62,907 nucleotides of DNA from IMG/VR virus record IMGVR_UViG_3300048851_000073, positions 1 to 62,907 of that record. One strand, given 5' to 3'. Positions within the stretch are counted from its first letter, which is position 1. Each line of letters starts with the position of its first letter. The notes beneath the pieces were generated by a model. It made no database searches and was not told where the DNA came from. It worked only from the letters and a program-made list of their open reading frames with translations. This document shows positions 1-62,907 of the stretch, piece after piece. The translations under genes were made by a program, and so were the position numbers. Source of the DNA: a virus. Taxonomy: Duplodnaviria; Caudoviricetes.

Positions 1-2
1 GC

Positions 3-485
3 ATGACCGATTTCCCACAACGGGAGCTTGCGGTGGGTGCCGCGGCTCCTGACTTCACGCTGCGCGATCAGAACAATCAAGACGTCACGCTGTCGGACTA
101 CTTCGGCAAGAAGAACGTCTTGCTCGTCTTTTTCCCGATGGCCTTCACCGGCACGTGCGAGGGCGAACTGAGCATGGTCCGTGATCGGTTGCCCGACTTC
201 GACAACGACCACTCGGCGTTTGTCGCGGTGTCGGTCGGCACCTCACCGACCCACAAGGTGTGGTCGGCAGCCCAGGGTTATCTGTTCCCGATCTTGGCGG
301 ATTTCTGGCCGCACGGGCAGGTCGCCAAGGCCTATGGCGTTTTCAACAGCGACAAGGGTTACGCCAATCGCGGCACCTTCGTGGTCGACAAGACCGGGCA
401 CATCACATTCTCTGAGCAGATGGCTCCAGGGCAGGTCCGTGACCAGTCGCTTTGGGAGAAAGCCCTGGCCGCGCTAGATTCTTGA
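3..485 (+). CDS. ahpE: Peroxiredoxin, AhpE/AhpC-TSA family (host gene)
   Basis: APDFTLRDQN, FFPMAFTGTC peroxidatic Cys motif, ADFWPHG, RGTFVVDK; ahpE next to tRNA-Val matches Mycobacteriales synteny. Confidence 0.88.
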   Translation: MTDFPQRELAVGAAAPDFTLRDQNNQDVTLSDYFGKKNVLLVFFPMAFTGTCEGELSMVRDRLPDFDNDHSAFVAVSVGTSPTHKVWSAAQGYLFPILADFWPHGQVAKAYGVFNSDKGYANRGTFVVDKTGHITFSEQMAPGQVRDQSLWEKALAALDS

Positions 486-580
486 AGGTGTCTGACGCCT
501 TCTGGTGTCGGACGGGCGGCGAGTCCATGTTTTCTCTCGCCGTCGCGGCCGGTCGAACTCGCCTTCGATTCGGTCGCCCT

Positions 581-655
581 GCGCGTATAGCTCAGCGGTA
601 GAGCTCTGGTCTTACACACCAGCGGTCGGGGGTTCAAATCCCTCTGCGCGCACCA
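581..655 (+). tRNA. tRNA-Val(TAC), integration target
   Basis: Acceptor GCGCGTA/TGCGCGC-A-CCA, D arm TAGCTCAGCGGTAGAGC, anticodon arm CTGGT-CTTACAC-ACCAG, T loop GGTTCAAATCC. Confidence 0.97.
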
Positions 656-656
656 G
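604..656 (+). repeat. attL core (53 bp, 3' part of tRNA-Val)
   Basis: CTCTGGTCTTACACACC...GCGCGCACCAG identical to 62693-62745. Confidence 0.96.
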
Positions 657-674
657 GTCAGAGGGGTTATTTCC

Positions 675-1925
675 TCAATTTGAGTCTTGATCAGGCGAAG
701 TTGTCACAGGAATTGTCACATCTCCCGATAACTCTGCGTCGTTGTCACGCCGGGTTGTCACGAGGCCGGCCATTGTGTTCGCTGCGGCGAGAAGCGCCTG
801 GGGTTGGTTATGCACGTACCGAGCCATCGTGAACGATGCGGTCGCGTGGCCAAGCCAAGCCGAAACGGTCGGTATTGGAACGCCATTGAGAATCATGAGG
901 GTGGCGCAGGTATGCCGCTCGTCGTGCAGATTGATCACAGTGACCTTCGCCCGCGTACACGCGGCCTTCCACCGGTCCGTGAAGTAGTCGGGGTAATACG
1001 GTCGCCCAAGCGCATCGACGAGCACGTAACCGCTGTCCTGGTACTTCGATCCGGCCTCGGCACGCTCACGACGTTGGACAGCGCGTGCATGGAGTAGTGA
1101 CGTGTACACAGGATCTGGGATGGGCAGCATCCGTTTGGAGCGTTCAGTTTTCGGCTCGCCGATGATGACCTTGCCGTCCGCGATCGTCCGCGTCCTTACT
1201 ATCTGCATAGTGTGAGCATCCATGTCGATGTGGTCCCAGCCGAGCCCAGCGAGCTCTTGCTTACGCAGGCCCAGTGTCCCGAGTTGGTGCTGATGTCCAT
1301 CGCGATCACTGGCAGTCACGTCGAGTACGCGTTGCAGCTCTTCAATCGTCAGCGTTGGTCGTTCTGTGCTGTCGAGCGCAGGTGTATCGACGAGGAGGGC
1401 GACGTTGCGGGGGAGATGTCCCTGATCCACTTCGCTCTTCAGCATGAGCCGGATAGACCCCAGGATGTTGCGACGTGATTGCCCGTTCGATGGCCGACGC
1501 TTCTTTTCGTTGGGTCGCGGGATGTCGCCAGTCTTCAACTTCGCCATCAAGGTATCGATGTGGAACTTCTTTAGATCCTGCACAGGCAGGTCTCCATACA
1601 GCGCAATGAGTGGCTTGAGGCGGTTCTGATGACCCGTGCGGGTTGTTTCCTTCCAGCCCGGTCGTCCAGTGATCCATTGGTTGCAAGCCTCTTTTACGGT
1701 GTCTGGACGCTTGGAAACGTACGTTCCAGCAGCGCGCTGAGCGATGATCGTTGCGAGCGCGTTTCGGGCTTCTAACTCGGTGTCATATCGCTTTCTGAGC
1801 TGCTTTCGATGTTCGGCGGAAGTGCCGACGTCCACCGTGAGTTGATACTTCGTGACAGGCCGGCCATTTCTACGGACCTTGAGACTGACGGCTTTGATCT
1901 GCGGTGGTAATTGCTGCCTAGGCAT
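675..1925 (-). CDS. int: Tyrosine integrase
   Basis: GLRKQEL (catalytic R), PKT, LHDERHT (HxxR), WLGH, TMARYVH (catalytic Y). Confidence 0.96.
   Translation of the reverse strand: MPRQQLPPQIKAVSLKVRRNGRPVTKYQLTVDVGTSAEHRKQLRKRYDTELEARNALATIIAQRAAGTYVSKRPDTVKEACNQWITGRPGWKETTRTGHQNRLKPLIALYGDLPVQDLKKFHIDTLMAKLKTGDIPRPNEKKRRPSNGQSRRNILGSIRLMLKSEVDQGHLPRNVALLVDTPALDSTERPTLTIEELQRVLDVTASDRDGHQHQLGTLGLRKQELAGLGWDHIDMDAHTMQIVRTRTIADGKVIIGEPKTERSKRMLPIPDPVYTSLLHARAVQRRERAEAGSKYQDSGYVLVDALGRPYYPDYFTDRWKAACTRAKVTVINLHDERHTCATLMILNGVPIPTVSAWLGHATASFTMARYVHNQPQALLAAANTMAGLVTTRRDNDAELSGDVTIPVTTSPDQDSN
697..761 (+). repeat. Probable integrase arm-type sites (TTGTCAC x4)
   Basis: TTGTCAC at 701, 713, 742, 755; same motif recurs near attR. 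Confidence 0.7.
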
Positions 1926-1999
1926 GGGAGACCTCCTGATAAGGTACCCATTTTACGCCGCCGATTTTATTGTTGCTCTTAGTCTGCATAGTCGCGTCC

Positions 2000-2287
2000 C
2001 TAGGTGTCCAACATATCCCAATCGTCACCCAGTATCCATCGGAGTGCAGACAGTTTCCCGTTGATCATTCCCCATTCGAAGTCGTCGTGAACGCCGAGGT
2101 TCTCTTTCGCAAGACGTGCTTCCACCTTCCGCATCGCGGTCGTCATCCCATCCATGATGTCTTCATGGGGCATTTCCTCGGTACCATCGTGGATGTTGGC
2201 AAGCATCACGAGCTTTCGCTCGTACCAAACGAAGTCGCTGAGCCACTGTTCCTCTGCTCGGATCTCCTTAATTGTTCGTTTTGTCAT
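2000..2287 (-). CDS. Hypothetical protein (WGMINGKLSALRWILG motif)
   Basis: ORF with strong SD (AGGAGGAG) upstream. Confidence 0.7.
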   Translation of the reverse strand: MTKRTIKEIRAEEQWLSDFVWYERKLVMLANIHDGTEEMPHEDIMDGMTTAMRKVEARLAKENLGVHDDFEWGMINGKLSALRWILGDDWDMLDT

Positions 2288-2476
2288 TTCTCCTCCTATT
2301 CCCAGTAGAAGGCCAATGCTTTATAGTAGAGCTATGGCCCCGCTGCAACCGGGGCTTTTTTAGTTGTATCTCTATTATGTCACAGACGACCATTTACTTA
2401 AATACCTAACTATGCCATTAATAGGACATGAATTAGCGTCCGCTATTCATCGTCCACACGAAAGTTGGTTAGTAAC

Positions 2477-2788
2477 ATGGGTTTTCGCAGCGTAAGGGTA
2501 AGCGACATCAGCGGGATCGAGTTGAACGAAAGCGAAGCAGTGAACGTGGTGATCCGGGATCACCCGAAGAGCGAGCCTCGGCAGTTCGATGCATCGCAGG
2601 AGGAACTGAAAGCGCTCAAGACGGTCGGCAATCTGGTGTCCTTGGAATACCGGTTTGCCGATGGCACGAGTCAGGATGTGTTCGTCACTGCGACCGAATT
2701 CGCAAAGCTCGTTCCTGACGACAAGCTGTCCGGTTTCGACGCCGTTCGCGGTCGCCGGAAAGGGTTCCGACCCGGCGTTGCCGAGTAA
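2477..2788 (+). CDS. Hypothetical protein; N-terminus weakly reminiscent of an Lsr2 dimerisation domain
   Basis: MGFRSVRVSDISG start; stand-alone gene followed by hairpins. Confidence 0.55.
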   Translation: MGFRSVRVSDISGIELNESEAVNVVIRDHPKSEPRQFDASQEELKALKTVGNLVSLEYRFADGTSQDVFVTATEFAKLVPDDKLSGFDAVRGRRKGFRPGVAE

Positions 2789-2886
2789 CCCACAGACAAC
2801 CACCTGTCCCAACTACCCAGTCCCGTTTCACCTTGAGGCCAAAAGCTTCGGTGAAACGGGACTGTTTCAAATTCCAGACATGAAAT

Positions 2887-2920
2887 GCCCCGCTACCTTT
2901 CGGTAGCGGGGTTTGTATTT
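2887..2920. terminator. Bidirectional terminator hairpin
   Basis: CCCCGCTACC-TTTC-GGTAGCGGGG between convergent genes; second hairpin at 2818-2864. Confidence 0.7.
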
Positions 2921-3417
2921 CACGAAGCGGACACAACCTTGACGCTTTCCACCAAAGCCCAGCGTTCCGCCAGACCCACTCCATCGTTGTACGCCTGGAG
3001 CCAGTTGTCGTAACGTCGAGCATTGCCGTGCCAACCATCTTCGTTGATGGTCTTCACCATGTAGCGGTACTCCGTGGTGTTGAAGAGTAGATCAATCAGC
3101 TCGTCGGGGCACCCCAAGGTCTCGCCCTCTTGATCCGGTTGGCCGGCGAGCACGCAGTCACCCGCGATGAAGTCCATGCCTCTGTAGCGGTCGTTGTGGG
3201 TCCACAAGATCAGTGTCGCCTTGCGATTGAGTGGCAGACCAAGAATCTTACTTTCGTCATGTACAAATAGCGTGGCCGATGGTCGGTCCAGGTTGATGCA
3301 GTCGAACGGTCCGCCGACGTGTGTTTGGTACGCCCGGTAGTCGCCTTGCTCGATCTCGATCAACTCGATGTCGCGCTCTTCATCAGCGGGGATGAGAACG
3401 CATTTGATGGTGGTCAT
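2920..3417 (-). CDS. DUF3846-like protein
   Basis: YQTHVGGPFDCI, LFVHDESKILGLPLNRKAT, DFIAGDCVLAG; start moved to MTTIKC. Confidence 0.7.
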   Translation of the reverse strand: MTTIKCVLIPADEERDIELIEIEQGDYRAYQTHVGGPFDCINLDRPSATLFVHDESKILGLPLNRKATLILWTHNDRYRGMDFIAGDCVLAGQPDQEGETLGCPDELIDLLFNTTEYRYMVKTINEDGWHGNARRYDNWLQAYNDGVGLAERWALVESVKVVSAS

Positions 3418-3482
3418 GATGTGTCCTGTTCGTGAGATGTGCTCCACCCAGCGGGATTGCTGGACGGAGTGCTCCTCGCGAT

Positions 3483-3905
3483 CTAGAACTCGATGCGGTG
3501 GTTCACAGTCCCCGTCATGTACTCGTCGATCAGGTCCTTGCAACTCGAGTACCCGATACCGAACGCCGCGTAGTACCCCGCCGTGTTGAGACGCTTGATC
3601 CACTCGGCCTGGTCTCGGATGTGATCGTCGGCAACCAGTGAACCGTCGCGCTTTCGGATGTGCGTCCCGTCTACCTTGACCTCGATGTACAGACCCATGT
3701 AGTCCCCGAAGTCGGGGTGAGACTTCGCTGCTACGAACAGATCTGGGTATCCCGCGTCTCCGTTGAGCCCCTTATACAGCCCGCGTGAGTACCGGCTGGT
3801 GTTGTTGATTCCCGACAGATCAAAGTGGAATGGAGTCGAACGGTAGAACTGGCGCAGGTGCTGTGCGATGAGCCGGTAGATGTCGTTCTCGGCGTTACTG
3901 CGCAT
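3483..3905 (-). CDS. VRR-NUC (PD-(D/E)xK) nuclease
   Basis: AGYPDLFV...GLYIEVK...DQAEWIKRLNTAGY. Confidence 0.8.
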   Translation of the reverse strand: MRSNAENDIYRLIAQHLRQFYRSTPFHFDLSGINNTSRYSRGLYKGLNGDAGYPDLFVAAKSHPDFGDYMGLYIEVKVDGTHIRKRDGSLVADDHIRDQAEWIKRLNTAGYYAAFGIGYSSCKDLIDEYMTGTVNHRIEF

Positions 3906-4338
3906 CCGCCGATTCCTGTTTCCGGATCTCTTTGAGACTGCGTGAGATCGCCTTCGTCTTCGCAACGATGGTCCCTCGCACCTTGTCGGTAAGACCAGGC
4001 ATCTGCAGCCCAGCTACGTAGGCTGTCACTTCATCCAGGACGCCGTCGATCTCGTCAGTCGGCTTGTACCCCTCGATCCAGATGAACTCGTTTTCGTTGA
4101 AGATCTCCTTGACGTGCACAGCCTGGAACTCGCGGAGGTTCTTGAAGATCGCGATGCTCGACGTATCCGTCTGCCACTGGATGACTACCTTGCCGTCGGG
4201 AAACACGACCCCTTCGATGACCTTGCCGGTACCGCTGAGGTTCTTCCCATCTCTGTGGCGCACCATCATGAAAAGCCGAGACTTGCGTGTCGTTCGTACC
4301 GTTGGTTGCTTCTGTCTCACCTCCGCACCTCCAACCAA
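3895..4338 (-). CDS. Conserved phage hypothetical protein (SGTG-x-V-x-EGVVFPDG motif)
   Basis: Motif recognisable from phage proteins; start uncertain. Confidence 0.6.
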   Translation of the reverse strand: MVGGAEVRQKQPTVRTTRKSRLFMMVRHRDGKNLSGTGKVIEGVVFPDGKVVIQWQTDTSSIAIFKNLREFQAVHVKEIFNENEFIWIEGYKPTDEIDGVLDEVTAYVAGLQMPGLTDKVRGTIVAKTKAISRSLKEIRKQESADAQ

Positions 4339-4541
4339 CCTTCCGGCAGCTCAAGGCGTTTCTTGCGACTCTTCGGTTCCTCCCCATCCACGACTAGCTG
4401 GTTGGTCAGCTCATAGATGATCCCTAGCGAGTGCATGACGCCGCGTGCAAGGTAAGCGCGCAGGTCACGTTGTTGGTCGGGGTCAAGCTCGCCAACAACG
4501 TCTTCGATGGTGAGGAGGGGTGGTTGGTCGGGGGAGATCAT
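4317..4541 (-). CDS. Hypothetical protein
   Basis: Member of overlapping leftward gene chain. Confidence 0.55.
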   Translation of the reverse strand: MISPDQPPLLTIEDVVGELDPDQQRDLRAYLARGVMHSLGIIYELTNQLVVDGEEPKSRKKRLELPEGWLEVRR

Positions 4542-4753
4542 GAAGAGGCTTCCTCTTCTAGGATCGCCTCGATCAATCGTGCATCTTGCGCTCGGCTGTA
4601 GAGTTTGTAGTAGGTGGTCTCGCTGATCTCTCTCACCTGATCGACGGGCAGATCGCGTTCTGCAGCAATATCCTCAAGACGCCTATTAAGTCTGATGTCT
4701 TCCTTTATGACTGCGAAGACAATCGGAGAGATTCGCTGTTCGCTTGTCGTCAT
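4538..4753 (-). CDS. Hypothetical protein, possible HTH
   Basis: LEDIAAERDLPVDQVREI; 4-bp overlaps with neighbours. Confidence 0.5.
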   Translation of the reverse strand: MTTSEQRISPIVFAVIKEDIRLNRRLEDIAAERDLPVDQVREISETTYYKLYSRAQDARLIEAILEEEASS

Positions 4754-4977
4754 AACTGGTACTCCTCGACAACGACGGGTGCTGTCTCGGAAACAAAGTG
4801 TTCGTGAACAAGTTCGACAGCCTTTCGGTGCGCACCCCACAGGGTGTAACTCCACCCGAGAGACCCCTGATCCTTCGCCCTGTCCCAGTAGACGGTGATT
4901 CGATACCTGAAACCGTGGTTGTGTTTGCGGGAAATCCTTTCAATCACAACCTCGAATTTGCGCTGCGGATCGCTCAT
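4750..4977 (-). CDS. Hypothetical protein
   Basis: ATGA overlaps at both ends. Confidence 0.6.
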   Translation of the reverse strand: MSDPQRKFEVVIERISRKHNHGFRYRITVYWDRAKDQGSLGWSYTLWGAHRKAVELVHEHFVSETAPVVVEEYQL

Positions 4978-5165
4978 CCCTCTACCCCCATGATCGACGG
5001 GTAGGCCAGCGCCACCTTCGCCAACGCATCCTCGCGGCTCATCACGCCGTCGTCCACCTGTTTCATGGTGCGCTCGAACAAGACGTACGTCGCGAGACGT
5101 TTGATGCCTTCGACTCGGTGCTCACTCAGGTACTCGGATTGCTCAAATGGTGCTGCTTCGTTCAT
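4974..5165 (-). CDS. Hypothetical protein
   Basis: SD AGGA before MNEAAP; overlaps next gene. Confidence 0.55.
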   Translation of the reverse strand: MNEAAPFEQSEYLSEHRVEGIKRLATYVLFERTMKQVDDGVMSREDALAKVALAYPSIMGVEG

Positions 5166-5226
5166 GACATGTTTCCTGTTTAGGTTGTTACTGCGATACC
5201 TGGAAGATCCGTTGACCGGAATCAAG

Positions 5227-5915
5227 CCTCAAGCCGCGAAAGCTTGAGAAAATGGATCAACGGATCGTCGAGGTAGAGGACTCAATCAAGCGGGAGGGCT
5301 CCCAGATCAAGTCCCCAGTCACAAGGGCGAGGTGTACGGACACTTAAGATCCCTCTGCATCGTCCTCGTGACTGGTGTGGCATCGGCTAGCACTGTCGAC
5401 AGCCCGGCCCTGGATCAGAACCGATATGCGAGTTGTTACCTCGCCCGCTTCCGATGTGGTCCACACCGGGGGTTGAACATACAAGGCAGCTATCGTACTG
5501 CGATGTTCAGATATCGTCCTTCGATCCTATTAATCGGTTCTGAAACGCCGCAACGGTTCCTTTATGCCTTCCGTCGTGTGCCAGACGTCAAAACTGGTTG
5601 CCACTTGTATGCCCAGTTCTATCCAGGTAAGGGTGGATCACCTGGATAGAACTGGAGGATTAAGCGTATGGTGCTAGTAGGAACTCAGCCGATTATCTCG
5701 TTGTCGCAGTCAGACGATCTATTTTTAACCTGAAACCCAGGGCGACTCAGGTGCATTTGCTAGGCCATGTTGTTACTACCAGCACTACTACGCTTAATGC
5801 CTGATTTTCAATGTACCGTCCGACAGCCCTCGCAGTGCTGTCGGACGTGGGTGCCACAGTTGCCGTGAGTGGTGGTTCACACGGCCTTACCGTTCTAGAC
5901 GGAGTTTTACGGGCA
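5227..5915 (-). ncRNA. Candidate large structured ncRNA or ncRNA cluster (strand assumed from flanking genes)
   Basis: ~700 nt without a credible ORF in an otherwise gapless operon; many long stems and a possible kissing/pseudoknot pairing. Confidence 0.55.
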
Positions 5916-5916
5916 A

Positions 5917-6006
5917 CTAGCGGCGTCTTTTCAATGTGAATCGAATGATCGGAGTTGCTACGAAGATCACCAGGACCGTGAGGATGAACCGGAGTCCATC
6001 ACGCAT
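5917..6006 (-). CDS. 29-aa hydrophobic peptide MRDGLRFILTVLVIFVATPIIRFTLKRRR
   Basis: Hand-translated; overlaps end of 5999-6262 ORF; one TM segment plus basic tail. Confidence 0.45.
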   Translation of the reverse strand: MRDGLRFILTVLVIFVATPIIRFTLKRRR

Positions 6007-6262
6007 GGCTCTTGCCAAGCTTTCGCTCTAGGAATGCTCGACTTCTGATGTGCGCGTTGGCTTTTGCTTCGGCCCGTTCATCCTTAGCTGCGAGCTGCTG
6101 CCGCTTCGCTCGGCGGTGTAGGCCGATCATCTTCCGGAACGCGATCGAGGTGTGTTTCTCGAACTGCATTGTAAATATCTCAGGTGCTCTTTCGCCGGCA
6201 GCCTTAGCCTTCTCGGCGGCTTCTCTTTCGAGTTGCTGTGTTGTTTTGATTAGTGTGTTCAT
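5999..6262 (-). CDS. Hypothetical basic protein
   Basis: SD GGAGGGG; first gene after promoter at 6282-6310. Confidence 0.65.
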   Translation of the reverse strand: MNTLIKTTQQLEREAAEKAKAAGERAPEIFTMQFEKHTSIAFRKMIGLHRRAKRQQLAAKDERAEAKANAHIRSRAFLERKLGKSHA

Positions 6263-6281
6263 GTTTCCCCTCCTGCAAAAG

Positions 6282-6310
6282 ACTATGAGCCATTTAGTCT
6301 TTTATTGCAA
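6282..6310 (-). promoter_or_regulatory. Promoter P1: TTGCAA-17-CATAGT with AAATGGCT spacer motif
   Basis: One of five related promoters; DnaA-box-like 9-mers at 6319-6327 and 6341-6349. Confidence 0.7.
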
Positions 6311-6350
6311 GAGCAATCTTTTCCACATGTGCACAACTTTGGTGGATAAC

Positions 6351-7202
6351 TCAGTCGGATTTCTTCTTCTCATGAAAGGCAACAACTCCGTACATGCCGC
6401 CGACAAGTGTCGCATAAGCCAGGATATATCCAAGCACGACTGGGAAGAACGAGGCAGCAAGAAGTATTCCGGCACTAGTAGCAAAGATTGTGACGCCCTT
6501 GCCAAGCTGGCGGTCAGTAAGCTGGGGATAGCGTGACCTCAACTTTGCGACGATGGAAGCCGTGTGTGCGTCCAAATCAGTGTCCAAGTCGGGGAGTTCA
6601 TCGACCGCGTCTTCGTCGTCGTCGGTGATCTCCGCGAACACGGCGTCCAGGGCCTCGTAGTCCGCGTCAGTAATCTCGGTATCCAGGTCTTCGAGTACGT
6701 GCTCGACGCTCGGGGTCAGCACCTCGTCGCGGAAAGCCTGAACCACCTCCGGCGTGGTCTGTTGCTGGATTTCCTCGATCGTTTCTGACATATCGGCCGG
6801 CTCGTCCTCGCTGTCAGATGTTGGCGGCTTGAGACGACTGCCGTACTTGGTGTTCATGTCGTCGATGAATTGCTTAACCAGCGGAGACTCCGTGGCTGGC
6901 CGGGAGAATCGGGACACGTCAACAGGCTGATAGTGCAGCAGGAAGCCGGACATGTCGATCTTGTTTGCTTGGTTCTGTACCGCGGCCTGCAGACCGCTCC
7001 CATCTACCTTGTAGGTGCGCGTCAGGCTGTCTCGGGTGGGGCCGAGCAGCATCTGGGCGATGCTCTTCTGCAGATCTTCGCTTGTCTTCTGCATGTTGAG
7101 CGAGATCTTCGGTGGCTTGGACAGATTTCCGTATGCACCTCGATTGACCTCCCTCGTGAGGCGGTTAGCGAAGTCCTGATCGGCAGAGTAGTCACGTGGC
7201 AT
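6351..7202 (-). CDS. Acidic protein with two C-terminal TM helices
   Basis: D/E-rich centre, hydrophobic C-terminus. Confidence 0.65.
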   Translation of the reverse strand: MPRDYSADQDFANRLTREVNRGAYGNLSKPPKISLNMQKTSEDLQKSIAQMLLGPTRDSLTRTYKVDGSGLQAAVQNQANKIDMSGFLLHYQPVDVSRFSRPATESPLVKQFIDDMNTKYGSRLKPPTSDSEDEPADMSETIEEIQQQTTPEVVQAFRDEVLTPSVEHVLEDLDTEITDADYEALDAVFAEITDDDEDAVDELPDLDTDLDAHTASIVAKLRSRYPQLTDRQLGKGVTIFATSAGILLAASFFPVVLGYILAYATLVGGMYGVVAFHEKKKSD

Positions 7203-7525
7203 GGGGTAGCTCCTTCCGAAGCTGTAGAAGAGAAAGTTTACTGAGAACGGCGACGCTACCCATCTGATGACACGTGAATGCGTCAGATTGGCGGAGGGTG
7301 CGACGAGGGGAATTTCCCTCTATGTACTACTTTGGGGCACGTTTTACAGGTCCGCAAGGTTATTCGGACAACCTGCTGACCAGGCATTTCACCACATCAT
7401 CCGGGCAAGCACGTGCAGACAAAGAACGAACAGCCCTACGGCGCACATCGCGAGAACAGCGAGACCGACCACCAGGACCGCGACGATGGCAAATAGGTCG
7501 CGCAACGCGAGTAGAACGGTGCGAC

Positions 7526-7777
7526 TCATGACTGCACCTCGCCTCGGTACACGTACTCGAACAGACCTCCCTGCACCTGAACAGTAAGAATGTCGTGCCC
7601 TTCAGCTCGCAACTCAGCGAGACGGGCACTGTAGCGAAAGCAGATCTTGTTCAGTTCGCGGTTCGTGACTGTCCCTTCGGTCTTGAGCTTGCTGAGGATT
7701 CGCGCCGTCTTGGAAGACGGGTCATGCTTCGGCTTCTGGTCGGGGAGTACTGGGTGGATGGTGGTGGGGAGGGTCAT
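7526..7777 (-). CDS. Winged HTH protein
   Basis: VTNRELNKICFRYSARLAELRAEGHDI. Confidence 0.7.
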   Translation of the reverse strand: MTLPTTIHPVLPDQKPKHDPSSKTARILSKLKTEGTVTNRELNKICFRYSARLAELRAEGHDILTVQVQGGLFEYVYRGEVQS

Positions 7778-7995
7778 GACTCAGCCCTCCGCTCCTGCTC
7801 CCGGCGCAGCATCAGGTCGCCTTCGACTAGGAGCATCGTCATCCGGCCGAGCTTTGCGCGGGTCTCCGCTAGTTGGTCGTCCGACAGGTGCTCTGGGTCG
7901 GGGAGCAGTTGAAAGGTCCGGGTAAGCATGGTCTCGGCGGAGGAGAGGGTGTTTTCGAAGGGCGGGGTGGGGACGAAGTCAGGTCGCTCGGTCAT
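7774..7995 (-). CDS. Hypothetical protein
   Basis: 4-bp overlaps with both neighbours. Confidence 0.55.
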   Translation of the reverse strand: MTERPDFVPTPPFENTLSSAETMLTRTFQLLPDPEHLSDDQLAETRAKLGRMTMLLVEGDLMLRREQERRAES

Positions 7996-9092
7996 CCGAC
8001 CTTCTCCTGGAGCTTCACCTTCTCCCCTGTAGTAGTGGGTGTCCCTTCAGCGGGAGCATCTTCATACTCCAATAACGCTGTCAGCTCTTGCTTCAGTGCT
8101 TCCTTGAGCACCGCGAACGTGATCTCAGGAGACTGTCGAAATGCGGCGATCCTTGCGGCACGCAGGACGGTGTTCTTAACGTATCCACCAGTGATCTCGT
8201 AAGAGGCCAGCAGATCCCAGTCGATGTCGACAGCTAGCGGCGCCTTTGTGGGGAACATGCGCTTCCAGATCTCTTTGCGCAACTCCTGTGAAGGCATCTC
8301 AAAACGGATCTTCACCGCGATTCGCCGATCAAGCGCTTTGTCCAGGTTCGTTGAGTGGTTGGTGGTAAAGACGGTGACGCCCTTGTGGTTTTCCAACTTG
8401 TTCAATAGGACGTTGACCTGGGACACCTCCCACGATGCACGTGCGTTCTCACGACTGCCGAGCAAGGAGTCGCACTCGTCGAACAGGATCACTGCGTCGG
8501 AATGCTTGTCGAACATCTCGGCGATCTTCTTCTCGGTCTCACCGACGTACTTGTCCATGACCTCGGCAGCGGTGATGGTGATGAGGTCTTTACCTAGGTA
8601 GTCAGCGATCGCCTGTGCCATCAGTGTCTTGCCTGTGCCAGGAAGGCCGTGGAAGAGCAGGGATACGCCGGTGCCCTTCTCGATGGTGTCTTCGAAGCCC
8701 CAAGTCTTGAAGATGAGATCGCTGTTCTCGACGAGGGACAATGCCTCGACGATCATCTGCTTCTTGTACGACTCGATGATGACGGTGTCGAACAGGCTCT
8801 TGTCAGGGGAACGGAAATACTTGCCACGTGGATACTCGTCGTTGACTACGAAGTCGAAGCCAGCCACCTTAGGCGGCTTGGTCTTCTTGTCTCTACCGTA
8901 GTCACAGTCGGAGCAGTAGAAGCGATCGCCATCTACCTCTTCACCGCACTTGGGGCACTTGGTCAGACCTTCAACCCAAGAATACTTCTGGTCGTCAGAG
9001 CGACCAACTGATATGGAGCCGGTGTCGCCGAGCGTGAATGTGTACTCGCGCATGGCCTCTCGCAGATAATCACTGGAATCAAAACTTGCCAT
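7992..9092 (-). CDS. AAA+ ATPase (SpoVK/Cdc48-like) with N-terminal Zn ribbon
   Basis: GLPGTGKT, ILFDECD, TTNH..LDKALDRR; CPKC/CSDC. Confidence 0.9.
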   Translation of the reverse strand: MASFDSSDYLREAMREYTFTLGDTGSISVGRSDDQKYSWVEGLTKCPKCGEEVDGDRFYCSDCDYGRDKKTKPPKVAGFDFVVNDEYPRGKYFRSPDKSLFDTVIIESYKKQMIVEALSLVENSDLIFKTWGFEDTIEKGTGVSLLFHGLPGTGKTLMAQAIADYLGKDLITITAAEVMDKYVGETEKKIAEMFDKHSDAVILFDECDSLLGSRENARASWEVSQVNVLLNKLENHKGVTVFTTNHSTNLDKALDRRIAVKIRFEMPSQELRKEIWKRMFPTKAPLAVDIDWDLLASYEITGGYVKNTVLRAARIAAFRQSPEITFAVLKEALKQELTALLEYEDAPAEGTPTTTGEKVKLQEKVG

Positions 9093-9346
9093 CAGTCTAG
9101 GTCCCCTAAGTCGAGCTTCCGTGCTATGCGCCCGGCACCGCGTGACAGTTTCGATGCACTGTCTGCCATAGAACCCATGGCTTCAACTTCATGAGTCTTG
9201 ATGATGAGGAGCGTGAGGGAATCGGCAAGCTTGCTAGCACTGTCTGTGTCATCCTCTCTTAGTTTCTGATCAACGGCGTCTGCCAGGCTGTCCATAAGTC
9301 GAACAGTGACTTCGGCGCGCTTGTCGATCGTGGTTTCGCTAATCAT
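9092..9346 (-). CDS. Hypothetical protein
   Basis: Coupled to the AAA gene. Confidence 0.55.
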   Translation of the reverse strand: MISETTIDKRAEVTVRLMDSLADAVDQKLREDDTDSASKLADSLTLLIIKTHEVEAMGSMADSASKLSRGAGRIARKLDLGDLD

Positions 9347-9452
9347 ATGTAGTTTTCCTTGCGACCTACGTCGCGTTAATTTGTCAATGCTATGTTCGTT
9401 GTAGAAACCGCTACTGTTGAAAACGCGTGATGGTCGCGGTTTTAGTACATAT

Positions 9453-10106
9453 CTACTTATTGGTGGTTTCTTTGTAGCGACGCCAAAGGATTTCTTTGTC
9501 CAGTTCTTGCCGCTTCATGTACCTACGCAAGGTTTCGATGTTCACGTCAAGCAGACGGGCGATCGCGGCTTTGGACACATCGTTCATGCGATACTGGATA
9601 ATTTCCTCGTCCTTGCCATGGAGTTTCAGCTTTTCAGGACTCGTCGATCCGAGCGGCCTGCCTAGCACGACGCCCTCGGCCTTCTTACGTGCTAACGCTT
9701 CACGGGTACGCGCTGAGATGAGGTTGCGCTCAATCTCTGCCGACAGTCCGAAGGCGAACGCCAGGACCTTGGAGTTGATGTCGTCCTGGAAGACGATGTT
9801 CTCCTTAACTGCGATGATGGTGATCCCGCGGTCGATGAGCTGCTGGATCGTGTTGAGAACGTCAAGCAAGCGACGACTGATGCGGCTCGTCTCGCTGACT
9901 ATGAGGGTGTCGCCAGCCTCCAGGCTATCGAGCACCTCACTGAACTTGCGCTCGGTGATCGTGCTCTTGTAGCCAGAGATGGTTTCGCCGACGATCTCTG
10001 CAATCTCAAGGTGCTCTCGTTCAGCATAGAGGCGGATGCCGCTCAGTTGGTTGTCCGTCTCCTGCTTGATCGTGCTGACACGAATGTAGGCAACGATCCG
10101 GCCCAC
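9453..10106 (-). CDS. Serine recombinase (resolvase/invertase)
   Basis: AYIRVSTIKQ, SRISR, AEIERNLISART, LGRP, C-terminal HTH. Confidence 0.93.
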   Translation of the reverse strand: MGRIVAYIRVSTIKQETDNQLSGIRLYAEREHLEIAEIVGETISGYKSTITERKFSEVLDSLEAGDTLIVSETSRISRRLLDVLNTIQQLIDRGITIIAVKENIVFQDDINSKVLAFAFGLSAEIERNLISARTREALARKKAEGVVLGRPLGSTSPEKLKLHGKDEEIIQYRMNDVSKAAIARLLDVNIETLRRYMKRQELDKEILWRRYKETTNK

Positions 10107-10345
10107 TAAAATCTAGCCACTTCCTTCTCATGTTTGATGATGAGCGAGTTCAGCTGTGCAACTTCGACCAGCGATAGCGAGTGGCCCTTAGTGCGTTTGC
10201 GTGGGACCTTCACTCCGGCCTTACGCATCTGTTTAATCCGGGCAGCCAACGTCTGTCCTGAGATACCCAGCGTCTTAGCTGCATCTGCTGTGGTTTCGCT
10301 GCGTAGGTATGTTACGAGAGTTTCTCGGTAGTCGACAGCCTTCAT
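10106..10345 (-). CDS. HTH DNA-binding protein
   Basis: TADAAKTLGISGQTLAARIKQMR; start moved to MKAVDY. Confidence 0.65.
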   Translation of the reverse strand: MKAVDYRETLVTYLRSETTADAAKTLGISGQTLAARIKQMRKAGVKVPRKRTKGHSLSLVEVAQLNSLIIKHEKEVARF

Positions 10346-10890
10346 CACGCAGCCTTCTTCGCGGGTCGACCCACCTTCTTCGCTACAGTCCTCTTCGCTG
10401 GCTTCTGCGCCTTGAACGCTTCCCACTGATCTAGCTCGGCTTGAGTTAGGTATGGGGGAGTGACGGGGAAGACTTCGACGAACCAAGTTGGCTCTTTCTC
10501 GACGCTGTCGCGATCTAGGTTGCAGTCGTCATCTTCGATCCCTACGCTTCGTCGTGACTCAGGATACTTGAAATAATCGGTCGTAATCATTTTATACTCT
10601 TGATCGCCGTCGTCACATGCCTCTTGAAAGAGTGCACCTTTGCGGATGTCAGGTAGATCCTTTAGTAGTTTGTATGTCTTGCGTGCCATTGGTGCACCTC
10701 CTTCATCTATTAGGTCAAAGTAAATATAATCTAGTGTAAACTCGCCGCCTTTTCCATTTGCTCGTATCGCTTTGAAGTAGTCTTTCGCGACCCGCGTTAC
10801 GCGTCCTCGCCAACCTGCCTGAGTTATCCCATACTTAGCGGTTGCTGCGGCTGTACCGACGATCTGATCGCCGACTTTAAACTTGCTCAT
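10345..10890 (-). CDS. Hypothetical phage protein
   Basis: Coupled ORF; basic C-terminal tail. Confidence 0.6.
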   Translation of the reverse strand: MSKFKVGDQIVGTAAATAKYGITQAGWRGRVTRVAKDYFKAIRANGKGGEFTLDYIYFDLIDEGGAPMARKTYKLLKDLPDIRKGALFQEACDDGDQEYKMITTDYFKYPESRRSVGIEDDDCNLDRDSVEKEPTWFVEVFPVTPPYLTQAELDQWEAFKAQKPAKRTVAKKVGRPAKKAA

Positions 10891-11102
10891 CTCTCGCCTT
10901 CCTCCGACTTCTTACTTCGTCTACTCGCTGCCCCACCCTTTTTGCCCGCTAGTCTGCGTAGCTCTGGTGCCATGGCAGCGAAACCCTTAGGTGTCGCGTT
11001 TGGAGCAGACCCACCGAGCTTTCCGATCACCCGGTAAAAGTCTGGATTCTTCGCTAAGTTCTTAGCAGCAGCGCGCTTGCCTCCCTCTACTGTTCCACTC
11101 AT
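10887..11102 (-). CDS. KGG-motif (general stress protein-like) small protein
   Basis: GGKRAAAKNLAKNPDFYRVIGKLGG...GFAA...LAGKKGGAASRR. Confidence 0.75.
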   Translation of the reverse strand: MSGTVEGGKRAAAKNLAKNPDFYRVIGKLGGSAPNATPKGFAAMAPELRRLAGKKGGAASRRSKKSEEGER

Positions 11103-11105
11103 GCT

Positions 11106-11525
11106 TTACCTCCGATCCTTCCTGAGTGGGCGCATGCCCTTTAATTTGTTCAGCACGCGGGTAGCAACAGCCTTTCGACTGCGTGCAGCTCGCCGTGCTC
11201 TGGCGTCCGCCACGGTGCGGCGCTGCTGTTCCTCGGCGACCCATTCGTGGGTTCCCTTCGACTCTTTACGGAGCGGCTTGAAGTGTTCATCCCAGAAGGT
11301 GTCCCAAGTTTTGGCGTTCGTCTTACTCGACTTCTGCATGCGCTCGTCAAAGTACTTTTTGAGCTGAGCTAGTTCCTCGACGGTCGCGTACTGGATGGGT
11401 TTGCCCATCGGCCGCTGTTGGGGGATGCCCTGGGGTCTAGCGACTGCCTCGGTTGAGTTCGTCGTCTTACGTGGCCGGCCTCTGCGGGCTGGCGGTTGGG
11501 TTGGTTGTTGTGGCTTGTCTGCCAT
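11106..11525 (-). CDS. Hypothetical basic protein with AT-hook-like RRGRPRK
   Basis: SD AAGGA; RGRP motif. Confidence 0.55.
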   Translation of the reverse strand: MADKPQQPTQPPARRGRPRKTTNSTEAVARPQGIPQQRPMGKPIQYATVEELAQLKKYFDERMQKSSKTNAKTWDTFWDEHFKPLRKESKGTHEWVAEEQQRRTVADARARRAARSRKAVATRVLNKLKGMRPLRKDRR

Positions 11526-11551
11526 GTAAATCCTTGGAGCAAAGCTCCGTC

Positions 11552-11776
11552 TTAATTACTAGTAAGGAGTCCGTTGAGCGAACCACCAAGTGCGAAGTCC
11601 AACTGCTGACAGCTGTGACACATACCTGTGGGTTCTAGCTCTCGTGGGTTGAGGCACGCCTTGCATGTCCCGAAGACCGTGAACTGCTCTGCGTGGAGCG
11701 CGTCCAGGGCTTCGGCTTCCATCTCCTGGGCGAAGTAGTCCTGGTCCCATGGGGTGAACTCGTATTCGAGGCTCAT
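11552..11776 (-). CDS. Small CxxC..CxxC protein
   Basis: CKAC...CHSC. Confidence 0.55.
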   Translation of the reverse strand: MSLEYEFTPWDQDYFAQEMEAEALDALHAEQFTVFGTCKACLNPRELEPTGMCHSCQQLDFALGGSLNGLLTSN

Positions 11777-12171
11777 GAGGCGGTCTCCAGGAGGTCGGGG
11801 TTTTCGTAGATGTTGCCGATGACTTCAAACCCAGGCGTACCCCAGAGCGCGTCGCTCAGGAGATAATCGCTATCCATGTCTGTGTCGTCCGGCGTGGCTA
11901 GATCGAATACCGCCCCAGCATCGTTCCAACAGACGGTGTACTGAGCACCGAGAATCTTCCCGATGTCACCCTCGTATATCTCCACACCGTTCTTGTCTTT
12001 GAGGCCGGTGAATTGCATGTAGATTGCGTCGTCGTAGACCTCGACCACGTGAGTTTCATCGTTATTCCAGACACCAGTGACGAGCAGCTCGTCCTGGAGG
12101 TTGATGGCGCGCATGTCGAACATCAACTCGCGATGGGGCACCCATGCTCTGAACTTGATCACCCGACTCAT
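11773..12171 (-). CDS. YopX family protein
   Basis: IKFRAW, MQFTGLKDKNGVEIYEGDI, EVIGNIYENPDLL. Confidence 0.93.
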   Translation of the reverse strand: MSRVIKFRAWVPHRELMFDMRAINLQDELLVTGVWNNDETHVVEVYDDAIYMQFTGLKDKNGVEIYEGDIGKILGAQYTVCWNDAGAVFDLATPDDTDMDSDYLLSDALWGTPGFEVIGNIYENPDLLETAS

Positions 12172-13007
12172 AAGTCATCACTCCCAAGCGCCTTCTGCAT
12201 CGCTTTGATCCCTGCGATCACTGACTCGTTAGTGTCCAGTGCCTTGATCCGTGCATCGATAGCTCGCGGCTCGATCCCGTCTGCTTCCATTAGGGAGCGA
12301 AGCAGTGCGACATTGCCCTGGTCTAAATCGGCAGCCGGTTTCTCTGGTGGGGTATCGACTACCTCACCCCCATCTGCCTTCGCTGGCTCAGGTGGGGGCG
12401 TAGCGGCGTCTGTAGACGGCCTACCATCAGCAAGCTTCTTCTCCATCGCCTTGATGGCGTTAGACACCTTCTCCTCGGTGTTGAGGGTCTTGAGCTTTGC
12501 GTTGATCGCTCTCGGCTCAATGCCGGCCTCAACCATCAGCTCGCGTAACCGCTCCATGTCTTCGTCCACTTCTTCAGCGTCGAAGTCAGGATCTTTGGTG
12601 TCGTCGATGGCAAACAGGTTCTGAAGTGCGTACTTCTTGGCGTAGCTCCCGGTCTTGCCTGTCACCTGCGCGGTGTCGAGGATGGCGCTGCCAGACTTCG
12701 ACAGCTCGACTTCGTTCTCCCAGGCTGAGGCTTCAGCGCTGTGGACTTCCTCTGGCTTCGCTGTGTTGATGACGGTCGCGGTTGCTGTGACGTAGTTCCG
12801 TCCATTCAGCTCGATCATGCGATCAGTGGTGAACAGGTAGAGGCCGTACTTGCGACAGACCGGTCGATAGGCTTTGAGTATCTGCTCCGCGGAACGGGCC
12901 TTGCCGAACTTGCCGCTAATCTCTCGCGGCGCGACGGCTTGTGCCTGAACCTTGAGTAGGAGCTGGTAGATGTTACCTTCCGCTACTTCCTTGTCTTGTT
13001 TTGCCAT
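12168..13007 (-). CDS. ERF-family ssDNA annealing protein with duplicated C-terminal domain
   Basis: AQVTGKTGSYAKKYALQNLFAIDDTKDPD; start moved to MAKQDK. Confidence 0.85.
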   Translation of the reverse strand: MAKQDKEVAEGNIYQLLLKVQAQAVAPREISGKFGKARSAEQILKAYRPVCRKYGLYLFTTDRMIELNGRNYVTATATVINTAKPEEVHSAEASAWENEVELSKSGSAILDTAQVTGKTGSYAKKYALQNLFAIDDTKDPDFDAEEVDEDMERLRELMVEAGIEPRAINAKLKTLNTEEKVSNAIKAMEKKLADGRPSTDAATPPPEPAKADGGEVVDTPPEKPAADLDQGNVALLRSLMEADGIEPRAIDARIKALDTNESVIAGIKAMQKALGSDDL

Positions 13008-13230
13008 TGCTTGATTCCTTATTAAGTTGTTTGACTCTGTACCCCTGGATGTCCTGGTCCTCACGTACGAGTGTTTGTATCACTAGTGAGCGGTTCATGT
13101 CGGGGTACTGTTTCTTCTGCGCCTCTACATATGCGTCGAGGGCTTCTAAGTCGACCTTCGTGAGAGTCACTGTTATGCGTGGAAGTATCTTCCCGCGGAC
13201 TAAATGAATCTTTATGAAGTTCTTTGGCAT
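12973..13230 (-). CDS. Ribbon-helix-helix regulator
   Basis: RITVTLTKVDLEALDAYV...NRSLVIQTLV; first gene after P2. Confidence 0.6.
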   Translation of the reverse strand: MPKNFIKIHLVRGKILPRITVTLTKVDLEALDAYVEAQKKQYPDMNRSLVIQTLVREDQDIQGYRVKQLNKESSNGKTRQGSSGR

Positions 13231-13333
13231 GTGTTTCTATCTCCTGACAAACATACCCTCCCGTCTATCGTTGATTGCTGTGCAATACGGTGTAACTGTC
13301 CAGCTCTCATTGCTGCGTCGATTGCTATTTATC

Positions 13334-13362
13334 AGTATGAGCCATTTATTGTAAATAAGCAA
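13334..13362 (-). promoter_or_regulatory. Promoter P2: TTGCTT-17-CATACT with AAATGGCT
   Basis: Perfect DnaA box at 13390-13398. Confidence 0.7.
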
Positions 13363-13435
13363 GAGTGATTTATTACTAATCGCAAAAACTGTGGATAAGT
13401 CGTCTAAGAACAATGTGTGGTTAAATTGTCTCTAG

Positions 13436-14272
13436 ATGGACCCTGTTCTAATCCCACCGCAAAGCACTGCCAATCCTGTTGCTAGCGCCATAGCCAAACT
13501 GGCGCTGACCTGCGTCAATCAACGCCCAGCGGCCGCAACTCAGTACCAGTACCTTAGTGGTATGAAACTTCTTCGCCGTGACGCTGACATACTGACTGGT
13601 GTGGCGGCGTTCGGGGCGCTCACGACGGCCCAGGTCCGCGCCCTGTACTTCCACGAACTCAAGTCTGATTCGCCCTGCACGACAGCACTCCGTCGCCTGG
13701 TCGCGGCAGGGATGCTGGCGAAGGTGACGATCCGGTTCCCCCTGAAGGATCGGGGTGCGCCGATGAGCTGCTTCCAGATCGGGCCGAACGGATGGAAGTC
13801 GTTCTACTCAAAACGGTTCACGCCGATCCGCGATCAGATGAAACTCATGCACACGCTGGCCGTCGCAGACGCGCATATCGCCACCGTCCAGTTGGAACGA
13901 GCGGGAGAGATAGAGATTCTGGAATACGCCAACGAGCCGGACACCTGGATTGAACTCGGTGGATCGGAGCTGCGGCCCGACATGTACCACGATCTGCATC
14001 TGATCAAGGCGAAGCAGAGGGTGGTTTACTGGATTGAGGTCGAGGAATCGAGAAAGTCACAACCGAAGTTAATTAAAAAGCTGCACGCCTATAAGCGCGC
14101 TGAACGCGATTCTGGTCGCTACCCCGGTGACAAGTTCCCGCAAGTGATGGTCTTGGCTACGACACCAGAGAGACTACGAGATATACGTTCAGCGCTGAAG
14201 AAGGCGAAGATGCCTGACGGGTATGTAGAAGTACACATGTTAGAGAGTTATCCACAGTTTTTACTGAGGTAA
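13436..14272 (+). CDS. Replication-relaxation (Replic_Relax-like) protein
   Basis: RDADIL..FGALTTAQVRALYF wHTH, HTLAVAD, LRPD, WIEVE PD-(D/E)xK-like core; true start may be 13562. Confidence 0.8.
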   Translation: MDPVLIPPQSTANPVASAIAKLALTCVNQRPAAATQYQYLSGMKLLRRDADILTGVAAFGALTTAQVRALYFHELKSDSPCTTALRRLVAAGMLAKVTIRFPLKDRGAPMSCFQIGPNGWKSFYSKRFTPIRDQMKLMHTLAVADAHIATVQLERAGEIEILEYANEPDTWIELGGSELRPDMYHDLHLIKAKQRVVYWIEVEESRKSQPKLIKKLHAYKRAERDSGRYPGDKFPQVMVLATTPERLRDIRSALKKAKMPDGYVEVHMLESYPQFLLR

Positions 14273-14288
14273 TTACAACAAAAGACTA

Positions 14289-14317
14289 TTGTATTTTTAG
14301 CTTAAATGGCTCATACT
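14289..14317 (+). promoter_or_regulatory. Promoter P3: TTGTAT-17-CATACT with AAATGGCT
   Basis: Perfect DnaA box at 14248-14256. Confidence 0.7.
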
Positions 14318-14354
14318 AATATGTGGAATCAAGCTAAACGGAGAACAACTTAAT

Positions 14355-14564
14355 ATGGTAACTAGAACAAGAAAGACATCGGTCGGACTTACTGACACTC
14401 TCACAGGCGAGATCATTGATCTGACCCCACTCGGTCGTCCGCCACGCAAGCGGACTCGCAAGGCTGCTGCACGTTATACCAACACTAAAAGCATTATGGG
14501 TAACTCAGCATGGATCGTGGCTATGGCCTCGACGTTGGGTTTGGTGATTGCGATAACTAAATAG
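14355..14564 (+). CDS. Small protein with C-terminal TM
   Basis: SD GGAG; follows P3. Confidence 0.6.
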   Translation: MVTRTRKTSVGLTDTLTGEIIDLTPLGRPPRKRTRKAAARYTNTKSIMGNSAWIVAMASTLGLVIAITK

Positions 14565-14786
14565 GTGAACGCTATGAGAGAGCAACTCGAAGAACAGGCA
14601 AGACAATCCGTGTGTCCATGCTGGTACTACGATTTGTGTGATCAGATGGATGAAACTGAGGATGATACGTTGCGAGAGATTATCGCAGATCCGCAGTATG
14701 GGCATAAGCACGCACAACAAAGCGACCCTGTGTCCAGCGAGGAATACGAGCAAGAACTAGCGAATTGTACGACAATAACTAAATAG
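14565..14786 (+). CDS. Hypothetical protein
   Basis: Operon position. Confidence 0.55.
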   Translation: MNAMREQLEEQARQSVCPCWYYDLCDQMDETEDDTLREIIADPQYGHKHAQQSDPVSSEEYEQELANCTTITK

Positions 14787-14797
14787 GGGACACGATT

Positions 14798-15025
14798 ATG
14801 ATTTACAAAGGATATGAGATTACAGCAAGCGCAAAAACATATGTAACGTGGTCACTTGATGACCATGGTAACCCGGACAAGGCGCTTCGTCGAGACGATG
14901 TTGGGGAGATCGTCGGATACTTCATCAGCAACACCATGAATAACGATGACGAGGACTTCGTGGAAGGCAAACGAATCGAAGCGGCGACCAATGTTATAGA
15001 CGAGTACGTCGCTGCTGCTGAATAG
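14798..15025 (+). CDS. Hypothetical protein
   Basis: SD-like GGGGA; followed by terminator. Confidence 0.6.
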   Translation: MIYKGYEITASAKTYVTWSLDDHGNPDKALRRDDVGEIVGYFISNTMNNDDEDFVEGKRIEAATNVIDEYVAAAE

Positions 15026-15045
15026 TCGTACCGTTAGAACGTAAC

Positions 15046-15075
15046 GAACCCCCGCTATTCTGGCGGGGGTTCTTC
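15046..15075. terminator. Terminator hairpin
   Basis: GAACCCCCGC-N7-GCGGGGGTTC-TT. Confidence 0.7.
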
Positions 15076-15558
15076 TATGTTGGTGTTAGTACGTATGGGT
15101 GGAGTAATTTGGGTATGTGTAGTTCCGTGCAATGTGCTAGCTAGGCTTTGGAGAGTCTGGCTTGTCCTTAATATACGCGCGACCTTTACCGAATACAAAG
15201 CCTTTATTACCCGCGTTGTGAGGTGTGTATACCTTGTGCAGGCGTTTGTACTCTGCGAGGTCTAGGGCACGGGCTGCGGGTGATATTGGTATTTTGAGAA
15301 CGGGCACGGGGATACTACGTCCAGTAAGGGGGAGTTGTTTGTCTTGATTGCCCATGCTGCTGATTATGGCATAGTCAAGGCCTATACGAAATAGAAAGTA
15401 CATGTTAAATTAGAGATACCAATCGCTGTCGAGATACGGCGTGCGGGGTATAAGGAGTCAAAAGAAAAACCGACATATGATTGTCGGCTTCTATTCGCTG
15501 TCGAGATGTTTCTATTATATCAAGAGAGCGCACTTATGCAAATACCTTTATAACCCAT

Positions 15559-15865
15559 CAGTTTGCAGTCTGAAGATCGAGGGAGTCTCGATAACAAAAC
15601 TGTACTGCGCACAAGTAGCCCCTCCCCTCAGTGGATGAAAAATGAAGTGAAACGTGCCTAGGTGCTCTTGAGTGCTCCTATAAGCGTCCGCGCTGTCTGG
15701 CCTGACATCGGGCGACCTGCTGAGTACTCAAGAAGTGAATGGAAAGGGATCTTAACGAGTGGCGATACTAATGCCGGGCAACGTAATCAATCGAGCCGAG
15801 CAAGCTTGGGGCCTAAGATTCAGTCCACAGAATGGTTATATCGGTCTAGCTTGTCGAGTCGGTGC
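15559..15865 (+). ncRNA. Candidate structured ncRNA or origin region
   Basis: No credible ORF; nested stems 15559-15602, 15666-77/15722-33, 15801-06/15848-53. Confidence 0.35.
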
Positions 15866-15944
15866 AATAGCAGGGATTAAGACGCCCCTATGCCCCGACA
15901 CCTGTAGCCTGTGGATAACTTCTCGCGTCTGAGCAATTTGACGA

Positions 15945-15973
15945 TTGACTTTATAACACAAATGGCTCATAGT
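15945..15973 (+). promoter_or_regulatory. Promoter P4: TTGACT-17-CATAGT with AAATGGCT
   Basis: Perfect DnaA box at 15910-15918; lies upstream of the RNA repair operon. Confidence 0.75.
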
Positions 15974-16004
15974 CATTCGTAACAACTTAATGGAGAACAC
16001 ATGA

Positions 16005-16703
16005 ATGCAGTTACTAACAAAGGTACTCGTCGGGTCTAGGCTTCACGGGCTTGAGAACGAACAGTCGGATTACGACTACCGAGGCATCCACATGCACGAT
16101 CTGCAGGATGTGTTGAGTCCATTCAAGACGCTCAAGAAAACCACATGGATCGAAGGCGACGAAGATAACACTAGCTACGAGCTAGCCGACTTCTGCAGGA
16201 GTGCGGTTCATGGTAACGCCACGATCCTTGAAGTCTTCTTTAGTGACCAGGTCATTGCCACGTCACCGGTAGCTGATGAGATGCGCGCTAACTGGCGGAA
16301 GTTTATCGACACCGACAAGGTGGTCATGGCGAGCCGGGGCTACGCAGGTAACCAACTCAACAAGATGCAGCTGTTCGATGACATCGGAGTTAAGGACCAA
16401 CGTCGGACGAGCAAGTTTGCCATCTCGTACTGTCGAGTTCTGTGGCAATGCTCTGAGTTTCTACGTACTGGAGAGTTCCCATGCCGGATCGCTGATCTCG
16501 ATCTCAGACAGTTTCTACTGAAGCTGAAGGCCGGATGGGACGACAAGTACATCCCAGAGTGCACCGAAAGGTTCGCCGCCCTCCAGGCCGACGTGACGAG
16601 TGAATGGAAAACGGCGGACAAAATCAAACCAGACATCGCATGGATCGAGGAGTTTATTTACAAAAGTTATACAGGAGTTCCAATGAATGAAAGTCGCTTA
16701 TAG
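16005..16703 (+). CDS. Pol-beta superfamily nucleotidyltransferase (RlaP/YcgL-like)
   Basis: VGSRLHGL..SDYDYRGI (GS..DxD), GNATILEVFFS. Confidence 0.85.
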   Translation: MQLLTKVLVGSRLHGLENEQSDYDYRGIHMHDLQDVLSPFKTLKKTTWIEGDEDNTSYELADFCRSAVHGNATILEVFFSDQVIATSPVADEMRANWRKFIDTDKVVMASRGYAGNQLNKMQLFDDIGVKDQRRTSKFAISYCRVLWQCSEFLRTGEFPCRIADLDLRQFLLKLKAGWDDKYIPECTERFAALQADVTSEWKTADKIKPDIAWIEEFIYKSYTGVPMNESRL

Positions 16704-17736
16704 CACCACACCACAGAAGAGCAAGCTCGATGAGTACGTCAAGATGGGTCTTCTACGGAGCCAGACCAACGACTCTGGCACGCTCACCATCTACGTCTAT
16801 ACAGAACTGACTCAATTCGATCGTCTCTGGAACAGTGTCACCCGACAGTCAAGGGGACTGGTTCTCGACAACAACAGCCGGTGTGTTATTCGCTGTCTTC
16901 CTAAGTTCTTCAACGACAATGAGCCAGAGGCTCTACTTGAGAAGCCGCGGGACATCGATCCCACCACCTTGGTTGTCCAGGACAAGGTCGACGGTTCTCT
17001 GATCCAGGTCGCCAACGATCCAGAGCACGGGCTGGTCGTCACTTCCAAGGGTAGCTTCAACAGTGACCAGGCGAAATGGGCTAGGCAGATCTGCAAAGAG
17101 CAGTATCCAGTCAGTGCCGGATACTTTGACGCGGGCCTGACCTACATCTTTGAGGTGATCCACCCAGACAACCGGATCGTCATCGACTACGGCGATCGAC
17201 GCGAGTTGATCTTGCTGGCAGTTGTCGAGAACGAGACCGGCAAAGAGCGTGACATCTACACCAGCCGGTACATCGCCTTTGATCGTGTCCCTCTACTCGA
17301 TCCATCAACCCTTGATGACGTCGAGGCACTCAACGACAGCGGGCTCAGCGAGGGAGTTGTCGCTAACTTCGATGGCTACAGGGTCAAGATCAAGACGAGC
17401 GAGTACCTACGCCTGCACCGCATCGTGACAGACTTCACGCCTAAACGTGTTTGGGAGGCTCTTAGCAATGGCGACAGCCTCGACTTCGAGAATATGCCTG
17501 AAGAGTTCCAGACATGGCTAGACAAAGTCTCTGAGGAACTGAAGGCAGAGTTTAGACGACTCGAAACTGAGATCCAGTGCGAGTCCAACGAGGCTTCCGG
17601 TTTGTCAGATAAGGAACTCGGACTCAGCCAAGACTTCAAGTACAAGGGGTACATTTTCCAGCTGCGCAACGGCAAGGACATCGCCCCAACCATCTGGAAA
17701 GCAATCAAACCAAAGAAGGAGGTGATACATGCCTAA
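16687..17736 (+). CDS. T4 Rnl1-like RNA ligase
   Basis: RGLVLD, PKFFN, KVDGSL (motif I), YIFE, PDNRIV, EGVV, VKIKTSEY. Confidence 0.92.
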   Translation: MKVAYSTTPQKSKLDEYVKMGLLRSQTNDSGTLTIYVYTELTQFDRLWNSVTRQSRGLVLDNNSRCVIRCLPKFFNDNEPEALLEKPRDIDPTTLVVQDKVDGSLIQVANDPEHGLVVTSKGSFNSDQAKWARQICKEQYPVSAGYFDAGLTYIFEVIHPDNRIVIDYGDRRELILLAVVENETGKERDIYTSRYIAFDRVPLLDPSTLDDVEALNDSGLSEGVVANFDGYRVKIKTSEYLRLHRIVTDFTPKRVWEALSNGDSLDFENMPEEFQTWLDKVSEELKAEFRRLETEIQCESNEASGLSDKELGLSQDFKYKGYIFQLRNGKDIAPTIWKAIKPKKEVIHA

Positions 17737-18577
17737 GCTACTCATGCTCAAAGGATTACCCGGTAGCGGGAAGAGCACCTACGCTCGTCAACTGGTCGAG
17801 AAGAACCAGTACACCCGCGTCAACAAAGACGATCTACGAGCCATGCTGCACAACAGCACCCACTCTAAGGCCAAGGAAGCGGTTGTGTTGGGTGTCCGGG
17901 ACTACGTGGTCCACGATGCGCTCAGCTCGGGACGCAATGTCGTCGTGGACGACACGAACTTTGCCCCTGCACACGAACTACGGCTACGAGAGATCGCCAA
18001 GGAACACGGTGCCCAGTTCGAGTACAAGCTGATCGATACTCCACTGGACGTTTGCATTGCCCAGGATCTGAAGCGTCCCAACAGTGTGGGACAGAAGGTG
18101 ATCTTGCAGATGTACAACCAGTACTTGAAGCCGGCACCCGTTGAGGAACCCAAGATCGATCCTGCTCTGCCGACTGCAGTCATCTGCGACATCGACGGAA
18201 CTCTTGCTCACATGGTCAACCGAGGGCCGTACGATACCTCAAAGTACCTGGACGATGAGAAAGACGACACGATCCACCTTGTATTTGCCCGGCTGTCGGA
18301 AGGCGCGACAAGGATCATCTGCTCCGGCCGATCCGCCGAGTTCAAGGCGGACACCGCTCGGTGGCTGTATAACCATGGAATTACGTATGACCTGCTACTG
18401 ATGCGTCCAGCGGGTGACACTCGCAAAGACAGCATCATCAAACGCGAACTATACGAAGACCACATCAAGGGTAAGTACAACATCCGCGTTGTCCTAGACG
18501 ATCGCAACCAGGTAGTAGACATGTGGCGCAACGAACTAGGTCTTAAGGTCCTACAGGTAGCAGAGGGTGACTTTTAA
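17729..18577 (+). CDS. pseT: Polynucleotide 5'-kinase/3'-phosphatase (T4 PseT-like)
   Basis: GLPGSGKST P-loop, DDLR, DIDGTL HAD motif, SGR, DDR. Confidence 0.93.
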   Translation: MPKLLMLKGLPGSGKSTYARQLVEKNQYTRVNKDDLRAMLHNSTHSKAKEAVVLGVRDYVVHDALSSGRNVVVDDTNFAPAHELRLREIAKEHGAQFEYKLIDTPLDVCIAQDLKRPNSVGQKVILQMYNQYLKPAPVEEPKIDPALPTAVICDIDGTLAHMVNRGPYDTSKYLDDEKDDTIHLVFARLSEGATRIICSGRSAEFKADTARWLYNHGITYDLLLMRPAGDTRKDSIIKRELYEDHIKGKYNIRVVLDDRNQVVDMWRNELGLKVLQVAEGDF

Positions 18578-18641
18578 CGGGGCGTGATCCCTTAATAACC
18601 CGTTCTAATCAAGTTATCCACAGCTCCCGTTCATTTCGCTA

Positions 18642-18670
18642 TTGCAATTTTAACCCAAATGGCTCATAGT
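18642..18670 (+). promoter_or_regulatory. Promoter P5: TTGCAA-17-CATAGT with AAATGGCT
   Basis: Perfect DnaA box at 18614-18622. Confidence 0.7.
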
Positions 18671-18700
18671 CATTTATGAAAGTTAAGCAAGGAATCAAGC

Positions 18701-18799
18701 ATGAACAAGAAAGCAACAACTAAAGATTACGTAGTAGCAGCCATAGCAGGCGCGCTCACGTTCTTAGTAGGCATCAGCCTGTACTGGGTATTAAAGTAA
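18701..18799 (+). CDS. 32-aa membrane peptide
   Basis: Hand-translated MNKKATTKDYVVAAIAGALTFLVGISLYWVLK; SD AAGGA; TAATG overlap. Confidence 0.55.
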   Translation: MNKKATTKDYVVAAIAGALTFLVGISLYWVLK

Positions 18800-19071
18800 T
18801 GAAAACCCAAGACACAACCACTCAGAACCCAGCGACTGTCCAAGTCGTCATCAACAACCCTAACGCGGGCGTCCTCAAACGTAACTGGATCGTCGCCCTG
18901 GTCCTTGCCATCACACTTGGCTGGCTCGGTATCGACCGCTTCTACCTAGGCTCAGGTGGCGTAGGCATCGTCAAGTTCTTCACGCTCGGCCTGTTCGGCG
19001 TCCTGTGGGTCGTTGACATCATCCTGATCGCTATTAAGAGCGTGAAGGGGATTGATTGGAGTGAGTCATGA
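18799..19071 (+). CDS. TM2 domain membrane protein
   Basis: ALVLAITLGWLGIDRFYLG..GIVKFFTLG. Confidence 0.9.
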   Translation: MKTQDTTTQNPATVQVVINNPNAGVLKRNWIVALVLAITLGWLGIDRFYLGSGGVGIVKFFTLGLFGVLWVVDIILIAIKSVKGIDWSES

Positions 19072-19655
19072 GAATCTCGCTCAACAGACTCAACCAGATC
19101 AAGACGTCTCGTCGCCTCCAACTCATCGTGGCCGCTGGCGTCATCGTCGTAAGCACCTCAACTGCACTGGCCTTCAACAACCTCGCCAGCACACAGGCCG
19201 GCGACACCCCAGTTGAAGTCACCGTCGAGGATCACGACAAACGCCTCACCAAGAACGAATCCGACATAGGCGAGACCAAAGACCGGGTAACTGATGTCGA
19301 GCAGAAGACCGACGAGAACACCCAGGCAGTGCGCGAAGTCGAGAAGCAAGTCGTCGTGGTGGATGGCAAGGCCAACGCCGCCACAAGTGCCGCTAAACAA
19401 GCACAGCAGGCCGCACAAGCAGCCCCAGCACCTCAACCTGCGCCAACACCCGTTCCTGTGAAGACGATCAATCCACGCCTCATCACAGCCGTATCCGCGG
19501 TGCAGCAGTTCGACCGCTTCGACAATCCGACTGTCTGGTCATGTGATTACACGCTCGAGTCGGGGCGGGTCATCAACTCATTGCAAGGCCCAGTATGTGG
19601 GGCGGTGGGGACAGAGATTGGTAGCGACCTAGCGTCGATGCACGGGGTTCGATAA
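19068..19655 (+). CDS. Secreted or anchored coiled-coil protein
   Basis: N-terminal hydrophobic segment, coiled coil, Pro/Ala linker, small Cys-containing domain. Confidence 0.65.
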   Translation: MRISLNRLNQIKTSRRLQLIVAAGVIVVSTSTALAFNNLASTQAGDTPVEVTVEDHDKRLTKNESDIGETKDRVTDVEQKTDENTQAVREVEKQVVVVDGKANAATSAAKQAQQAAQAAPAPQPAPTPVPVKTINPRLITAVSAVQQFDRFDNPTVWSCDYTLESGRVINSLQGPVCGAVGTEIGSDLASMHGVR

Positions 19656-19897
19656 TGAATGCGCGGATCATCGACTACGCGTTGATTACGGTCACTAGTG
19701 CTGGAGAGCTTTGTTCTAACGTAAGCATCGCGATTGCAAACGGCTGGCAGCCATTTGGTGGCGTCGCGACAGGACCTGGGACTATCAGTCAGGCGCTTGT
19801 GAAGTACCAGGGGATGGGGAAACCGGAATCGGAACACCGGGTTGGCCCACCACGCCCGACCCCAAACCCGACCACCCCAACAAGGGACCGGCAATGA
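19655..19897 (+). CDS. DUF1737-like protein
   Basis: IANGWQPFGGV..QALVKY. Confidence 0.65.
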   Translation: MNARIIDYALITVTSAGELCSNVSIAIANGWQPFGGVATGPGTISQALVKYQGMGKPESEHRVGPPRPTPNPTTPTRDRQ

Positions 19898-20202
19898 CAG
19901 CGACGATCAAAGTTGTTCCAACGCTTCAGGAATTACGAGACGCTCCTGAACTGCGCCCGCTGTCCATGGAGATCCAGAAAGCGCCACCAGCCTTTGATGA
20001 AGGTCTTGAGACTCTAACGCAGCACCTAAACGAAGCCGCTCGGGTGATGCGCGAAGGGTTCGAGTTCATGGGCGTTGCCGATCCAGCTGGCATGAAAGCG
20101 CTCTTACATGTACTTCGGTCGCCGTTGTACACGAACGGTATGTACCTAAGGAATCGTCGTGGCCGAAACCGGATCGTTTGGCCGAAAAGGAGCGCGTCAT
20201 GA
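19894..20202 (+). CDS. Hypothetical protein
   Basis: ATGA coupling. Confidence 0.55.
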   Translation: MTATIKVVPTLQELRDAPELRPLSMEIQKAPPAFDEGLETLTQHLNEAARVMREGFEFMGVADPAGMKALLHVLRSPLYTNGMYLRNRRGRNRIVWPKRSAS

Positions 20203-20375
20203 CTCTCCACTTCACCGAAGACGAAGCCGACCGCCTCGCGTCACTGTTGCGAATCACGAACGACCCAGACGCCAGGCAGATGCAGAACGTAACAGTCCAA
20301 CGTGCAGAGCAAGAGATCATCGAGATGGTAAGAAGCAAAGTAGCAGAACAGATTTAAACGTAGAGGGGGTGATAG

Positions 20376-20801
20376 ATGGAACAAGAACCAAACAACTACA
20401 TAGGGGAAACCAGAGCGATCGAGATCGCAGTCATTGGCGCAGAGGCACTAGGCGAGCACGTTTCAGATGCCGCAGCTAGAACCATTGCCGCTCAATGGGA
20501 TGCAGGACCACGCAGCGACTTACACAGCTTTGTCACTACTGGTCGGATCGGTGAGTACCTCGAAGACGAGCTGGATGCGACTATCGACGCCACGGTAGAC
20601 GAAGACGATCGACAAGCATTGGCCTACCTGTCTGCTTACGCGATGGCACGGGAAGACAAGGGCACAGTGGATAACTGGAGCCAGCTGTGGATCGACAAAG
20701 GGCCGGACGAAGGGACTGATTCGTGCGCGGCCTGCGGGGAGCACTTTTCTGACCCACATGCGACTGAATGTCCTCTCAACCCTGATCGGGAGGACGAGTG
20801 A
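20376..20801 (+). CDS. Hypothetical protein, paralog A, C-terminal CxxCGxHFSxPH..C
   Basis: Similar to the next gene. Confidence 0.7.
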   Translation: MEQEPNNYIGETRAIEIAVIGAEALGEHVSDAAARTIAAQWDAGPRSDLHSFVTTGRIGEYLEDELDATIDATVDEDDRQALAYLSAYAMAREDKGTVDNWSQLWIDKGPDEGTDSCAACGEHFSDPHATECPLNPDREDE

Positions 20802-20802
20802 C

Positions 20803-21441
20803 ATGGGCGAGCTAGAACCAAACCACGAAGGCATGAGTGACGACGACCTCATTGACTTCCACATTATGTACTCAGATGAAATCGGCAAACCCATCGAAGA
20901 CCCTTGCGCCAGAGTCATAGCCGCCCGCCACCATGCCGGCCAATCGACTGAGCTGTACAGCTTCGCGTCTACCGGGCAGATCGGAGAAGGTCTGCACGTT
21001 GAGATCACAGCCGAGTTTGAGGCTACTTACCGCGAACTCAAGTCCCTCACTATTGAACAGACCAAGCTACGCGCCGAACTGAGTGCACACGAGCTGGACC
21101 ATCAGAGCGGACTAGGACTCAGCATCAGCTCCGAAACACTCGACGAGCTACGTGACAAGTTGGAACAGGTCACAGAAGCGCATGAAGCCGCCAAGCTGAA
21201 CATCAACGCCCTGGGCCACCTCTTCGTCTACGCCCAGGCCCGTAAGGACAAAGGGCCGATACATAGGTGGTCAGAGCTTTGGCTGAAGTCACCAGGTGAG
21301 CTGCTCTGGGACAGACGACAACCCAAGCAAGGCGAGTCAATCCTTGACCAGGACGACTGTTGCAAGAGTTGTGGCAACCACTTCAGCGAACCTCACGATC
21401 CCGACTGTCAGTACAACACTCATGACGAGGAGGGAAAATAG
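20803..21441 (+). CDS. Hypothetical protein, paralog B (coiled-coil insert)
   Basis: ARVIAARHHAGQSTELYSFASTGQI; CKSCGNHFSEPHDPDC. Confidence 0.7.
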   Translation: MGELEPNHEGMSDDDLIDFHIMYSDEIGKPIEDPCARVIAARHHAGQSTELYSFASTGQIGEGLHVEITAEFEATYRELKSLTIEQTKLRAELSAHELDHQSGLGLSISSETLDELRDKLEQVTEAHEAAKLNINALGHLFVYAQARKDKGPIHRWSELWLKSPGELLWDRRQPKQGESILDQDDCCKSCGNHFSEPHDPDCQYNTHDEEGK

Positions 21442-22254
21442 GTGGCTGGTCGTCGACCAGCTGCGGAGATTCCCGCACATCTCCTCAACGTCACCGACGC
21501 TGAACTCCTGGAGCAGGCAATCAACCTCCCAGGACGGCCTGGTGAGACGTATACGCGATTCATCAACCTCAGCCTAGGCAATCAGGCACTGTTGCTACTC
21601 CAAGGCGTCAACGAGCCTGTAAACACCTTCTCGCGATGGCGTGATGATCTGAACCGCAACGTCATTAAGGGCGCGAAGGCCAAGTACATCCGCCGCCCGA
21701 TCTTCAAGAAGGTCGAGGAGAACGGCAAAGAAGAGCAGCGCCTGGTCGGTTTCAAGTTAGTCAAGTGCATGTTCGGGGTGTCCGACACCGAGGGTGAAGA
21801 CCTCCCGGATTACGAGACGCCTGTATGGAGCACAGAGCGTGCCCTTGGATCGCTCGGGATTACCCGCGTGGCCTTCGAGGGACTGAACGGCAACATGCAG
21901 GGCTGGTCAACCGGCCGAGAGTTTGCGCTGAATCCGGTTGCCGCATGGCCGCTTAAGACGACCATCCACGAGATCTCTCATATCGAGCATGGCCACACAG
22001 CACCGGGGGCTCACGAGGAGTACGCCACCCACCGAGGACTACGAGAGTTCGAGGCGGAGGGCAGTGCCTACCTGGTCATGCACCAGATAGGGGCAGAAGA
22101 CCAGTTCGACGCAGCAGAGAGCCGCAACTACATCCGGCGCTGGCTTCGACAGGACGTGTGGCCACCAGATGAGTCAATGCGCCGGGTGCTGAGAGTGGCC
22201 GATCGGATCACGAAGGCCGGCAGACCCGTAGAAGCGGAGGTCTCCCATGGGTGA
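21442..22254 (+). CDS. ArdC-like ssDNA-binding/zincin protein
   Basis: SLGNQALL..TFSRW..NVIKGAKA, MFGVSDTEG, IHEISH (HExxH), EFEAEGSAYLV, SRNYIRRW. Confidence 0.8.
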   Translation: MAGRRPAAEIPAHLLNVTDAELLEQAINLPGRPGETYTRFINLSLGNQALLLLQGVNEPVNTFSRWRDDLNRNVIKGAKAKYIRRPIFKKVEENGKEEQRLVGFKLVKCMFGVSDTEGEDLPDYETPVWSTERALGSLGITRVAFEGLNGNMQGWSTGREFALNPVAAWPLKTTIHEISHIEHGHTAPGAHEEYATHRGLREFEAEGSAYLVMHQIGAEDQFDAAESRNYIRRWLRQDVWPPDESMRRVLRVADRITKAGRPVEAEVSHG

Positions 22255-22431
22255 GCTAATACCGTTCCCCATCCGCCCCGATCAGACACCAGACCAGCTG
22301 TGGTTCGCCCTGGAGCTGCACGAGCGGCAAGCAGAACGCATACGACGGATTCTGGGAATGCTCGGGATCGAGCGGGGACTAAGCGATGACGAATAAAACT
22401 AATACAGGCCGTGAGCCTATGGAGAACAACA

Positions 22432-22764
22432 ATGGATAAAGAACTATGGAAACTTTGTAAACAGGTCTATGCGCGTTCCGACTTGGTATGTGAAGCGTGG
22501 CCGCTTGACAAATACACACCGTTATACACCACTGACTACCTGCTGGAGAAGCTACCGCAGTGGGTTGAGCCATCTAAGAACGAACCGCACCTACTCACGT
22601 TACAGCCGAACCCTATAGGCCCAGGGTGGCAAGCGCTCTATCGTCTTTCAGTTGCCACTCCAACGAGCGATAGACGACACGCCGAGGAAATACACACCGC
22701 CGACACCCCACTGAAGGCCCTGTTGAAGCTTGCGCTAGCACTGACTCGTAGAGGAGAGCTGTGA
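22432..22764 (+). CDS. Phage hypothetical protein (ADTPLKALLKLAL motif)
   Basis: SD GGAG; first gene of the AT-richer block. Confidence 0.65.
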   Translation: MDKELWKLCKQVYARSDLVCEAWPLDKYTPLYTTDYLLEKLPQWVEPSKNEPHLLTLQPNPIGPGWQALYRLSVATPTSDRRHAEEIHTADTPLKALLKLALALTRRGEL

Positions 22765-24883
22765 TGACCTCTTCCCCTAATCCCACAGCAGATGCAGAGG
22801 AGTGGATAGACGAGGCACTAGCTGACTTCAACGACTACTCCCCGGAGTTTAAGACAACTAAGCAAGCCATCCTCAACCACATCACCACCCACTACCTTCC
22901 ACGTGAACAAGTAGAGCAGATCATCGGTGAAGACGAATGGATAAGGTCTGAACACGATGAACTACGAAATCTCGCTGGGCGTGTACGCAATCACTTTCGT
23001 GCTGAACAGCGTAAACGGCTCCACCCAAACCAATCAACCTCAAAGGAGAACAAGTAATGCCAAGTAGGTCAACAATCGAGAGATACCGACCGTTTCGATT
23101 GGTCGGAAAAGACAAGAGCATCTTTAGAATAAATGGTAACGGAGATGTCGAAGTATATATCACCAACGCTCGCTTCACCACAGTGCCAGACAACAAGTGG
23201 ACTACTAGAGTTACGAACTCTATAACCAATGGAGATATTGAGTATTACGACGGAGTAATCGAACAGCCTGAAGCTTTTACAGACGAAGAAAAGAGACGCT
23301 ATATCAAGGAGAAAGGACAAGCAGATGAGTAAAACACAAGAACCAAAAATTCTATCCTCACCAGCGAGCGGTAAATATTACCTAGTCACCAAGTACAAAA
23401 CGGCTGGCGAAGGATTCAGCGCCATAGAGAAGATCGACATCACTGATGAAGTGCAGCAGCTCCTAGTAAAAGAACGACTGGATGAAGCAAGCCGCGCCCT
23501 AGAGCCCTCAGGTAAAAAGTATGACGTTTGGCGTGAGGACTCTTGCGAACACGATGCCTATCTGCCCGATCGAATTAAAGAGCTTGGGTCTCAACTAAAT
23601 AAGGAGAAAAGTGTATGACAGACGAAGAACTACGAAAACAACTGACTGCAATATTCGAACAGAATGTAGATTACGCATACAACGGTGGCGAGATGGAAGA
23701 CCTCGTTATGCAGCTCATTAAGCAGGATAGAGAGCAAGACCGGGCACGTCACGCTCTAGAAGCGTACACGAAGTGGTATCAGCAGGGACGATCAGCCGAA
23801 CAGATACACGGAGTCCGCAACTACCTGACTGGCGCTTACGGCATAGAACTTGATCCTGAGGTTCCGCATGAATAACCAGGATGCCCCCAAGACAGTAGAA
23901 AACATATTACGTATGTTTAGGCAGTACAGCTCTGGCGGAGTTATGTCAGACACGCCACACTCAATGTCACTCGATGAAGCAGTCGTAGCCATCAACGCCC
24001 TACGCCGTGAGGATATGGAAGCGGTGATAGGTGAGGATGTTCGAGTTCCACACGGCCCCAAATCAGCAGGTAAAACATACGCAGCTCTAGGTAATCAGCT
24101 CCGAGCAGAACAACGTAAGAAGATGGAGGAGCGATTGAATCCCGAGCGTACTAAATACCCATTGAAGGAGGAGCATGAGTAAACAGCAGGTAACTAAGCA
24201 GGTGCAGGCAACAATCTGCGATTTCTGCACCAACGAGGTAGATACGAAGGGTGACGACTACTGCTATGCCTATTTGCCTCAACGCAGCAGCAATATTCAT
24301 AATCCACACAGAGTTGGAGTGAAACACTTTCAATTTATATGGAATAAACGATCGACAGTCTACGACTATGTGCAATATGACTTTCATGCTCGTTGTTTCA
24401 ACGACCTGATGGAGAAGTTCTTGGCAGAACGGGAGCCGTTGAACCCCTCTCTACCAGTAGATAATAAAGAAGCGAAGAGATGAGTCCTAGAGCAACCAGA
24501 ATAGCGTTTGGGGTCGCATGTATTGGTGCTGGTCTAACAGGTGGCGCATGGGTACTGGGACTACTTATTGGATTGCCACTGCTTATTTGGGGCGTACTTA
24601 CGAAAGAAGATAATAAGGAGGTGAAGAGATGAATCTATTTGAACCAAAGTCGAACATACCGATCCACTACGATACAACATCGGCATCTACCCCTCAGCCA
24701 GAAGATACAAGGAAATATACACTCGACACAAAGCAGTGTGCTTCTATAGCGATGTATATGTACGAACAGTGGCAAGAAGCTATGAAACCGCCGCTTTTCG
24801 CTTACTACGACTTCCCGACATGGCTTCAATCACTAACCAAAGAGGAGGACAAGGCCCATAACACTGAACGGAATGTGACATGA
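22761..24883 (+). other. AT-richer block of about 8 small coupled hypothetical genes (22761-23057, 23057-23332, 23325-23618, 23615-23875, ~23868-24182, 24175-24483, 24629-24883)
   Basis: Overlapping start/stop codons, AAGGAG SDs, visibly lower GC. Confidence 0.65.
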
Positions 24884-24980
24884 CCATTAAAGAGTATCTA
24901 GAAATTCATAGGTTATTTGAGGAGCTGCGGGCCGCTCAGCGCAAGCCCTTGACCAACTCAACAAAGAACAAAGACTAGTC

Positions 24981-25193
24981 CTAGTCCCTCGGTTCTATCC
25001 GTGCATCACGCTCCGGGATACTTAGCTCTTCTACCTGCCGCCTTGCCCACTCGATGTCAGGTGATTCGGCCACGAATCTGACCATCCGCTGACCCTCTGG
25101 GTGCCGCACCCGTTCCTCGTACAGCTCGTACATGATCGACCCATCTCGTTGTGGGACACGGAGCATGACGTAGTTGGAGGGCACGAAATACAT
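24981..25193 (-). CDS. Hypothetical protein
   Basis: ORF track only. Confidence 0.4.
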   Translation of the reverse strand: MYFVPSNYVMLRVPQRDGSIMYELYEERVRHPEGQRMVRFVAESPDIEWARRQVEELSIPERDARIEPRD

Positions 25194-25516
25194 TGTCGCG
25201 CACCGCGATTACTGTGGCAACGAGGGCGAATTGGGTCAGATGACTATCTCTGGCCGGCCTGGGTCTGAAAAAACGTATCAACCTTCTCGACGAGAGAGGG
25301 TCCGTTGTCGTGCACCCACTGTTTGATGTTCACGGTGGTTGTTTGTCTAAGGTCTAAATGTGTGTCTTTGTAAATCTTCATTACGTATTCATTATCTCAC
25401 ATGTTGATACAAAAGTCAATACAAAGTGCATATCTTCGTATGACAATCTCGGCCTGATCTGCGCGGATGTGCCGGGATAGAGTCGCATGTTCGCTTCGTC
25501 CTACTCAGGGGATCTC

Positions 25517-26143
25517 ATGAAACGCACTGCCATCTCTGCTGTCCTGCTCACCCTCACTCTGTCCATCGCTGGCTGTGGAGACGATGACGGGTCCTCGTCG
25601 TCTGCTCCAGGTGGAGGATGTACTACGCACAAGGGGTCTAACCCGTCTGCCAGCAAGTTCCAGCAGATGAGAGTCGAAGTCGCTGAGAAGCACTACGCGA
25701 TTCAGCAAGAGTTCGGCATCACCCAAACTGTCGACAAGGCCACATTCGTTGAGCAGCAGGCGAACACGAGCACCAAGCAGATCAACCGGGCGCTCCAAGC
25801 CGTGCCGAGCGGTGGCTTCACAAAGTACACCGAGTACCTATGTGAGCAGGAGGGGAAGGCCAACCCGATCCCGGAAGAGCAACGGGCGCAGATGGAAAAG
25901 AATGCACAGCAATCGCCAGGCTTCGAGAATGCGGATGTGAAGGGCTACGGTCAGGCCTTGGTCAAGCTCGGTCGTGAGTATCCCGCCACAGCGGCAACAC
26001 CGGCTCTGATCCAATGCGGTCAGGCAATTGAAGGTGGTACCGATGTGATGGCGAGTATCAACTCGATGGGCGGTACCAGTAGCCTGGTTGGTGAGGCGTC
26101 GTACAAGAGCTACGAGTATCTGTGCCCTTCCGTTCTTAACTAG
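25517..26143 (+). CDS. Lipoprotein (moron)
   Basis: MKRTAISAVLLTLTLSIAG|C lipobox, Ser/Gly linker, terminal YLCP; terminator at 26157-26201. Confidence 0.8.
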   Translation: MKRTAISAVLLTLTLSIAGCGDDDGSSSSAPGGGCTTHKGSNPSASKFQQMRVEVAEKHYAIQQEFGITQTVDKATFVEQQANTSTKQINRALQAVPSGGFTKYTEYLCEQEGKANPIPEEQRAQMEKNAQQSPGFENADVKGYGQALVKLGREYPATAATPALIQCGQAIEGGTDVMASINSMGGTSSLVGEASYKSYEYLCPSVLN

Positions 26144-26363
26144 CTCGTCTGACGGACAGCCCCGCCACCTCCCGGCTTCCCTCCGCTTGGTGGCGGGGCT
26201 GTACTGGGCTTGAGTGTAGCACCCGTTCGAACTGATTATCGAATCTGCTGTTGTCGAAAGAGACTAGGTGTAATAAAATTAGGACATAAAATAACCCCGA
26301 AGTGCAGTCGGGGCTATGTGTCTAAATTATAGCGCACAGCCTCCAATTCGGATAGGAGGTGAT

Positions 26364-26918
26364 GTGAGTGAACAAATAATATGGCGTCCGATAACTGGGT
26401 TCTCGGATAGTCTAAGAACCAGGTACGAGGTTAGTAACACGGGCTTGATCCGGTCTATTGCGCGAGGTAGACAGAATGTCATGGTACGCAAGCTATGGAT
26501 TAATGCTGGCGGCTATCTGCTGTTTCAGTACCATCCACTTGGTAACGGGTATGCAAACAAGAGTCTATTGGTCCACCGGATAGTGGCCACAGTATTTATA
26601 CCTAACCCCGATAACAAACCTGAGGTGAACCACATCGATTGTGATCCGACGAACAACCGCGTGGAAAATCTAGAGTGGTGCACCTCGTCAGAAAACACAC
26701 GTCACAGCTGGAAGCTCGGCCGGCAGAATGACGTGGCCGGGCGATTGGGAGAGGATCACCAAAAGGCAAAGTTGACGACAGTCCAAGCAATCAACATCAT
26801 CCACGTCAAAGGTTCGATCACCGCCGCCGCGTTAGCAAGACTGTACGGAGTGAGGGCTACCACTGTGTTGCGTATTTGGTCAGGTGAGGGTTGGAACCAC
26901 CTTCCGCGCCGCAGATGA
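26364..26918 (+). CDS. NUMOD4-HNH endonuclease
   Basis: WRPITG..YEVSNTGLIRS; VHRIVA..VNHIDCDPTNNRVENLEW. Confidence 0.92.
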   Translation: MSEQIIWRPITGFSDSLRTRYEVSNTGLIRSIARGRQNVMVRKLWINAGGYLLFQYHPLGNGYANKSLLVHRIVATVFIPNPDNKPEVNHIDCDPTNNRVENLEWCTSSENTRHSWKLGRQNDVAGRLGEDHQKAKLTTVQAINIIHVKGSITAAALARLYGVRATTVLRIWSGEGWNHLPRRR

Positions 26919-26969
26919 GGATGAGACGGTGACGCATTGGGTACCGGGGTGGGTGCTGAAGCGTGCCGA

Positions 26970-27953
26970 CTAGTAGACGTACCCGCCGTCGATGAGCAGC
27001 TGATTCACTTCGGCCGGCATCGTCGAGCACGACTTGGTGGTGTCCCGCTCGGCTGCGTGGTCGCTCGCGTCATCCATGATTCCGATCTTCTCCATCATGG
27101 CTTTGTAGCCACCCAGGAACCTGATGTCGTTCGGTATGCGGTCGAGCTTTGCATGGAAGTCTGCAGTGCTCTTCGGCCCAATCACGTAGATGCCACCTTC
27201 TGGGGTGTCGACTCGTCTGGCCTCGCTCGGCAACGGGAAAATGCTGACCAGCTCGGCTGCCTGTGTCGGTGAAAGGTTCCAGGGCGCGCTGTTGAAGTAA
27301 TACCAACTGCCAGTACAGATTCCGAAGAGATCGGGTCCGGTCTGCGCGTAGTTAAGGTACAGCTCCATCTGACGGGGTTTGCCGATCGTCGTAGCAACTG
27401 GCGTAGAGAGGACCGCTTCGATTGCCTTGCGGATCTTGGACTCACCTTCGTAGAGGAACATGTTCTTTGTGAGCTGCTGTGGGATCGTCGAGCCGCCTTC
27501 GTTTAGCTCGCCTGCAAAGTCGTCCTTCACTCTCTCAATGAACTTCTCAAAGTCGAAAGGTGCTGTGCGCGAGATGAACTCGGTGTCTTCAGCGACGATA
27601 GCTGCTGAGACGATATGGCGGCTGATGTTGTTCAGATCCACCCACTCGTAGATCACTGGTCCATCATGAGCAAGCATGAACGCACTCTCCTCAGGGGTGT
27701 ACCACCGGAGACCGAAAATGCCAGCGACCAGGAGCAGTGCCATGACGACCAGCAAGACGATCATGCGCTTGATCCACTTCAGGATGCTCCGTGTCTTACG
27801 GACCGGCTCGGCGACAGGTGGAGCTTCGGGTAGGTCATAGCCGTACTCGTAGCCATACGCCGGAATGTCCTGTTCAGCGGTGTACTCGAATGGTGTCTCG
27901 TCGTAGCCGTACTGGTCGGTCTTCTGATCCCAAGGAGGCAGGGGAGAGTTCAT
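26970..27953 (-). CDS. mtgA: Monofunctional peptidoglycan transglycosylase (GT51, MtgA-like)
   Basis: TM then AEDTEF, GGSTIPQQLTKNMFL, RKAIE, ELYLN. Confidence 0.88.
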   Translation of the reverse strand: MNSPLPPWDQKTDQYGYDETPFEYTAEQDIPAYGYEYGYDLPEAPPVAEPVRKTRSILKWIKRMIVLLVVMALLLVAGIFGLRWYTPEESAFMLAHDGPVIYEWVDLNNISRHIVSAAIVAEDTEFISRTAPFDFEKFIERVKDDFAGELNEGGSTIPQQLTKNMFLYEGESKIRKAIEAVLSTPVATTIGKPRQMELYLNYAQTGPDLFGICTGSWYYFNSAPWNLSPTQAAELVSIFPLPSEARRVDTPEGGIYVIGPKSTADFHAKLDRIPNDIRFLGGYKAMMEKIGIMDDASDHAAERDTTKSCSTMPAEVNQLLIDGGYVY

Positions 27954-28167
27954 GGGGGACTCGCAGAGGGTGAGGGTCGAGCACGAATATGCCCTGATTG
28001 TCCGGTCTGAAATCTAGACTGGCAAGCGGAGGGAGACTAGAACGTGCACGTCAAGAGCATTTTTGGGTCTCAACTGTGTTACGAAACAGCGAGTCGTGGG
28101 AGACACGTTAGGTGGGCGGATCGAGTCGCTGCACCGCGATGTCTGATCTGGCTGGGATACTTCGCGC

Positions 28168-28896
28168 ATGTCGTGGATTGACTGGGGGACGGCTCCAGCG
28201 TGGTTCGGTGCGTTCTTCACGTCACTGGGCGTCTTGGTTGCTGTGTTCATCTACTGGCGTGACTCGAGACAGACCCGGTTCGCCCAGGCGCATCAGATCC
28301 GCGTCGAGGTAATCGAGGTTCCCGATGCGTCTGAAGATGATTGGCCGCAGTTCAGAGTTCGTGTGGTGAACCAGTCCGACAAGAGCATCTTCCAGGTCAA
28401 GGGGACCGTTGCCGTCGTACCGCTGGAGTCAGTGGGGATCAGACTCGACCTCGTACAGCTCAACAACAAACGCGCCCTGACGGATGCGGAACTTGCGCGT
28501 CGGCTGAAGGGCTGGCTCGACTTCAAGAACGAGGCCATCGATGCGCCGGATGGTGGTTGGATACGCCCCGGTCATTCGTACACTTTTGACTTCGCAAATT
28601 TCTTAGGCCCGTTCGGAACCGCAAGGGTTGTGTTCGAGGATGCTCTGGGCGAGGTTTGGGTGTGCCACTCGGGGAACCGCGATCACTCGTTTGAGAGCCG
28701 CCGGAGGTTAACGAAACGGTCGATGTTGCGTACACGGCTGAGGCTGGAACGCCAACAACGTATGGCAGGCGACCGTGACTATACGGTCAGGAACTACTTC
28801 GAACACCGGAAGCGCCTGAAGCAGTGGGTCAAAGAGCACGAGAATGACCGTGAATCAGTTGACGCTGTACAAGATTCGTCGGATGTGCATAAATAG
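28168..28896 (+). CDS. Membrane-anchored moron protein, paralog 1
   Basis: WGTAPAW-TM-QA, NQSDKSIF, FEDALGEVW. Confidence 0.7.
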   Translation: MSWIDWGTAPAWFGAFFTSLGVLVAVFIYWRDSRQTRFAQAHQIRVEVIEVPDASEDDWPQFRVRVVNQSDKSIFQVKGTVAVVPLESVGIRLDLVQLNNKRALTDAELARRLKGWLDFKNEAIDAPDGGWIRPGHSYTFDFANFLGPFGTARVVFEDALGEVWVCHSGNRDHSFESRRRLTKRSMLRTRLRLERQQRMAGDRDYTVRNYFEHRKRLKQWVKEHENDRESVDAVQDSSDVHK

Positions 28897-28906
28897 TCGC
28901 AACACT

Positions 28907-29437
28907 ATGTCAGATCAACCCACTCAAGAACCAGAAGACAAGAACCCGGTAGGACGGCCGCTCAAGTACAAGACGGTCGAAGAACTGGATCGGGCGATCA
29001 GCGCCTACTTCGATATGTGCGACCCCCATACCCAGCGACGTGTCGTCGACTGCGGGATCAACGAAAAGGGCGAGACCATCTGGCGCGAACGCGAGGTGAT
29101 GACGGAGCAACAGCCGTACACCGTCTCGGGGCTTGCGAGATCCCTTGGCATAGACAGGGATACCCTCATTAACTACAAGAAACGGGACGAATTTTTCGGC
29201 TCGGTCAATGCTGCGTACCAGAGGTGCCACGAGTATGCGGAGTCTCAGCTGTACGGACGGTCAGCCACCGGCGCTGCCTTCTCGCTGAAGAACAACTGGG
29301 GTTGGAAAGACCGCCAAGAGCTGACCGGTGCCGAAGGCGCACCTCTGATGCCGATCGGATTAGACAGCGCCATCTTGGCGAGGATGCAAGACCGTGGCGA
29401 GACTCCACCAGTCGCAGCGGAAGATAGCGGAGAGTAG
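28907..29437 (+). CDS. terS: Terminase small subunit (gp3-like)
   Basis: GRPLKY, PYTVSGLARSLGIDRDTLINY, AAFSLKNNWGWKD; overlaps terL. Confidence 0.88.
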   Translation: MSDQPTQEPEDKNPVGRPLKYKTVEELDRAISAYFDMCDPHTQRRVVDCGINEKGETIWREREVMTEQQPYTVSGLARSLGIDRDTLINYKKRDEFFGSVNAAYQRCHEYAESQLYGRSATGAAFSLKNNWGWKDRQELTGAEGAPLMPIGLDSAILARMQDRGETPPVAAEDSGE

Positions 29438-30602
29438 AGCCCGCTTCAAAGTCCTTCGGTGTGGCCGGCGCTTTGGCAAGACCACGTACGCCGTCGAGGA
29501 GATGAAGGGTGCCTGTCTGTTCGAGCCGGGTCCAGTGGCCTACTTCGCTACCACCAGGGACCAAGCTCGTGACATCGTCTGGGCCGAACTACTCGAAAAC
29601 GTCATAGGCACAAGCAATTACGTTGCACACAATGAACAACGACTCGAGGTCACCCTGCGCCGTCCAGATGGCACGCTCAACCGCATTCGCCTTTTCGGCT
29701 GGGAGAACATCGAGACCGCCCGTGGCAAGAAGTACAGCCTGGTCGTGCTTGATGAGCTGGACTCGATGCGCGCCTTCGAGAAGCAGTGGCGCGAGATCAT
29801 CCGAGCGACCTTGGCGGACTACCGCGGCCGAGCCTTGTTCATGGGAACCCCGAAGGGTTACAAGTCGCTCTATCGCCTAGAGAAGCTGAGTAAGACCAAC
29901 CCGAACTACGAGGTCTTCCACTTCACCAGCTTCGACAACCCGTTCCTGTCCGCCGAAGAGCTCGACGAGATGCGCCTGGAGATGACCGAGACCCAGTTCG
30001 CCCAGGAGATGCTCGCCGAGTACCACAAGATGGAGGGTCTGATCTACGAGGAATTCAGCCGCGACCAGCACATGAAGGCCTGTCCGTTCGCTCCGGTGCG
30101 CTGGGCGTTGAGCATCGACTTTGGATACAACCACCCCTTCGCGGCCGGCATCTGGGCCATCGGTGCGGATGACAGCATGCACCTGGACCGCATGGTCTAC
30201 GAGCGGAAGTTGAGTGACGAAAAGCGTAAGCAAGCCGTGAGCGACTTGATCGGGGACACCAAGCTCGACTACCAGATCGGCGACTCGGAAGATCCGCTCG
30301 CGATCGACACGCTCAACCGGCAGCTGGGGTTGAAGATCCAGCCGGTGATCAAGGGGCCAGGCTCAGTGCTTGAAGGCATCAACAAGTCCAAGTCGTTGCT
30401 ACACCAGGGACGTCTGACCATGGACCCATCGTGCGAGGACCTGGCGTGGGAGAAGGAGAACTACAGCTGGAAGCTCGACAAGAACGACGAACCCCTGGAC
30501 GAGCCGGTCAAGGAGAACGACGATGCCTGCGACATGGAGCGGTACGCGGTGGTCACGATCCACGGCGTGCGAAGGAAGGAGTTCAGGGTGAGAGAGGCGT
30601 AG
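29394..30602 (+). CDS. terL: Terminase large subunit
   Basis: GRRFGKT, VVLDE, GTPKG, IDFGYNHP, DDACDMERY. Confidence 0.95.
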   Translation: MARLHQSQRKIAESRARFKVLRCGRRFGKTTYAVEEMKGACLFEPGPVAYFATTRDQARDIVWAELLENVIGTSNYVAHNEQRLEVTLRRPDGTLNRIRLFGWENIETARGKKYSLVVLDELDSMRAFEKQWREIIRATLADYRGRALFMGTPKGYKSLYRLEKLSKTNPNYEVFHFTSFDNPFLSAEELDEMRLEMTETQFAQEMLAEYHKMEGLIYEEFSRDQHMKACPFAPVRWALSIDFGYNHPFAAGIWAIGADDSMHLDRMVYERKLSDEKRKQAVSDLIGDTKLDYQIGDSEDPLAIDTLNRQLGLKIQPVIKGPGSVLEGINKSKSLLHQGRLTMDPSCEDLAWEKENYSWKLDKNDEPLDEPVKENDDACDMERYAVVTIHGVRRKEFRVREA

Positions 30603-30615
30603 TTGGTCAGTTTTG

Positions 30616-31236
30616 TCATCTCTGCAGCTGATTGAGCTGGTTCACCAGGCAGTCGGCAATCCACTGTGTGAATGTTGAGCGTCCAGGGCTTGGTTCTACA
30701 ACAGGATAAACCGAGGAGGACCCATCAGATAGAGGATCTGTGAACCTGACCTGTGCCAGGTGTACCTCTGTGGGTCCGTTAAGTGGGGAAACAACCTGAG
30801 GAACCGCCGGTCGGACTTCGTAGATGCGTAAGCCTTCATGTTTGAGTGGTTTATATCCACTCTCACCTGGGTGTGGACCCATGAAAGCCTTCTTTTTCTT
30901 CAGAAACTCAAACTTGCCTACGTATGCGCTCCCGTCCTTGCAGACGAAGAGTGCGTACTTGTCGCCGGCTTCGTAGCTGAGTATCCAAGTGTGGAGGACC
31001 ACGCCGGTGTTCAAGAAGACCTTCTTCGTCAATGCTGGATATTGCACCAGGGCGACCCGTTCGGCTCCGGACCCAACTAACACCTCGTACGCCTTGGTGG
31101 CCCCTACTCGTAGCAGCTCCGCCTGGTCAGCGTGTAGCGGTTCCTGCGCTTGTGCACCTGCAAGTGCGCCGTCAGCCTGCTGCTGGCGTCGTTGGTGCGC
31201 CGCTTGTATTGCCTTGTCGAACGGGTCATCGGACAT
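30616..31236 (-). CDS. Hypothetical moron protein
   Basis: Opposite-strand insert between terL and portal. Confidence 0.55.
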   Translation of the reverse strand: MSDDPFDKAIQAAHQRRQQQADGALAGAQAQEPLHADQAELLRVGATKAYEVLVGSGAERVALVQYPALTKKVFLNTGVVLHTWILSYEAGDKYALFVCKDGSAYVGKFEFLKKKKAFMGPHPGESGYKPLKHEGLRIYEVRPAVPQVVSPLNGPTEVHLAQVRFTDPLSDGSSSVYPVVEPSPGRSTFTQWIADCLVNQLNQLQR

Positions 31237-31369
31237 CGGCGCGCCTCCGCATTACAGTTAGCTCCCAGGGCGACACTTAAGACGTCACCTGCGAGTCGGT
31301 GCCGCACAGAATGCCACAACACCGTGAACAGCGCATGGCTTACGAGCAGTGACGTGCGATGATCTGGCC

Positions 31370-32032
31370 ATGTTTGATCCAGTGGTGTGGGGGACGGTTG
31401 CTGCGTGGGTGAGTGCCGTGGGCACGACAGGGTCTGTCGGGGTAGCTGCCGGCTATTACATTTTCTCCCAGTACACGTCTCGCAGGGCGCAGGCAATGAT
31501 GGTTGCTGTTCAAACCGATGACCGTACGGGCAGCTTGGCAGTCGAGATACGCAACAACTCAGCGGCGACCATCTACGATCTACAGCTTGCCCTGGTTAAG
31601 CGGAAGCTCAAAGACGTTGTGACCGACCCGGCACACGGAACACCATTCGACGAATCGTTGCCAGAAATACGTGACGAGTGGCGAGATGCTCCAGGTATCC
31701 TACCGCTCTATCTCGATGAGGGCACAGGGAAACTTGCGACGGGGGAGCAAGTCAAGAAGGTTTTCGAAGGCGTAAGTATGTCGCGTCATTACATGCTTGT
31801 GCTGACGTTTATGGATGCAAACTCCTTTCACTGGGAAATGGAGATAGCTTCGTATTCCGATAAACAGCGTCATCGGTTGCGGCGGGTAAAGTATTTCCTT
31901 GGTGTGTTCAAGAAAGATGATGACTGGCACATGACATTCAACCAATGGCGTGCATACCGCGTCGGACGATGGAAGCGCGCCCGCTGGGCTCGGCGGAACT
32001 CACAAGAACTAAATACTTCCAACCGTCAGTAG
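31370..32032 (+). CDS. Membrane-anchored moron protein, paralog 2
   Basis: WGTVAAW-TM-QA, NNSAATIYDL, FMDANSFHW. Confidence 0.7.
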   Translation: MFDPVVWGTVAAWVSAVGTTGSVGVAAGYYIFSQYTSRRAQAMMVAVQTDDRTGSLAVEIRNNSAATIYDLQLALVKRKLKDVVTDPAHGTPFDESLPEIRDEWRDAPGILPLYLDEGTGKLATGEQVKKVFEGVSMSRHYMLVLTFMDANSFHWEMEIASYSDKQRHRLRRVKYFLGVFKKDDDWHMTFNQWRAYRVGRWKRARWARRNSQELNTSNRQ

Positions 32033-32167
32033 GTCTTTCACTGTCAACAATAGAACATAACGCGCCCTGATGCGCCTGACGTGCCCTAAGTCATCTACGG
32101 GCGTGTGCGAACTTACAAAAGAGGGGTTTCCCGGCGCGTCCGGTGTAGGCATGCGATCATTGACCTC

Positions 32168-32833
32168 ATGGGTGGTGTAGCTACTTGGGGGCCGGTCGCG
32201 GTATGGGTAGGAGCAGGCTTTGCAGGTCTAGCAATAATACTTGGTTTGATCTATTACGTGCTGGACAGGCGACGCGAGAAGTCTAGCCAAGCCCGCTTCG
32301 TGCGCTTCGCGGAAGATAAAACACATATCGATATCCGATGGTTGATAACCAACAATTCCGATAAGGCTCTGCACGATGTCCGGTTGTTTTGGCGGCGTCC
32401 GGAATCGTTGGAAGAGGCATTAGTTGATCGGGCAAGCCGGTACGGGTCGAAGAATTGGGGTCATGAGCACGCTTCATTCCTCTTCACGGACGATGCCATC
32501 CTCGACCGTTACGCAAAGTTGCCTCCAACGGGACCTTTTAAGCAGTGGCACATCGTGGCACCGAACAAAACCGTCAAGGTGTGGCAGCAAGAGGGGTATA
32601 ACCCTACCTTGGGCGGACGTATCATTCTCAGCTTTACCGATGCTGGGGGGGATAGGTGGTTCGCTTATCCCGGCCAAGTTCCAACTCGCAAGCCCAAACG
32701 AGCTCGGCGTAGGTTACGGATGCCTGAAGGCAGGCGCAAGTATCTGATGCAAATGGGAATGCGGCACCGAGCTCGGCGTTTAGCTGCTGATATTAAGTCT
32801 CGCTTCCCGGATCGAGATATCGAAAGTGGGTAG
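32168..32833 (+). CDS. Membrane-anchored moron protein, paralog 3
   Basis: WGPVAVW-TM-QA, NNSDKALHDV, FTDAGGDRW. Confidence 0.7.
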   Translation: MGGVATWGPVAVWVGAGFAGLAIILGLIYYVLDRRREKSSQARFVRFAEDKTHIDIRWLITNNSDKALHDVRLFWRRPESLEEALVDRASRYGSKNWGHEHASFLFTDDAILDRYAKLPPTGPFKQWHIVAPNKTVKVWQQEGYNPTLGGRIILSFTDAGGDRWFAYPGQVPTRKPKRARRRLRMPEGRRKYLMQMGMRHRARRLAADIKSRFPDRDIESG

Positions 32834-32897
32834 TGTTTACATGTGATGCGCTTTAGGCCATAATCCAAGATAGAACATAGCGCGCACACAACTTCAC

Positions 32898-34241
32898 ATG
32901 GCAAGAAAGAACACCCCCCTTCGATACAAACTCGCAGCCCGCCTCCTAGGGCGTGACAAGGCGTTCATCCCGCACCTGTCGAACACGCTCGACCTGTTCG
33001 ACGGTGGCGGAACGATCAAGAACTACAAGACCAAAGGCGAGGCGATTACCGCCAACCTTGGCTGGGCCTTCACCGCCAACGACGCGATTGCACGCCCGAC
33101 CGCCCGCGTAGAACTCAAGCTCTACCGCCGGGACAAGAAGGGCGATCGCACGGAGATCTTCGAGCACGAGATTCTGGAGCTGTTGAAGCGGCCAAACGGT
33201 GCGCTCAAGGGCAAGCAGATGCGCCGCCTCCACTTCAGCTACATGAACTTCGCAGGTGAGAGCTACGAGCTGATGATGAAGGGTGACCAACCGTTCGAGC
33301 CAAAGAAGGGTCAGCTGCCTGACTCACTTCACGTTCTGCCGGCCCACCTGGTCGAGTTCAAACTGGGGGATACCTACAGCCAGAGCGTCGTGAAGTTCGA
33401 CAACAAGAGCTACCCAATCACTGCTGTCATGCGTGACCTCAACCCTGATCCGCGCAACCCATACTTCGGCCAATCGATCATCACCGCCGCAGCTGCCACC
33501 ATTGACACGGACGAGCAGATGAAGGATTGGAACCGACGCTTCTTCGCCAACAACGCTCGACCCGGCCTGATCTTCAGTACCAAGGAAGAGATGAGCGACG
33601 ACGCGTACGCCCGTTGGAAGCAGCAGTTCAGTGACGAGCACACTGGTAGCGAGAACGCCTACAAGAACCTGCTCGTAGAGAACGGGGATGCCAAGCCCTA
33701 CATGGTGAGCCAGCAAGACCTAGACTTCCTCGCCAGTCGCAAGTTCACCCGCGACGAGATCTTCGCGATGTTCCAGGTATCGCCCGCCGTGGTCGGGATG
33801 GTGGAAAACGCCAACCGTTCGATCATGGACGGGGCGATCTATACCCACACGATCAACAACGTCATGCCTCGCATCGAAGACTGGGTAGAGCTACAGAACA
33901 CTAGCTGGATACAGGTCTACGACCCAACCCTCGAGCTGGACTTCGTGAGCCCCGTCCCAGAAGACAAGGCGGCCAAGCTGAATGAAGCGGATAAGGGCAC
34001 AAACAAGTGGATGACGATCGATGAGACCCGCGAGCAATACGGCATGGAGGCGCTTCCTGACGGTCTAGGAGGGCAGATCTACGCGCAGGCGACTCTCGCG
34101 CCACTCGAACGCATTGCGACCGCTCCAGCGCCTGCAGACACGTCACAGGACGATTCTGAGGATGAGGATGATCCCGACAACCCAACTGGCACAACCGATG
34201 AGGGTAAGAAGAGCGTCCCAAAATCGTCACGCGCAGCCTAG
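32898..34241 (+). CDS. Portal protein (HK97 family)
   Basis: LLKRPN, YFGQS, FFANNARPG, DLDFLASRKFTRDEIFAMFQV, MTIDETREQYG. Confidence 0.93.
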   Translation: MARKNTPLRYKLAARLLGRDKAFIPHLSNTLDLFDGGGTIKNYKTKGEAITANLGWAFTANDAIARPTARVELKLYRRDKKGDRTEIFEHEILELLKRPNGALKGKQMRRLHFSYMNFAGESYELMMKGDQPFEPKKGQLPDSLHVLPAHLVEFKLGDTYSQSVVKFDNKSYPITAVMRDLNPDPRNPYFGQSIITAAAATIDTDEQMKDWNRRFFANNARPGLIFSTKEEMSDDAYARWKQQFSDEHTGSENAYKNLLVENGDAKPYMVSQQDLDFLASRKFTRDEIFAMFQVSPAVVGMVENANRSIMDGAIYTHTINNVMPRIEDWVELQNTSWIQVYDPTLELDFVSPVPEDKAAKLNEADKGTNKWMTIDETREQYGMEALPDGLGGQIYAQATLAPLERIATAPAPADTSQDDSEDEDDPDNPTGTTDEGKKSVPKSSRAA

Positions 34242-35029
34242 AGCCCGACGACAAGGTCGATCTCTATCGCCGCCGTGGTGAGTACCACGAGGGCGTCGTG
34301 CTCGAATCCCTTCGCCGGCAGTTCGAGGCACAACGCACGATCGTGCTGGGCAAGCTCGACACCACGCCAACGCCCACAAAGGGGTACACCCGCAAGGACT
34401 GGCTGAGTGATGTCGTCGAGTGGGGTGAGCTGGACAAGGAGATGGCGCGGGTAATGGCACCGCTGCTACTAAGCATCGTTGCTGAGACCGGCAAGTATGC
34501 CTATGAGCAGGTCAATCTAGACCCGCAGCTCTTCAACACGTTCAACCAGTCGATCCAGAACTATTACCAGTCACGCAGCACCAAGATCGCCAAGGACGTC
34601 AACGACGAGACCGAGAAGCAGCTCCGAGCTGAGCTATCCCAGGGCATCCAGGCAGGGGAGACGAGCTTCGAGCTACGAGCACGCATTGAGAAGGTGTTCG
34701 GCGCGGCGCTGACCTACCGGGCTGATCGGATCGCACGCACGGAAGTCACACGGGCACAGAGCTTCGCGGACATCGAGGGGTGGTCGCAGAGTGGTGTTGT
34801 CGAGGCCAAGGAGTGGTTCACGGCGCAGGATGAACGCACCTGCAAGTTCTGTCGGCCGATGCACGGCAAAGTGATCGGGCTACGGAAGAACTTCTTCAGC
34901 AAGGGCGACGTGTTCGAGGGGGATGACGGCAAGACGATCAACCTGGACTACGACGATGTGCCGGGTGCGCCGTTGCATGGGAACTGCCGATGTGTGCTGT
35001 TGCCGGTGTTGATTAGTTCAATCGAGTAG
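34208..35029 (+). CDS. MuF/gp7-like head morphogenesis domain (frame open from 34208; GTG at 34298 or -1 frameshift from portal)
   Basis: RADRIARTEV, KEWFTAQDERTCKFC..HG, PLHGNCRC. Confidence 0.9.
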   Translation, partial: EERPKIVTRSLEPDDKVDLYRRRGEYHEGVVLESLRRQFEAQRTIVLGKLDTTPTPTKGYTRKDWLSDVVEWGELDKEMARVMAPLLLSIVAETGKYAYEQVNLDPQLFNTFNQSIQNYYQSRSTKIAKDVNDETEKQLRAELSQGIQAGETSFELRARIEKVFGAALTYRADRIARTEVTRAQSFADIEGWSQSGVVEAKEWFTAQDERTCKFCRPMHGKVIGLRKNFFSKGDVFEGDDGKTINLDYDDVPGAPLHGNCRCVLLPVLISSIE

Positions 35030-35710
35030 TCCGTATTTTTTGACGAAACGGCCGTAAAACTTGCGCTTAAGAAACCGCGGCAAGCGAACGTAGACAATGC
35101 TCTTCGATCTCAGGTAGCGGTCATGCTCCAACCGGGTTGAGTCAATCTTGTTGTCGTGCTTCACTATCGCGGTTATGCGTTCGATTGCGCGTATTAAGTC
35201 GCGCCTCGGTGTCCGTCTGTCTTCGGCATCGCGTTGAATCGCACTAGCGCCATCCCTGGCGGCCACCATCAGGCTGACTGCTGCCCGTGCGGTAAGAGGT
35301 TTCCCGATCAGATCGATCTTGCCGTTAATATCGTTGATCACGTCGGCGGCTCGTTGTGCTTCCGCCTTTTCCTCTGGACTGTACTCAGCCTTCCTCAGCA
35401 GCATGATCAGTCCAGAGGCCGCTTGCGTTGCGGTAACGCACATGTCGCGAATTTCCCTTTCCCACTGCCGCCTATCCTCGCGACGACGCTTTAGCGCCTC
35501 GTTCCAAGTCAGAAAGCCCCCAGCGACGAGGGCGGCGATAAGCGTAGCCAGGGGAATTGCCCACCAGACGGTGCCATTGGAATGTTGCTCGACGACGATT
35601 TTGATCTGGTCGGGTACCAGTTGCGAAGGTGTGGGGACCGGAACTGCAGTAGAGGCAGGCACACTCGGCTGGCTCGGAAGCGGTGAGGGTGTAATCACTG
35701 TCGTCGTCAC
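35018..35710 (-). CDS. Membrane moron protein
   Basis: Pro-rich N-terminus, single TM, RRREDRRQW. Confidence 0.6.
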   Translation of the reverse strand: MTTTVITPSPLPSQPSVPASTAVPVPTPSQLVPDQIKIVVEQHSNGTVWWAIPLATLIAALVAGGFLTWNEALKRRREDRRQWEREIRDMCVTATQAASGLIMLLRKAEYSPEEKAEAQRAADVINDINGKIDLIGKPLTARAAVSLMVAARDGASAIQRDAEDRRTPRRDLIRAIERITAIVKHDNKIDSTRLEHDRYLRSKSIVYVRLPRFLKRKFYGRFVKKYGLLD

Positions 35711-35788
35711 TGCGGAACTGTAACACCAGCTCAGGCCGTGTTTCGCGCTTGATGAATCCTTCCCCTTGCTACATACTTAGAACTAGAT

Positions 35789-36136
35789 ATGTCAGCTGGT
35801 CAATACAACTTCACGATCGAACAAGGCACCACACTTAGGAAAAAGTTCCGTTGGACTGACCCTGACGGCAACCCGATTAACCTCACTGGCGCTGTCTGCC
35901 GCATGCAGATCCGCAAGACCAAGTCTACGACTTCACCACTCATCGCCGATCTGACCGATCACCTGACGCTCGACGCACTGGATGGCAGCGTCTACCTCGA
36001 AGTGCCAGGCGAAGTGACGTACGCGTACAAGTTCGACACCGGGCGCTTCAGCTTGAGAGTGGACCGAGCCGAGGACGCAAAGCGACTGATCGAAGGGGTG
36101 GTGACCAACTCGCGGGAGACAACGGCGAATGCCTGA
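35789..36136 (+). CDS. Small virion beta-sandwich protein (BppU/LtfC-like)
   Basis: NFTIEQGTT..PINLTGAVCRMQIR. Confidence 0.65.
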   Translation: MSAGQYNFTIEQGTTLRKKFRWTDPDGNPINLTGAVCRMQIRKTKSTTSPLIADLTDHLTLDALDGSVYLEVPGEVTYAYKFDTGRFSLRVDRAEDAKRLIEGVVTNSRETTANA

Positions 36137-39100
36137 GATCGTCACCATCACAGATGAACCCGACAAGGTAGTCGTCACCGAACAAGACGGCATCGCGCTC
36201 GTCACGGTGGTTGCGCAGGGCCCGCAAGGTCCTGCGGGTGATACCGATTTGCTCGCATCTGTTGCTTTCACGGGCGAGTACGACGATCTAGAAGGCAAGC
36301 CAACGATCCCCGATGTGGCAGGCAAGGCCGACACAACCTACGTCGACACCCGTAGCGCGATCCTTCAGGCGGCGATCGATGGCAAACCGGACACGTCCGA
36401 CTTGTCGACTGTCGGCCTGACCGGAGAGTACGCAGACCTACTGAACAAGCCGGACATTCCTGCTCATCTGGTCTACGACGTCAAGTTCGGTGTCACCGTT
36501 GATGGGGTCAGGTACCAGGCTGTAGGTGACGGCTCGACTGACGATGCTCCAGCGCTGCGCATGATCGAAGACAAGATCAACGAGGACGGCTTTGGTGTGA
36601 TGTGGTTTCCGCCAGGCCGGTACATGTGCCGCTCTCACGTATGGATTCGCAACGGTGTAACTGTCGACGGCGTCTCGAACGCATCGATACTCACCTCAGA
36701 CGTTGAGGGGCTGCTTGGAATCTTCCGCACCGATCAGTCACACGAGATCCCTGACGGCTGGGTTTGTCAGAACATCACCTTCGAAGGCACCGTAACTAGC
36801 TTCCCAACGGTCCCAACGTCGGACCGCGACCGCACGCCGGGTCCGTTCCATGCAATAAAGGTCAACGGCAGTTTCGCGCCTGAGGTCCAGGACGACTTCG
36901 GCCAACCGACCTCAGGCCCTCTGATCCGCAACATCTACCTGAACAACATCAAGGTCAAGAACATGGCAAGCCTTCCGATCACCATCTTCGGAGTGAGCGG
37001 TCGTCATGTGACGTCGAACTGCGAGTTTGAGTACACCAAGGATGCTGGCTGGGTCTTCAACGAAGAAGTCATCCTCATAGGTAGCCGCTCCTACGGTTCC
37101 AACGACAACGGGTTCTCGCTGAGCCGCGGAAACCGCAAGGTCGTCTGCGTTGGTAACACGGTAGAAAATGCTGCGCTCTATGGCATTTGGCTGTCTGGAT
37201 ACAACTCGAGTATCGGTCCGACAGAGTTTGTCTGTACTGGGAACACGGTCATCGACACGGGACGGGCGTGTATCAACCTCGACTTCGGTCCATCGTTTGG
37301 GATCATTGCCAACAACTACCTAAACCAGGGTTACCACCGTGGTCCAGTGGGTCACGTCGGTGACATTGGGACAGATGGCATCTCGATCTCAGGGGCGAGC
37401 GGAAACGTCCACGCAACAGGACTTCTCGTCACCAACAACGTCATCAAGAACGCCGCACGCAACGGCATCGGAATCAAGGAGCTCGACAACGCACTGATCT
37501 CGGGCAACCACATCATCAACCCAGGCATGGACTACCGAGCAAACGGGACAGAGATCCTGGCGATCGACACGGACTCGAACCACGGCATATCGATGAATAC
37601 CGCTGGGACGTACAGCAATGTCCGTGTGATGGGGAACAACTTGGTTGAGTCTCGCTCAACTCCGCTCGGGAACCTGCCGATCTACCGTCCGAACACTTCC
37701 GGCACCCGCATGGCACGCAACGAGGCAACTGGTGCGTGGCGGGTGAAGAACAACACTCTGACGATCAACGACACAGTAATGCCGGGCAACCCAGTGGTAC
37801 TTCAGATGGCCGGCGACGATACATCCGTTGAGGTTCAGTGGAATATGCGGGGGAGCGGCAAGCTCGCGCTGCGGAATGCTGACGGTAGCGTCCTGAATCT
37901 TCACAGCACGAGTACCTCGAACGCAGCCAAGGCGACCATGCTCATGAGCGCAGGTGCAGATGACACGGATTACATCGGCGCAGTCACCGCAAGTAGGAAC
38001 GGCGACGCCACCAGCTCCACAGTTGCAATCCGGCCGTTCAGGAACAACCTGCTTGCGTCTGACGGGACTGCTGCACCGTTCTGGGTGAAGGGCATGCCAT
38101 CCAACAGCAGGGGAATCATCGGGCTCGGCGGTGGCCAGGTCAACTGGCGTACAGCTGTGGACAATACGGCCTACACCGCAAACGCGAATGACTACTTGAT
38201 CGTGTGGACCAATCTGACAGCCGGTAGGACGCTCACTCTCAAGGACGCGGCGACTCTGGACGCAGGGCAGACCTACATCATTGCTGACGAGTCAGGCCTT
38301 GCAGGTACACACAACATCACGATCGCACCGCTTGTCGGGACAATCAATGGTGCAGTGAACGTTAAGCTCGCGTCCAACTATGGACAGCTCCTCGTGTGGT
38401 CCGATGGAACCAACTGGCATTCCTCACTTGATCTATCCGGGAAGGTCGACGTTGTAGCTGACAAGGGATTGTCGACCAACGACTACACGACGGCAGACCA
38501 GTCGAAGCTTGCAGGGATCGCGCCTGGAGCTACGCAGAACTCGTCTGACGCGTCTTTGCGCGACAGATCGACCCATACTGGCAGTCAACCGATTTCGTCT
38601 GTCACAACGCTTCAAACAGCGCTGGATAGCAAGGCCACAGACTCTGCGGTACTGCACTTGACAGGCGGCGAAACCGTAGCTGGCGTCGTGACGTTTGCAT
38701 CGAGGCCGGTGCTGACTGGGGTTTCCGACTCCAGCGGTTCCCAGATCCTCGGCCTGGCGGCCGTCGCGTCGGCAGTGAACTACGTGCAGTTGAGCAACGC
38801 AGCAGCCGGTGCCGCCGCAGCTGTTTCCGCTGCGGGTTCCGATACGAACATTCCGCTCGTCATTACTGGCAAAGGCAATGGATCGGTCAACATCCGTCCG
38901 GCGGCGAACTCGGTGTCTGGGGTGAAACTTCAGAACGCGAATGGGGCCAACACTGTTCTGAACGTAGACACCAGCAATCTTCGTATTGGGATTGGGAACG
39001 CTGCGCCGAATTCATCCCTTCACGTCTCCGGCTCCCTCGCCACCGCCGTCACGGCCACAGCACTCAACGCAGCAACGACCCTCACCGCAGCCCATGAAGC

Positions 39101-39326
39101 CGTTGAGATCGATACAACAGCCAACATCACCCTCCCCGCACTCTCTACCTGCCAAGGTCGCGTCTACGAACTGGTGAACATCAACGCTGGTACAGCGACC
39201 ATCAAAGGCAACGGCACTGAGCTGATTGGCAACGTCACGACAGCGAACACGTTGAGCATCCCGTCGGGCGAGACGCGGGTGTTGAAGGCGTTTCCGGGAG
39301 CTTGGCGGGTGATGTCGGCGAGTTAG
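36129..39326 (+). CDS. Large fibre/spike with pectate-lyase-like beta-helix (putative depolymerase)
   Basis: AVGDGSTDDAPA, FPPGRY, repeated GN/NN beta-helix turns, fibre repeats (TGEYxDLxxKPxIP, KGLSTNDYT). Confidence 0.8.
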   Translation: MPEIVTITDEPDKVVVTEQDGIALVTVVAQGPQGPAGDTDLLASVAFTGEYDDLEGKPTIPDVAGKADTTYVDTRSAILQAAIDGKPDTSDLSTVGLTGEYADLLNKPDIPAHLVYDVKFGVTVDGVRYQAVGDGSTDDAPALRMIEDKINEDGFGVMWFPPGRYMCRSHVWIRNGVTVDGVSNASILTSDVEGLLGIFRTDQSHEIPDGWVCQNITFEGTVTSFPTVPTSDRDRTPGPFHAIKVNGSFAPEVQDDFGQPTSGPLIRNIYLNNIKVKNMASLPITIFGVSGRHVTSNCEFEYTKDAGWVFNEEVILIGSRSYGSNDNGFSLSRGNRKVVCVGNTVENAALYGIWLSGYNSSIGPTEFVCTGNTVIDTGRACINLDFGPSFGIIANNYLNQGYHRGPVGHVGDIGTDGISISGASGNVHATGLLVTNNVIKNAARNGIGIKELDNALISGNHIINPGMDYRANGTEILAIDTDSNHGISMNTAGTYSNVRVMGNNLVESRSTPLGNLPIYRPNTSGTRMARNEATGAWRVKNNTLTINDTVMPGNPVVLQMAGDDTSVEVQWNMRGSGKLALRNADGSVLNLHSTSTSNAAKATMLMSAGADDTDYIGAVTASRNGDATSSTVAIRPFRNNLLASDGTAAPFWVKGMPSNSRGIIGLGGGQVNWRTAVDNTAYTANANDYLIVWTNLTAGRTLTLKDAATLDAGQTYIIADESGLAGTHNITIAPLVGTINGAVNVKLASNYGQLLVWSDGTNWHSSLDLSGKVDVVADKGLSTNDYTTADQSKLAGIAPGATQNSSDASLRDRSTHTGSQPISSVTTLQTALDSKATDSAVLHLTGGETVAGVVTFASRPVLTGVSDSSGSQILGLAAVASAVNYVQLSNAAAGAAAAVSAAGSDTNIPLVITGKGNGSVNIRPAANSVSGVKLQNANGANTVLNVDTSNLRIGIGNAAPNSSLHVSGSLATAVTATALNAATTLTAAHEAVEIDTTANITLPALSTCQGRVYELVNINAGTATIKGNGTELIGNVTTANTLSIPSGETRVLKAFPGAWRVMSAS

Positions 39327-39411
39327 GTGAGTTGATCGAGACGACGATCGCGACGGTGATGTTGGTGTATCGGTTGTGACGCCGTGGATAAACCTATCGA
39401 GAATCTTCCGG

Positions 39412-40320
39412 TCATTGTGATGTGGAAGCACTAGCTTCAGGAACCTCTGGGGCTGGTCCTAGATCTGGTTTTGTCAGCAAGAATGTAATGATCTTGCTGA
39501 CCTCAGCTGATCTTGCATCGGCTATTTGATTTCCATCGGGTATTTGACTACACAAACGTTCCGCAGCCAGCGCGTTCTGGACGGTGAGCGGATGTAGAAA
39601 GAAGGCGCGGAGTTCTGCGGCACTTTCGGCGGAGTTCTTTAAGGTGGCATTTGCTACGAACCCAGTCAGCGCAGTCCCTAAAGCGCCGATGATGGCAGCG
39701 GAAATCGATGCTGTCCCACTTGAATTTATCGCAATCAGACTCAAAGTCGCAACAAAGATAAACCCAGCGATCAGGCTCAATAGCGTTGTTTGCCGCGACC
39801 TCGACGCGTAGTTCGTGACGATTCTATGGTACTCCTGCATCTGTTCGCTGTTGGAAATCCAAAGCGACCTATAGTCTGTGACATCTTTCAAGCTGAGCTG
39901 CGACTCCGCTATGCGCTGAAGCCTGTAGGCAGTTTCAAACCGCCGTCGCATCTCGTTGATGACTGGGACATAGACGATCGGTACAAGAGAGAGGATGGCC
40001 GCAGCCAGCGCCGCGTACAACGCCCACACATCCTCCCATGATGTAGCAAACAGGAAATCGACATTATCGGAATTGTCTGCGACTACTATCAAAGCGACGA
40101 AGACGAGAGCAAGAAGGACAATAACGATTGCGACGCCAGCGAAGAATATCCGAATTGTCCCCCTTCTTTGATCTGAGATGCTCCAGGCGTCCAATATATC
40201 TTCGTCGACAATGTCCCGCCCGCTCGTACCGTATACGCGATACGATCTGCTCCTGGTGACGTCCTCCTGTAACTGATCATCGTCGGCGTTGAAATCTGCG
40301 GGCGTGGTCCTATCGCTCAT
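39412..40320 (-). CDS. 4-TM protein resembling TRADD-N-associated membrane domain proteins
   Basis: QMQEYHRIV..SRSRQTTLLSLIAGFIFV..GALGTALTGFV. Confidence 0.55.
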   Translation of the reverse strand: MSDRTTPADFNADDDQLQEDVTRSRSYRVYGTSGRDIVDEDILDAWSISDQRRGTIRIFFAGVAIVIVLLALVFVALIVVADNSDNVDFLFATSWEDVWALYAALAAAILSLVPIVYVPVINEMRRRFETAYRLQRIAESQLSLKDVTDYRSLWISNSEQMQEYHRIVTNYASRSRQTTLLSLIAGFIFVATLSLIAINSSGTASISAAIIGALGTALTGFVANATLKNSAESAAELRAFFLHPLTVQNALAAERLCSQIPDGNQIADARSAEVSKIITFLLTKPDLGPAPEVPEASASTSQ

Positions 40321-40701
40321 GTGGCATGTCCTGACCTTAGCGGGCGAGCGAAGCTATTCCGCCGGATGCTATCAAAGTATCGCCGCGTTAGTCGTCAAAT
40401 TGATTGTTTCGTGTCAACACATTCGTTTCCAAAAAGAATTATATGGGTCTTTTCGTTAGTCTCCACAAGTTATAATCGTGACTGGATGCAATTCATCACG
40501 ACCGCTCACCAAGCGAGCTAAACGCCGCCGCCAAAATGAGGGCGATCGGTTTCATTGACGCAACTGCCACAACAGGCGGCTCTGAGGTGGCGTCGACGGC
40601 CGTTCGCGTCGTGCACTTGCTCAGGTGAAGTGGCGCGGTGCGAGGGGACACCTGGGCAGTGACGCCACACTAGTATCCGCTTTCCATGCAAAGCTGACCC
40701 G

Positions 40702-41643
40702 GTGGATCTACAAAGTACGTGGGCAGACACGCCCACCTTTGCTCGACGTCTACTCATCATCCTGCCCGTGCTTGGACTCGCGACTGCCATTCTCGGCATC
40801 CTCGGTGACACACTGCACTGGTGGGAAGGCTGGGGCTTCTCGATCAACCTGCTGACATCAATCGTCGGGTTCTGTATCGGCGCGCCTGTTGCGTTGATTG
40901 TGCTGAGTGCCATCACCGGGGGTCGGGAGCAGCGTCAGCAGGTCAACCGCACGGCAACCCTGACGAAGGCCGCTTGGGATGACTTTGCTGGCGCTGTCGA
41001 TGCGTTCTGCTCGGATGAGGTGCAGAACGCGCTCGACTCAGTTTGTCAGAAAGTTTACGACGAATATAGTTGGATGGTTCGGAACGTGCAGCTATTTAAG
41101 GCAAGAACACCCATTCAACCTGAACCGCTTCAGCCCATTGATTTCGAGACTTTACAACGTACTATCGAGGCATGGGTTTTAAGAATCCGTCCACTGATGC
41201 GTGAATTAAAAGAGACGCTCGGGTCAGAAAAGCAGCTCCAAGTTAAGTGGGCGCACATACTCGGGAAATGGCGGATACTCGACGAATATGTTCGTGTTCA
41301 GCGATTACAGGATGGATTGCCTTGGTTCGGCGGGGATGTCGATGCTCAGATACTGACGAGTCTGGCACCCGCAATTAATCCAATAAAGCCACTGGCTGAG
41401 TTGTTTTTTTCGTCGTCGTTCATGCCACTAGAAATTAAATCAGTTACAGACGGAGTCGTCACTTTAGAGCGCTGGCCGACCAATACAGAAGAACACGTGC
41501 GCCTCGTGCTCGACCGCAGAGGATGGTTCATGTCAGATCCACCGGGACGTTTCGGTAGCGCCGCCATGGAAGCGTTGAACGAAGTCAGGCAGCTGCGGGA
41601 GGCGATCGACACTGTACGAGCAGAGGGCTGGCCCACCACATGA
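40702..41643 (+). CDS. 2-TM moron protein
   Basis: Two N-terminal TM segments then helical domain. Confidence 0.6.
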   Translation: MDLQSTWADTPTFARRLLIILPVLGLATAILGILGDTLHWWEGWGFSINLLTSIVGFCIGAPVALIVLSAITGGREQRQQVNRTATLTKAAWDDFAGAVDAFCSDEVQNALDSVCQKVYDEYSWMVRNVQLFKARTPIQPEPLQPIDFETLQRTIEAWVLRIRPLMRELKETLGSEKQLQVKWAHILGKWRILDEYVRVQRLQDGLPWFGGDVDAQILTSLAPAINPIKPLAELFFSSSFMPLEIKSVTDGVVTLERWPTNTEEHVRLVLDRRGWFMSDPPGRFGSAAMEALNEVRQLREAIDTVRAEGWPTT

Positions 41644-41776
41644 ATGCGGGGCGCAACAAACACAAGCTAGAGAGCGTCTAACCACCATGGACGGGGAGAT
41701 TTCCGAGATCGCACAGCGCAAGATCGTTGCGGCGCTGGACATGGTGCGGTGGGAGATGGACCTCAACGACGTCGGT

Positions 41777-42577
41777 CTATCTGGGAATGCCGGCCCGATC
41801 AGCGATGAGGTCGAGTGAGCGCATCTTCTTCTGAACGTGCTCTATAAAGTCGCCCAGGGTATCGAGCATTTCGCGTTGCTCACCGTCTAGCACAAAATGC
41901 AGCGTCGGTTTGATTTGAACTGCGGGCTGCGCTAGCTCAAGTGGTTGGGAACTAACGATCTCAATCAGCCGGCCACCTTTGACGATGTCTGCCTCGAAGA
42001 CGGTTATATCGTAATCAGAACTCGCGACCGGCCTCCATCGACCACTGAACTGCAGGGGCTCGACGCCGTAATGAGAGAAACCAATCGCAGCAGTCTTCAT
42101 GTGCTTGTCATCGATGTCTAGCTTGTGAATTGCGAGCAGCGCGGACTGGCGAACAGGAAATTCCTGCTCGTAGGGCTGCAACTTCCGCAGCGCCTCAATA
42201 GTCTCTTCGGAGACTCCAAGGTCGCGCATATCTGTAACCCATTTCTTGAACTTCTTTCCTGTCTCGTAGATGGGAAAGTACACGCGCTTTGAGTTCGGTT
42301 CACCACCGAGCTCTGCAGTGACGCGTTCCCACATCCAAATGTCGAGTGCCGACCTCATCGTGTGGATGGAATCTCCGAAAATGCACGCCCACTGATCGAG
42401 GTCGGGCGGCTCTTTTACAACAAAGTCCAGCGTGATGTGCCGCCCATCGGCCGGGTCGAACCTCAGCTCGGTGGATTTAGCGAACCAATCGGTCACCGTC
42501 TGAGACAGCGCCGTTGCGTGCTCGCAAGATCTGTTTATCTTGCTCTGAACCGCAGCGCTGAATACTTGGCCCATCAC
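41777..42577 (-). CDS. Hypothetical protein, possibly HEPN-like
   Basis: GDSIHTMRSALD, YFPI, LQPY, LDIDDKH. Confidence 0.5.
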   Translation of the reverse strand: MMGQVFSAAVQSKINRSCEHATALSQTVTDWFAKSTELRFDPADGRHITLDFVVKEPPDLDQWACIFGDSIHTMRSALDIWMWERVTAELGGEPNSKRVYFPIYETGKKFKKWVTDMRDLGVSEETIEALRKLQPYEQEFPVRQSALLAIHKLDIDDKHMKTAAIGFSHYGVEPLQFSGRWRPVASSDYDITVFEADIVKGGRLIEIVSSQPLELAQPAVQIKPTLHFVLDGEQREMLDTLGDFIEHVQKKMRSLDLIADRAGIPR

Positions 42578-42683
42578 TCCATCCTCTCATTGTCTGTTCC
42601 GGGCATCCTACCTCCTCGCGTTTGTGATTGCTATTGATTTACTACCAACGATGGTTGTATCTTTAACGTAGAGATACATCTAC

Positions 42684-43604
42684 ATGACACTTGATAAACG
42701 ATTAAAGCTATACACAACTAAAATTAAATCAGTCGACGAGGGTAATAAGTCGATTCGCTTCCGCATCAGTGACGACAGCATCGATCGTTACGGCGAAAAA
42801 GTTGACCAGTCCTGGAACCTCAAGAACTTCCTGAAGAACCCAATCGGGCTCTGGAATCACAAGAGCTACGACGTCGAGCCGGAAGACGTGCTCGGTCAGT
42901 GGAGCGACATCAAGTCCGAGGACGATGGCACTTACGGCACGCTGACCTTCGACACGGACATCAACCCGAAGGCTCTTACGGTCTTCCAGCAGTACGTCAA
43001 AGGCACCCTTCGCTGTGTAAGCGTCGGCTTCATCCCTCACTCACTCGAGTTCGAGGACGACACACCTGTGCTCAAGGACAACGAGCTGCTCGAAGTCTCG
43101 TGCGTTCCTATCCCCGCCAACGCCAACGCCGTTGCGCTTGCGCTCAAAGACAAGTCGCTCAACGTCAAAGACGCCCAGTGGATGCTGCGTTCGATGCAAG
43201 AGGCATCGACAAACTTAGAAGAACAACTGAAGAAGAACGCGCCGACAGACGGCGAGGAGACCAAAGTGGAAGAAGTTAAAGAACAACTCAAGTCAATCAA
43301 CGATCTGATCACCAGTATGAGCGAGGCTGTGACGACCCTGTCCACCAGTGTCGAGACTATCAACACCGAGCTGGGTGAAGTGAAATCCACTGTTGCCGAG
43401 TTGAAGCCAGCTGAAGCTCCCGTTGTTGAAGAACCTAATAGGGACGACGTCAAGACAGACGACGCGACTCCACCAGCTAAGGACGGCGAAGACGACCAGT
43501 CCGGTGCCGGTGAGGACGAGTTCGATGAAGACGCTGAACTTACCCCGGAGATCCAAGCGCAGATCGATGCAGAGTTTGCAGACGCAGACGCATCAAAAGA
43601 GTAA
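42684..43604 (+). CDS. HK97-type prohead protease with acidic scaffold-like tail
   Basis: DRYGE, LWNH, VSVGF, LLEVSCVPIPAN. Confidence 0.93.
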   Translation: MTLDKRLKLYTTKIKSVDEGNKSIRFRISDDSIDRYGEKVDQSWNLKNFLKNPIGLWNHKSYDVEPEDVLGQWSDIKSEDDGTYGTLTFDTDINPKALTVFQQYVKGTLRCVSVGFIPHSLEFEDDTPVLKDNELLEVSCVPIPANANAVALALKDKSLNVKDAQWMLRSMQEASTNLEEQLKKNAPTDGEETKVEEVKEQLKSINDLITSMSEAVTTLSTSVETINTELGEVKSTVAELKPAEAPVVEEPNRDDVKTDDATPPAKDGEDDQSGAGEDEFDEDAELTPEIQAQIDAEFADADASKE

Positions 43605-43635
43605 CAACTTATTTGTGCACCCAAGGGGGGTGATA

Positions 43636-44730
43636 ATGAAAACAACTATCAAGGAATACACAGCTAAAAAAGTAGCTGATGCTATTAAAGAAAAATCAAA
43701 AGACCAGACACCAGGCGCGCCGACTGACTCTCCAACCATCGTTGAGACAGACGAAAGCAAAAGCCGCGAAATCAACAAAGGATTCTTCTCGGCACTAGCT
43801 GCCCAAGACGGCGCAGCAATGGCGCAGGCTCAGAAAAAGATCCGCGAAGAGTACAAGCAAAAAGCTCAGACGATCGGCGTCGATGCTGAAGGTGGCATCC
43901 TTGTACCGCTCACTGTCGACCAGAACATCTCTCGTCAGCTTGAGTACATCAGCCCAATCCGCACGATCGCCCGCGTGATCACCAACGCTCCTGCCAAACT
44001 CCGCTTGCCATCAGCAACCGGCGGCGCCGCTTACTGGGTAGCAGAGGCTGCGACGATCAACACCACTGCGGTGACGTTCGCTAGCAAAGACCTTGTACCT
44101 GAGAAGCTTGCCTCGATCATCCCTGGCATCACACTTGAGTTCCTGCAGGACGCAGCGATCAACCCAAGTGCACAAGCACTGCTGGAATCACAGCTTGCAA
44201 CGAAGGCCGCTCTCAAAGAGAACGATGCGTTCGTCAACGGCGACGGCACAGACAAGCCGTTCGGCTTCCGCTCAAGTGCAGTGACTCCATACAGCCAGAC
44301 ACAAGCTGGTGCGGCGCTCGGCTACGGGGACCTCGTTGCTCTGATGTTCAAACTCCCAACTGCGTACCGCAACCAGGGTGTCTTCGTCATGAGCTCAGTC
44401 GCGCTGGCCAAACTGATTGGCATGGAGGACGAGCAGGGTCGACCTCTGTTCATTCCGAGCATCACAGAAGGCGCAGGCGGAACTCTGCTTGGCCGACCTG
44501 TCGTGATCGTCGACGAGATCCCAGCCAACGTCGGTACAGGCGGAAACAAGACCGAGATCTGGTACGGAGTCTTTAGTGACTACGTGATCGGCGATCGTCT
44601 TGGAACGACCTTCGACCTCGGCACAGCTGGTGACGACTTCAACAAGGCGCAGTACACACTACGCATGTTGAAGCGAGTCGGCGGAATACCAACATCAAAT
44701 AATTTCGCGAAACTTGTGGACGTCGCTTGA
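43636..44730 (+). CDS. Major capsid protein (HK97 fold)
   Basis: EGGILVP, AYWVAE, FVNGDG, TLLGRPV; start moved to MKTTIK. Confidence 0.93.
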   Translation: MKTTIKEYTAKKVADAIKEKSKDQTPGAPTDSPTIVETDESKSREINKGFFSALAAQDGAAMAQAQKKIREEYKQKAQTIGVDAEGGILVPLTVDQNISRQLEYISPIRTIARVITNAPAKLRLPSATGGAAYWVAEAATINTTAVTFASKDLVPEKLASIIPGITLEFLQDAAINPSAQALLESQLATKAALKENDAFVNGDGTDKPFGFRSSAVTPYSQTQAGAALGYGDLVALMFKLPTAYRNQGVFVMSSVALAKLIGMEDEQGRPLFIPSITEGAGGTLLGRPVVIVDEIPANVGTGGNKTEIWYGVFSDYVIGDRLGTTFDLGTAGDDFNKAQYTLRMLKRVGGIPTSNNFAKLVDVA

Positions 44731-44748
44731 CGAGAATAGGAGAATATT

Positions 44749-45108
44749 ATGACACTAGTAACATTTAATGTAGACCAATACCCATACTGCAAGGGTGACA
44801 CGGTCGACCTAGACAAAGATCAGCTCGAAGCTGTTAAAGCTGAATCTGAACGGCGCGGGGTCAAAGACACGTACACAACAGGTGAGGCTGCTCCCTCAGA
44901 AGATGTGAGCGCTCCTGATGTGCGTGCCGACTTCGCCGCTCAAGAACGCGTTCAGGCTGAGTTCAATGCCCAGGCGAAGGCGGAACGCGAAGAGCGCGAA
45001 GCCATCCGTGCTGAGTCAGACGCAGGCGTCGCGACTGAAGATGCAGTTGAAGCACCACTAGTCGTGGAGCCAACTCTCAAAGCCAAGCAGTCAAAGGCGA
45101 GTAAGTAG
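44749..45108 (+). CDS. Hypothetical protein (head region)
   Basis: SD AGGAG, follows capsid. Confidence 0.65.
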   Translation: MTLVTFNVDQYPYCKGDTVDLDKDQLEAVKAESERRGVKDTYTTGEAAPSEDVSAPDVRADFAAQERVQAEFNAQAKAEREEREAIRAESDAGVATEDAVEAPLVVEPTLKAKQSKASK

Positions 45109-45110
45109 TC

Positions 45111-45431
45111 ATGAGCCGATTGAAAACCGCATGGAACTCGCTTGCCGGTACTACCGGGAAGACCTCGCGTTCGGCCATTGAAGCACTCGCAGCCAAAGGT
45201 GCTGTCGTAGGAACAAGCAAGATCGTCACGAAAACCGTGACAGTTGCCCTTGGTCAGACGACCGGCACGGTCACGGTCGTGACTGGCTCAACCATTCTGG
45301 GCTTCTACCCAGCGGGCAACCAGGATCAGTTCGTCGACAGTGTGGCGATTGCAACGACCGTCTGCACAGTCACATTGGCTGCAGCAGCAACGGCCGCCAA
45401 TACGTACAAAGTTGTGGTTCTCGAACCGTAA
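45111..45431 (+). CDS. Putative head decoration protein
   Basis: Thr/Val/Ala-rich; terminator at 45449-45478. Confidence 0.5.
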   Translation: MSRLKTAWNSLAGTTGKTSRSAIEALAAKGAVVGTSKIVTKTVTVALGQTTGTVTVVTGSTILGFYPAGNQDQFVDSVAIATTVCTVTLAAAATAANTYKVVVLEP

Positions 45432-45490
45432 TCCGTACGCGCACAATAGAACGTCCATCTATCCACGATGGACGTTTTGTTTTATATTGA

Positions 45491-46069
45491 ATGCAGATGA
45501 GCACGATAATCACAGCTGAACAACTCAAGTCCATCAACCCAGCAGTCAACGACGTCGTAGGAGGGCTTGTCGCAGACGCTGTGAACGCTTACGTCGAGAA
45601 CGTGACGAGCCGGTGCTGGGGCGAGACGAAGACCGTCACAGAGCGTTACGACGCGTCAGACATTATTTGGCTGCGGCACATGGACGTAAAGACTGTCGAC
45701 GCTGTGAAGTCGGGCTACCCGAACCAGGATCAGACAACGTACGAAGCGGCTCACTACTACTGCTCGCCAGAAGGCCGGTTAGTCCTGAGAAACGGGTACA
45801 GCTCCCGGTGGGCCACGCACCCGACTGACTACCTCGAAGTCACCTACACCTATGGGACTGATGATGTGCCGGCTGACCTAGTGCTCGCCGGTCTCGGCAT
45901 CGCTGCCGGCTACTACGAGTATTTGTCCAACGGAGGGCGGGAGGTGAACCGCGCCCAGGTTGGCAGCTACATGGTGCAGTATGCCGCAGGTGGTGGCGAT
46001 CCAACGCAAGCCGACACAGTGACCCGTGACATGAAGGTGGTGAATTCGTACGCCCTTCGGAGGGTGTGA
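45491..46069 (+). CDS. Head-tail adaptor
   Basis: EVTYTYG..VPADL; position in operon. Confidence 0.75.
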   Translation: MQMSTIITAEQLKSINPAVNDVVGGLVADAVNAYVENVTSRCWGETKTVTERYDASDIIWLRHMDVKTVDAVKSGYPNQDQTTYEAAHYYCSPEGRLVLRNGYSSRWATHPTDYLEVTYTYGTDDVPADLVLAGLGIAAGYYEYLSNGGREVNRAQVGSYMVQYAAGGGDPTQADTVTRDMKVVNSYALRRV

Positions 46070-46070
46070 C

Positions 46071-46382
46071 GTGCTGCTGCTCAACCACACGTCTGACATC
46101 TGGCGAACCCAATCGGTCGGAACGAATGGCCGTAGCGAGCTGAGGTCTCTGTACGCCGGAGTACGCTGCCTCGTCCTGCCAATGGGAGCCAACGCGACCA
46201 TCCAGAACGATCTGCAGGTGGGTCGTGCGTACGAAGTCCAGTTCGGCCCTGATGCTGACATCCAAGTCGGAGACCGCATCGTCTGGAACGGCTCGAACCT
46301 ATCTGTGAAGTACGTCCGTGACTACCGGAACACTCCACCAGTCAGCCATTTCGAGGCTGTGTGCGAACAGGAGGTCGCCTGA
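46071..46382 (+). CDS. Head closure (stopper) protein
   Basis: DIQVGDRI; position. Confidence 0.65.
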   Translation: MLLLNHTSDIWRTQSVGTNGRSELRSLYAGVRCLVLPMGANATIQNDLQVGRAYEVQFGPDADIQVGDRIVWNGSNLSVKYVRDYRNTPPVSHFEAVCEQEVA

Positions 46383-46849
46383 TGCCCCTGATCTCGATCG
46401 ACGTGGACTCGCGGCAAGTCCAGATGATGCTCAAAGTCGCACCTGACAAGGTGAACGACCGACTTAAGCGTGTCCTGAACGTCGTGGCGATCGAGACGCA
46501 GCGTGAAATGCGTATTGCTGCACCTGTCGCCGTTACAGGTGATCTTCGTCAGTCGGTGAAGTGGGACGTGACCGGGCTGACGGCAACGATCGGACCGACC
46601 GCCAAGCATGCCGAGTTTGTCGAGAAGGGCACACGTCCACACTGGACAAGCGCCCGGCCTGGATCATCTCTGTACAAGTGGGCTTCCCTCAAGGGAATCT
46701 CGCCGTACGCGGTACAGCGCTCGATTGCCCTCAAGGGCACCAAGGCGCATCCGTTCGTAGAGCCGACACACACGCTCATGGAGCCTCGCATCATCCGACG
46801 CTTTGATTCTGAGATTGAAAAGCTGACCTCGGAGTTGAGCGATGGGTAA
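46382..46849 (+). CDS. HK97 gp10-like protein
   Basis: APVAVTGDLRQS, AEFVEKGTRPH, GTKAHPF. Confidence 0.85.
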   Translation: MPLISIDVDSRQVQMMLKVAPDKVNDRLKRVLNVVAIETQREMRIAAPVAVTGDLRQSVKWDVTGLTATIGPTAKHAEFVEKGTRPHWTSARPGSSLYKWASLKGISPYAVQRSIALKGTKAHPFVEPTHTLMEPRIIRRFDSEIEKLTSELSDG

Positions 46850-47315
46850 GTCTGTCGCGATCAAGAACGCAGTTGTAGAGCTGCTGACGGGGTTGCAGTA
46901 CAAGGGGGAGCCAGCCTTCGCTCATGTCACGGATAGTACTGCCGATGACTTCAAGGCCTACCCGATCGTGCGTGTCCTCCCGCAGTTTGTTGACAACGAT
47001 AAAGACTCGTTCAGCCAGATGAATCGGGGCGTGAATCTGCAGGTTGTGGTGTTCCTGAAGCTAGAAGACTCGACAAGAATTCAGGGACAGACCATTGATC
47101 AGATGCTCGATCTCACGGACATCCTGCTTGACACGCTCGACGAAGGCGATGACACCAACGCGTTAGAAACCATCGATCCGTCACTCAATACCTACATCAT
47201 GAAGGCAACCCGCGCCGACTGGGACCCGGTCGATAGTAAGGGTGGTGCAATGTTGATGCTGGTTATCGCGGTGGAGGTTTCCTATTTAAAAGAACTAAGT
47301 AATGGAGTAGGTTAA
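46842..47315 (+). CDS. Tail terminator
   Basis: Position and size. Confidence 0.6.
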   Translation: MGKSVAIKNAVVELLTGLQYKGEPAFAHVTDSTADDFKAYPIVRVLPQFVDNDKDSFSQMNRGVNLQVVVFLKLEDSTRIQGQTIDQMLDLTDILLDTLDEGDDTNALETIDPSLNTYIMKATRADWDPVDSKGGAMLMLVIAVEVSYLKELSNGVG

Positions 47316-47319
47316 ATAT

Positions 47320-47490
47320 ATGAAGACTGACGAAGATAAGAAAGAGGCAACTACAAAGAAGCTGAAAGGCGAGCGAAACAAGTACTTCGTTCCTAATTTC
47401 GGCGAGATCGAGGCCTCCGATCTTGATGATCTAGAGAAGCAAGTTAACAAACTAAAGGAAAAGCAAGAGGCAGGTGATGGCAACATTTGA
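47320..47490 (+). CDS. 56-aa charged protein
   Basis: Hand-translated MKTDEDKK...; fills the gap before the tail tube gene. Confidence 0.5.
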   Translation: MKTDEDKKEATTKKLKGERNKYFVPNFGEIEASDLDDLEKQVNKLKEKQEAGDGNI

Positions 47491-48442
47491 ACCATATATA
47501 GGCAGGCGTGAGGCCGTAGGGCTCGGCATTGGGGCAAGTCCTGAAACCACGGTGGCTCCCCAATACTGGATGCGGTGGCTTGACAACGACGTCCAACCAA
47601 AGACGGAAATCATCGAGAACGAGAGCGCCATGGGTGTGGTCGAGAAAATAAACGACAGCGAGGTAGTCGGTAAGTGGGTAGAAGGCACGCTGGGCGGCAA
47701 GGTCACCGACATCGGTATCGGGTTCCCGTTGCTCGGGTTCTTTGGCTCTGTCAGCACCGGCGCTGCGGTGAGCGGCAAATATCCGCATACCTTCAACGTC
47801 AACCAGTCCAGCATCCCGCCAGCGATGACGCTCGCAAAGTCTGGCCCATCTGGCTCGAAACGGCACCCGTACCTGACCTTCGATTCGTTCGAACTTACTG
47901 CTGAGAAGCAAGGCTGGGTGCAGTTCAGCTCCTCCGTCAAAGCTCGCGTAGGGACGACATCGACAGAGACAGTCGCGCTTACCTCAGGCGAATTGGAGTT
48001 CACCAGCAAAAACATCGTGCTCAAGACAGCCGCCAACACGGCGGGTCTCGCGGCATCTACTGCAGTCGACGCTCTCAGTCTGAAGCTCAACCTCGAACGA
48101 TCATCTGAGGCGTTCTTCCCACTGGGCGGTGACGACAATCCAAAGTTCGACCGCGGTGCGGTTGAAGCCAAGGGTGAGTTCGTCATTCGATACAACAACA
48201 CGGATCTCGAGGATGACTACCTGAACAACGTCATCAAGGCGCTGAGCATCACACTCACGAACGGGACGACATCCCTTGCGTTCACGGCCGGCAAAGTCCG
48301 TTTCACTGAGCTGGAGCGATCAAGCGACAAGGATGAGATCGTCACCCAGACCATCAGCTTCTCGTGCCAGCTCGACACAGCTACGAGCAAGACGATCACT
48401 GCGGTGTTGACAAACACGCGTGCCAGCTACGTGGCAGCGTAA
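47477..48442 (+). CDS. Major tail tube protein
   Basis: YIGRREAVGLG..TTVAP, HTF, LTNTRASY; terminator at 48460-48488. Confidence 0.82.
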   Translation: MATFEPYIGRREAVGLGIGASPETTVAPQYWMRWLDNDVQPKTEIIENESAMGVVEKINDSEVVGKWVEGTLGGKVTDIGIGFPLLGFFGSVSTGAAVSGKYPHTFNVNQSSIPPAMTLAKSGPSGSKRHPYLTFDSFELTAEKQGWVQFSSSVKARVGTTSTETVALTSGELEFTSKNIVLKTAANTAGLAASTAVDALSLKLNLERSSEAFFPLGGDDNPKFDRGAVEAKGEFVIRYNNTDLEDDYLNNVIKALSITLTNGTTSLAFTAGKVRFTELERSSDKDEIVTQTISFSCQLDTATSKTITAVLTNTRASYVAA

Positions 48443-48508
48443 ACCCTCATTGACTAAAGATTGCCCCCGTTGTTAAATGGGGGCAATTACTTTAATGGAG
48501 AACCATGA

Positions 48509-49080
48509 ATGACTTTGAATATTACTGCTGAGCGTCGCGTCGACATATCGGACTATGGCAAAGGTTGGGACAACTGCTACCTGACGGTCAAGTCAATGAA
48601 CCCGAAAGCTCTCAAGGACTGGCAGGAAATGGTCGAAGCAGAGCAGACCGGTGACGAGACGATCGATAGTCTTTATGCAGAGAAACTGAAGACCGTTCTA
48701 GTCGGTGGCGTTATCATGAACACGAACGATGACGGTGTTGCTGAACGATATACGATCGAACCAGAAGACATCGCTGATGTAGTTGAGGCGCTCGGACCTG
48801 TCTTTAAACAACGCGCTCTAATGGTCGCTGCAGGTACCTACGGTTTAAAAGGCCTCTAGCTGATATCGCTAGAGACATTGAGGACGTGATCGTCCGCGAT
48901 ATCCGAGCGACTATCGACCCTGAATTGTTGGATGCCATAGTTGCTGAGCGGTATAAGGATCGCCGGCACCTCAGTACACGTGAGTTCGACGATGAACCGT
49001 GGGAAGCTATTTGGATGGCAACCACTTTATGGGCGGCCGATGCTAAGCGTCAGGACAAAGATAACAAACCTCGGGCGTGA
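48509..49080 (+). CDS. Tail assembly chaperones G (48509-48859) and GT via -1 frameshift
   Basis: Slippery T TTA AAA at 48844-48850; -1 frame open to 49080; directly before tape measure. Confidence 0.82.
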
Positions 49081-49174
49081 CCGTATGGCCAGTAACTATC
49101 ATGCGTGTTAATTTAGAAATAGAAAGATAGGCCAGGCACCAGCCACTAAGTAGCCTTCTGAGATTTACCGCCTA

Positions 49175-51271
49175 GTGGCAAACAAGATCAATATCGTCAT
49201 CTCAGCGCAAGACAAAGCCTCGGCGGAACTGAAGAAGACCGAAGCAGGTCTGAAAGCATTCTCGCAAGGCGCGGATGAGTCTTCCCGTGCTTCGCGTGCG
49301 CTCGGGGTTGCCACGGATGTCGCCAAGGTCGGGCTACTTGCGACGGGCGCTGCAGCAGTGGCCGCAGGCAAGTTTGCCGTTACTGCCGCTGCCGGGTATG
49401 AGCAGTCCCTCAACATCTTTCGTTCGGTTTCCGGCGCGACTGCCGAGCAGATGGTTGCCGTGGGGGCTCGTTCGCGTGAGTTAGGGAAAGACCTATCACT
49501 GCCAGGAGTCAGCGCAGCTGACGCGGCGCTTGCCATGGTTGAGCTTGCCAAAGCCGGCCTCTCGGTCAACGACACTATGGCTGCGTCTAAAGGTGTTCTG
49601 TCACTCGCCAAAGCCGGTCAAATGGAGACGGCACAGGCAGCAGAGATAGCCGCCAATGCTCTCAATGCATTCGGTCTCAGGGGTAGCGAAGCGTCACGTG
49701 TGGCCGACATCTTGGCTGCAGCCGCCAATGCCTCGAGCGCGGACGTCACCGACCTGGCGCTGAGCCTCCAAATGTCGAGTGCTGGTGCTGCAGCAGTGAA
49801 GGTGCCGATCGACAATCTCGTCGCCTCCATCGGACTGATGGCGAACAACGGCATCAAGGGCTCAGACGCCGGTACGTCGCTCAAGACGATGTTCATGAAC
49901 CTCATCCCGCAAACCGACAAGCAGATCGCCTCATTCAGAAAGCTCAACCTCGACTTCTACAACGCCAAGGGCAATTTCGTCGGGATGCGCGAAATGATCC
50001 GCCAGCTCGAAGTTGGGACACGCAACCTCACCGATGAGCAGAAGGCCCAGCACATCGAGACCATCTTCGGTTCCGATTCCTCTCGTGCGGCGAACATCCT
50101 TCTGAAAGAGGGCGTCAAAGGCTATGACGAGATGACCAGAGCGGTCAACAAGAACGGCGCGGCAACTGCGCTGGCCGCTGCTCAGAACGCTGGCTTCAAG
50201 GGTGCGCTCGACGGGCTGAAGAGCACTATCGAGACGATCGCAATCGATGTCGGCATGAAAATGCTGCCAGGACTGACTGCACTAGCGACCAGCATCAATT
50301 CGCAGATCGAACCGTCGTTCAACCGGCTCGTGGCTGGAGGAAAGGCGGTGTGGGGCGTCGTCACCACAATCGCGGACGAGGTGGCCTTCCGACTCGGTCC
50401 CAAGTTCGAGTTTCTGTGGACGATCGTCTCCACGAACCTGATTCCAGCCTTCGCCCAGCTATATACCGCTGTTCTGCCGCTCCTCCCTGTGATCGGTGGA
50501 ACTCTGCTGGTTGCTGTAGGTCTCCTGGCAGACGGAGTGAATCTAGTGACGTTCGCGTTCTCTGGCTTGGTCGCACTGGCTGCAGTCTTGCTCCAGGGTC
50601 TCAGTGACGGCAACCCGATCGTGTGGACGCTGGCAGGCGCGTTCACCGGCCTTGGGGTTGCGATGGGCATCCACGCGATCATCAACACCGTGACGGCCGC
50701 GATGGCGGTGATGTCGGCGGTGACGATCCCTGCGTTGATCGCGAAAGTTGCGGCGCTCAATCTGATGGTCATGACGCCAATGGTCATGCCTGCCATCGCA
50801 ATTGGTGCTGCGCTCGCGGCCATCGCAGCGGTGTGGAACGCCTACAACGAGATGATGTCCGCCATCGAGGGGGCGAAGGCCTCACAAGCACGAAGCAACA
50901 AGGCCGGTGCTGACCTTCGGGCAACCGCCGATGCGTCGTTCAAGTCCGGCAAGATCGATCAGAAAGAGAAGGACCGCCTGTACAGCGTTTCGTTCAAGGC
51001 ACTCGGTACCAACTACGCAGAAGGTGGCGCGACCGTCGTAGGTGAGCACGGGCCTGAAATCGTGAATATGCCTCGTGGTGCACAGGTTACGCAGGCCTAC
51101 CGCAGTCGAAATGAACTCGGACAGGGGAGCGGCGGTGGAGTCACAGTACACATCACCGGTCCGGTTTCGTTCACCGACAACGCAGCGATCGACTACTTTG
51201 CGCAGCGTTTGAACCAGTCTGCTCGGCTGGCACGATCCGGAATGAGTAGCACGGTAGGAGCTGCAGCGTAA
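49175..51271 (+). CDS. Tape measure protein (TP901-type core)
   Basis: ELAKAGLS, GIKGSDAGTSLK, IFGSD, ALGTNYAEGG..VGEHGPE. Confidence 0.93.
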   Translation: MANKINIVISAQDKASAELKKTEAGLKAFSQGADESSRASRALGVATDVAKVGLLATGAAAVAAGKFAVTAAAGYEQSLNIFRSVSGATAEQMVAVGARSRELGKDLSLPGVSAADAALAMVELAKAGLSVNDTMAASKGVLSLAKAGQMETAQAAEIAANALNAFGLRGSEASRVADILAAAANASSADVTDLALSLQMSSAGAAAVKVPIDNLVASIGLMANNGIKGSDAGTSLKTMFMNLIPQTDKQIASFRKLNLDFYNAKGNFVGMREMIRQLEVGTRNLTDEQKAQHIETIFGSDSSRAANILLKEGVKGYDEMTRAVNKNGAATALAAAQNAGFKGALDGLKSTIETIAIDVGMKMLPGLTALATSINSQIEPSFNRLVAGGKAVWGVVTTIADEVAFRLGPKFEFLWTIVSTNLIPAFAQLYTAVLPLLPVIGGTLLVAVGLLADGVNLVTFAFSGLVALAAVLLQGLSDGNPIVWTLAGAFTGLGVAMGIHAIINTVTAAMAVMSAVTIPALIAKVAALNLMVMTPMVMPAIAIGAALAAIAAVWNAYNEMMSAIEGAKASQARSNKAGADLRATADASFKSGKIDQKEKDRLYSVSFKALGTNYAEGGATVVGEHGPEIVNMPRGAQVTQAYRSRNELGQGSGGGVTVHITGPVSFTDNAAIDYFAQRLNQSARLARSGMSSTVGAAA

Positions 51272-52044
51272 TGGCCGCTACTGCAGTTGCTTACGGCACT
51301 CTGAACATGCAGACAGAGAAGATCTGGGCGACGACCACGGATGTCTTCTCGGCCCCTGAGAACAACGTCCAGACAGATAACCTGGCGCAGTCAGACGGCG
51401 CGATATTCGTCCGTAGCTCGGTGAGGGCAAAGAGCTTTTCAGTCGCCGGCATCATCCGTGGAGACAGTATCGCTGACACGGACAGCTTGATCGATCAGTT
51501 CAAGATGGGACTTCGCCTGGCCCAGCAAAACTTCGACATCGCTTACGCCGGTTCGGTTCGAAGGTATGTCGCCAGTCCGCAGAACATCATGATCACCCGC
51601 GAACGCGGCCAGGCGACTGCTGGTTGGTCGGTACAGTTCATCTGCGCCAGTCCAGTTGGCATGGATACGAACTCATCCACCCTGCTCGCGGCAACGCCTG
51701 TCACCACTTCAACTGCGTCCATCCCGATCGCAGTGGGCGGTACGTACCAGGCAGAGCCGTACATCAAGGTGACTCTCACAGCAGTGACAGGCGGTACCTC
51801 GAAGACAATCACCATCACCAACACAACGACACTCCGCGGTATCAGAATCATCCGCACCTGGTCACCCGGCGATGTCCTGGAAATCGACAGCTTCAACAAG
51901 ACCGTCTACGTGAACAGTCAGGTCGTCATCTTCGACGGCCAGTTCCCGAAGTGGGATGTCGGATCACAGAACATCGGGTATCTCGACGACTTCACAACCC
52001 GCACGGCAAGCATCACCGCTGAGTACACCAGGCGGTGGTTGTAG
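51271..52044 (+). CDS. Distal tail protein (Dit-like)
   Basis: Follows TMP; GDVLEIDSFNKTVYVN. Confidence 0.75.
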   Translation: MAATAVAYGTLNMQTEKIWATTTDVFSAPENNVQTDNLAQSDGAIFVRSSVRAKSFSVAGIIRGDSIADTDSLIDQFKMGLRLAQQNFDIAYAGSVRRYVASPQNIMITRERGQATAGWSVQFICASPVGMDTNSSTLLAATPVTTSTASIPIAVGGTYQAEPYIKVTLTAVTGGTSKTITITNTTTLRGIRIIRTWSPGDVLEIDSFNKTVYVNSQVVIFDGQFPKWDVGSQNIGYLDDFTTRTASITAEYTRRWL

Positions 52045-52053
52045 GGGCGCGTC

Positions 52054-53931
52054 ATGCCGACCATAGTTGCCTACCCACTTAGCTCAAAAGACGACGCTCA
52101 GAAGCGCTTTGACAACAGTGCCGACTACAACGACTCATCCGGCACTCTGGTACTTGGTAAGAAGTTCGACGTCTCAGGACAGTCGATGACTGTAGGCATC
52201 CGGTTCCCCAACATCTCCATCCCACCCGGCGCCACGATCACGTCCGCCACACTCGCGTTGGTATCTCAGTACGAGAACCCAAGTACCGTCTCGCTTCGTG
52301 TCTTCGCCGAGAACACCGATAGTTCACTGCCCTTCTCCAGTTCAAACGATCCGGCGGACCGCCCACTCACCACTGCGTTCACTAACTGGGTGCCTGCAGC
52401 CGGTAGCAACTGGGTGGGGAGCGGTGTTTACAACAGCACCCCCGACATCGGCCCGCTGATCCAAGCTGTGGTCAACCGAGCCGGGTGGACTGCCGGCAAT
52501 GCGATCACGCTGATCATCAAGGACAACGGCTCGACGAATTACCAGGGACACTCAGCGGCGTCTGTTGATTCGGGGCCAACCACTGCTCCGAAACTGACGG
52601 TGACCTACTCAGTCGTAGCGCCTGTCACGGTGCAAACTTTCCAAACCGCGCCGAAGGAGTACCTGTACAAGGTCTCAAAACCAGACGGCACGTACGTCGG
52701 GGTCTGGAGCGATGTGACCGACGATCCCCAGTGGACTCAGCAGATCAATACCCCGGGGACGACAACCACTGTGTTTCTCGGACGTTCAGCGGACAACATG
52801 ATCGAGCGACGCGAGGCTTGGGTTGATCAGACCAACACTCGGTACGCCGATCAATCCGGCGAGGAGTACATGTTCGTCTCGCGCACCTCAAACACGGTCG
52901 GTCCCGATACCGACGTCGAGTACGGACTGAACGTCGACATCTATGCGGTGTACGGCGGGTACGAGCCCCTGGTTGATCAAAACGGGGTGCCTTACGCCGA
53001 CCAGACCGGTGACTCATACGTCGTTGCGACCGGCGCACCACTCGGCCAGCGCGTGTTCAGCGGAAAGATCAAAAGTTACAAGGCTGTCTACAAGGACAGG
53101 GAGGGCGTCGAGGTCTTGTTGGTGTCCCACGGCATCGAGCTGACAGAAGGCGAGCCGATCAAATCTGGCACCAGCACGACGGTTACGTACGCGACCACTC
53201 CGCTCGACACGATCGTCAAATCAATCCTTGACACCAATCCAGGCAAGATCACATACAACGCGGGATCGATTGACTACACGGGTGTTTCACCAACCTTGAA
53301 GTTCCAACTCAACACGAAGCTCGAAGGCATCAAGAGTGCCTTCACCCAGACACCTGAGGGTTTCTATTGGTACGTCGACATCGGCGAGAACGTGCTCTAC
53401 ATGAAACAGAACCAGCCCATCGTGAACCACGTCTTCATCAAGGGACGTCATCTGAGCGAAGTGAACATCGAGCGCTCGGGGGAGAACCTACGCAACCGGA
53501 TCTACTTTGTGGGCGGCGACACAGGCAGCGGTGTCCTCTACAAGGTCTACGAAGATGCTGCGGCCATCGCGGATTTTGGGCTGGCTACCTACCGAATTAC
53601 CGACCGACGCTTCACAGTGGCAGCCCATGCCCAGCGATACGCGCAGAAGGTTCTCTCGCGCTATGCACGCCCGGTCTACACCTCGACGATCACAGTGCCG
53701 TCCAGCGTGTACAACATCGAAGACATCAAGCTGGGGCACAACATCGCCTTCCGCAACTTCGGGAACTTCATCGATACACAGGTACTGCAGGCGGTCTCGA
53801 TCAGCTACACCCCATACGCCGTAACGATTCAACTCGGTGAAGTGCTCGATGATCAGAAGTCGATCATCGCTGACCTCGACGAGGGGCTGTCGAACGAACA
53901 ATACCAAGATATTCCAAACGCTCCATCGTAA
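52054..53931 (+). CDS. Tail tip/hub protein with N-terminal DNRLRE-like domain
   Basis: IRFPNISIPPGATITSATL..PKLTVTY; NRIYFVGG; position. Confidence 0.7.
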   Translation: MPTIVAYPLSSKDDAQKRFDNSADYNDSSGTLVLGKKFDVSGQSMTVGIRFPNISIPPGATITSATLALVSQYENPSTVSLRVFAENTDSSLPFSSSNDPADRPLTTAFTNWVPAAGSNWVGSGVYNSTPDIGPLIQAVVNRAGWTAGNAITLIIKDNGSTNYQGHSAASVDSGPTTAPKLTVTYSVVAPVTVQTFQTAPKEYLYKVSKPDGTYVGVWSDVTDDPQWTQQINTPGTTTTVFLGRSADNMIERREAWVDQTNTRYADQSGEEYMFVSRTSNTVGPDTDVEYGLNVDIYAVYGGYEPLVDQNGVPYADQTGDSYVVATGAPLGQRVFSGKIKSYKAVYKDREGVEVLLVSHGIELTEGEPIKSGTSTTVTYATTPLDTIVKSILDTNPGKITYNAGSIDYTGVSPTLKFQLNTKLEGIKSAFTQTPEGFYWYVDIGENVLYMKQNQPIVNHVFIKGRHLSEVNIERSGENLRNRIYFVGGDTGSGVLYKVYEDAAAIADFGLATYRITDRRFTVAAHAQRYAQKVLSRYARPVYTSTITVPSSVYNIEDIKLGHNIAFRNFGNFIDTQVLQAVSISYTPYAVTIQLGEVLDDQKSIIADLDEGLSNEQYQDIPNAPS

Positions 53932-53967
53932 ATGACGTGTTATATTGAAATTAAGGAACTACATTGA

Positions 53968-54519
53968 ATGACAAAGCAGATATCAGATCAACCGAGTAAA
54001 GTCACCGCCAGCGCTTCGGATCTCGTTCTAATACGAGACACCACATCAAACTCTGATAAGAAAACCACGGTCAGCGGTCTCGCTAGCGGTGTTGCGGCAA
54101 ACCTTCCGAACAACTCGGTGAATGCCGCAGCGCTCGCATCAGGCGCGATCAAACTGGGGTACACGCAGGTAACGGCAAATGTGACCGCTTCAGGTGGCGC
54201 TACACCAACCGCGATGAGCACCCCACTCACTTCAACCGTCACCGTGCCCGATGGTCGTTCAGTGCGCGTCACCTTCTACTGCACCCAAGCATCCGGTGGT
54301 AGCTCGCCGAACTTCCAGATCTGGGATGGACCTGTGGGAAGCGGCACGCAGATTGGCCAGGCGAACATCAGCTCTGCCTCGTACATCAACTGCCAGACGA
54401 TCGTCAGTCCGGCTGCTGGAACCAAGACGTACAACGTCGGATGCCAGTCAGGTTCGGGAACCGCTACGGCGTTTGCGAGTGCGACCGCACCGGCATACAT
54501 CCTGGTGGAGGCAATCTGA
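53968..54519 (+). CDS. Small tail fibre / minor tail protein
   Basis: Ser/Thr/Gly-rich, PAYILVEAI terminus. Confidence 0.6.
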   Translation: MTKQISDQPSKVTASASDLVLIRDTTSNSDKKTTVSGLASGVAANLPNNSVNAAALASGAIKLGYTQVTANVTASGGATPTAMSTPLTSTVTVPDGRSVRVTFYCTQASGGSSPNFQIWDGPVGSGTQIGQANISSASYINCQTIVSPAAGTKTYNVGCQSGSGTATAFASATAPAYILVEAI

Positions 54520-54610
54520 TGGCTATGTCTTTCGCCACAACTAAGGGTGACGACGATCAGAGACCGACACCACCGGTACCTGACAACACAGTTCCGCCAG
54601 AGGGTGCGGA

Positions 54611-55387
54611 ATGAAACAGATCTACCAACCTAACCTCGGGGTAGCAGCCACGCCGGGCTACTGCCTGGCCTATGTCGACGACGCTGGCAATGCTCCTAAT
54701 CGGCGTCCAAGCGCGAAGGCCGCGTTTGAAGTCGAACAAGCGGCAGGAAGAATCCGAGGCGGTGACAGCCCGTCTGGAATATGGGTCGTCGGGTTCCTGG
54801 AGTTCACCAGAGGAAGCTATGTATATCACGGTACGACCCACTTCATGCGAGATCTCGGACACGTCTTTTTCATGAAGAACAATGGGAACGGCACCTATGA
54901 CCTTCGGGATAGTGAAATTGCATCCGGCGTGAAGAAGAGTAGATATAACAGCGTCAACGATATCGTTTCATGGTTTGGAATTTACAGTCCTAGATACATC
55001 GGTTGGAGCACTAATTGCGACGGGAGAACGTACGCAGAGGAGGAAGAAGATATGGCAAAGACATCACTAGAGCACGAGCGCATCCTAGCGTGGATGTCGG
55101 GACAAAATGGGTTCTTTGGTAGCAAGAACGCGTTGGTGGGTGAGATAGACGGCGATCTGAATCAAAACCACGTCGGCACAGAAGCTCTTAAATCACTCAC
55201 TACGTGGTTTCATTCGCCTGCTATGCAGAAGTATATATTCGAGACGCTTCCGGCCATGTCAAAGAAGACCGAACTTGCGGACAGGCTCCTCGAAGAGAAT
55301 GCGGCACTTAAAAAGCAGCTCGCCGAGTCCCGGGTGGCCGATGACTTCGTAGAAGTAACAGATAAACTATTTTATAAAAAGAAATAA
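54611..55387 (+). CDS. Endolysin candidate (CHAP/NlpC-P60-like Cys-His peptidase)
   Basis: GYCLAYVDD..SAK, GHV, YIGWS; position before membrane genes. Confidence 0.7.
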   Translation: MKQIYQPNLGVAATPGYCLAYVDDAGNAPNRRPSAKAAFEVEQAAGRIRGGDSPSGIWVVGFLEFTRGSYVYHGTTHFMRDLGHVFFMKNNGNGTYDLRDSEIASGVKKSRYNSVNDIVSWFGIYSPRYIGWSTNCDGRTYAEEEEDMAKTSLEHERILAWMSGQNGFFGSKNALVGEIDGDLNQNHVGTEALKSLTTWFHSPAMQKYIFETLPAMSKKTELADRLLEENAALKKQLAESRVADDFVEVTDKLFYKKK

Positions 55388-55491
55388 CCCGCAATGGCTG
55401 CCCGACTGTATAGCGCTGACAAGGCACCCAATCAGTACAAAGGGAGTAACGCCCTCGGTTTTGAATGCGCTCAACAAGCCGGAGTTGCTAT

Positions 55492-55746
55492 ATGACCGAA
55501 GATTTACCAACATACCTACTTTCACAAGGCGTACTAGGTGTTGCCTGTCTAGTTCTGGGGTATGTTTGCGTTCGGCTATACAGGGAGAACAAAGAACTCC
55601 AAGGTGAGATTCGGCAGCTCTACAAAGATCAGCTCGCTGACAACAAAGAAGTTGCGAAAGATGTCACAGAAGTTTTGCGAGGAAATTCACAGGCAAACCT
55701 GGCTCTTGCTGAGAAGATAGAAGCAGTACAAGGACGCCGACAATGA
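55492..55746 (+). CDS. Holin-like membrane protein
   Basis: QGVLGVACLVL TM plus coiled coil. Confidence 0.55.
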   Translation: MTEDLPTYLLSQGVLGVACLVLGYVCVRLYRENKELQGEIRQLYKDQLADNKEVAKDVTEVLRGNSQANLALAEKIEAVQGRRQ

Positions 55747-55955
55747 AATGGTTCAGCAAGAACAAAACCAAGCTCGACAGGGAACAAGACAAAATCAAGG
55801 TCGAGGTGACCGTGTCGAAAGAAGCGACGAAGCGCGAGATCGAGAAGGCTAAGGCTGCTAATCAGGCGCTCGCCGAACTTCTCGAGGCTAATCACTTCAC
55901 TGTCCAGATCTACCGCACCGCCCAGCTCGGCGCGAAGAAGGCGGGTAAGGCATGA
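55743..55955 (+). CDS. Hypothetical protein (lysis region)
   Basis: ATGA coupling. Confidence 0.55.
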   Translation: MKWFSKNKTKLDREQDKIKVEVTVSKEATKREIEKAKAANQALAELLEANHFTVQIYRTAQLGAKKAGKA

Positions 55956-56320
55956 TCCCTATCGACCTCTACGCCTGGATATTGCTCGTCAGTCGCGTCG
56001 TCATGGTAGCGCTGACCATTGACATCATTCGCAAACAAATCAGTGGGTTCGCAGTTAAGGCGACGGGCAGGCTTCGGTTACTCCGACGGTCTTTGTTCGC
56101 GGCGGCCGTCATTTTGCTCGTTGGAAGTGTGTACCCAATTGTCTTTGACATCATCACGATCTTTGGAGAGACGGGGCGAGCCGAGTCGGTACGGATCGAC
56201 AGCTTCATCTACATGATGAACGCGAACATTACCTGGCTAGCGGTGAGCTTCGCTCTGTGGCTCACCTACTGGTTTGCAGACACTGCAGAAGATGCGGTGA
56301 TAAGCGTCGACAAGCGATGA
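55952..56320 (+). CDS. 3-TM membrane protein
   Basis: Three hydrophobic segments. Confidence 0.6.
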   Translation: MIPIDLYAWILLVSRVVMVALTIDIIRKQISGFAVKATGRLRLLRRSLFAAAVILLVGSVYPIVFDIITIFGETGRAESVRIDSFIYMMNANITWLAVSFALWLTYWFADTAEDAVISVDKR

Positions 56321-56326
56321 CCTGCC

Positions 56327-56800
56327 ATGGAGTACATCACTGACTTTCACGAAGCCGAGCTGAATGCCGAGTCGGTTCTCCGGTGCTGGGGCTTTGCTGA
56401 CGCGAAGGCTACGACTGGGGGAGCAGATGGTGGGATAGATGTCAGGTCCAAGGCTGCCCTCGCGCAGGTCAAGTGGAAGGGCGGCGCTGCAGGCAGGCCG
56501 GAGATCCAGAACTTGGTTGGCGCGTCAGGTAATGACCGTCACAAGCAGCTGTTCTTCTTCGCAGCCTCCAGCTTCACGAAGACTGCCGTGGAGTATGCGA
56601 ACCAAGTTGATGTCCGACTCTTCATCTACGACCCGCTAGGCAAAGTGGAGCCAGCCAACGAACGCGCGCTGCAGTTCATGAAGACACTCGGCTCTAGTGC
56701 GCGCCAGCCAGCATCGAAGATCCCTTGGACTCACTACGTTGTGTACTTGGTGGCCGCACTGCTCTGCTTCCTTGCTATGACGATTCCGTTCATAACTTGA
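56327..56800 (+). CDS. Mrr-like nuclease domain with C-terminal TM
   Basis: GADGGIDV..AQVK, FTKTAVEYA. Confidence 0.8.
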   Translation: MEYITDFHEAELNAESVLRCWGFADAKATTGGADGGIDVRSKAALAQVKWKGGAAGRPEIQNLVGASGNDRHKQLFFFAASSFTKTAVEYANQVDVRLFIYDPLGKVEPANERALQFMKTLGSSARQPASKIPWTHYVVYLVAALLCFLAMTIPFIT

Positions 56801-56853
56801 CTGTCACGATCACAAAGCGCATATTGAAACCACAACTTAATGAGGAACATCAC

Positions 56854-57030
56854 ATGAGCAACTTTTTCGAAGACATCTTCAGCATCACGAGAACTAAGAA
56901 ATTTTGGGTGGCGGTCGCAGGCGCACTCGTCTCGTACGCACTCGCTACGTTCGGGCAGAGCAACGAACTTACTTTGTTCACTGGACTGCTCACGGCGCTT
57001 GGCGTCTACGGCGTCAGCAACGAGAGTTGA
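56854..57030 (+). CDS. Holin (2-TM)
   Basis: KKFWVAVAGA..LTALGVYGVSN; SD GAGG. Confidence 0.7.
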   Translation: MSNFFEDIFSITRTKKFWVAVAGALVSYALATFGQSNELTLFTGLLTALGVYGVSNES

Positions 57031-57152
57031 CGTTAGAAGCGTTTTGAATCGGGCGTGGCACGTGTTGCCACGCTCTTTCGATTAGTTGGTCAGTTCGATG
57101 TGTTAGCGTTGTTGCAGAGGCTCTGACGACATCAAACTTTCCTGGAGGAAAC

Positions 57153-57521
57153 ATGGCTGAGCGCCGCACAATTACGGTTGAGTACGTGGACGATCTCGAC
57201 GGCTCGGTCGTTGACGAAGCGGACGTCAGCACGGTCGCATTCAGCTACAAGGGCACGTCTTACGAAATAGATCTGAAGCCGGCCAACGCCAAGAAGCTCG
57301 ACGATGCGTTGAACAAGTATATTGCTGCTGCACGGAAGACTTCGAATGGCCGACGCGGTCGGGCAGCAAGCACTGCGACCCGCCCGTCCACTGGATCGGG
57401 ACGCAGCAAGGAAGAGCTGGCAGCGATACGTAGTTGGGCGATCGACGAGGGCTACGAGATCTCCCCGCGCGGCAGAATCAAAGCCGAGATTATTGAGGCG
57501 TACGACGCTGCGAGCAAGTAG
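57153..57521 (+). CDS. lsr2: Lsr2 nucleoid-associated protein
   Basis: VDDLDG, YEIDL, IRSWA..G..ISPRGRI. Confidence 0.95.
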   Translation: MAERRTITVEYVDDLDGSVVDEADVSTVAFSYKGTSYEIDLKPANAKKLDDALNKYIAAARKTSNGRRGRAASTATRPSTGSGRSKEELAAIRSWAIDEGYEISPRGRIKAEIIEAYDAASK

Positions 57522-57775
57522 TTTGTTCGTCTAATTTCGCCGGATTTACCACTTCTCCGGTACCCCACTACCACTCCCCCGCAGGTCTAGACCCCCCCGT
57601 TACATCTAGCACAACGTTCGTTCTGTTCTTGTTCGATTCAACAGGGATCAGACTGCTTTTTCATAGACACACCAACGGTAGAGTAGGGCAGGTTATTGAC
57701 AATCTGTCAAGGTGTGGGTGATGTAGCCTAAGCACGCGGGGGAGTGCAACCATAAGCGTCACACTCACGTACACA

Positions 57776-57818
57776 CAGCTAAGCCGGACACCTACACAAA
57801 AGGTGTCCGGCTTAGCTG
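57776..57818. terminator. 18-bp perfect hairpin between convergent units
   Basis: CAGCTAAGCCGGACACCT-N7-AGGTGTCCGGCTTAGCTG. Confidence 0.75.
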
Positions 57819-57830
57819 ACTCAGTGAGGC

Positions 57831-58136
57831 CTACCCGTAGTGATTGTTCAGCGGAAGGTCGTCTGCGCGCCGTAGGTTGAGCGCGTCCTCGTTCGCCATC
57901 ACGAAGTGATCTTCGCCCGCTTCAGCTCGCGTCAAAAAGTCCATGCCTTCTCGAAACATGTCGAGTCGCACGTCCTTGCCGTGAAGCCCGCGACCGTACT
58001 CTTCAGCGGAATCGAGTGCTCGTTCGATGTATCCCATGTGGTTTCTCAGACGCGCTGCAAAGTCTAAGATTCCACGTGACAGGTCGTCTGCACGAACCAG
58101 TTCTTCGCCTTCGTCTGCGTAGGTCATAGCCGTCAC
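57831..58136 (-). CDS. Hypothetical protein
   Basis: End of leftward operon. Confidence 0.5.
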   Translation of the reverse strand: MTAMTYADEGEELVRADDLSRGILDFAARLRNHMGYIERALDSAEEYGRGLHGKDVRLDMFREGMDFLTRAEAGEDHFVMANEDALNLRRADDLPLNNHYG

Positions 58137-58231
58137 ACCTTATGCGTTTCGAATACTTGATTGACGGTATGCCAGGTCAACGTTCTGCTCGCAATCTCTC
58201 CATCGACTTGAACCAATGTCTATCCCGAAAC

Positions 58232-60529
58232 TCATTGAGTGCCTCCCTGATCCTTCGGTTCGTATGGTGAGGGCCCGAAGTTCTTGGGCTGTGGATCGGA
58301 GCGCCGGGGTGTAACTCGACGCCGGCTGTTGATTTCGTCGCGCACGTCCTGGATGGGTCGGCCATAGGTGGATCGGGAGCGTGCGAGTACTGCGCTAGCA
58401 ACGCCAGTAGATGGAAGCGGAGCGAGTGCCTTCAATGTGACAGGCGGCGTCGTCTCCTTGCCAACCGTGAACGTTGCGATTGCTTCATACGAACGGATGC
58501 CAGTGAAGTCGGTCTCCTTTACTCGTTGATGCCCGCCGAACTCAGGTATCCATGTGCGAGCTTCCGTGGCCGACGTTTCGTAGATAATCCGTGAGCCCGT
58601 GTTGTTGATGATTGCGGTCTTCAGTTTCGAGTCAACCGTTTCCAAATACTGCGTCGCGAGCGTGACACCCAGCTTGTGCTTGCGTGCTCTGGCGAGCATG
58701 TCGTCAAGCCCGCCTTGGACTTTCGAACTGACCTGGAACTCGTCTAGATAAAGAAAGTTGGATCGCCTCGGAACGATGGCCTGAGCGTTGTTCCAAAGCG
58801 TCGACGTGAACAAGGATGCTAGCAGCTCTGACGACTCACTTGGAACATCGGCAAAGCTAACGAGTAGTATCTTGTTGTTCTCCAACACATCCCGCATGTT
58901 CAGTGTCGACTTGCTCTGGCCGATGATGTGTTTGATCTCAGGACGTCCCGACAGCTGCCACAATTTGTTGTGGAGAGGTTCAGAGTACCTGGCTGCAACT
59001 TGGCCTTTGCCATCATCAACACGATCCCAGAACTCTTCCAGCTCTGGCTCTTTCACCGAATCCTTCACCTTCTTGGCCCACGCTTTCTCTTCGGACGTTC
59101 GCGGGCTGATCAGTGTTGCGAGATCGACGAAGGTAAGACCACCGTACTCAATCAGTGTCCACAGTCCGTGATAGAGCAGATCTCGTACAGCGACCCCAGT
59201 TGACACGGATGGGTAGGTGGCGACGAAGACATCAGTGAACAGGTTCATAGCGTCACGTGCATCCACCTGATCAAATAGATTGTAAGCCAGTGGATTGTCT
59301 GGATCGCCAGCAATGTCAGCGACGATCACATCACCGATGCGCTCTGGGGGTACATAGCTGAGCACCCTACTGAAGAGGGTCTCGTTTGAACGGCTTCTGC
59401 TTGCGTCGATGACGATGACTCCGTGACCAGCCTTCATGTCTGCGGCCGCTTCATTCGCCATCTGCACGGTCTTTCCCCTACCCGTCTTCCCGCCGATGAA
59501 CGTGTGTAAAACGGCGTCCTCGAACGATTGGCTGATCGGACGTTCTCGTCCTGAGATGTTGCTATACCCAATCAGCCGGCCGCCGTTACGTGGGATTGCT
59601 TCGACGGGCGGGAACGGTCGCGCTGAACCTTGCTTTACTCCTTGTATCTGGGGGTCACCTATGGGCCACGCAACCACCGGAATTAGCTCTGGGACACTCA
59701 AATTGACATCGGACGCGACTGTCATTGCGCCGCGGTTCACCTGGTCGTCGAGGTTGTGTTGACGGATTGCCCTACTGTTGAACTTATTCCCAATGTTCTC
59801 GGAGCGCAGTGCACGAACTACATCTTCGACCAAGGCTTTGCCGCGTTGGGGCGACTCTGCTACTGCTGCGACGCGACCGACAGCGTTGAAGCTGCGTTCT
59901 TGCGCCTTCTCATCGATGACGTCGTCCATGGCTTTGTCGTTGACTCCGTAGACGACAGCGTTGAAGAGGCTCGATTTTTTCACAGCCTTGGTTGACAGGG
60001 ACTTGAAGTTGTTCGACCCCGTGATCACCCATTGCAACATGACTGTCTCGTCCGGGAAATCTGTTTGTACCGCCTTAAGCGTGCGCGTTGAATAATTAAT
60101 CGGGTTGCTGATTCGTAGCATCCGACCCGGGTCTGTCATGTGGAGTTGTACACCATACGTCCAGTCCAGGGGCACTCGTTTGATCGGTGTCAGGGTCGTG
60201 CCGGGGATGTGCGCATCCATCTGTCCCGCCAGGTACTCGGCGTCACGTGACGGAACATGTATCCGATGCTCGACACCACTGTTGTTGGCGACTGCTTCGA
60301 ACACGATAGTCGGTACACCGAGGAGTCGACCCATGGGTCCAGTGCGCAGATCTGGCCCGATTGAACGAAAGAATGCGTCGACCTTCTCGGGTCGCAGGTC
60401 GGTTGCGAAGATGATTGAGTAGCTGACGTGATCCGCGTCGTGCCCGCGCTGGGACTTGGTTTTTACCATGAGAATTACCCCAAAAATGAAGGGGGAGAGG
60501 GTGCCAAGCATGAACAGCAGATAGAACAT
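58232..60529 (-). CDS. VirD4/TraD/TrwB-like coupling ATPase with N-terminal TM
   Basis: HTFIGGKTGRGKT, VIVID, FLYLDEFQ, ARARKHKLGVTLATQYL. Confidence 0.85.
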   Translation of the reverse strand: MFYLLFMLGTLSPFIFGVILMVKTKSQRGHDADHVSYSIIFATDLRPEKVDAFFRSIGPDLRTGPMGRLLGVPTIVFEAVANNSGVEHRIHVPSRDAEYLAGQMDAHIPGTTLTPIKRVPLDWTYGVQLHMTDPGRMLRISNPINYSTRTLKAVQTDFPDETVMLQWVITGSNNFKSLSTKAVKKSSLFNAVVYGVNDKAMDDVIDEKAQERSFNAVGRVAAVAESPQRGKALVEDVVRALRSENIGNKFNSRAIRQHNLDDQVNRGAMTVASDVNLSVPELIPVVAWPIGDPQIQGVKQGSARPFPPVEAIPRNGGRLIGYSNISGRERPISQSFEDAVLHTFIGGKTGRGKTVQMANEAAADMKAGHGVIVIDASRSRSNETLFSRVLSYVPPERIGDVIVADIAGDPDNPLAYNLFDQVDARDAMNLFTDVFVATYPSVSTGVAVRDLLYHGLWTLIEYGGLTFVDLATLISPRTSEEKAWAKKVKDSVKEPELEEFWDRVDDGKGQVAARYSEPLHNKLWQLSGRPEIKHIIGQSKSTLNMRDVLENNKILLVSFADVPSESSELLASLFTSTLWNNAQAIVPRRSNFLYLDEFQVSSKVQGGLDDMLARARKHKLGVTLATQYLETVDSKLKTAIINNTGSRIIYETSATEARTWIPEFGGHQRVKETDFTGIRSYEAIATFTVGKETTPPVTLKALAPLPSTGVASAVLARSRSTYGRPIQDVRDEINSRRRVTPRRSDPQPKNFGPSPYEPKDQGGTQ

Positions 60530-60579
60530 CTACCACCATCTTGACACCACTCTCCCAAGTTGAACAGCAATTGAAGTGG

Positions 60580-60768
60580 TCAGCGGTTACGAATGGCGTT
60601 CGCCCTCTTGCCGATGAAGTAGATGACCGCGAGGATCGAGACCGCGATCAGGACGATCTGGATGAACCCGAAGTACGGTGCCAGGACCGCGATCAGAATC
60701 TGAGCGACGATGACCAGGAACAGAAGCGACCAGGCGAGGTTGGCGATGGTCTTGGGTGCTCTTTTCAT
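60580..60768 (-). CDS. Small 2-TM protein
   Basis: Hydrophobic; directly upstream of the ATPase. Confidence 0.6.
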   Translation of the reverse strand: MKRAPKTIANLAWSLLFLVIVAQILIAVLAPYFGFIQIVLIAVSILAVIYFIGKRANAIRNR

Positions 60769-61313
60769 TTCGATACTCCTTGTTGCCGTTGAACCGCCCT
60801 GACGACGGCTTCGAGGTGGCCCAGCTCGACGGACTCTCGGATGAACTGGGCTTGGTTTGGCAAGAACTGCCGGGTGAGCGCTTGCGCCATGACTTGGCCG
60901 GCGAAATCAGCGTGCAATATCTTGTAGGCCAGGTCGCCAGGCATGAGACCGTAGCGGACCATGTCACTGACGTGGATGCGGGAGACTTGTATCTCATCGG
61001 CGAGCTCAAAAGTCAGGCCAGCGAGCACGTGCGTGCAGTCGTGGTAGAACCGCAGGGCGTGTATGTGCCCTGGATCTGGATACGGAACGTCCTCTGCATT
61101 GGTCGATGAGACGGGCAGCGGATGACCCGTCAGCCGTGATGAACCGAACGCGGCTTCGAGTTCGAGGTACGTATTCGGTGCAGTCTCGGTGGGGGTGTAC
61201 GTGAAGCCGAGCTGTGCAGTCATCTTGCCCGCATGGTCAAACAGAAACTGTCCTGCGATCTCGAGTGCCTGGTTGTACAGCTCGTTGCGAATAGGCATAG
61301 TAGGTTGCGACAT
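60765..61313 (-). CDS. Hypothetical protein (LRFYHDCTH motif)
   Basis: SD AAGGA; coupled to next gene. Confidence 0.6.
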   Translation of the reverse strand: MSQPTMPIRNELYNQALEIAGQFLFDHAGKMTAQLGFTYTPTETAPNTYLELEAAFGSSRLTGHPLPVSSTNAEDVPYPDPGHIHALRFYHDCTHVLAGLTFELADEIQVSRIHVSDMVRYGLMPGDLAYKILHADFAGQVMAQALTRQFLPNQAQFIRESVELGHLEAVVRAVQRQQGVSK

Positions 61314-61449
61314 GGTCCATCCTTTGGGTGGGTTGTGGTGTCGGTTGCACGAACTCGGACGCCAATCTTGTTCCGTGCAACCTGGTTCTGAGACAGCAGC
61401 GGCCCTGGATATGTCTGGTATCCAGGGCCGCTGTCCCTCGCAGGCTGAA

Positions 61450-61656
61450 CTACTGGTTCCAGAAGCGGGTCAACGCTTCCCGGTTGAGCTGCCCATCGAC
61501 GCGCCCCCGGCGGATCGCTTCTTCGCGACGCTTGACCTCCTGCCGACGTGCCAGGCCGGGGATGTTCGTTCCCCGAACCACTGCGTAGAGCTTGAGTGCG
61601 ATCAGACCAAGCCACAGCGGCGAGGTCAGGATCGCGAGCAAGATGACGATTTCCAT
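61450..61656 (-). CDS. Small membrane protein
   Basis: N-terminal TM. Confidence 0.5.
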   Translation of the reverse strand: MEIVILLAILTSPLWLGLIALKLYAVVRGTNIPGLARRQEVKRREEAIRRGRVDGQLNREALTRFWNQ

Positions 61657-61662
61657 GACGAA

Positions 61663-61851
61663 CTACCTTTCCCAGTGGGACTCTTCCTCCCAGATTTCTT
61701 CCTCGATGAACACAACTTCGTGTTCGCTCACCTGGACCTGGCGGCGTACGACCCGCCGCGACCTGGTGTTCGCCTGGCTACCTAGCTCCAGACCCATTTG
61801 ATACGCAGCCAACTCGCCTGCGCTCCGTTGCCTTGATCGGCGTTCTGACAT
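61663..61851 (-). CDS. Hypothetical protein
   Basis: SD AGGAGG; first gene of leftward operon. Confidence 0.55.
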   Translation of the reverse strand: MSERRSRQRSAGELAAYQMGLELGSQANTRSRRVVRRQVQVSEHEVVFIEEEIWEEESHWER

Positions 61852-61880
61852 CTACGTGACCTCCTGGTCCGCTACACTCA

Positions 61881-61944
61881 ACCTCTAGAGGTAGATTCCC
61901 GTAGAGGTGAATACCCGTAGTGGTAAAAACCTCTAGAGGTGAAT
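61881..61944. promoter_or_regulatory. Four tandem 16-bp repeats, two containing the palindrome ACCTCTAGAGGT (putative operators)
   Basis: Units at 61881, 61897, 61913, 61929 in a divergent intergenic gap. Confidence 0.7.
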
Positions 61945-62017
61945 GTAGTGTCCGAGTATGGGGACGGTAGAACGTCTTGTCAACCGAAGCAGCAAATCTC
62001 AAATGAAAGGCCAGGTC

Positions 62018-62584
62018 ATGATGGCGACGAAGTTCCCCGAAGATCCTGAGTACATCGTCAACCTGGCGAAGGAGATACAAGCGCTCGCGGCTGGTGATCC
62101 GCTGTCGATTGAGAAGGTCGGCCGTCACTACGCCCAGCCAGACCCGTCAGATCCGCAGAAGCTAATTGTCGATCTAGCCGCGATGCAACGAGTCTGGGGA
62201 ACGAGCGTCTCTTCGCACGCTGAGGTGTACGACCTGATCAAGATCACCGCCGGGATGTTGCCCGACGACGACAGCGACGTGGAGGCAATCAAAAATGCGC
62301 TCGGACTGTACGTTTCATTCTTCGATGGCTTTCCCAACCTGACCGCCAGGCGTGCGCAACTCCTTTCGAGGGTCGAGATCACGATGCGCTCACTACAAGA
62401 CAGGGAGACCCGTGGTGCGCGGCTGCTTGCTCGTCAGATCACGATCATCCGGAAGCAGCGGCCTGAGGTCTTTGAGGCGGAAAACTTGAAGCGGCGAGTG
62501 GAAAATCTGGAATACCGGATGCAGGATCTCGAACGGCAGGTAGAGCGGCTTGAGTCGAACAACAGCAACAAGAGGCGTTGGTGA
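62018..62584 (+). CDS. Putative regulator (HTH-like segment plus C-terminal coiled coil)
   Basis: NLTARRAQL..ITMRSLQDRE; divergent from the ATPase operon. Confidence 0.5.
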   Translation: MMATKFPEDPEYIVNLAKEIQALAAGDPLSIEKVGRHYAQPDPSDPQKLIVDLAAMQRVWGTSVSSHAEVYDLIKITAGMLPDDDSDVEAIKNALGLYVSFFDGFPNLTARRAQLLSRVEITMRSLQDRETRGARLLARQITIIRKQRPEVFEAENLKRRVENLEYRMQDLERQVERLESNNSNKRRW

Positions 62585-62617
62585 AGTTGTCACAAAGCTG
62601 TCACATGTGCCGTGACA
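62583..62617 (+). repeat. Probable integrase arm-type sites near attR
   Basis: GAAGTTGTCACA identical to 697-708, plus CTGTCAC and inverted GTGACA. Confidence 0.7.
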
Positions 62618-62692
62618 CACCTAGATACTAAACGACCCCCGTTGACTGAACATGCAGGTCAGAGACTTGCGATTCGGCCAACAGGGGTCATT

Positions 62693-62745
62693 CTCTGGTC
62701 TTACACACCAGCGGTCGGGGGTTCAAATCCCTCTGCGCGCACCAG
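62693..62745 (+). repeat. attR core (53 bp)
   Basis: Identical to 604-656. Confidence 0.96.
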
Positions 62746-62907
62746 AACACACGCACCTGATGACTCATCTGCGCCGGTGGACATTGCCGGATCGGATCGA
62801 GAAAAAAGACGTCTTGTATCGATGTCGTTGATCGTCGGAGTTGTGCCATTCGACAGCGGTGTTTACCGACGGGGAACCGATCAGCGGCGCGGTATTCGGC
62901 GTAGTCC

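What the first reader, a model, noticed from the sequence alone, without database searches (positions are those of the whole stretch)
604..62745. Virion-encoding prophage that also carries a minimal DNA-transfer kit (relaxase-like + coupling ATPase + ArdC)
Seen: one att-bounded element holds a complete siphovirus morphogenesis set plus a Replic_Relax-like gene (13436-14272), a membrane-anchored VirD4/TraD-like ATPase with small TM genes (58232-61851) and an ArdC-like gene (21442-22254). Known: these families normally occur in plasmids, ICEs and IMEs. No VirB4 or mating-pair genes are visible. Inference: this is a phage-IME hybrid that may spread both in particles and by cell-contact DNA transfer, or that uses the relaxase-like protein for replication. 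In the excised circle the ATPase operon, its regulator, attP and int are contiguous, as in an integrative element fused to a phage.
Basis: partly seen in the sequence, partly recalled or inferred. Interest (0 to 1): 0.85.

Follow-up and report, generated by a model that had tools for sequence, protein, structure and literature searches.

The report
Prophage carrying a conjugation-type DNA module
A complete tailed prophage of a soil actinobacterium also carries the DNA-nicking enzyme, membrane ATPase and small membrane proteins that form the backbone of small mobilisable islands, so it may have a second, particle-free way to move or copy its DNA, though nothing of that has been tested.

Summary
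A 53-nt repeat of the tRNA-Val 3' end (604-656 / 62693-62745) bounds one CheckV-complete siphovirus-type prophage. It has a tyrosine integrase, a Replic_Relax/MOBC-type gene (13436-14272), a coupling-protein-like ATPase (58232-60529) behind two small membrane-protein genes, and an ArdC-like gene (21442-22254).

New here: in Actinomycetes the order [1-TM]-[2-TM]-ATPase-Replic_Relax-[ArdA or HTH+ImmA]-serine recombinase is the fixed backbone of small integrative elements. Replic_Relax lay directly downstream of the ATPase at 22 of 22 places in 14 genomes. In a small phage lineage the two genes are separated, yet both occur in 6 of 9 records; the other three are fragments. Their trees split the same way, so the pair was inherited together.

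The "phage-IME hybrid" reading is supported as ancestry. Transfer by cell contact, or replication by nicking, remains inference. No mating-pore genes were found and the host genome is not held.

The kind is not new. MobC-type relaxase plus VirD4-like ATPase operons were described in Bacillus phages in 2012 and remain unexplained. This scan has also noted similar modules on other DNA. I rate it a new variant of a known kind, of moderate to high interest.

The parts
581..656 (+). tRNA-Val(TAC) with the attL core (604-656)
   Evidence: ARAGORN; repeat; exact 53 nt
675..1925 (-). Tyrosine integrase
   Evidence: Phage_integrase 2.8e-18. Related integrases follow the ATPase-Replic_Relax pair in L007 and L017
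13231..13435 (.). Divergent early control region just upstream of the Replic_Relax gene. It holds TTATCCACA at 13390-13398 and a one-mismatch copy at 13416-13424
   Evidence: The same type of region precedes the gene in all 6 phage-type relatives, and 3 of those 6 have an exact box
13436..14272 (+). Replic_Relax / MOBC-type protein: winged-helix domain plus PD-(D/E)XK-like nuclease domain
   Evidence: PF13814 at 49.9 bits; phrog_9381 'replication initiation by nicking' 1.4e-6. Keeps the invariant residues R48, D49, H139, E167, P181, D182, E201. Model pLDDT 80.3, with only weak wHTH and nuclease fold matches
21442..22254 (+). ArdC-like protein: ssDNA-binding N-domain plus HExxH metalloprotease
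   Evidence: Homologs with PF08401/PF18818; phrog_7245 anti-restriction 0.0015. Present in G003, G007 and G008
28844..53931 (+). Packaging, head and tail genes of a siphovirus type, interrupted by several opposite-strand or unknown genes
   Evidence: PHROG hits
57153..57521 (+). Lsr2-like nucleoid protein, the conserved neighbour of the ATPase in phage-type relatives
   Evidence: phrog_1223 1.5e-33. Beside the ATPase in L002 and L024-L028
57831..58136 (-). 101-aa gene downstream of the ATPase; no family, no TM
58232..60529 (-). Membrane-anchored DUF8128 + coupling-protein-like ATPase (765 aa)
   Evidence: TrwB_AAD_bind; phrog_5156 2.6e-39. Profile against PDB: DotL 3e-11, TrwB 7e-8. Model pLDDT 83.3. 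TrwB Z 28.9, VirB4 C-domain Z 29.6. N-domain matches DUF8128 clusters. Walker A G347-K353 and D596-E597 are invariant
60580..60768 (-). 62-aa protein with two TM helices, directly upstream of the ATPase
   Evidence: A like gene is in 15 of 26 related loci
60765..61313 (-). 182-aa soluble protein of unknown function in the ATPase operon
   Evidence: phrog_7806 3.7e-9. Homolog directly upstream of the ATPase in L026
61450..61656 (-). 68-aa protein: one N-terminal TM, then a charged helix
   Evidence: A like gene is upstream of the ATPase in related loci
61663..61851 (-). 62-aa first ORF of the ATPase operon; no TM
61880..61983 (-). Promoter-like site (TTGACA-17-CATACT, 61983-61955) followed by three copies of a CACCTCTAGAGG-like word (61880-61941) in the operon leader
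   Evidence: The word count over the whole window is not above chance; only the clustering is notable
61958..62584 (+). 208-aa divergent gene between the ATPase operon and attR. It has a coiled-coil-like tail and no family
   Evidence: Homolog at the same place in L027
62693..62745 (+). attR core

Best explanation
What it is. This is one temperate siphovirus-type prophage in tRNA-Val. At some point its lineage took over the backbone DNA-processing and translocation module of a family of small serine-recombinase integrative elements of Actinomycetes. The module has four parts: a MOBC-type (Replic_Relax) winged-helix/PD-(D/E)XK nuclease, a DUF8128 + coupling-protein-like ATPase, and two small membrane proteins. 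An ArdC-like anti-restriction protein travels with them.

Layout. In the small elements the genes are contiguous. In the phage lineage the nuclease gene has moved to the head of the rightward early operon. The ATPase operon sits between the Lsr2-like gene and attR, so in the excised circle it is next to attP and int.

Likely working (inferred). After induction the nuclease binds and nicks phage DNA in or near the early control region. This starts strand displacement, which can serve rolling-circle replication, since the phage has no other recognisable initiator. The membrane ATPase with its two TM partners takes the processed DNA to the membrane. Passage to a neighbour cell would need a pore, either from a co-resident conjugative element or formed by the module itself. 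ArdC would protect the incoming strand.

Shown: homology, synteny, co-occurrence, co-divergence, intact motifs.

Inferred: nicking, replication role, translocation, transfer.

My odds:
- The pair is an inherited, selected IME-type module: about 0.85.
- The two proteins still work together in the phage: about 0.55.
- The phage genome really transfers by cell contact: about 0.3.
For: (1) Family. PF13814 scores 49.9 bits. PF13814 is the family that CONJscan calls MobC, and in streptococcal IMEs it is paired with a VirD4 coupling protein and a serine integrase (PMC5357655, passages). MOBC relaxases are PD-(D/E)XK enzymes with a winged helix (PMC12857230 and PMC3424549, passages).

(2) ATPase. TrwB_AAD_bind is above its cut-off. 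More distant homologs also carry PF02534 and PF12696. The best PDB sequence matches are DotL and TrwB. TrwB aligns over 382 residues at Z 28.9.

(3) Adjacency. Replic_Relax lies directly downstream of the ATPase in 10 of 23 genome loci. It does so at 22 of 22 ATPase places in 14 Actinomycetes genomes. In 10 of 10 fetched regions the order is [MT-A70]-ATPase-RR-[ArdA]-[HTH-ImmA]-serine recombinase, with no virion-gene match.

(4) Phage lineage. The ATPase sits beside Lsr2-like and tail genes in L002 and L024-L028. Replic_Relax is in the same record in 6 of 9: G000, G003, G005, G006:C15, G007:C5 and G008. The other three are fragments estimated at 27, 64 and 47% complete. Two of the records that hold both genes have direct terminal repeats.

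(5) Co-divergence. Both trees give the same strongly supported split. For the ATPase, 8 phage-type rows plus L003 stand against 21 others, SH-aLRT 100. For RR, 6 phage-type rows plus L003 form a clade at 100/100. Sub-clades match. The Mantel r is 0.585, and 0 of 2000 permutations were as high.

(6) Rarity. By tblastn against 50,697 GenBank phage records, RR found 0 records, the ATPase 4, and the ArdC-like protein 1.

(7) Small TM genes are conserved upstream of the ATPase in 15 of 26 loci.

(8) An independent soil metagenome holds the same right arm up to the att core at 99% identity or more.
Against: - The two genes are about 44 kb apart in the prophage (about 15 kb in the circle), on opposite strands and in different operons.
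- The window's Replic_Relax has a long branch of 1.59-1.79. It differs at three nearly invariant positions: D203 is E, and T206/E207 are R/K.
- No VirB4 or pore genes were found in the element. The host genome is not held.
- The ATPase fails the curated TraD/VirB4 NCBIfam cut-offs, about 25 bits against 366-647.
- Its fold ties with the VirB4 C-domain (Z 29.6), DndH-C (29.3) and HerA (25.4). It also hits the PADLOC mad8 model at 1.3e-12.
- The N-terminal TM is present in only 27 of 64 family rows.
- In Bacillus phage 0305phi8-36, deleting the analogous operon gave no growth defect, and no function has been shown (PMC3357382, passages).
- No covalent DNA intermediate was observed for the MOBC prototype TraX (PMC12857230, passages), so how such DNA would be piloted is unclear.
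Confidence: 0.55

Rival explanations
1. The two genes now have separate jobs. Replic_Relax is the phage's replication initiator or early regulator only. The ATPase operon is an unrelated lysogenic-conversion or exclusion cassette, for example one that blocks or pumps out incoming DNA. Both are leftovers of one capture event, kept for different reasons.
For: RR heads the rightward early operon beside TTATCCACA sites in the window and in 2 more of the 6 phage-type relatives. No other initiator, helicase or primase was recognised. There is a phrog_9381 'replication initiation by nicking' hit. The ATPase operon has its own promoter-like site and leader repeats. It lies in the att-proximal slot next to an Lsr2-like gene. 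The genes are physically separated in every phage-type record.
Against: Both genes were retained in 6 of 9 records down to 33-36% ATPase identity and 28-30% RR identity, with matching trees. They are adjacent at 22 of 22 places outside phages. Co-inheritance within one phage lineage can, however, give this pattern without joint function.
Confidence: 0.27
2. The ATPase plus PD-(D/E)XK nuclease, with a methyltransferase in some islands, is a defence system of the HerA-nuclease / MAD7-MAD8 type. It is carried as cargo by islands and phages and is not a transfer module.
For: PADLOC mad8 hit at 1.3e-12. MAD7-MAD8 is described as an ATPase-nuclease module (PMC13662399, passages). HerA-nuclease defence complexes score Z 20-25 against the model. 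An MT-A70 methyltransferase lies upstream in L006-L008, L017, G163 and G296_b.
Against: The pair is the invariant backbone next to the recombinase in 10 of 10 fetched regions, not variable cargo. Anti-restriction ArdA and ImmR/ImmA-like genes lie inside the same string. Sequence profiles favour the T4CP families PF10412, PF02534 and PF12696. Membrane partners are conserved. PF13814 is treated as a relaxase family in print (PMC5357655). No other MADS component was hit among the 10 proteins scanned.
Confidence: 0.13
3. The window is two independent elements in tandem, or an assembly chimera of a phage and an island.
For: Gene content is mosaic. The integrase is a tyrosine type, whereas relatives use serine recombinases.
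Against: There are only two att cores. The same gene set recurs in two DTR-bounded viral records and in a Kocuria prophage. Contig depth is flat across 43000-62255 at 16.2-18.9 in X1, and a second sample holds the same right arm.
Confidence: 0.03

Closest known systems
DNA translocation operon of Bacillus phage 0305phi8-36 and its homologs in SPO1, GBSV1, BV1 and Gamma-like phages (Pathria et al. 2012, PMC3357382; passages read)
   Same: A tailed phage carries a CloDF13-MobC-type relaxase, a VirD4-like ATPase and membrane proteins. In the temperate members the module lies next to integration genes. The function is unknown, and the authors noted that only this relaxase family turns up in phages.
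   Different: Those are Bacillota phages with the genes in one operon. Here the host is an actinobacterium and the relaxase gene is detached from the ATPase operon. The ATPase has a DUF8128 N-domain and an ArdC-like gene is present. tblastn of the window ATPase found only SP-10-like Bacillus phages at about 23% identity.
Streptococcal IME_Class_8: VirD4 coupling protein, PF13814/MobC relaxase, serine integrase (Coluzzi et al. 2017, PMC5357655; passages read)
   Same: Same three families in the same compact order as in the actinobacterial islands found here. These are the nearest relatives of the phage genes.
   Different: IMEs encode no virion. The window has a tyrosine integrase and a full morphogenesis set, and its pair is split.
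CloDF13 MobB/MobC, a mobilisable plasmid that brings its own coupling protein (PMC11389934 and PMC3357382, passages)
   Same: A MOBC relaxase comes with a dedicated coupling ATPase and no mating pore, so transfer depends on a helper.
   Different: It is a small enterobacterial plasmid. I made no direct sequence comparison with MobB or MobC here.
pAD1 TraX, prototype MOBC relaxase (PMC12857230, passages)
   Same: Winged helix plus a restriction-endonuclease-like catalytic domain. It binds direct repeats at a distance from nic.
   Different: No sequence or structure of TraX was compared here. Which residues of the window protein are catalytic is inferred only from family invariance.
Replic_Relax + FtsK/SpoIIIE + TrbC/VirB2-like cassette of Bacillus siphoviruses such as Novomoskovsk and Bolokhovo (PMC9658697, passages)
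   Same: Replic_Relax occurs with a DNA-pump ATPase and a small pilin-like membrane protein in phage genomes.
   Different: The ATPase there is FtsK/SpoIIIE-type, and the authors read it as a remnant of plasmid replication or segregation.
HerA-nuclease and MADS MAD7-MAD8 defence modules (PMC13662399, passages)
   Same: An ATPase of the same superfamily paired with a nuclease.
   Different: Those modules are not described as membrane-anchored (recalled, not checked here). They are not backbone genes next to a recombinase, and they have no PF13814 partner.

Membership tests
MOBC relaxase (Replic_Relax, PF13814) | Match to PF13814 above the gathering score | tested here: met
   49.9 bits against 25.3, residues 54-229; 50.7 bits in the genome search
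MOBC relaxase (Replic_Relax, PF13814) | N-terminal winged helix plus C-terminal PD-(D/E)XK fold | tested here: inconclusive
   Model pLDDT 80.3. Foldseek gives only E >= 1.2e-3 matches to VanR/MarR/PadR and to FokI, XisH, Can2, EndoMS and BstEII. No MOBC structure appeared among the matches
MOBC relaxase (Replic_Relax, PF13814) | Family-invariant acidic and histidine residues kept | tested here: met
   R48, D49, H139, E167, P181, D182 and E201 are invariant in 11 sequences and present in the window. The nearly invariant D203 is E, and T206/E207 are R/K. That these residues are catalytic is assumed, not tested
MOBC relaxase (Replic_Relax, PF13814) | Site-specific nicking at an oriT and requirement for transfer | not testable with these tools
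   Needs biochemistry and genetics
Type IV coupling protein (VirD4/TrwB) | T4CP sequence profile above threshold | tested here: met
   PF10412 at 27.9 bits against 20.5. 27 of 37 homolog clusters carry PF10412, and some also PF02534 or PF12696. The curated NCBIfam TraD and VirB4 models are far below cut-off
Type IV coupling protein (VirD4/TrwB) | Walker A and B motifs intact | tested here: met
   G347, G350, G352, K353 and D596, E597 are invariant in 17 sequences
Type IV coupling protein (VirD4/TrwB) | Fold with an all-alpha domain inserted in the nucleotide-binding domain, nearest to TrwB | tested here: inconclusive
   Helices at 424-536 lie between the Walker motifs. TrwB scores Z 28.9 over 382 residues, but the VirB4 C-domain at Z 29.6 and DndH-C at Z 29.3 tie with it
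Type IV coupling protein (VirD4/TrwB) | N-terminal membrane anchor | tested here: met
   Residues 4-22, KD 2.35. Only 27 of 64 family rows have one
Type IV coupling protein (VirD4/TrwB) | Works with a T4SS (VirB4 and pore genes) in the same element or cell | tested here: not met
   None was found in the element. The host genome is not held. A VirB4 search in 5 related host genomes gave only sub-cut-off hits, in 3 of them
ArdC anti-restriction protein | ArdcN (PF08401) ssDNA-binding domain and a C-terminal HExxH metalloprotease (PF18818) | tested here: inconclusive
   The window protein has no Pfam hit at E <= 0.01. Homologs at 55-65% identity carry PF08401 and/or PF18818 and ArdC names. An HExxH motif is present. 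PDB sequence search gave 0 matches
Integrative mobilisable element (IME) | Integrase and att sites, own relaxase, no mating pore, and no virion genes | tested here: not met
   The first three features hold, but a full virion set is present. It is a phage with an IME-type module, not an IME
Temperate siphovirus prophage | att-bounded, with integrase, terminase, portal, capsid, tape measure and distal tail protein, and no sheath | tested here: met
   CheckV 100%
MADS / HerA-nuclease defence system | Full gene set of the system (eight mad genes) or a HerA partner nuclease family | tested here: not met
   Only mad8 was hit, by the ATPase alone, among 10 proteins scanned. The eight-gene make-up is from PMC13662399 (passages)

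The most novel reading that the evidence does not exclude
The four-gene set (1-TM protein, 2-TM protein, DUF8128 + coupling-type ATPase, MOBC nuclease) is a self-sufficient minimal DNA-transfer machine of single-membrane Actinomycetes and their relatives, with no VirB4 and no classical mating pore. It drives the spread of a widespread family of small integrative elements that lie next to tRNA or tmRNA genes. A lineage of temperate siphoviruses has adopted it. These phages would then have two routes between cells: virions, and capsid-free contact-dependent transfer that does not depend on the phage receptor.
Probability: 0.12. Interest if true: 0.9.

Novelty: new variant of a known kind. Interest (0 to 1): 0.6.

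Why it matters
If the module works, a temperate phage could reach cells that lack its receptor, or spread without killing the donor. That would blur the line between transduction and conjugation and change how phage host range is estimated from receptors.

Without any function shown, two results stand. First, the MOBC nuclease and the coupling-type ATPase have stayed together and co-diverged for a long time, even after being separated on a phage genome. Second, the same pair is the backbone of an apparently undescribed family of small integrative elements. Matches were present in 40 of 401 sampled Actinomycetes genomes, at full length in about 14.

This gives the unexplained 2012 observation in Bacillus phages a second, independent lineage. 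Related copies appear to sit in cultured hosts. The names given by sources point to Rhodococcus and Streptomyces isolates, and to a Kocuria genome. So the question can be tested at the bench.

Tried and rejected
Searches and tools that led nowhere:
- Megablast of the right arm against GenBank phages gave no match.
- PDB sequence searches for the ArdC-like protein and for Replic_Relax gave 0 matches and one chance-level match.
- The last Pfam scan, of the two small TM proteins and eight small early genes, gave nothing at E <= 0.05.
- Complex prediction of the ATPase (25-741) with Replic_Relax (39-278) returned 'no answer' (score 0.00, mark 0.32). This is no evidence either way.
- The VirB4 (TIGR00929) search in 5 genomes that hold relatives gave only sub-cut-off hits, in 3 of them. 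Inconclusive.
- The look-up of sequencing runs listed no RNA holder, so expression could not be examined.
- Read laying used contigs only. It could not show an attP joint, because the two att sites are more than 20 kb apart. The loose ends at 62693 and 62745 are equally explained by attL or an empty attB.
- I looked for repeats that would delimit five serine-recombinase islands. There was no exact repeat of 14 nt or more, so their sizes are unknown.
- The word-based homolog search with the window's Replic_Relax found only 3 clusters. I could not show that the Rhodococcus record holding the ATPase and ArdC-like homologs also has it.
- The paper search for 'DUF8128' found 0 papers.
- I found no paper showing contact-dependent transfer by a MOBC/T4CP module of a tailed phage in the searches. 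Subscription journals are not covered.
- Supplementary files were not opened. Those of PMC5357655 and PMC3424549 may list members and residues that bear on the family assignment.

Errors and weak points of my own:
- I first wrote in my notes that the small genes upstream of the ATPase have no TM segment. Searches showed that this came from my ORF picking, and I corrected it.
- In the second Replic_Relax tree one row (G265_C2) was badly extracted and has a branch of 4.0. It was left in the tree and in the Mantel test.
- L030/G009 matched over only 54 residues at 29% identity. I left it out of the co-occurrence count and out of the tree.
- L029 is a partial ATPase and was left out of the ATPase trees.

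Rejected readings:
- Packaging ATPase: the phrog_2666 terminase hit at 9.3e-6 covers only the P-loop region, and a separate TerS/TerL pair exists.
- FtsK/TraB-type AICE translocase: FtsK scores lower both by profile (3.5e-5 against 3e-11 for DotL) and by fold (Z 19 against 29).

Full report
**What is there**

The window is itself a viral record of 62,907 bases, rated complete by CheckV, so no host genome could be searched. tRNA-Val(TAC) lies at 581-655. Its 3' part is repeated: 604-656 equals 62693-62745 exactly, 53 nt. A 32-nt part of this core occurs only twice at up to three mismatches. There is therefore one att-bounded element and no internal att.

Next to attL lies a tyrosine integrase.

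The left arm, on the minus strand, holds:
- an Erf-type annealing protein
- an AAA ATPase and a serine invertase.

The right arm holds:
- an RNA-repair trio and an HNH gene
- TerS, TerL, portal and a MuF-like protein
- prohead protease, major capsid, adaptor and neck proteins
- a tail protein, tape measure and Dit, then an Lsr2-like gene.

The Lsr2-like gene and the best homologs (Rhodococcus, Streptomyces, Arthrobacter) point to an actinobacterial host.

**The three flagged genes**

13436-14272 matches Replic_Relax (PF13814) at 49.9 bits, against a cut-off of 25.3.

58232-60529 matches TrwB_AAD_bind at 27.9 bits, against a cut-off of 20.5. It also matches a phage family of unknown function, phrog_5156, at 2.6e-39. 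It has one N-terminal TM helix and intact Walker motifs. A profile of 17 homologs finds DotL (3e-11) and TrwB (7e-8) ahead of FtsK in the PDB.

The AlphaFold model (pLDDT 83.3) aligns with TrwB over 382 residues at Z 28.9. The VirB4 C-domain (Z 29.6) and DndH-C (Z 29.3) tie with it, and HerA follows at Z 25.4. The fold therefore places the protein in the superfamily but does not pick a family. The N-terminal 300 residues correspond to DUF8128. In the ESM Atlas this domain is joined to TrwB_AAD_bind, DUF87 or TraG-D_C domains in clusters from several phyla. No paper in the library mentions it.

21442-22254 has no Pfam hit of its own. Homologs at 55-65% identity carry the ArdC N-domain and/or the PolyVal metalloprotease domain and ArdC names. 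An HExxH motif is present in the sequence.

Upstream of the ATPase on the same strand lie a 62-aa gene with two TM helices and a 68-aa gene with one. I had first missed them.

**Where the pair comes from**

I fetched 23 loci from species-representative genomes and 7 from IMG/VR with the ATPase profile. I then compared all their ORFs.

In 10 of the 23 genome loci a Replic_Relax gene lies directly downstream of the ATPase. Pfam on representatives of the conserved neighbours gave:
- an MT-A70 methyltransferase upstream
- ArdA, or an HTH plus ImmA/IrrE pair, downstream
- then a large serine recombinase.

A sample of 401 genomes of the class around the Kocuria genome gave 40 with a match at E <= 1e-40. 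In the 14 genomes with the most complete matches, PF13814 was found in 14 of 14. By coordinates it lies within 500 bases downstream of the ATPase at 22 of 22 listed places.

I fetched about 38 kb around ten of these places. All ten show ATPase, Replic_Relax, optional ArdA or HTH-ImmA, then serine recombinase. None matched a virion gene of the window or of four related phages at E <= 1e-6.

A 1-TM plus 2-TM pair of small ORFs precedes the ATPase in most loci. A 2-TM ORF was found in 15 of 26.

This is the architecture published for streptococcal IME_Class_8: VirD4 coupling protein, PF13814/MobC relaxase, serine integrase (PMC5357655, passages). PF13814 is the MOBC relaxase family, related to PD-(D/E)XK restriction enzymes (PMC3424549 and PMC12857230, passages).

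**The phage lineage**

In L002 (a Kocuria genome) and in the viral contigs L024-L028, the ATPase lies beside an Lsr2-like gene. In L002, L026 and L029, homologs of the window's tail genes follow on that side, as in the window. A serine recombinase lies on the other side in L002 and L024-L027.

Replic_Relax is on the same record in 6 of 9 phage-type records:
- the window
- G003 (direct terminal repeats, 100% complete)
- G008 (direct terminal repeats)
- G005
- G006 contig 15, a 49-kb phage-like contig, 25 kb from the ATPase
- G007 contig 5, about 30 kb from the ATPase.

In G006 and G007 it is the only PF13814 match in the whole genome. The three records without it are fragments estimated at 27, 64 and 47% complete.

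The ArdC-like gene is present in 4 of 6 records: the window plus 3 of the 5 relatives searched.

In all six records Replic_Relax is the first rightward gene after a similar divergent control region.

By tblastn against 50,697 GenBank phage records the three proteins found 0, 4 and 1 records. Plasmids hold only distant matches to the ATPase domain.

**Co-divergence**

The ATPase tree puts the 8 phage-type rows plus one island (L003, Kribbella, inserted beside a cut comM gene) on one side of a branch with SH-aLRT 100. The 21 island rows lie on the other side.

The Replic_Relax tree gives the same split, at 100/100 and 100, and the same sub-groups. Pairwise identities of the two proteins correlate (r 0.585, n = 24 elements), and 0 of 2000 permutations were as high. 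The roots are unknown, so I cannot say which context is ancestral.

The window's Replic_Relax sits on a long branch and has changed three nearly invariant positions. It keeps the invariant ones.

**How it most likely works, and the rivals**

The simplest reading is that the module still does in the phage what it does in the islands: it processes the element's own DNA at a specific site and takes it to the membrane.

For the nuclease, a role in starting replication fits three observations: its position, the neighbouring TTATCCACA sites (4 exact copies, all between 13.39 and 18.62 kb), and the lack of any other recognisable initiator.

Whether the ATPase then exports DNA to another cell is open. 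No pore genes are present, and the host's other elements are unknown.

The rivals are:
- the two genes now have separate jobs
- the pair is a HerA-nuclease-like defence module, supported by the PADLOC mad8 hit, by the description of MAD7-MAD8 as an ATPase-nuclease module (PMC13662399), and by the HerA fold scores
- the window is a tandem of two elements or an assembly chimera, which the data argue against.

Against the defence reading, the pair is the fixed backbone next to the recombinase rather than variable cargo, and anti-restriction and ImmR/ImmA-like genes are interleaved with it.

**What is known already**

Pathria et al. (2012, PMC3357382, passages) described a CloDF13-MobC-type relaxase, a VirD4-like ATPase and membrane proteins as a 'DNA translocation operon' in Bacillus phage 0305phi8-36. 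They reported homologs in SPO1 and, next to integration genes, in Gamma-like temperate phages. Deleting the operon had no effect on growth in the laboratory. The authors remarked that no other relaxase family is found in phages.

Later papers note Replic_Relax with FtsK/SpoIIIE and a VirB2-like gene in Bacillus siphoviruses (PMC9658697, passages).

In E. coli only 6 of 222 phage-plasmids carry conjugation-related elements (PMC10123127, passages).

Earlier notes of this scan list similar modules on other DNA. They are unchecked leads. The kind is therefore known and unexplained.

Three things are new here:
- an actinobacterial phage lineage with the pair split
- the tie to a family of islands that I did not find described in the searches listed under Tried and rejected
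- evidence that the two genes have been inherited together.

**Other data**

Two soil metagenomes hold the right arm at 89-99% of sampled words. Contigs of the second, independent sample cover capsid, tail and ATPase genes and the junction up to the att core at 99% identity or more. Depth on the host flank is about twice (X1) to about four to five times (X2) that on the prophage, so only part of the host population seems lysogenic.

Noticed in passing
window 16005-18577: Three overlapping genes: a nucleotidyltransferase (phrog_388), an Rnl1-type RNA ligase (phrog_562, 6.5e-62) and a polynucleotide kinase (phrog_505, 1e-90). This looks like an RNA-repair kit, probably against anticodon nucleases.
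   Followed up: no
window 13390, 14248, 15910, 18614 and 14280-18674: There are four exact TTATCCACA (DnaA-box-like) sites, against about 0.5 expected, all in early intergenic regions. Each lies beside a copy of a 42-nt promoter-like repeat (family D1). An exact box also precedes the Replic_Relax gene in L026 and L034.
   Followed up: partly
window 36129-39326: A 1065-aa pectate-lyase / beta-helix protein (PF12708 at 27.9 bits, just above its 27-bit cut-off; PF13229 at 24.5 bits, just below its 25.9-bit cut-off) lies between the MuF-like head gene and the prohead protease, not in the tail module.
   Followed up: no
window 26970-27953 (-): An opposite-strand gene with a peptidoglycan transglycosylase domain (PF00912, 5.9e-29) sits just before the packaging genes.
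   Followed up: no
window 28168-28896, 31349-32032, 32105-32833: Three genes of no known family are inserted around the terminase and portal genes, and two of them have an N-terminal TM helix. TerL is only 402 aa.
   Followed up: no
L009 14849-14923; L099 6574-6649; L087 6214-6297; L085 7454-7817; L083 7027-7102: The serine-recombinase islands that carry the ATPase-Replic_Relax pair end at, or overlap, a tRNA or tmRNA gene. Two of them use tRNA-Val(TAC), the window's own target. A homolog of the window's flank gene 3-485 lies just beyond the recombinase in G233, G302 and L009. No long att repeat was found.
   Followed up: partly
window 62256-62907 against 43000-62255: Contig depth on the host flank is 38.8 in X1 and 27.8-35.6 in X2, against about 17 and about 7 on the prophage. 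Loose ends at 62693 carry the 5' half of the tRNA. This suggests that many cells of the host population have an empty site.
   Followed up: no
L003 6391-8770: In Kribbella the ATPase-Replic_Relax island lies next to dprA and a shortened comM-like gene (256 aa, Mg_chelatase C-terminal part). It also carries a GDSL-lipase-domain protein and a SIR2-like protein.
   Followed up: no
L004 and L005 (one contig, 1816209-1856245): One Acidimicrobiia genome has two copies of the module about 18 kb apart on the same contig. Several Actinomycetes genomes have two ATPase places and up to four PF13814 matches.
   Followed up: no
L038 (G008:C1:37036-37764): The ArdC-like gene of this related viral record has a TAA inside the match. 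It may be broken there.
   Followed up: no
L012, L013, L018-L022: Bacteroidota loci hold a roughly 1000-aa ATPase of the same superfamily (PF10412, PF02534, DUF87, PF12696). It comes with a conserved 160-190-aa upstream gene of no family, often a second shorter ATPase, and no Replic_Relax.
   Followed up: no

Follow-up and report, generated by a model that had tools for sequence, protein, structure and literature searches.

The minus-strand gap between genes at positions 5166-5998 of the phage sequence analyzed here (62,907 nucleotides, referred to below as the window) is a head-to-tail row of about eight independently folding, stem-closed modules and not one large RNA. One of these, module C, is delimited by a two-armed helix, termed here the bracket, which many otherwise unrelated uncultured phages carry around unrelated inserts. 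The bracket is an unannotated family; searches of Rfam, GenBank phages, and the freely accessible literature found no match to it. It is the minus strand that is functional, the one on which the flanking genes and the promoter-like motif P1 also lie. The explanation that best accounts for the locus as a whole, and for which we see about an even chance, is a minus-strand RNA array of the early operon with RNase III-type processing at the bracket.

The 19 real genes checked have a high-low-high GC content at codon positions 1, 2, and 3, and the candidate open reading frames (ORFs) of the stretch have a flat one of approximately 0.5 each. The single ORF of at least 100 amino acids (5332-5649, plus strand) had no relative other than itself and no PHROG match. 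The stretch 5166-5998 is thus without coding signal; the first-pass annotation had described 5227-5915 as ORF-free. The features of the locus, in the order of minus-strand transcription, are as follows.

6282-6310, minus strand: promoter-like motif P1 (TTGCAA, 17 nt, CATAGT), aimed leftward into the array
5999-6262, minus strand: 87-amino-acid gene, function unassigned, transcribed just ahead of the array
5917-6018, minus strand: doubtful 33-amino-acid hydrophobic ORF with a TTG start, overlapping the end of the 87-amino-acid gene
5850-5917, minus strand: module A, two small hairpins, of which 39 nt (5879-5917) are conserved in prophage L064
5817-5847, minus strand: module B, hairpin with a 14-bp stem (z -4.71, 0/200 shuffles as good)
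5776-5798, minus strand: module C, 5' arm (outer helix 5789-5798, loop GUA 5786-5788, inner helix 5776-5785)
5681-5775, minus strand: module C, insert of 95 nt with two or three hairpins, unique to this phage
5659-5680, minus strand: module C, 3' arm (inner helix 5671-5680, loop CA 5669-5670, outer helix 5659-5668)
5612-5656, minus strand: module D, 19-bp hairpin with a 7-nt loop (z -7.43), member of a small family
5415-5543, minus strand: module E, 11-bp closing stem around four hairpins (z -4.24)
5315-5375, minus strand: module F, closing stem of 12 bp around one small hairpin (z -3.55)
5278-5314, minus strand: module G, hairpin stable only on the minus strand (z -4.42)
5197-5275, minus strand: module H, long interrupted stem 5197-5215/5257-5275 with hairpin 5228-5248 inside (z -7.11)
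4974-5165, minus strand: 63-amino-acid gene with ATG at 5165 and AGGAAA before it, downstream of the array

The P1 motif, AAATGGCTCATAST, occurs in five copies in the window, compared to 0.03 expected. The copy listed above lies on the minus strand upstream of the 87-amino-acid gene, so that the array is on the transcribed strand with P1 pointing into it, in agreement with its earlier placement downstream of this motif; a generic sigma-70 scan of 4500-6800 returned no promoter. The 87-amino-acid gene has coding-type GC at codon positions 1 to 3 and two relatives, P0001 (93%) and P0002 (69%), both on tiny contigs, and belongs to no Pfam or PHROG family. Neither of the two flanking small proteins had relatives in IMG/VR or in metagenome contigs. 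The 33-amino-acid ORF showed ambiguous codon-position GC and no Pfam match, and no similar ORF is listed in the matching stretch of L064; the idea of a type I toxin-antitoxin system built on it was therefore dropped. An 11-nt long-range complement (5236-46/6016-26) that belonged to the same idea is at chance level by estimate. Elsewhere in the window, the phage encodes a tyrosine integrase (PF00589, 675-1925) adjoining a tRNA-Val gene, and an RNA-repair operon of its own (RlaP, an Rnl1-type ligase, and PNKP). A terminase comparison indicated no known close phage. The nearest relative by AAA ATPase is a provirus of Arthrobacter sp. Hiyo8, from which the whole region is absent; blastn searches with 5100-6100 and 5655-5802 against GenBank phages gave no match, and the region as DNA gave only chance-level short matches in 401 Micrococcaceae genomes. 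The stretch is present in the DNA sequencing runs X1 and X2, which are possibly the source sample; none of the runs with the stretch is an RNA run.

The region is structured above chance. (i) Folded as a whole, 5227-5915 had z values of -3.63 (plus strand) and -5.44 (minus strand), with 0/20 shuffles as good on either; the comparison to shuffled controls, called for by the first-pass annotation, thus upheld its description of dense base pairing. (ii) Folded singly on the minus strand, seven of the eight modules had z values between -3.55 and -7.43, equaled by 0/200 shuffles, the exception being module A (z -0.21, not significant). (iii) The minus strand had the lower z in 8/8 modules, by a margin of just 0.2 to 0.6 in A, F, and H; the hairpin of module G reached -18.6 kcal/mol on this strand, compared to -11.9 kcal/mol (z -1.23) on the plus strand. 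(iv) In sliding folds of 150-nt windows across 2500-10000, four of the nine that start at 5200-5800 had a minus-strand z below -3, with a fifth at -2.99, and 8/91 of the others did so on either strand. (v) Perfectly complementary nine-mers, eleven-mers, and fourteen-mers within 5227-5915 numbered 17, 8, and 3, respectively, versus 0.88, 0.06, and 0 in shuffles, and none of these levels was reached by any of 300 shuffles. (vi) Three of the 14 long inverted repeats of the window fall in this stretch.

All of the stems that had been named by eye are present. The stem 5613-28/5640-55, described as a perfect 16 bp, is 16/16 complementary and has 19 bp in the fold, and 5415-25/5533-43 is 11/11 complementary. 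Two others reach further than described, namely, 5315-22/5368-75, which extends to 5315-30/5360-75 (16 nt, 88%), and 5817-27/5837-47, which extends to 5817-30/5834-47 (14 nt, 93% complementary). The pairing reported at 5659-80/5776-98 is 10/10 at 5659-68/5789-98 and continues beyond a small internal loop to 5680/5776, and the hairpin 5228-48 lies within the stem 5197-5215/5257-75 (19 nt, 89% complementary). The 9-nt complement between GGGCGAGGT (5325-33) and ACCTCGCCC (5438-46) also exists; its interpretation as a kissing loop or pseudoknot was not borne out, because approximately one such isolated pair arises by chance (0.88 per shuffle) and comparative support for it is absent.

At minimum energy, the stretch folds into independent domains strung one after another. 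The two halves of the earlier proposal, a large noncoding RNA or a cluster of them, fared differently: the cluster is supported, as modules C and D and 39 nt of A recur in other phage contigs, with covariation, whereas a single RNA of the GOLLD or ROOL kind is not supported, given the independent domains, the module-wise conservation, and the Rfam result. With Rfam 15, the only match in the window at gathering score was the tRNA-Val, in keeping with the statement that the region could not be matched to a family; 4900-6400 at E values up to 10 gave one irrelevant match (E 9.9) and neither GOLLD nor ROOL, and 35 bracket-bearing loci gave tRNAs only. The array resembles GOLLD and ROOL in being a large gene-free structured stretch in a phage genome, but they are each one conserved architecture, whereas the array is a chain of independent, separately exchangeable domains.

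The bracket of module C consists, from the outside inward and in the RNA sense, of 7 base pairs that vary, the pairs GUA/UAC, an internal loop in which GUA faces CA, and an inner helix in which GUGCUGGUAG(UAA) is paired with (UUG)CUACUAGCAC. The outer helix has 10 bp and the inner helix 10 bp in the window and 13 to 14 bp in most copies, which amounts to an interrupted helix of approximately 24 bp with a small asymmetric 3x2 internal loop. The constant word of the 5' arm is GTAGTAGTGCTGGTAGTA and that of the 3' arm is ACTAGCACCATAC; the window's arms, at 5776-5798 and 5659-5680 on the minus strand, have 0 mismatches to both. Members of the family were defined by both arm words on the same strand with 35 to 278 nt between them. 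This two-arm pattern matched 3 IMG/VR contigs and 11 metagenome contigs, and in blastn these 14 loci had the arms alone in common with the window. The exact 18-mer of the 5' arm, by which the family was gathered, retrieved 56 loci in IMG/VR; 30 had the 3' arm within 400 nt, and the remaining 26 were coding or low-complexity look-alikes.

In total, 37 distinct bracket copies were found in viral and metagenome contigs. A core of 31 nt is nearly invariant among them, a conservation that is partly a product of collecting by an exact 18-mer. Their inserts range from 35 to 278 nt, and only one pair among them is similar. In blastn, the window's own insert resembled none of those at the 14 two-arm loci and none of the 36 other distinct inserts. 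A contig of the soil run X1 keeps both arms and has 75 different letters in place of 91, and two copies (L096 and L101) enclose small genes with their own ribosome-binding sites. The 14 complete carrier phages span GC contents of 0.34 to 0.55, and the bracket is found at varied genome positions. With regard to the host of the low-GC carriers, the exonuclease of L045 gave only 50% matches, to proteobacterial phages. The pattern was found in 0 of the 401 sampled Actinomycetota genomes that were searched.

The bracket is a genuine family, and covariation is seen in its outer helix. Across the 37 copies, 254/259 cells of the outer 7 positions are paired, whereas 2,000 shuffles averaged 192 and never exceeded 216; the window's own positions are 7/7 paired, and pairing ends at position 8 (14/37). 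The search for covarying homologues suggested by the first-pass annotation thus gave a positive result. In an alignment of 22 sequences (A4), 96.8% of cells pair, with compensatory change in 8 pairs; 43 cells are changed on both sides, versus 12.1 +/- 3.8 in shuffles (0/500 as high), and slid controls pair at 57.5% at most. A covariance model (R1) scored 5657-5800 at 84.4 bits on the minus strand (E 1.4e-19) and 44.4 bits on the plus strand, a match that holds by construction, since the 22 rows used to train the model include the window sequence. The model has a single copy in the window, and the diverged copies found by it elsewhere retain the helix by compensatory change (for example, L085:126-226).

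The strand of the bracket is indicated by several features. In every locus, the sense-strand R1 score is approximately twice the antisense score. A minus-sense RNA is also what fits the wobbles: the inner helix has two invariant G.U pairs, and in the outer helix G.U (10) outnumbers A.C (2). In 34/37 copies, most coding within the surrounding 6 kb is on the sense strand, and in the window this strand agrees with the direction of P1; in G802, two diverged brackets are opposite in orientation to the flanking genes.

Conservation of the array is a mosaic, module by module. A related prophage is L064, whose resolvase is 74% identical to that of the window and which has a 1.1-kb gene-free array directly ahead of a homologue of the 63-amino-acid gene (BLASTP E 5e-8, 36% identity over 39 amino acids) and behind a weak match to the 87-amino-acid gene. 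Synteny with the window is thus partial. The L064 array holds the module A piece, one canonical bracket, and one diverged bracket, and ArdA-like and TIR genes adjoin it; in relatives, other sequence takes the place of the neighboring modules and of the module C insert. The module A piece at 5879-5917 is 95% identical over 39 nt to L064:4826-4864 and lies approximately 80 to 90 nt upstream of the bracket in both phages. Module A is conserved though not significantly folded.

A second portable element is the hairpin of module D, whose loop is invariant and which belongs to a small family. Its invariant apical part comprises CCAGG, UGAU, 0 to 2 extra bases, CCACCCUUA, and CCUGG, and in L043, L109, and L110 this apex is carried on different yet complementary lower stems; a 382-nt contig of run X1 has the hairpin amid unrelated flanks. 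The two-arm pattern of module D had no match in genome contigs, and a 16-mer from it had 24 chance matches in IMG/VR, mostly in two unrelated gene families, with the second arm at 0/24. Pairing of its C-rich loop with ribosome-binding sites was considered and rejected: AAGGGTGG occurs three times in the window, with 1.4 expected, and one of the three is hairpin D itself. Modules E to H are defined by folding energy, save for one relative of module E, a 157-nt X1 contig that spans 5373-5467 with 12 differing letters and 7 gaps. For module F, no relatives were found. Module H ends approximately 30 nt ahead of the ribosome-binding site of the next gene.

How the array may work is suggested by comparison to RNase III processing stems, such as those of the rRNA precursor (leader-trailer), the Bacillus subtilis scRNA precursor, phage T7 R1.1, and SP82 early mRNA. 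RNase III generally has a low sequence requirement. Like the bracket, these stems are helices of at least two turns that form from the flanks of the RNA to be freed, have a small internal loop, and are located inside a polycistronic phage or cell transcript (PMC1935012 and PMC4838370); a helix of approximately 20 bp or more made from the flanks of the insert is what the bracket of the window provides. The array would form the noncoding central part of an early operon that a temperate actinobacterial phage transcribes leftward, read on the minus strand from P1. A host double-strand-specific RNase of the RNase III type would cut the interrupted helix and thereby release the enclosed RNA from the polycistronic early transcript or insulate it from it, and the array would then yield several small stable phage RNAs. 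Such cutting by a host enzyme, which frees or insulates small phage RNAs, is the most likely function we can infer for the bracket, although we put it somewhat below an even chance.

Two differences from the known stems qualify this comparison. Known RNase III sites are specific to one gene or operon, whereas the bracket is reused by dozens of unrelated phages, and the bracket is nearly constant over 31 nt, with only its outer 7 bp free to covary. The near-invariant core exceeds the needs of the RNase III model and could therefore mark a sequence-specific protein or RNA partner. An RNase III-type enzyme is described as being of narrow specificity (PMC4838370), and an enzyme of this kind could fit the strict conservation of the core sequence.

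The same conservation is an argument for a different role of the bracket, as a handle by which a conserved host or phage protein recognizes the inner helix and the GUA/CA loop, and the insert is presented or tethered. The stem of Y RNAs binds Ro60 by the same principle. A core that is near-invariant in 37 copies, from phages with little shared gene content, is less what one expects of an RNase III substrate than of a sequence-specific binding site. Moreover, in the diverged second copies of L064 and L085, the GUA/CA loop and the apical AGUAA/UUGCU persist despite a changed helix sequence. The bacterial and phage Y RNAs YrlA and YrlB, which act with Ro60/Rsr, are likewise small and modular: their long closing stem is the handle for a protein, and their body varies and can be tRNA-like. 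They occur in actinobacteria and mycobacteriophages and have the stem motif GNCGAAN0-1G in the 5' strand (PMC4201824). This motif is, however, absent from the 5' arm of the bracket, the Ro60 TROVE gene (PF05731) had 0 matches in the window (the control was positive in 2/14 genomes), and Rfam matched no Y RNA or YrlA in the window or in the 35 bracket-bearing loci. Furthermore, no protein family is present in more than 7 of the 14 complete carrier genomes (BLASTP at 1e-6, ORFs of at least 70 amino acids), so that a phage-encoded partner is not apparent, and a universal phage protein partner was discarded as a candidate; for the RNase III-type reading, the same result favors a factor supplied by the host. 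On balance, we regard the handle as rather unlikely.

Clearly unlikely, in our view, is mimicry of a precursor tRNA, with the inner helix in the role of the acceptor end, so that RNase P and 3' trimming would yield a tRNA-like RNA end. The substrate rules of RNase P underlie this idea. In most copies, a 12-bp helix is possible from G(5783), followed by ACCA on the 3' strand, position -1 being U. In 33/37 copies, the sequence of the 3' arm is ...CUAGC-ACCA-UAC, and A139 is retained in the second copy of L085 though its partner has changed to C. The inserts of L051 and L079 end in a T-loop-like GGTTCGA(C/T)TCC adjoining the 3' arm, and L053 has a tRNA-like 3' half that ends in CCA 10 nt upstream of the bracket and a tRNA-Met gene 380 nt upstream. 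Yet the bracket itself pairs the A and the first C of ACCA, this tetranucleotide is missing from the most diverged copy (L078:2924-3055), the inner helix of the window has just 10 bp, and the loose T-loop motif occurs in only 3/37 inserts; neither ARAGORN nor Rfam called any bracket a tRNA in the window or the loci.

If the arms acted instead as DNA, as terminal inverted repeats of a mobile cassette or as a constant element inserted in palindromic targets, the RNA structure would be a by-product. Constant ends around unrelated interiors, which in L096 and L101 are small genes, and copies in unrelated phages would fit, as would the inversion of one copy of a neighboring stem family relative to the bracket in L054. 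The ends of transposons are, however, usually their most conserved part, and here the outermost 7 bp are the variable, covarying part. Direct target duplications were not seen on inspection of the 12-nt flanks in any of the 37 copies, the neighboring genes include no recurrent transposase, and only 1 similar pair exists among the 37 distinct inserts. The one-sided wobbles (10 G.U against 2 A.C, plus the two invariant G.U pairs) and the orientation, which follows the coding strand in 34/37, also speak against a role at the DNA level, which we thus consider improbable.

That the region is nonfunctional mosaic filler, the remains of recombination joints with terminator-like or accidental hairpins, draws on its absence from the nearest relative by AAA ATPase and on modules E to H being almost without relatives. 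This is very improbable, since module C covaries and is strictly conserved, module D has an invariant loop on covarying stems, and the 39-nt piece of module A is 95% conserved although the flanking proteins reach no more than 36% identity. In 4500-6800, four terminator-like sites were called, versus 2.4 expected by chance; two weak minus-strand ones lie inside the array (5271-5257 and 5501-5486), and 0 coincide with the ends of the closing stems of modules.

This phage presumably has no recognizable replication initiator, a point that counts for an RNA-primed replication origin. Such an origin is barely credible here: the non-RepA cluster A mycobacteriophages, temperate actinobacteriophages whose noncoding transcribed regions of approximately 0.5 to 0.7 kb are similarly several hundred bases long and are needed for prophage replication, have them beside parABS in integrase-less prophages and related as whole regions at 41 to 71% identity (PMC7157519), whereas the present phage integrates at a tRNA gene with its tyrosine integrase beside tRNA-Val, its region is a module-wise mosaic, and a bracket spread across phages of GC 0.34 to 0.55 at varied positions is a poor fit.

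Two further ideas were rejected. The ligase family of the RNA-repair operon was found in 1/28 bracket-bearing records (a weak match) and in 1/18 controls, and there is thus no association between the bracket and RNA repair. An antisense action on host glf was suggested by 5315-5337, which matches the sense strand of the UDP-galactopyranose mutase gene at 22/23 positions in 14/401 genomes (15 matches in total, two of them in G248); with an E value of approximately 0.008 per genome, this is at chance level over 401 genomes.

The gene-free gap of this prophage is a row of folded RNA units rather than filler, and its bracket is common, nearly letter for letter, to dozens of uncultured phages that share almost no genes. 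It appears possible, although we hold this only tentatively, that the portable constant bracket is a plug-in slot for any small RNA or gene, which is expressed from an early operon and then taken over by a universal RNA enzyme of the host, and that the arrays are exchangeable small-RNA arsenals. In light of the ArdA-like and TIR neighborhood in L064, the inserts could be decoys or guides against host defenses. Small phage RNAs are barely catalogued, and the constant bracket offers a search handle by which many phage RNA inserts can be harvested, as well as a direct experimental question, namely, which host enzyme or protein reads it. A further possible use is the expression and release of defined small RNAs in bacteria. 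If the plug-in slot is real, it would be an undescribed layer of phage gene organization, with a logic comparable to that of integron cassettes but acting at the RNA level, and if the inserts prove to be active on host defenses or RNA metabolism, the arrays would represent a new class of accessory phage loci.

The phage record is complete in IMG/VR (62,907 bases), and the stretch is present in full in two soil metagenome runs, which may be its source. An AhpC/TSA gene, of a common cellular gene family, precedes the tRNA-Val gene. From approximately 2.4 to 13 kb the genes read leftward and mostly abut or overlap, and the gene-free, structured region studied here (5166-5998, probably read on the minus strand; the array) sits in this arm. 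The features needed are the following.

581-655, tRNA-Val gene (Rfam, ARAGORN)
675-1925, tyrosine integrase gene (Pfam)
4974-5165, 63-aa gene, flanking the array on one side
5999-6262, 87-aa gene, flanking the array on the other side
57153-57521, Lsr2 gene

The 63-aa gene starts at the ATG after AGGAAA, not at the TTG upstream. Lsr2 is typical of actinobacteria, and its gene thus points to an actinobacterial host. When relatives were sought via the AAA ATPase, the closest was an Arthrobacter sp. Hiyo8 provirus (78% identity), which lacks a counterpart of the array and has contiguous genes at that place. Two proposals of the first-pass annotation were borne out. (i) P1, a promoter-like motif upstream of the 87-aa gene, is real as a repeated motif, with 5 copies in the window versus 0.03 expected; the copy at 6282-6295 on the minus strand is directed into the array. 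(ii) Pfam confirmed the RNA-repair operon (16005-18577), with an RlaP nucleotidyltransferase, a T4 Rnl1-type RNA ligase, and a PNKP kinase-phosphatase.

The region 5227-5915 had been proposed to be a new large noncoding RNA or a cluster of such RNAs. All stems listed for it were found in place, and its structured, noncoding character was upheld, 7 of its 8 separately folding domains (modules A to H) surpassing shuffled sequences; an array of modules is the most fitting description. (i) Folded as a whole, 5227-5915 had z values of -5.44 (minus strand) and -3.63 (plus strand), and none of 20 shuffles was as good on either strand. (ii) When 150-nt windows were slid over 2500-10000 on both strands, coding DNA was mostly near z = 0; minus-strand values below -3 were obtained in 4 of the 9 windows starting at 5200-5800, with a fifth at -2.99, and values below -3 on either strand in 8 of the 91 remaining windows. 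(iii) Folded singly on the minus strand, seven modules had z values of -3.55 to -7.43 (0/200 shuffles as good), while the folding of module A was not significant relative to shuffles. The z value was lower on the minus strand for all eight, by a margin of only 0.2 to 0.6 in modules A, F, and H, and the contrast was clearest in module G (-18.6 kcal/mol on the minus strand versus -11.9 on the plus strand). For modules E to H, it is folding energy alone that suggests RNA units. (iv) Eight perfectly complementary 11-mers were observed, versus 0.06 in shuffles. (v) The GC content of the candidate ORFs is flat across the three codon positions, unlike that of 19 real genes checked, and the one 105-aa ORF of the region has no relatives but itself.

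The strongest local structure of the left arm lies at 2725-3024 (150-nt windows; lowest z, -9.9 for the plus strand and -6.5 for the minus strand) and includes a perfect 15-bp inverted repeat (2818-2832/2850-2864) where the ORFs 2447-2812 and 2685-3038 join. Other windows with z < -3.5 are 4375-4600, which overlies the overlap of the genes 4317-4541 and 4538-4855, 9325-9474, and 9850-10074. Toward its right end, the record also has perfect hairpins at 57776-57818 (18 bp) and 61397-61433 (15 bp).

The comparison of the whole window with Rfam 15 at gathering score, which the first-pass annotation had suggested, returned the tRNA only, and a search of 4900-6400 with E values up to 10 gave no relevant match. 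ARAGORN called no tRNA or tmRNA in the region, which also lacks iteron- or CRISPR-type direct repeats. Weak minus-strand terminator-like sites lie within the array at 5271-5257 and 5501-5486; four such sites were called in 4500-6800, versus 2.4 expected by chance. Neither the region nor its module C stem was found in GenBank phages; the region was not found in one sampling of 401 actinobacterial genomes, nor the stem in another sampling of 401, and no description of that stem was encountered in the literature searched. A segment at 5315-5337 matches, in 22 of 23 bases, the sense strand of the UDP-galactopyranose mutase (glf) gene in 14 of 401 Micrococcaceae genomes, to which the minus-strand RNA would be antisense; at an E value of approximately 0.008 per genome, this match is at chance level over 401 genomes and was rejected.

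Contigs of a soil metagenome run (X1) were compared with 4900-6400 at 80% likeness, which yielded a source-like contig and three short contigs, each with single modules in common with the window. The shared segments were the hairpin 5613-5656, exact but for one added loop base and with unrelated flanks; 5373-5467, at approximately 80% identity; and 5639-5680 together with 5772-5798, between which 75 different letters replace 91. Since both arms are kept around another interior, the closing stem of module C (5659-5798; the bracket) is preserved and its interior (the insert; 95 nt at 5681-5775) is swapped. The two-arm pattern derived from module C was found in 3 IMG/VR and 11 metagenome contigs, including three sets of duplicates, which in blastn shared the arms alone with the window. 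The 18-mer of the 5' arm by itself matched 56 IMG/VR loci, 30 of which have a matching 3' arm at most 400 nt away; the other 26, which are either low-complexity repeats or a coding stretch conserved in a different phage group, were discarded. Counted together, the IMG/VR and metagenome loci come to 43 rows, or 37 distinct copies. Because the searches used exact words, part of the core's invariance follows from how the copies were collected.

As an RNA of the sense strand (minus in the window), the bracket consists of 7 variable outer base pairs followed by GUA/UAC pairs, an internal loop with GUA opposite CA, and an inner helix in which GUGCUGGUAGUAA(G) pairs with (C)UUGCUACUAGCAC. The inserts span 35 to 278 nt, and similarity among them is limited to a single pair. 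At L096:7665-7932 and L101:7379-7655 (minus strand) of other contigs, the long insert within the bracket is a small gene, with an ORF of 64 and 60 aa, respectively, and a good ribosome-binding site in each case. Among 35 loci scanned with Rfam, only two, L053 and L101, have tRNA genes near the bracket. At L053:4199-4274, a tRNA-like 3' half (perfect T arm, acceptor strand, and ACCA), called by neither ARAGORN nor Rfam, ends 10 nt before the bracket, and the same strand carries a tRNA-Met gene 380 nt upstream.

Outer-helix pairing was counted by position in the 37 copies, without alignment fitting. The seven outer pairs were formed in 254 of 259 cells (shuffle mean, 192; maximum in 2000 shuffles, 216), and pairing ended sharply at position 8 (14/37). 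When the 22 copies whose inserts do not exceed 101 nt were aligned with MAFFT, 96.8% of cells were paired, with changes on both sides in 8 pairs; 43 cells were changed on both sides, versus 12.1 ± 3.8 in shuffles, none of 500 being as high, and sliding the partner by 1 to 3 columns reduced pairing to 20-58%. The inner helix contains two nearly invariant G.U pairs (21/22 and 17/22 rows; the remaining rows have G-C or U-A and one mismatch), and the outer helix contains 10 G.U versus 2 A.C wobbles; the wobble pairs are compatible with one strand only. A covariance model built from these 22 rows (R1) scored the sense strand approximately twice as high as the antisense strand at every locus, and for 34 of the 37 copies most coding in the surrounding 6 kb is on the sense strand. 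In the window, R1 found exactly one bracket (5657-5800, minus strand). It also detected diverged copies that lack the exact word. Those found in tandem, on other contigs, are the following; further ones turned up in complete genomes.

L091:3002-3131, diverged bracket copy
L085:126-226, diverged bracket copy
L064:4301-4411, diverged bracket copy
L078:2924-3055, diverged bracket copy
L089:2333-2474, diverged bracket copy

In several of them the helix is altered by compensation, and the loop and the AGUAA/UUGCU end are retained. In one genome record, a 2.2-kb stretch without ORFs of at least 70 aa (L112:956-3181), between plus-strand genes, holds two diverged minus-strand brackets (46.9 and 25.3 bits).

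Hairpin D (module D, 5612-5656) has an apex made of CCAGG, a loop with ...CCACCCUUA, and CCUGG, common to loci L043, L109, and L110, where it sits on different but complementary lower stems. A bracket or bracket-like cassette precedes it in the window, L043, and L109, and a U run follows it in L110. Near the bracket, four distinct loci carry another constant stem family, CAGGGTGACTATACGAG ... CTCGTCAAATCCCTG, whose interior varies and measures 21-44 nt; it is co-oriented with the bracket in three (L043:10728-10790, L044 on the minus strand, and L089:2240-2320) and inverted in L054:1017-1070.

Exchange of content is illustrated by the related prophage L064 (GC content, 0.53), whose resolvase and DUF3846 protein are 74% and 37% identical, respectively, to those of the window phage. 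On the upstream side, its array is bordered by a weak match to the 87-aa gene (hhalign E value, 3.9e-4; probability, 35%), and on the downstream side by a clear 63-aa gene homologue (E value, 5e-8). The intervening 1.1 kb has no credible gene, its sole 139-aa ORF matching no Pfam family, and folds as a chain of stems including one canonical and one diverged bracket. The place of the array relative to the downstream gene is thus conserved and its content is largely exchanged. A 39-nt part of module A (5879-5917) is 95% identical to a segment of L064, and its spacing to the bracket downstream is the same in both. Just before the 63-aa homologue, a hairpin (L064:3800-3900, minus strand) has CCCACCC in its loop, like the invariant loop of hairpin D. 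Two genes directly upstream of the L064 array, at L064:5166-6861 (minus strand), encode a protein of 295 aa with a TIR domain and a weakly ArdA-like protein of 257 aa, which hints at a defense or antidefense neighborhood.

As to what reads the bracket, no protein family was present in more than 7 of 14 complete carrier phages (GC content, 0.34-0.55) when ORFs of at least 70 aa were compared by BLASTP, a comparison that small or fast-evolving proteins would escape. The RNA-repair operon was rejected as a partner, its ligase being found in 1 of 28 carrier and 1 of 18 control records, and the window has no TROVE gene. Given these three results, a host factor is the simplest reader. With approximately 24 bp and a small asymmetric loop around RNA to be freed, the bracket resembles RNase III processing stems; PMC1935012 and PMC4838370 report internal loops in the T7 and SP82 sites, and the latter describes the Bacillus enzyme as one of narrow specificity. 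The bracket may thus be a stem that a host enzyme of the RNase III type would cut, freeing the enclosed RNA; by this analogy, such processing appears the most likely mechanism, to which we give somewhat less than an even chance. Two alternatives are less probable. The bracket could mimic a tRNA end, as its constant 3' arm reads ...GC-ACCA, a likeness that fails in one diverged copy, or it could, in the manner of Y RNAs, be a handle that a protein recognizes by its sequence; it lacks the features that define Y RNAs. A cassette acting at the DNA level is unlikely, because wobble pairs are one-sided, the outermost pairs are variable, target duplications are lacking, and copies are biased in orientation. 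An RNA-primed origin of the kind described in PMC7157519 for integrase-less cluster A mycobacteriophages, does not fit a phage that integrates and a region that is mosaic.

The locus is a real, noncoding, and strongly structured part of the early operon, for which an array of RNA modules that can be exchanged is the best description. Module C belongs to an unannotated and covarying family of phage brackets that is widespread, and hairpin D to a small hairpin family. By analogy, the known kind to which the locus would be assigned is that of RNAs bracketed by processing stems.

What the first reader, a model, noticed from the sequence alone, without database searches (positions are those of the whole stretch)
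10345..57030. Phage core looks non-actinobacterial, possibly Saccharibacteria (CPR)-like, inside a Mycobacteriales chromosome
Seen: AT-rich promoters and intergenic DNA, an AT-richer gene block (22.4-25 kb), TTATCCACA-type boxes, YopX, ERF, a CHAP-like lysin and no recognisable LysB. From memory, unverified: the KGG protein (10887-11102, GGKRAAAKNLAKNPDFY..IG..GG) and the YIGRREAVG-type tail tube resemble proteins common in Saccharibacteria genomes and prophages. In contrast int, lsr2, the lipoprotein and the morons look actinobacterial. Known: Saccharibacteria are epibionts of Actinobacteria. Inference: a phage lineage that crossed between epibiont and host and was then fitted with actinobacterial parts.
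Basis: inference. Interest (0 to 1): 0.8.

Follow-up and report, generated by a model that had tools for sequence, protein, structure and literature searches.

The report
Actinobacterial prophage carrying Saccharibacteria-type gene
This is a complete 62-kb prophage of a soil actinobacterium whose packaging, head and tail genes have their closest named relatives in other actinobacteria, not in Saccharibacteria, although one small gene it carries is otherwise a typical chromosomal gene of Saccharibacteria.

Summary
The window is one integrated temperate siphovirus. The host flank matches Williamsia (Mycobacteriales).

The core is actinobacterial:
- TerL is 92% identical to a cluster from Rhodococcus erythropolis and R. 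qingshengii.
- The capsid protein is 90% and the tail tube 81% identical to Rhodococcus proteins.
- Left arm, core and right arm are colinear in prophages of Pseudarthrobacter, Arthrobacter and R. aetherivorans. The last sits at the same bcp-tRNA-Val site, with a 78% identical integrase.

The AT-rich look is real, but it is a lineage trait. Relatives are 53-54% GC islands in 64-68% GC chromosomes.

The KGG-like gene belongs to a family that lies beside rpsA-infB on Saccharibacteria contigs. Its only match among 401 sampled Actinomycetota genomes lay inside the R. aetherivorans relative of this prophage. A low-GC (45-48%) phage group of unknown host shares the head-tail module at 25-47% identity. 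One complete member also carries KGG.

Verdict: the core-origin claim is not supported; a link to Saccharibacteria through this gene is real; a host crossing is unproven.

The parts
3..485 (+). Host flank: Bcp-type peroxiredoxin (AhpC/TSA)
   Evidence: PF00578, E 7.1e-33. It sits in a 90%-identity cluster with peroxiredoxins named Williamsia sp. R60 and Williamsia sp. D3.
581..655 (+). tRNA-Val(TAC). Its 3' part, 604-656, is the attL core
   Evidence: ARAGORN. 53-bp exact direct repeat with 62693-62745.
675..1925 (-). Tyrosine integrase
   Evidence: PF00589, E 2.8e-18. 78% identical over 392 aa to the integrase beside tRNA-Val in R. aetherivorans G004.
2920..3603 (-). DUF3846 protein, left arm
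   Evidence: PF12957. 33-38% identical in the G001, G003 and G004 prophages.
7992..9092 (-). AAA ATPase (IetA-like by PADLOC)
   Evidence: PF00004, E 1.6e-26. PADLOC IetA, E 1.9e-30. 78% identical in the Arthrobacter prophage.
9453..10106 (-). Small serine recombinase (resolvase)
   Evidence: PF00239, E 1.2e-31. 55% identical in G003.
10887..11102 (-). KGG-like small protein, 71 aa
   Evidence: Sequence. No Pfam hit itself. 57%, 41% and 52% identical in the G001, G003 and G004 prophages. 54-62% identical to genes on metagenome contigs, many of them beside rpsA/infB. Nearest Atlas clusters are Saccharimonadota and Uroviricota.
11773..12171 (-). YopX
   Evidence: PF09643, E 7.8e-25.
12168..13064 (-). 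ERF single-strand annealing protein
   Evidence: PF04404, E 2.5e-22.
13436..14272 (+). Replication-relaxation family protein
   Evidence: PF13814, E 5.2e-13. phrog_9381, 'replication initiation by nicking'. 30-35% identical in relatives.
16005..18577 (+). RNA-repair cassette: RlaP nucleotidyltransferase, Rnl1-type ligase, Pnkp
   Evidence: PF10127, PF09511, and PF25109 with PF13671. 81%, 76% and 69% identical in the Pseudarthrobacter prophage.
22761..24883 (+). AT-richer block of seven small ORFs of unknown function
   Evidence: GC 0.42-0.49. 0 PHROG families for the 10 ORFs sent: these seven, 22411-22764 and two ORFs at 14355-14786.
26970..27953 (-). GT51 transglycosylase moron
   Evidence: PF00912, E 5.9e-29. 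37-44% identical in G001 and G003.
28844..30602 (+). Terminase small (28844-29437) and large (29394-30602) subunits
   Evidence: PF16677; PF17288 and PF03237. TerL is 92% identical to representative P0209, whose cluster is named Rhodococcus. It is 82% identical in an Actinomycetota MAG.
32898..35029 (+). Portal (32898-34241) and MuF-like head protein (34298-35029)
   Evidence: PF04860, E 1.8e-47; PF04233. 48-52% and 41-50% identical in Actinomycetota prophages.
35018..42577 (.). Insert in the head module: 1065-aa beta-helix protein (36129-39326) and neighbours
   Evidence: PF12708 and PF13229. MuF and the protease are adjacent in the relatives G001-G004.
42684..44730 (+). Prohead protease (42684-43604) and HK97-type major capsid protein (ORF 43423-44730; the form on record is 364 aa)
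   Evidence: PHROGs. 90% identical to Rhodococcus sp. IEGM 1351, 73% to Dietzia maris, 72% to Mycolicibacterium neoaurum. Tree.
45491..46849 (+). Head-tail adaptor and tail completion proteins
   Evidence: phrog_442 and phrog_5.
47474..48442 (+). Tail tube protein (PF18906 on its relatives)
   Evidence: 88 homologues, of which all 16 organism-named ones are Actinomycetota; the best named is Rhodococcus at 81%.
49175..53931 (+). Tape measure, Dit and Tal-like tail tip proteins
   Evidence: PHROG tape-measure families. PF22768. PF06605.
54611..55387 (+). Candidate lysin; fold not established
   Evidence: phrog_12298 only. No Pfam hit, no PDB hit and no usable fold. 38-46% identical in low-GC phages.
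56327..56800 (+). Mrr-type restriction endonuclease domain protein
   Evidence: PF04471. PADLOC mREase_IV.
57153..57521 (+). Lsr2-like nucleoid-associated protein
   Evidence: phrog_1223, E 1.5e-33. 32-39% identical at the same place in G001-G003.
58232..60529 (-). 765-aa coupling-protein-like ATPase, right arm
   Evidence: PF10412, E 1.4e-6. phrog_5156, E 2.6e-39. 32-37% identical over 84-99% of its length in G001-G003.
62693..62745 (+). attR core, a copy of the tRNA-Val 3' end
   Evidence: The contig loose ends in two runs equal the attR and attB paths.

Best explanation
The window is one complete temperate siphovirus prophage of about 62 kb. A tyrosine integrase placed it in the 3' end of tRNA-Val(TAC), beside bcp, in a Williamsia-like member of the Mycobacteriales. 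It belongs to a conserved lineage of prophages of Actinomycetota that has no isolated representative in the phage collection searched.

Its left arm (integrase to ERF), early region, head-tail core and right arm (Lsr2 and a 765-aa ATPase) have travelled together inside actinobacteria. The low GC, about 55% against roughly 64-68% in the chromosomes around its relatives, is a trait of the whole lineage. It is not a sign that the core came from elsewhere.

Inferred, not shown: the AT-rich promoters together with the phage's own Lsr2-like protein serve lysogeny control by xenogeneic silencing, as CgpS does for prophage CGP3 in Corynebacterium glutamicum.

The one clearly Saccharibacteria-type component is the small KGG-like gene. 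It is old within the lineage.
For: ELEMENT AND HOST
- 53-bp att repeat; integrase next to attL; CheckV completeness 100.
- Bcp sits in a 90% cluster with Williamsia.
- The bcp-tRNA-Val pair is conserved in the 6 best loci kept from a scan of 401 Mycobacteriales genomes. Their local GC is 0.63-0.71.

CORE
- TerL representative at 92% identity. Six of its 11 cluster members carry a Rhodococcus name, and a seventh carries only a MetaClust label.
- Capsid: 90% Rhodococcus, 73% Dietzia, 72% Mycolicibacterium.
- Tail tube: 16 of 16 organism-named hits are Actinomycetota.
- Capsid tree: the window lies in a 22-row subclade (SH-aLRT 99) with three named Mycobacteriales rows. That subclade lies in a 77-row clade (100) whose 8 organism-labelled rows besides the window are all Actinomycetota.

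WHOLE ARCHITECTURE
- The prophages of Pseudarthrobacter sp. H2 and Arthrobacter sp. Hiyo8 share DUF3846, KGG, YopX, Replic_Relax, GT51, TerS, portal, MuF, protease, capsid, tube, tape measure, Lsr2 and the 765-aa ATPase.
- The AAA ATPase (78%) and the resolvase are shared with the Arthrobacter prophage only. The RNA-repair cassette is shared with the Pseudarthrobacter prophage only.
- These prophages have GC 0.533 and 0.537, in flanks of 0.676 and 0.637.
- R. aetherivorans carries Bcp, tRNA-Val, a 78% identical integrase, DUF3846, KGG and Replic_Relax in that order. GC drops at the tRNA.

ASSEMBLY
- A 20,195-nt contig covers 627-20000 without a difference.
- A second study's contigs bridge 10345.

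LSR2 READING
- Lsr2-encoding actinophages are enriched among temperate phages and have lower GC (PMC8612146, passages read).
Against: - No close relative among 50,697 phage records. The capsid is at most about 33% identical, TerL and portal at most about 30%, and the tail tube has no match. It therefore does not nest in a described actinophage cluster.
- TerL was not found at E<=1e-20 in 401 sampled Mycobacteriales genomes.
- The genome scan that found no Patescibacteria used two peptide patterns. Six of the 8 low-GC relatives' capsids lack both. The scan could therefore have missed such prophages.
- The KGG gene is Saccharibacteria-type.
- A low-GC group of unknown host shares the head-tail module.
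- The Lsr2-silencing step rests on analogy only.
Confidence: 0.85

Rival explanations
1. The head-tail-packaging core comes from a Saccharibacteria phage lineage and was later fitted with actinobacterial parts (integrase, lsr2, morons).
For: - The KGG gene is Saccharibacteria-type.
- The element is about 10 GC points below the Mycobacteriales chromosomes sampled at the same locus.
- No isolated actinophage is close.
- Low-GC phages of unknown host share the head-tail module at 25-47% identity.
Against: - The nearest core relatives are 81-92% identical and named Rhodococcus.
- Core and arms are colinear in four Actinomycetota genomes.
- Core and arms have equal GC.
- Core genes have GC3 of 0.62-0.83. 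The six Saccharibacteria genes measured beside KGG have 0.44-0.64.
- The low-GC group's capsid sits inside the clade whose named members are all Actinomycetota. It is nearer to Rathayibacter (52%) than to the window (44%).
Confidence: 0.04
2. The KGG resemblance is not shared descent. It is convergence of a short, repetitive, Gly/Lys/Ala-rich motif protein.
For: - The protein is 71 aa and built of KGG-type repeats.
- It fails the Pfam model.
- The family tree is unresolved: 73 of 135 forks are open, and the actinophage rows do not group.
Against: - 54-62% identity over residues 1-53 to 1-71, including the non-repeat N-terminus, in 80 of 80 kept loci.
- Length and order of motifs are conserved.
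- Atlas score 0.93 with 192 of 256 shared features.
Confidence: 0.12
3. The contig is a chimeric metagenome assembly that joins an actinobacterial flank, or the arms, to an unrelated phage.
For: - The window comes from a metagenome-derived virus record.
- No contig bridges the 53-bp att repeat.
Against: - The same order of arms and core is found in complete genomes of Pseudarthrobacter and Arthrobacter, and in R. aetherivorans at the same att site.
- One contig covers 627-20000 with no difference.
- A run from a second study holds 0.95 of the words of 1-3000, and its contigs bridge 10345.
- The loose ends at 604 and 656 equal window 62663-62692 and 62746-62775.
Confidence: 0.01
4. The low GC reflects a recent arrival from a lower-GC host that has not yet ameliorated. 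It is not a maintained lineage trait.
For: The AT-richer ORFan blocks and the KGG gene have GC3 of about 0.43-0.53, below their neighbours.
Against: - Relatives at only 30-55% protein identity, in hosts of two orders, all sit at GC 0.53-0.57 in chromosomes of 0.64-0.73.
- A recent arrival would not give such stable values over that much divergence.
Confidence: 0.05

Closest known systems
CGP3 prophage of Corynebacterium glutamicum with its Lsr2-like silencer CgpS (PMC5137423 and PMC7002338; search listing and start of abstracts seen only)
   Same: An AT-rich prophage in a higher-GC actinobacterium that encodes its own Lsr2-like protein. CgpS binds regions with a drop in the GC profile and keeps the prophage silent.
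   Different: No binding or induction data here. This Lsr2 sits at the right end of an intact, apparently complete siphovirus (CheckV 100). No sequence comparison with CgpS was made.
Lsr2-encoding temperate actinobacteriophages (Sharma et al. 2021, PMC8612146; passages read)
   Same: Temperate, carrying Lsr2, and lower in GC than other actinophages.
   Different: No isolated phage in the 50,697-record collection is close: structural proteins are at most about 33% identical and the tail tube has no match. The lineage is known here only as prophages and metagenome contigs.
Prophages of Pseudarthrobacter sp. H2, Arthrobacter sp. Hiyo8 and Rhodococcus aetherivorans DSM 44752, and the R. erythropolis / Rhodococcus sp. 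IEGM 1351 proteins
   Same: Same gene order from left arm to right arm, the same low GC, and KGG, Lsr2 and the 765-aa ATPase. R. aetherivorans has the same bcp-tRNA-Val site and a 78% identical integrase. TerL is 92%, the capsid 90% and the tube 81% identical to Rhodococcus proteins.
   Different: The window has a 7.5-kb insert (the beta-helix protein and others) between MuF and the protease. The Micrococcaceae relatives gave no match to the window's integrase.
Xhp1, a prophage of Schaalia odontolytica that binds and weakly infects the Saccharibacteria epibiont TM7x (PMC13578794; abstract read)
   Same: An actinobacterial prophage with a direct physical route to a Saccharibacteria cell. That is the kind of contact that could move a gene such as KGG.
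   Different: Nothing shows that this phage meets Saccharibacteria.
KGG family (Pfam PF10685). YciG and GsiB as members, and their description as general stress proteins, are recalled and come from no call.
   Same: Short, hydrophilic, with repeated KGG-type motifs. The relative P0090 carries PF10685. The nearest Atlas clusters are 77-92% PF10685.
   Different: The window's protein does not reach the Pfam model. Its subfamily is found here beside rpsA-infB on Saccharibacteria contigs and in phages, with one match among 401 sampled Actinomycetota genomes. That match lies inside the R. aetherivorans relative of this prophage.

Membership tests
Temperate tailed phage (HK97-type siphovirus prophage) | Terminase, portal, HK97-fold capsid, tail tube and tape measure in one module | tested here: met
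   Pfam and PHROG hits.
Temperate tailed phage (HK97-type siphovirus prophage) | Integrase beside an att repeat that duplicates the target | tested here: met
   Tyrosine integrase at 675-1925. 53-bp repeat of the tRNA-Val 3' end at both ends.
Phage of Actinomycetota | Integrated in an actinobacterial chromosome | tested here: met
   The flanking Bcp clusters at 90% with Williamsia. bcp-tRNA-Val synteny in Mycobacteriales. The same site is occupied in R. aetherivorans.
Phage of Actinomycetota | The closest relatives of the hallmark proteins lie in Actinomycetota | tested here: met
   TerL 92%, capsid 90% and tube 81% identical to Rhodococcus proteins. 16 of 16 named tube hits are Actinomycetota.
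Described actinobacteriophage cluster (isolated phages) | Nucleotide or high protein similarity to a sequenced isolate | tested here: not met
   Megablast of 28001-53000 gave no match. Capsid, TerL and portal are below about 34% identity and the tube has no match.
Saccharibacteria (CPR) phage lineage | Hallmark proteins with relatives in Saccharibacteria genomes or prophages | tested here: inconclusive
   No Patescibacteria label among the 16 named tube hits, the 10 named capsid hits or the 80 genome loci. The genome scan's patterns miss most low-GC relatives, and no Patescibacteria genomes could be searched directly.
Saccharibacteria (CPR) phage lineage | Composition and codon use like the host's | tested here: not met
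   Core genes have GC3 of 0.62-0.83. The six Saccharibacteria genes measured have 0.44-0.64.
Saccharibacteria-type small KGG protein | Full-length similarity to the gene that lies beside rpsA-infB in Saccharibacteria | tested here: met
   54-62% identity. 47 of 80 loci have the S1/IF-2 synteny. Of 9 neighbour clusters found, 8 carry Saccharibacteria names.
Pfam KGG (PF10685) | A score over the family's cut-off | tested here: not met
   0 families for the protein at E<=0.01. 0 six-frame matches at E<=1. The relative P0090 carries PF10685.
Mycolata phage with LysB | A cutinase-type mycolylarabinogalactan esterase | tested here: not met
   PF01083 gives 0 six-frame matches at E<=1.
CHAP endolysin | A CHAP domain | tested here: not met
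   PF05257 gives 0 six-frame matches at E<=1. The candidate has no Pfam or PDB hit, and its fold was unusable.
CgpS-like xenogeneic silencing of a prophage | A phage-encoded Lsr2-like protein together with AT-rich target regions | tested here: met
   Lsr2 hit. Intergenic GC falls to 0.39-0.43 at 13231-13435, 18578-18798 and elsewhere.
CgpS-like xenogeneic silencing of a prophage | Binding to those regions, and induction when silencing is lost | not testable with these tools
   Needs ChIP-seq and a knock-out or a dominant-negative in a lysogen.

The most novel reading that the evidence does not exclude
The phage lineage to which this prophage belongs spans both partners of the Saccharibacteria-actinobacteria episymbiosis. 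On this reading, its low-GC sister phages infect Saccharibacteria. These are 26-38 kb, some with terminal repeats, and share the head-tail module at 25-47% identity; some also share the lysin, and one complete member carries KGG.

The KGG gene would have moved between the Saccharibacteria chromosome, where it sits beside rpsA-infB, and these phages. The route would be the kind of cross-partner adsorption or injection reported for prophage Xhp1 and TM7x.
Probability: 0.2. Interest if true: 0.75.

Novelty: new member of a known kind. Interest (0 to 1): 0.4.

Why it matters
It removes an attractive but wrong inference. AT-richness and unfamiliar structural genes in an actinobacterial prophage do not mean a foreign, CPR-derived core. 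Here they mark a widespread, uncultured, low-GC lineage of temperate actinophages that carry their own Lsr2.

It also tests a hunch that first-stage readers of this scan used on at least five other windows. The small 'MSGTV/MAGTK..GG..FY..IG..GG' KGG protein really is typical of Saccharibacteria chromosomes. Its presence in a phage does not identify a Saccharibacteria host, because it sits in prophages of Williamsia-like, Rhodococcus, Pseudarthrobacter and Arthrobacter genomes.

The positive residue is a concrete, testable lead for gene flow between actinophages and Saccharibacteria or their phages. It arrives just as the first experimental contact between an actinobacterial prophage and a CPR cell has been reported (PMC13578794).

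Tried and rejected
DEAD ENDS
- Relatives of the window's genome could not be drawn, because it is a virus record. /data/genome.fa is the window only.
The contexts of P0090, P0091, the R. erythropolis TerL and the Rhodococcus capsid could not be read.
- Atlas look-up of the portal-MuF protein of a KGG-bearing low-GC phage gave only viral clusters and no host.
- The three 'provirus' KGG phage records have no tRNA, no att repeat and no visible host flank.
- ORFs of ten low-GC phages shared essentially only KGG with 499 kb of Saccharibacteria loci. Seven ORFs matched: six are KGG-type by place or extent, and the seventh matched one locus at the site of that locus's KGG match.
- 0 of 50 KGG phage records carry WhiB. 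0 of 12 low-GC core relatives carry Lsr2. Absence of these markers does not name a host.
- Pfam on 10 ORFs of the complete low-GC phage G452 gave RecT, PD-(D/E)XK, an intein-bearing AAA ATPase, DUF7192 and Vut_1. None names a host.
- Its capsid has no close relative in GenBank phages. Among 401 sampled Actinomycetota genomes it matched only 2, at 46% and 32%.
- Metagenome contigs cannot be searched as genomes.
- The KGG tree had 141 rows. Sequences were cut to their first 75 residues. Rows under 55 aa and duplicates were dropped, 141 of 165 being kept. It is too short to give an origin or a direction.
- The capsid tree is the quick tree, because the careful search did not finish. Its rows were 11 named proteins (the window among them), 16 translations from loci, and unnamed hits P0094-P0165 of at least 330 aa. 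Weaker unnamed hits were left out.
- The single-sequence fold of the candidate lysin was unusable.
- PHROGs found nothing for the AT-rich ORFs.
- A composition-based host guess for the low-GC phages was considered and rejected. This lineage sits 10-14 GC points below its known hosts, so composition misleads here.
- Contigs of both runs stop inside the 53-bp att repeat, so neither junction is bridged.
- Papers: one search for KGG with Saccharibacteria found 1 paper, unrelated by title and not read. I found no description of this gene family in Saccharibacteria.
- The list of IMG/VR scaffolds predicted to infect Saccharibacteria (Table S7 of PMC10746230, kept outside the paper) could not be seen. 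It may name the host of the low-GC contigs.

Full report
WHAT IS THERE

The window is a virus record of 62,907 bases, and it is all that is held of its genome. Overall GC is 0.550. A tRNA-Val(TAC) lies at 581-655. Its last 53 bases (604-656) recur exactly at 62693-62745. A tyrosine integrase (675-1925, minus strand) abuts the first copy.

The integrated element therefore runs from about 604 to 62745. CheckV rates the record 100% complete.

The only host DNA is a Bcp-type peroxiredoxin gene (3-485), the tRNA, and 162 bases at the right end. The Bcp protein sits in a 90%-identity cluster with proteins named Williamsia sp. R60 and Williamsia sp. D3.

I then scanned 401 sampled species genomes of the order of Rhodococcus aetherivorans with window 1-656. 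365 matched, the best at 74% identity. All 6 best loci kept from that scan have bcp followed by tRNA-Val, in DNA of GC 0.63-0.71.

GENE MAP
- Left arm, minus strand: integrase, DUF3846, AAA ATPase, serine resolvase, the KGG-like 71-aa protein, YopX and ERF.
- Rightward: a replication-relaxation protein; small ORFs; an RNA-repair cassette (RlaP, Rnl1-type ligase, Pnkp); an AT-richer ORFan block; a GT51 transglycosylase.
- Packaging and head: TerS, TerL, portal, MuF; a 7.5-kb insert with a 1065-aa beta-helix protein; prohead protease; HK97-type capsid.
- Tail: connectors, tail tube, tape measure, Dit, Tal.
- Right end: a lysis region, an Mrr-domain protein, Lsr2, and on the minus strand a 765-aa coupling-protein-like ATPase (phrog_5156).

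THE OBSERVATION

- Confirmed: YopX, ERF, Lsr2, the AT-richer block, four exact DnaA boxes within 13.39-18.62 kb, and both quoted peptide motifs.
- No cutinase-type LysB was found.
- 'CHAP-like' was not confirmed by any profile, sequence or fold test.
- The KGG protein itself misses the Pfam model.

IS THE CORE NON-ACTINOBACTERIAL? NO.

Against 50,697 phage records nothing is close. Megablast of 28001-53000 found nothing. The capsid is at most about 33% identical, TerL and portal at most about 30%, and the tail tube has no match at all. This explains why the core looked unfamiliar.

Against the large protein collections the picture is clear.
- Tail tube: 88 homologues. 16 carry an organism name and all 16 are Actinomycetota. 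They are Rhodococcus (best 81%), Rathayibacter, Microbacterium, Pseudarthrobacter, Streptomyces, Arthrobacter, Curtobacterium and Cryobacterium.
- Capsid: 117 homologues, 10 with organism names.
  - The four at 49% or more are Rhodococcus sp. IEGM 1351 (90%), Dietzia maris (73%), Mycolicibacterium neoaurum (72%) and Rathayibacter (49%).
  - The other six are at most 34% identical: four Pseudomonadota, one Streptomyces and one Anoxybacillus.
- TerL: of 1.84 billion representatives one is 92% identical, and the next full-length ones are at most 44%.
  - That representative's 90% cluster has 11 members. Six are named Rhodococcus (erythropolis, qingshengii, sp. NPDC056516). A seventh carries only a MetaClust label.
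- Capsid tree: a quick maximum-likelihood tree of 94 rows puts the window in a 22-row subclade (SH-aLRT 99) with the Rhodococcus, Dietzia and Mycolicibacterium rows.
  - That subclade lies in a 77-row clade (support 100) whose 8 organism-labelled rows besides the window are all Actinomycetota.
  - The 17 rows of the other side of the tree, which include two Actinomycetota-labelled rows among other phyla, lie outside that clade.

THE WHOLE ELEMENT IS ONE ACTINOBACTERIAL LINEAGE

A scan of 185,579 species genomes with a capsid alignment gave 92 relatives, of which 80 were kept. The top four were Pseudarthrobacter sp. H2, an Actinomycetota MAG, Arthrobacter sp. Hiyo8 and R. aetherivorans. The rest were at most 33% identical and mostly Alphaproteobacteria. 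None was labelled Patescibacteria.

I fetched 100 kb around the two complete-genome hits.
- Both are islands of about 52 kb, with GC 0.533 and 0.537, in flanks of 0.676 and 0.637.
  - DUF3846;
  - the AAA ATPase (78%) and the resolvase (Arthrobacter prophage only);
  - KGG (57% and 41%), YopX and the replication-relaxation protein;
  - the RNA-repair cassette (81%, 76% and 69%; Pseudarthrobacter prophage only);
  - GT51;
  - Lsr2 (32-36%) and the 765-aa ATPase (32-37% over 99% of its length in these two).

In R. aetherivorans DSM 44752 the order is Bcp (67%), tRNA-Val(TAC), integrase (78% over 392 aa), DUF3846, KGG (52%), replication-relaxation protein. GC falls from 0.66-0.73 to 0.54-0.59 at the tRNA. 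A relative thus occupies the same site in a named Rhodococcus.

There is no seam. The low GC is a stable trait of a lineage that lives in high-GC actinobacteria of at least two orders.

ASSEMBLY

Two soil-metagenome runs from two studies hold 0.98 and 0.95 of the sampled words of window 1-3000. One of them may be the source.
- In the first, a 20,195-nt contig covers 627-20000 without a difference.
- In the second, contigs cover pieces that include 9932-11454, which bridges 10345.
- Contigs break inside the 53-bp repeat, as a de Bruijn graph must. The loose ends equal window 62663-62692 and 62746-62775.
- This fits an integrated prophage and leaves room for an empty site. It does not bridge the junctions.
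- The summed depth in the first bin (1-667) is about 63 and 56. The contig laid on the flank at 1-633 in run X1 has depth about 52. The prophage is at about 16 and 7.

The word-indexed search found only two relatives. The Atlas placed the protein nearest to three KGG clusters. Their commonest phyla are Saccharimonadota, Uroviricota and Saccharimonadota (score 0.93, 192 of 256 features).

The 80 kept are 49-62% identical, most of them 54-62%. Of these, 47 of 80 also carry ribosomal protein S1 and/or IF-2 within the locus.

I looked up ten neighbouring proteins from three long contigs (586-808 kb). Nine were on record.
- Eight of those clusters hold members named Candidatus Saccharibacteria, Saccharimonadales or Microsaccharimonas. 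One example is the 30S ribosomal protein S1 of Saccharibacteria bacterium 49-20.
- One of these clusters also holds a member labelled Dongiaceae.
- One cluster has function names only.

So this small protein is a chromosomal gene next to rpsA-infB on the Saccharibacteria contigs examined. In 401 sampled Actinomycetota genomes the same profile matched only R. aetherivorans. That match lies inside the prophage relative.

The gene is also common in viral contigs. 100 relatives were found and 80 kept. Their GC is 0.39-0.53 (median 0.43), and most are about 30 kb. In 25 viral and metagenome loci a YopX gene lies 0.6-6 kb away.

A tree of 141 KGG rows is unresolved and gives no direction.

Two conclusions follow. 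The family link to Saccharibacteria is real. As a clue to a phage's host it fails, because here the gene sits in four actinobacterial prophages.

AN OPEN LEAD: A LOW-GC SISTER GROUP

A tail-tube alignment found 27 viral contigs.
- Sixteen of them have GC 0.49-0.60 and tube identity of 50-74%.
- L276-L279 and L285 have GC 0.45-0.46. They share portal (46-47%), MuF (40-41%), protease (42-44%), capsid (41-45%), connectors (27-37%) and tube (41-42%).
- In L278 and L279 the candidate lysin is shared too, at 38%.
- L282-L284 have GC 0.46-0.48 and share fewer of these genes, at 25-45%.

One member is a complete 38,260-bp genome with terminal repeats. It also carries KGG at 44%. These phages lack WhiB and Lsr2, and none of their other genes names a host.

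The capsid of the complete member was compared.
- It is 67-72% identical to three unnamed rows that form a 5-row clade with L001 inside the 77-row clade.
- It is 52% identical to the Rathayibacter capsid and 44% to the window's.

Six of the 8 capsids of this group lack both peptide patterns used in the genome scan. The absence of Patescibacteria is therefore weak evidence. The host of this group is unknown.

By placement it is a branch within an actinophage radiation, not its root.

Published work makes a cross-partner route conceivable.
- The Schaalia prophage Xhp1 binds TM7x and weakly infects it (PMC13578794; abstract read).
- A Saccharibacteria parasite of the mycolata Gordonia amarae is in culture (PMC11880426; listing seen only).

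HOW IT MOST LIKELY WORKS
- Shown: an intact temperate siphovirus, integrated at tRNA-Val by a tyrosine integrase, with the gene set above.
- Inferred: lysogeny control leans on xenogeneic silencing. The element is AT-rich, with intergenic GC as low as 0.39-0.43 at the divergent early region and other promoter gaps. It carries its own Lsr2.
- Lsr2-encoding actinophages are reported to be mostly temperate and lower in GC (PMC8612146; passages read).
- CgpS, a prophage-encoded Lsr2-like protein, silences prophage CGP3 (PMC5137423 and PMC7002338; listing and start of abstracts seen).
- Another first-stage note on this window saw no CI-type repressor (e1-6268812; not tested here). That would fit.

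VERDICT

The finding's central inference is not supported. The thing is an ordinary kind of object: a temperate actinobacterial prophage from a lineage without isolates.

It has one verified oddity, a Saccharibacteria-type gene that is old in the lineage. It has one unresolved lead, the low-GC sister phages.

Noticed in passing
window 35018-42577: The 1065-aa beta-helix protein and its neighbours (about 7.5 kb, partly on the opposite strand) are an insert. MuF and the prohead protease are adjacent in the relatives in Pseudarthrobacter, Arthrobacter, the Actinomycetota MAG and R. aetherivorans.
   Followed up: partly
L278:3487-5607 and L103:10707-13019: Low-GC relatives encode portal and MuF as one fused ORF (706 aa and 770 aa). 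The Atlas names clusters with both Pfam domains. This bears on the other note, that the window's portal may be joined to MuF by a frameshift at 34200-34300.
   Followed up: no
window 16005-18577: The RlaP, Rnl1-type ligase and Pnkp RNA-repair cassette is conserved at 81%, 76% and 69% in the Pseudarthrobacter sp. H2 prophage. The kinase half is 50% identical in the spring-water phage MW202497.1.
   Followed up: partly
window 7992-9092: The AAA ATPase matches the defence protein IetA in PADLOC (E 1.9e-30). No IetS-like protease partner was recognised next to it.
   Followed up: no
window 58232-60529: The 765-aa coupling-protein-like ATPase (phrog_5156; PADLOC mad8, E 1.3e-12) is conserved at the right end, near Lsr2, in three relatives at 32-37% identity. 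Its function is unknown.
   Followed up: partly
window 13390-18622: The four exact TTATCCACA boxes all lie within 5.3 kb of the early region. With one mismatch allowed the count is not above chance: 13 against 8.5, and 9 of 100 shuffles reach it.
   Followed up: partly
window 1-667 against 668-20000: In two soil metagenome runs the summed depth of the first bin is about 63 and 56, and the flank contig in run X1 has depth about 52, against about 16 and 7 for the prophage. Either most cells with this locus lack the prophage, or several strains share the flank.
   Followed up: no
L184, L192, L204 and 44 further metagenome loci: On Saccharibacteria contigs the small KGG gene keeps a fixed neighbourhood: a 271-aa gene on the opposite strand, then rpsA and infB. 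This holds across contigs of GC 0.42-0.51.
   Followed up: partly
L296:12455-14326 and L296:16689-17330 (record G452): The complete low-GC phage carries an AAA ATPase interrupted by an intein-like Hint domain, and a Vut_1 (YhhQ-type) transporter gene.
   Followed up: no
L085 (MW202497.1): A 42.9-kb spring-water phage shares TerL (28%), a KGG protein (35%, annotated 'small hydrophilic plant seed protein') and the polynucleotide kinase with the window. It is annotated with an rpfB-like gene and a GroEL.
   Followed up: partly
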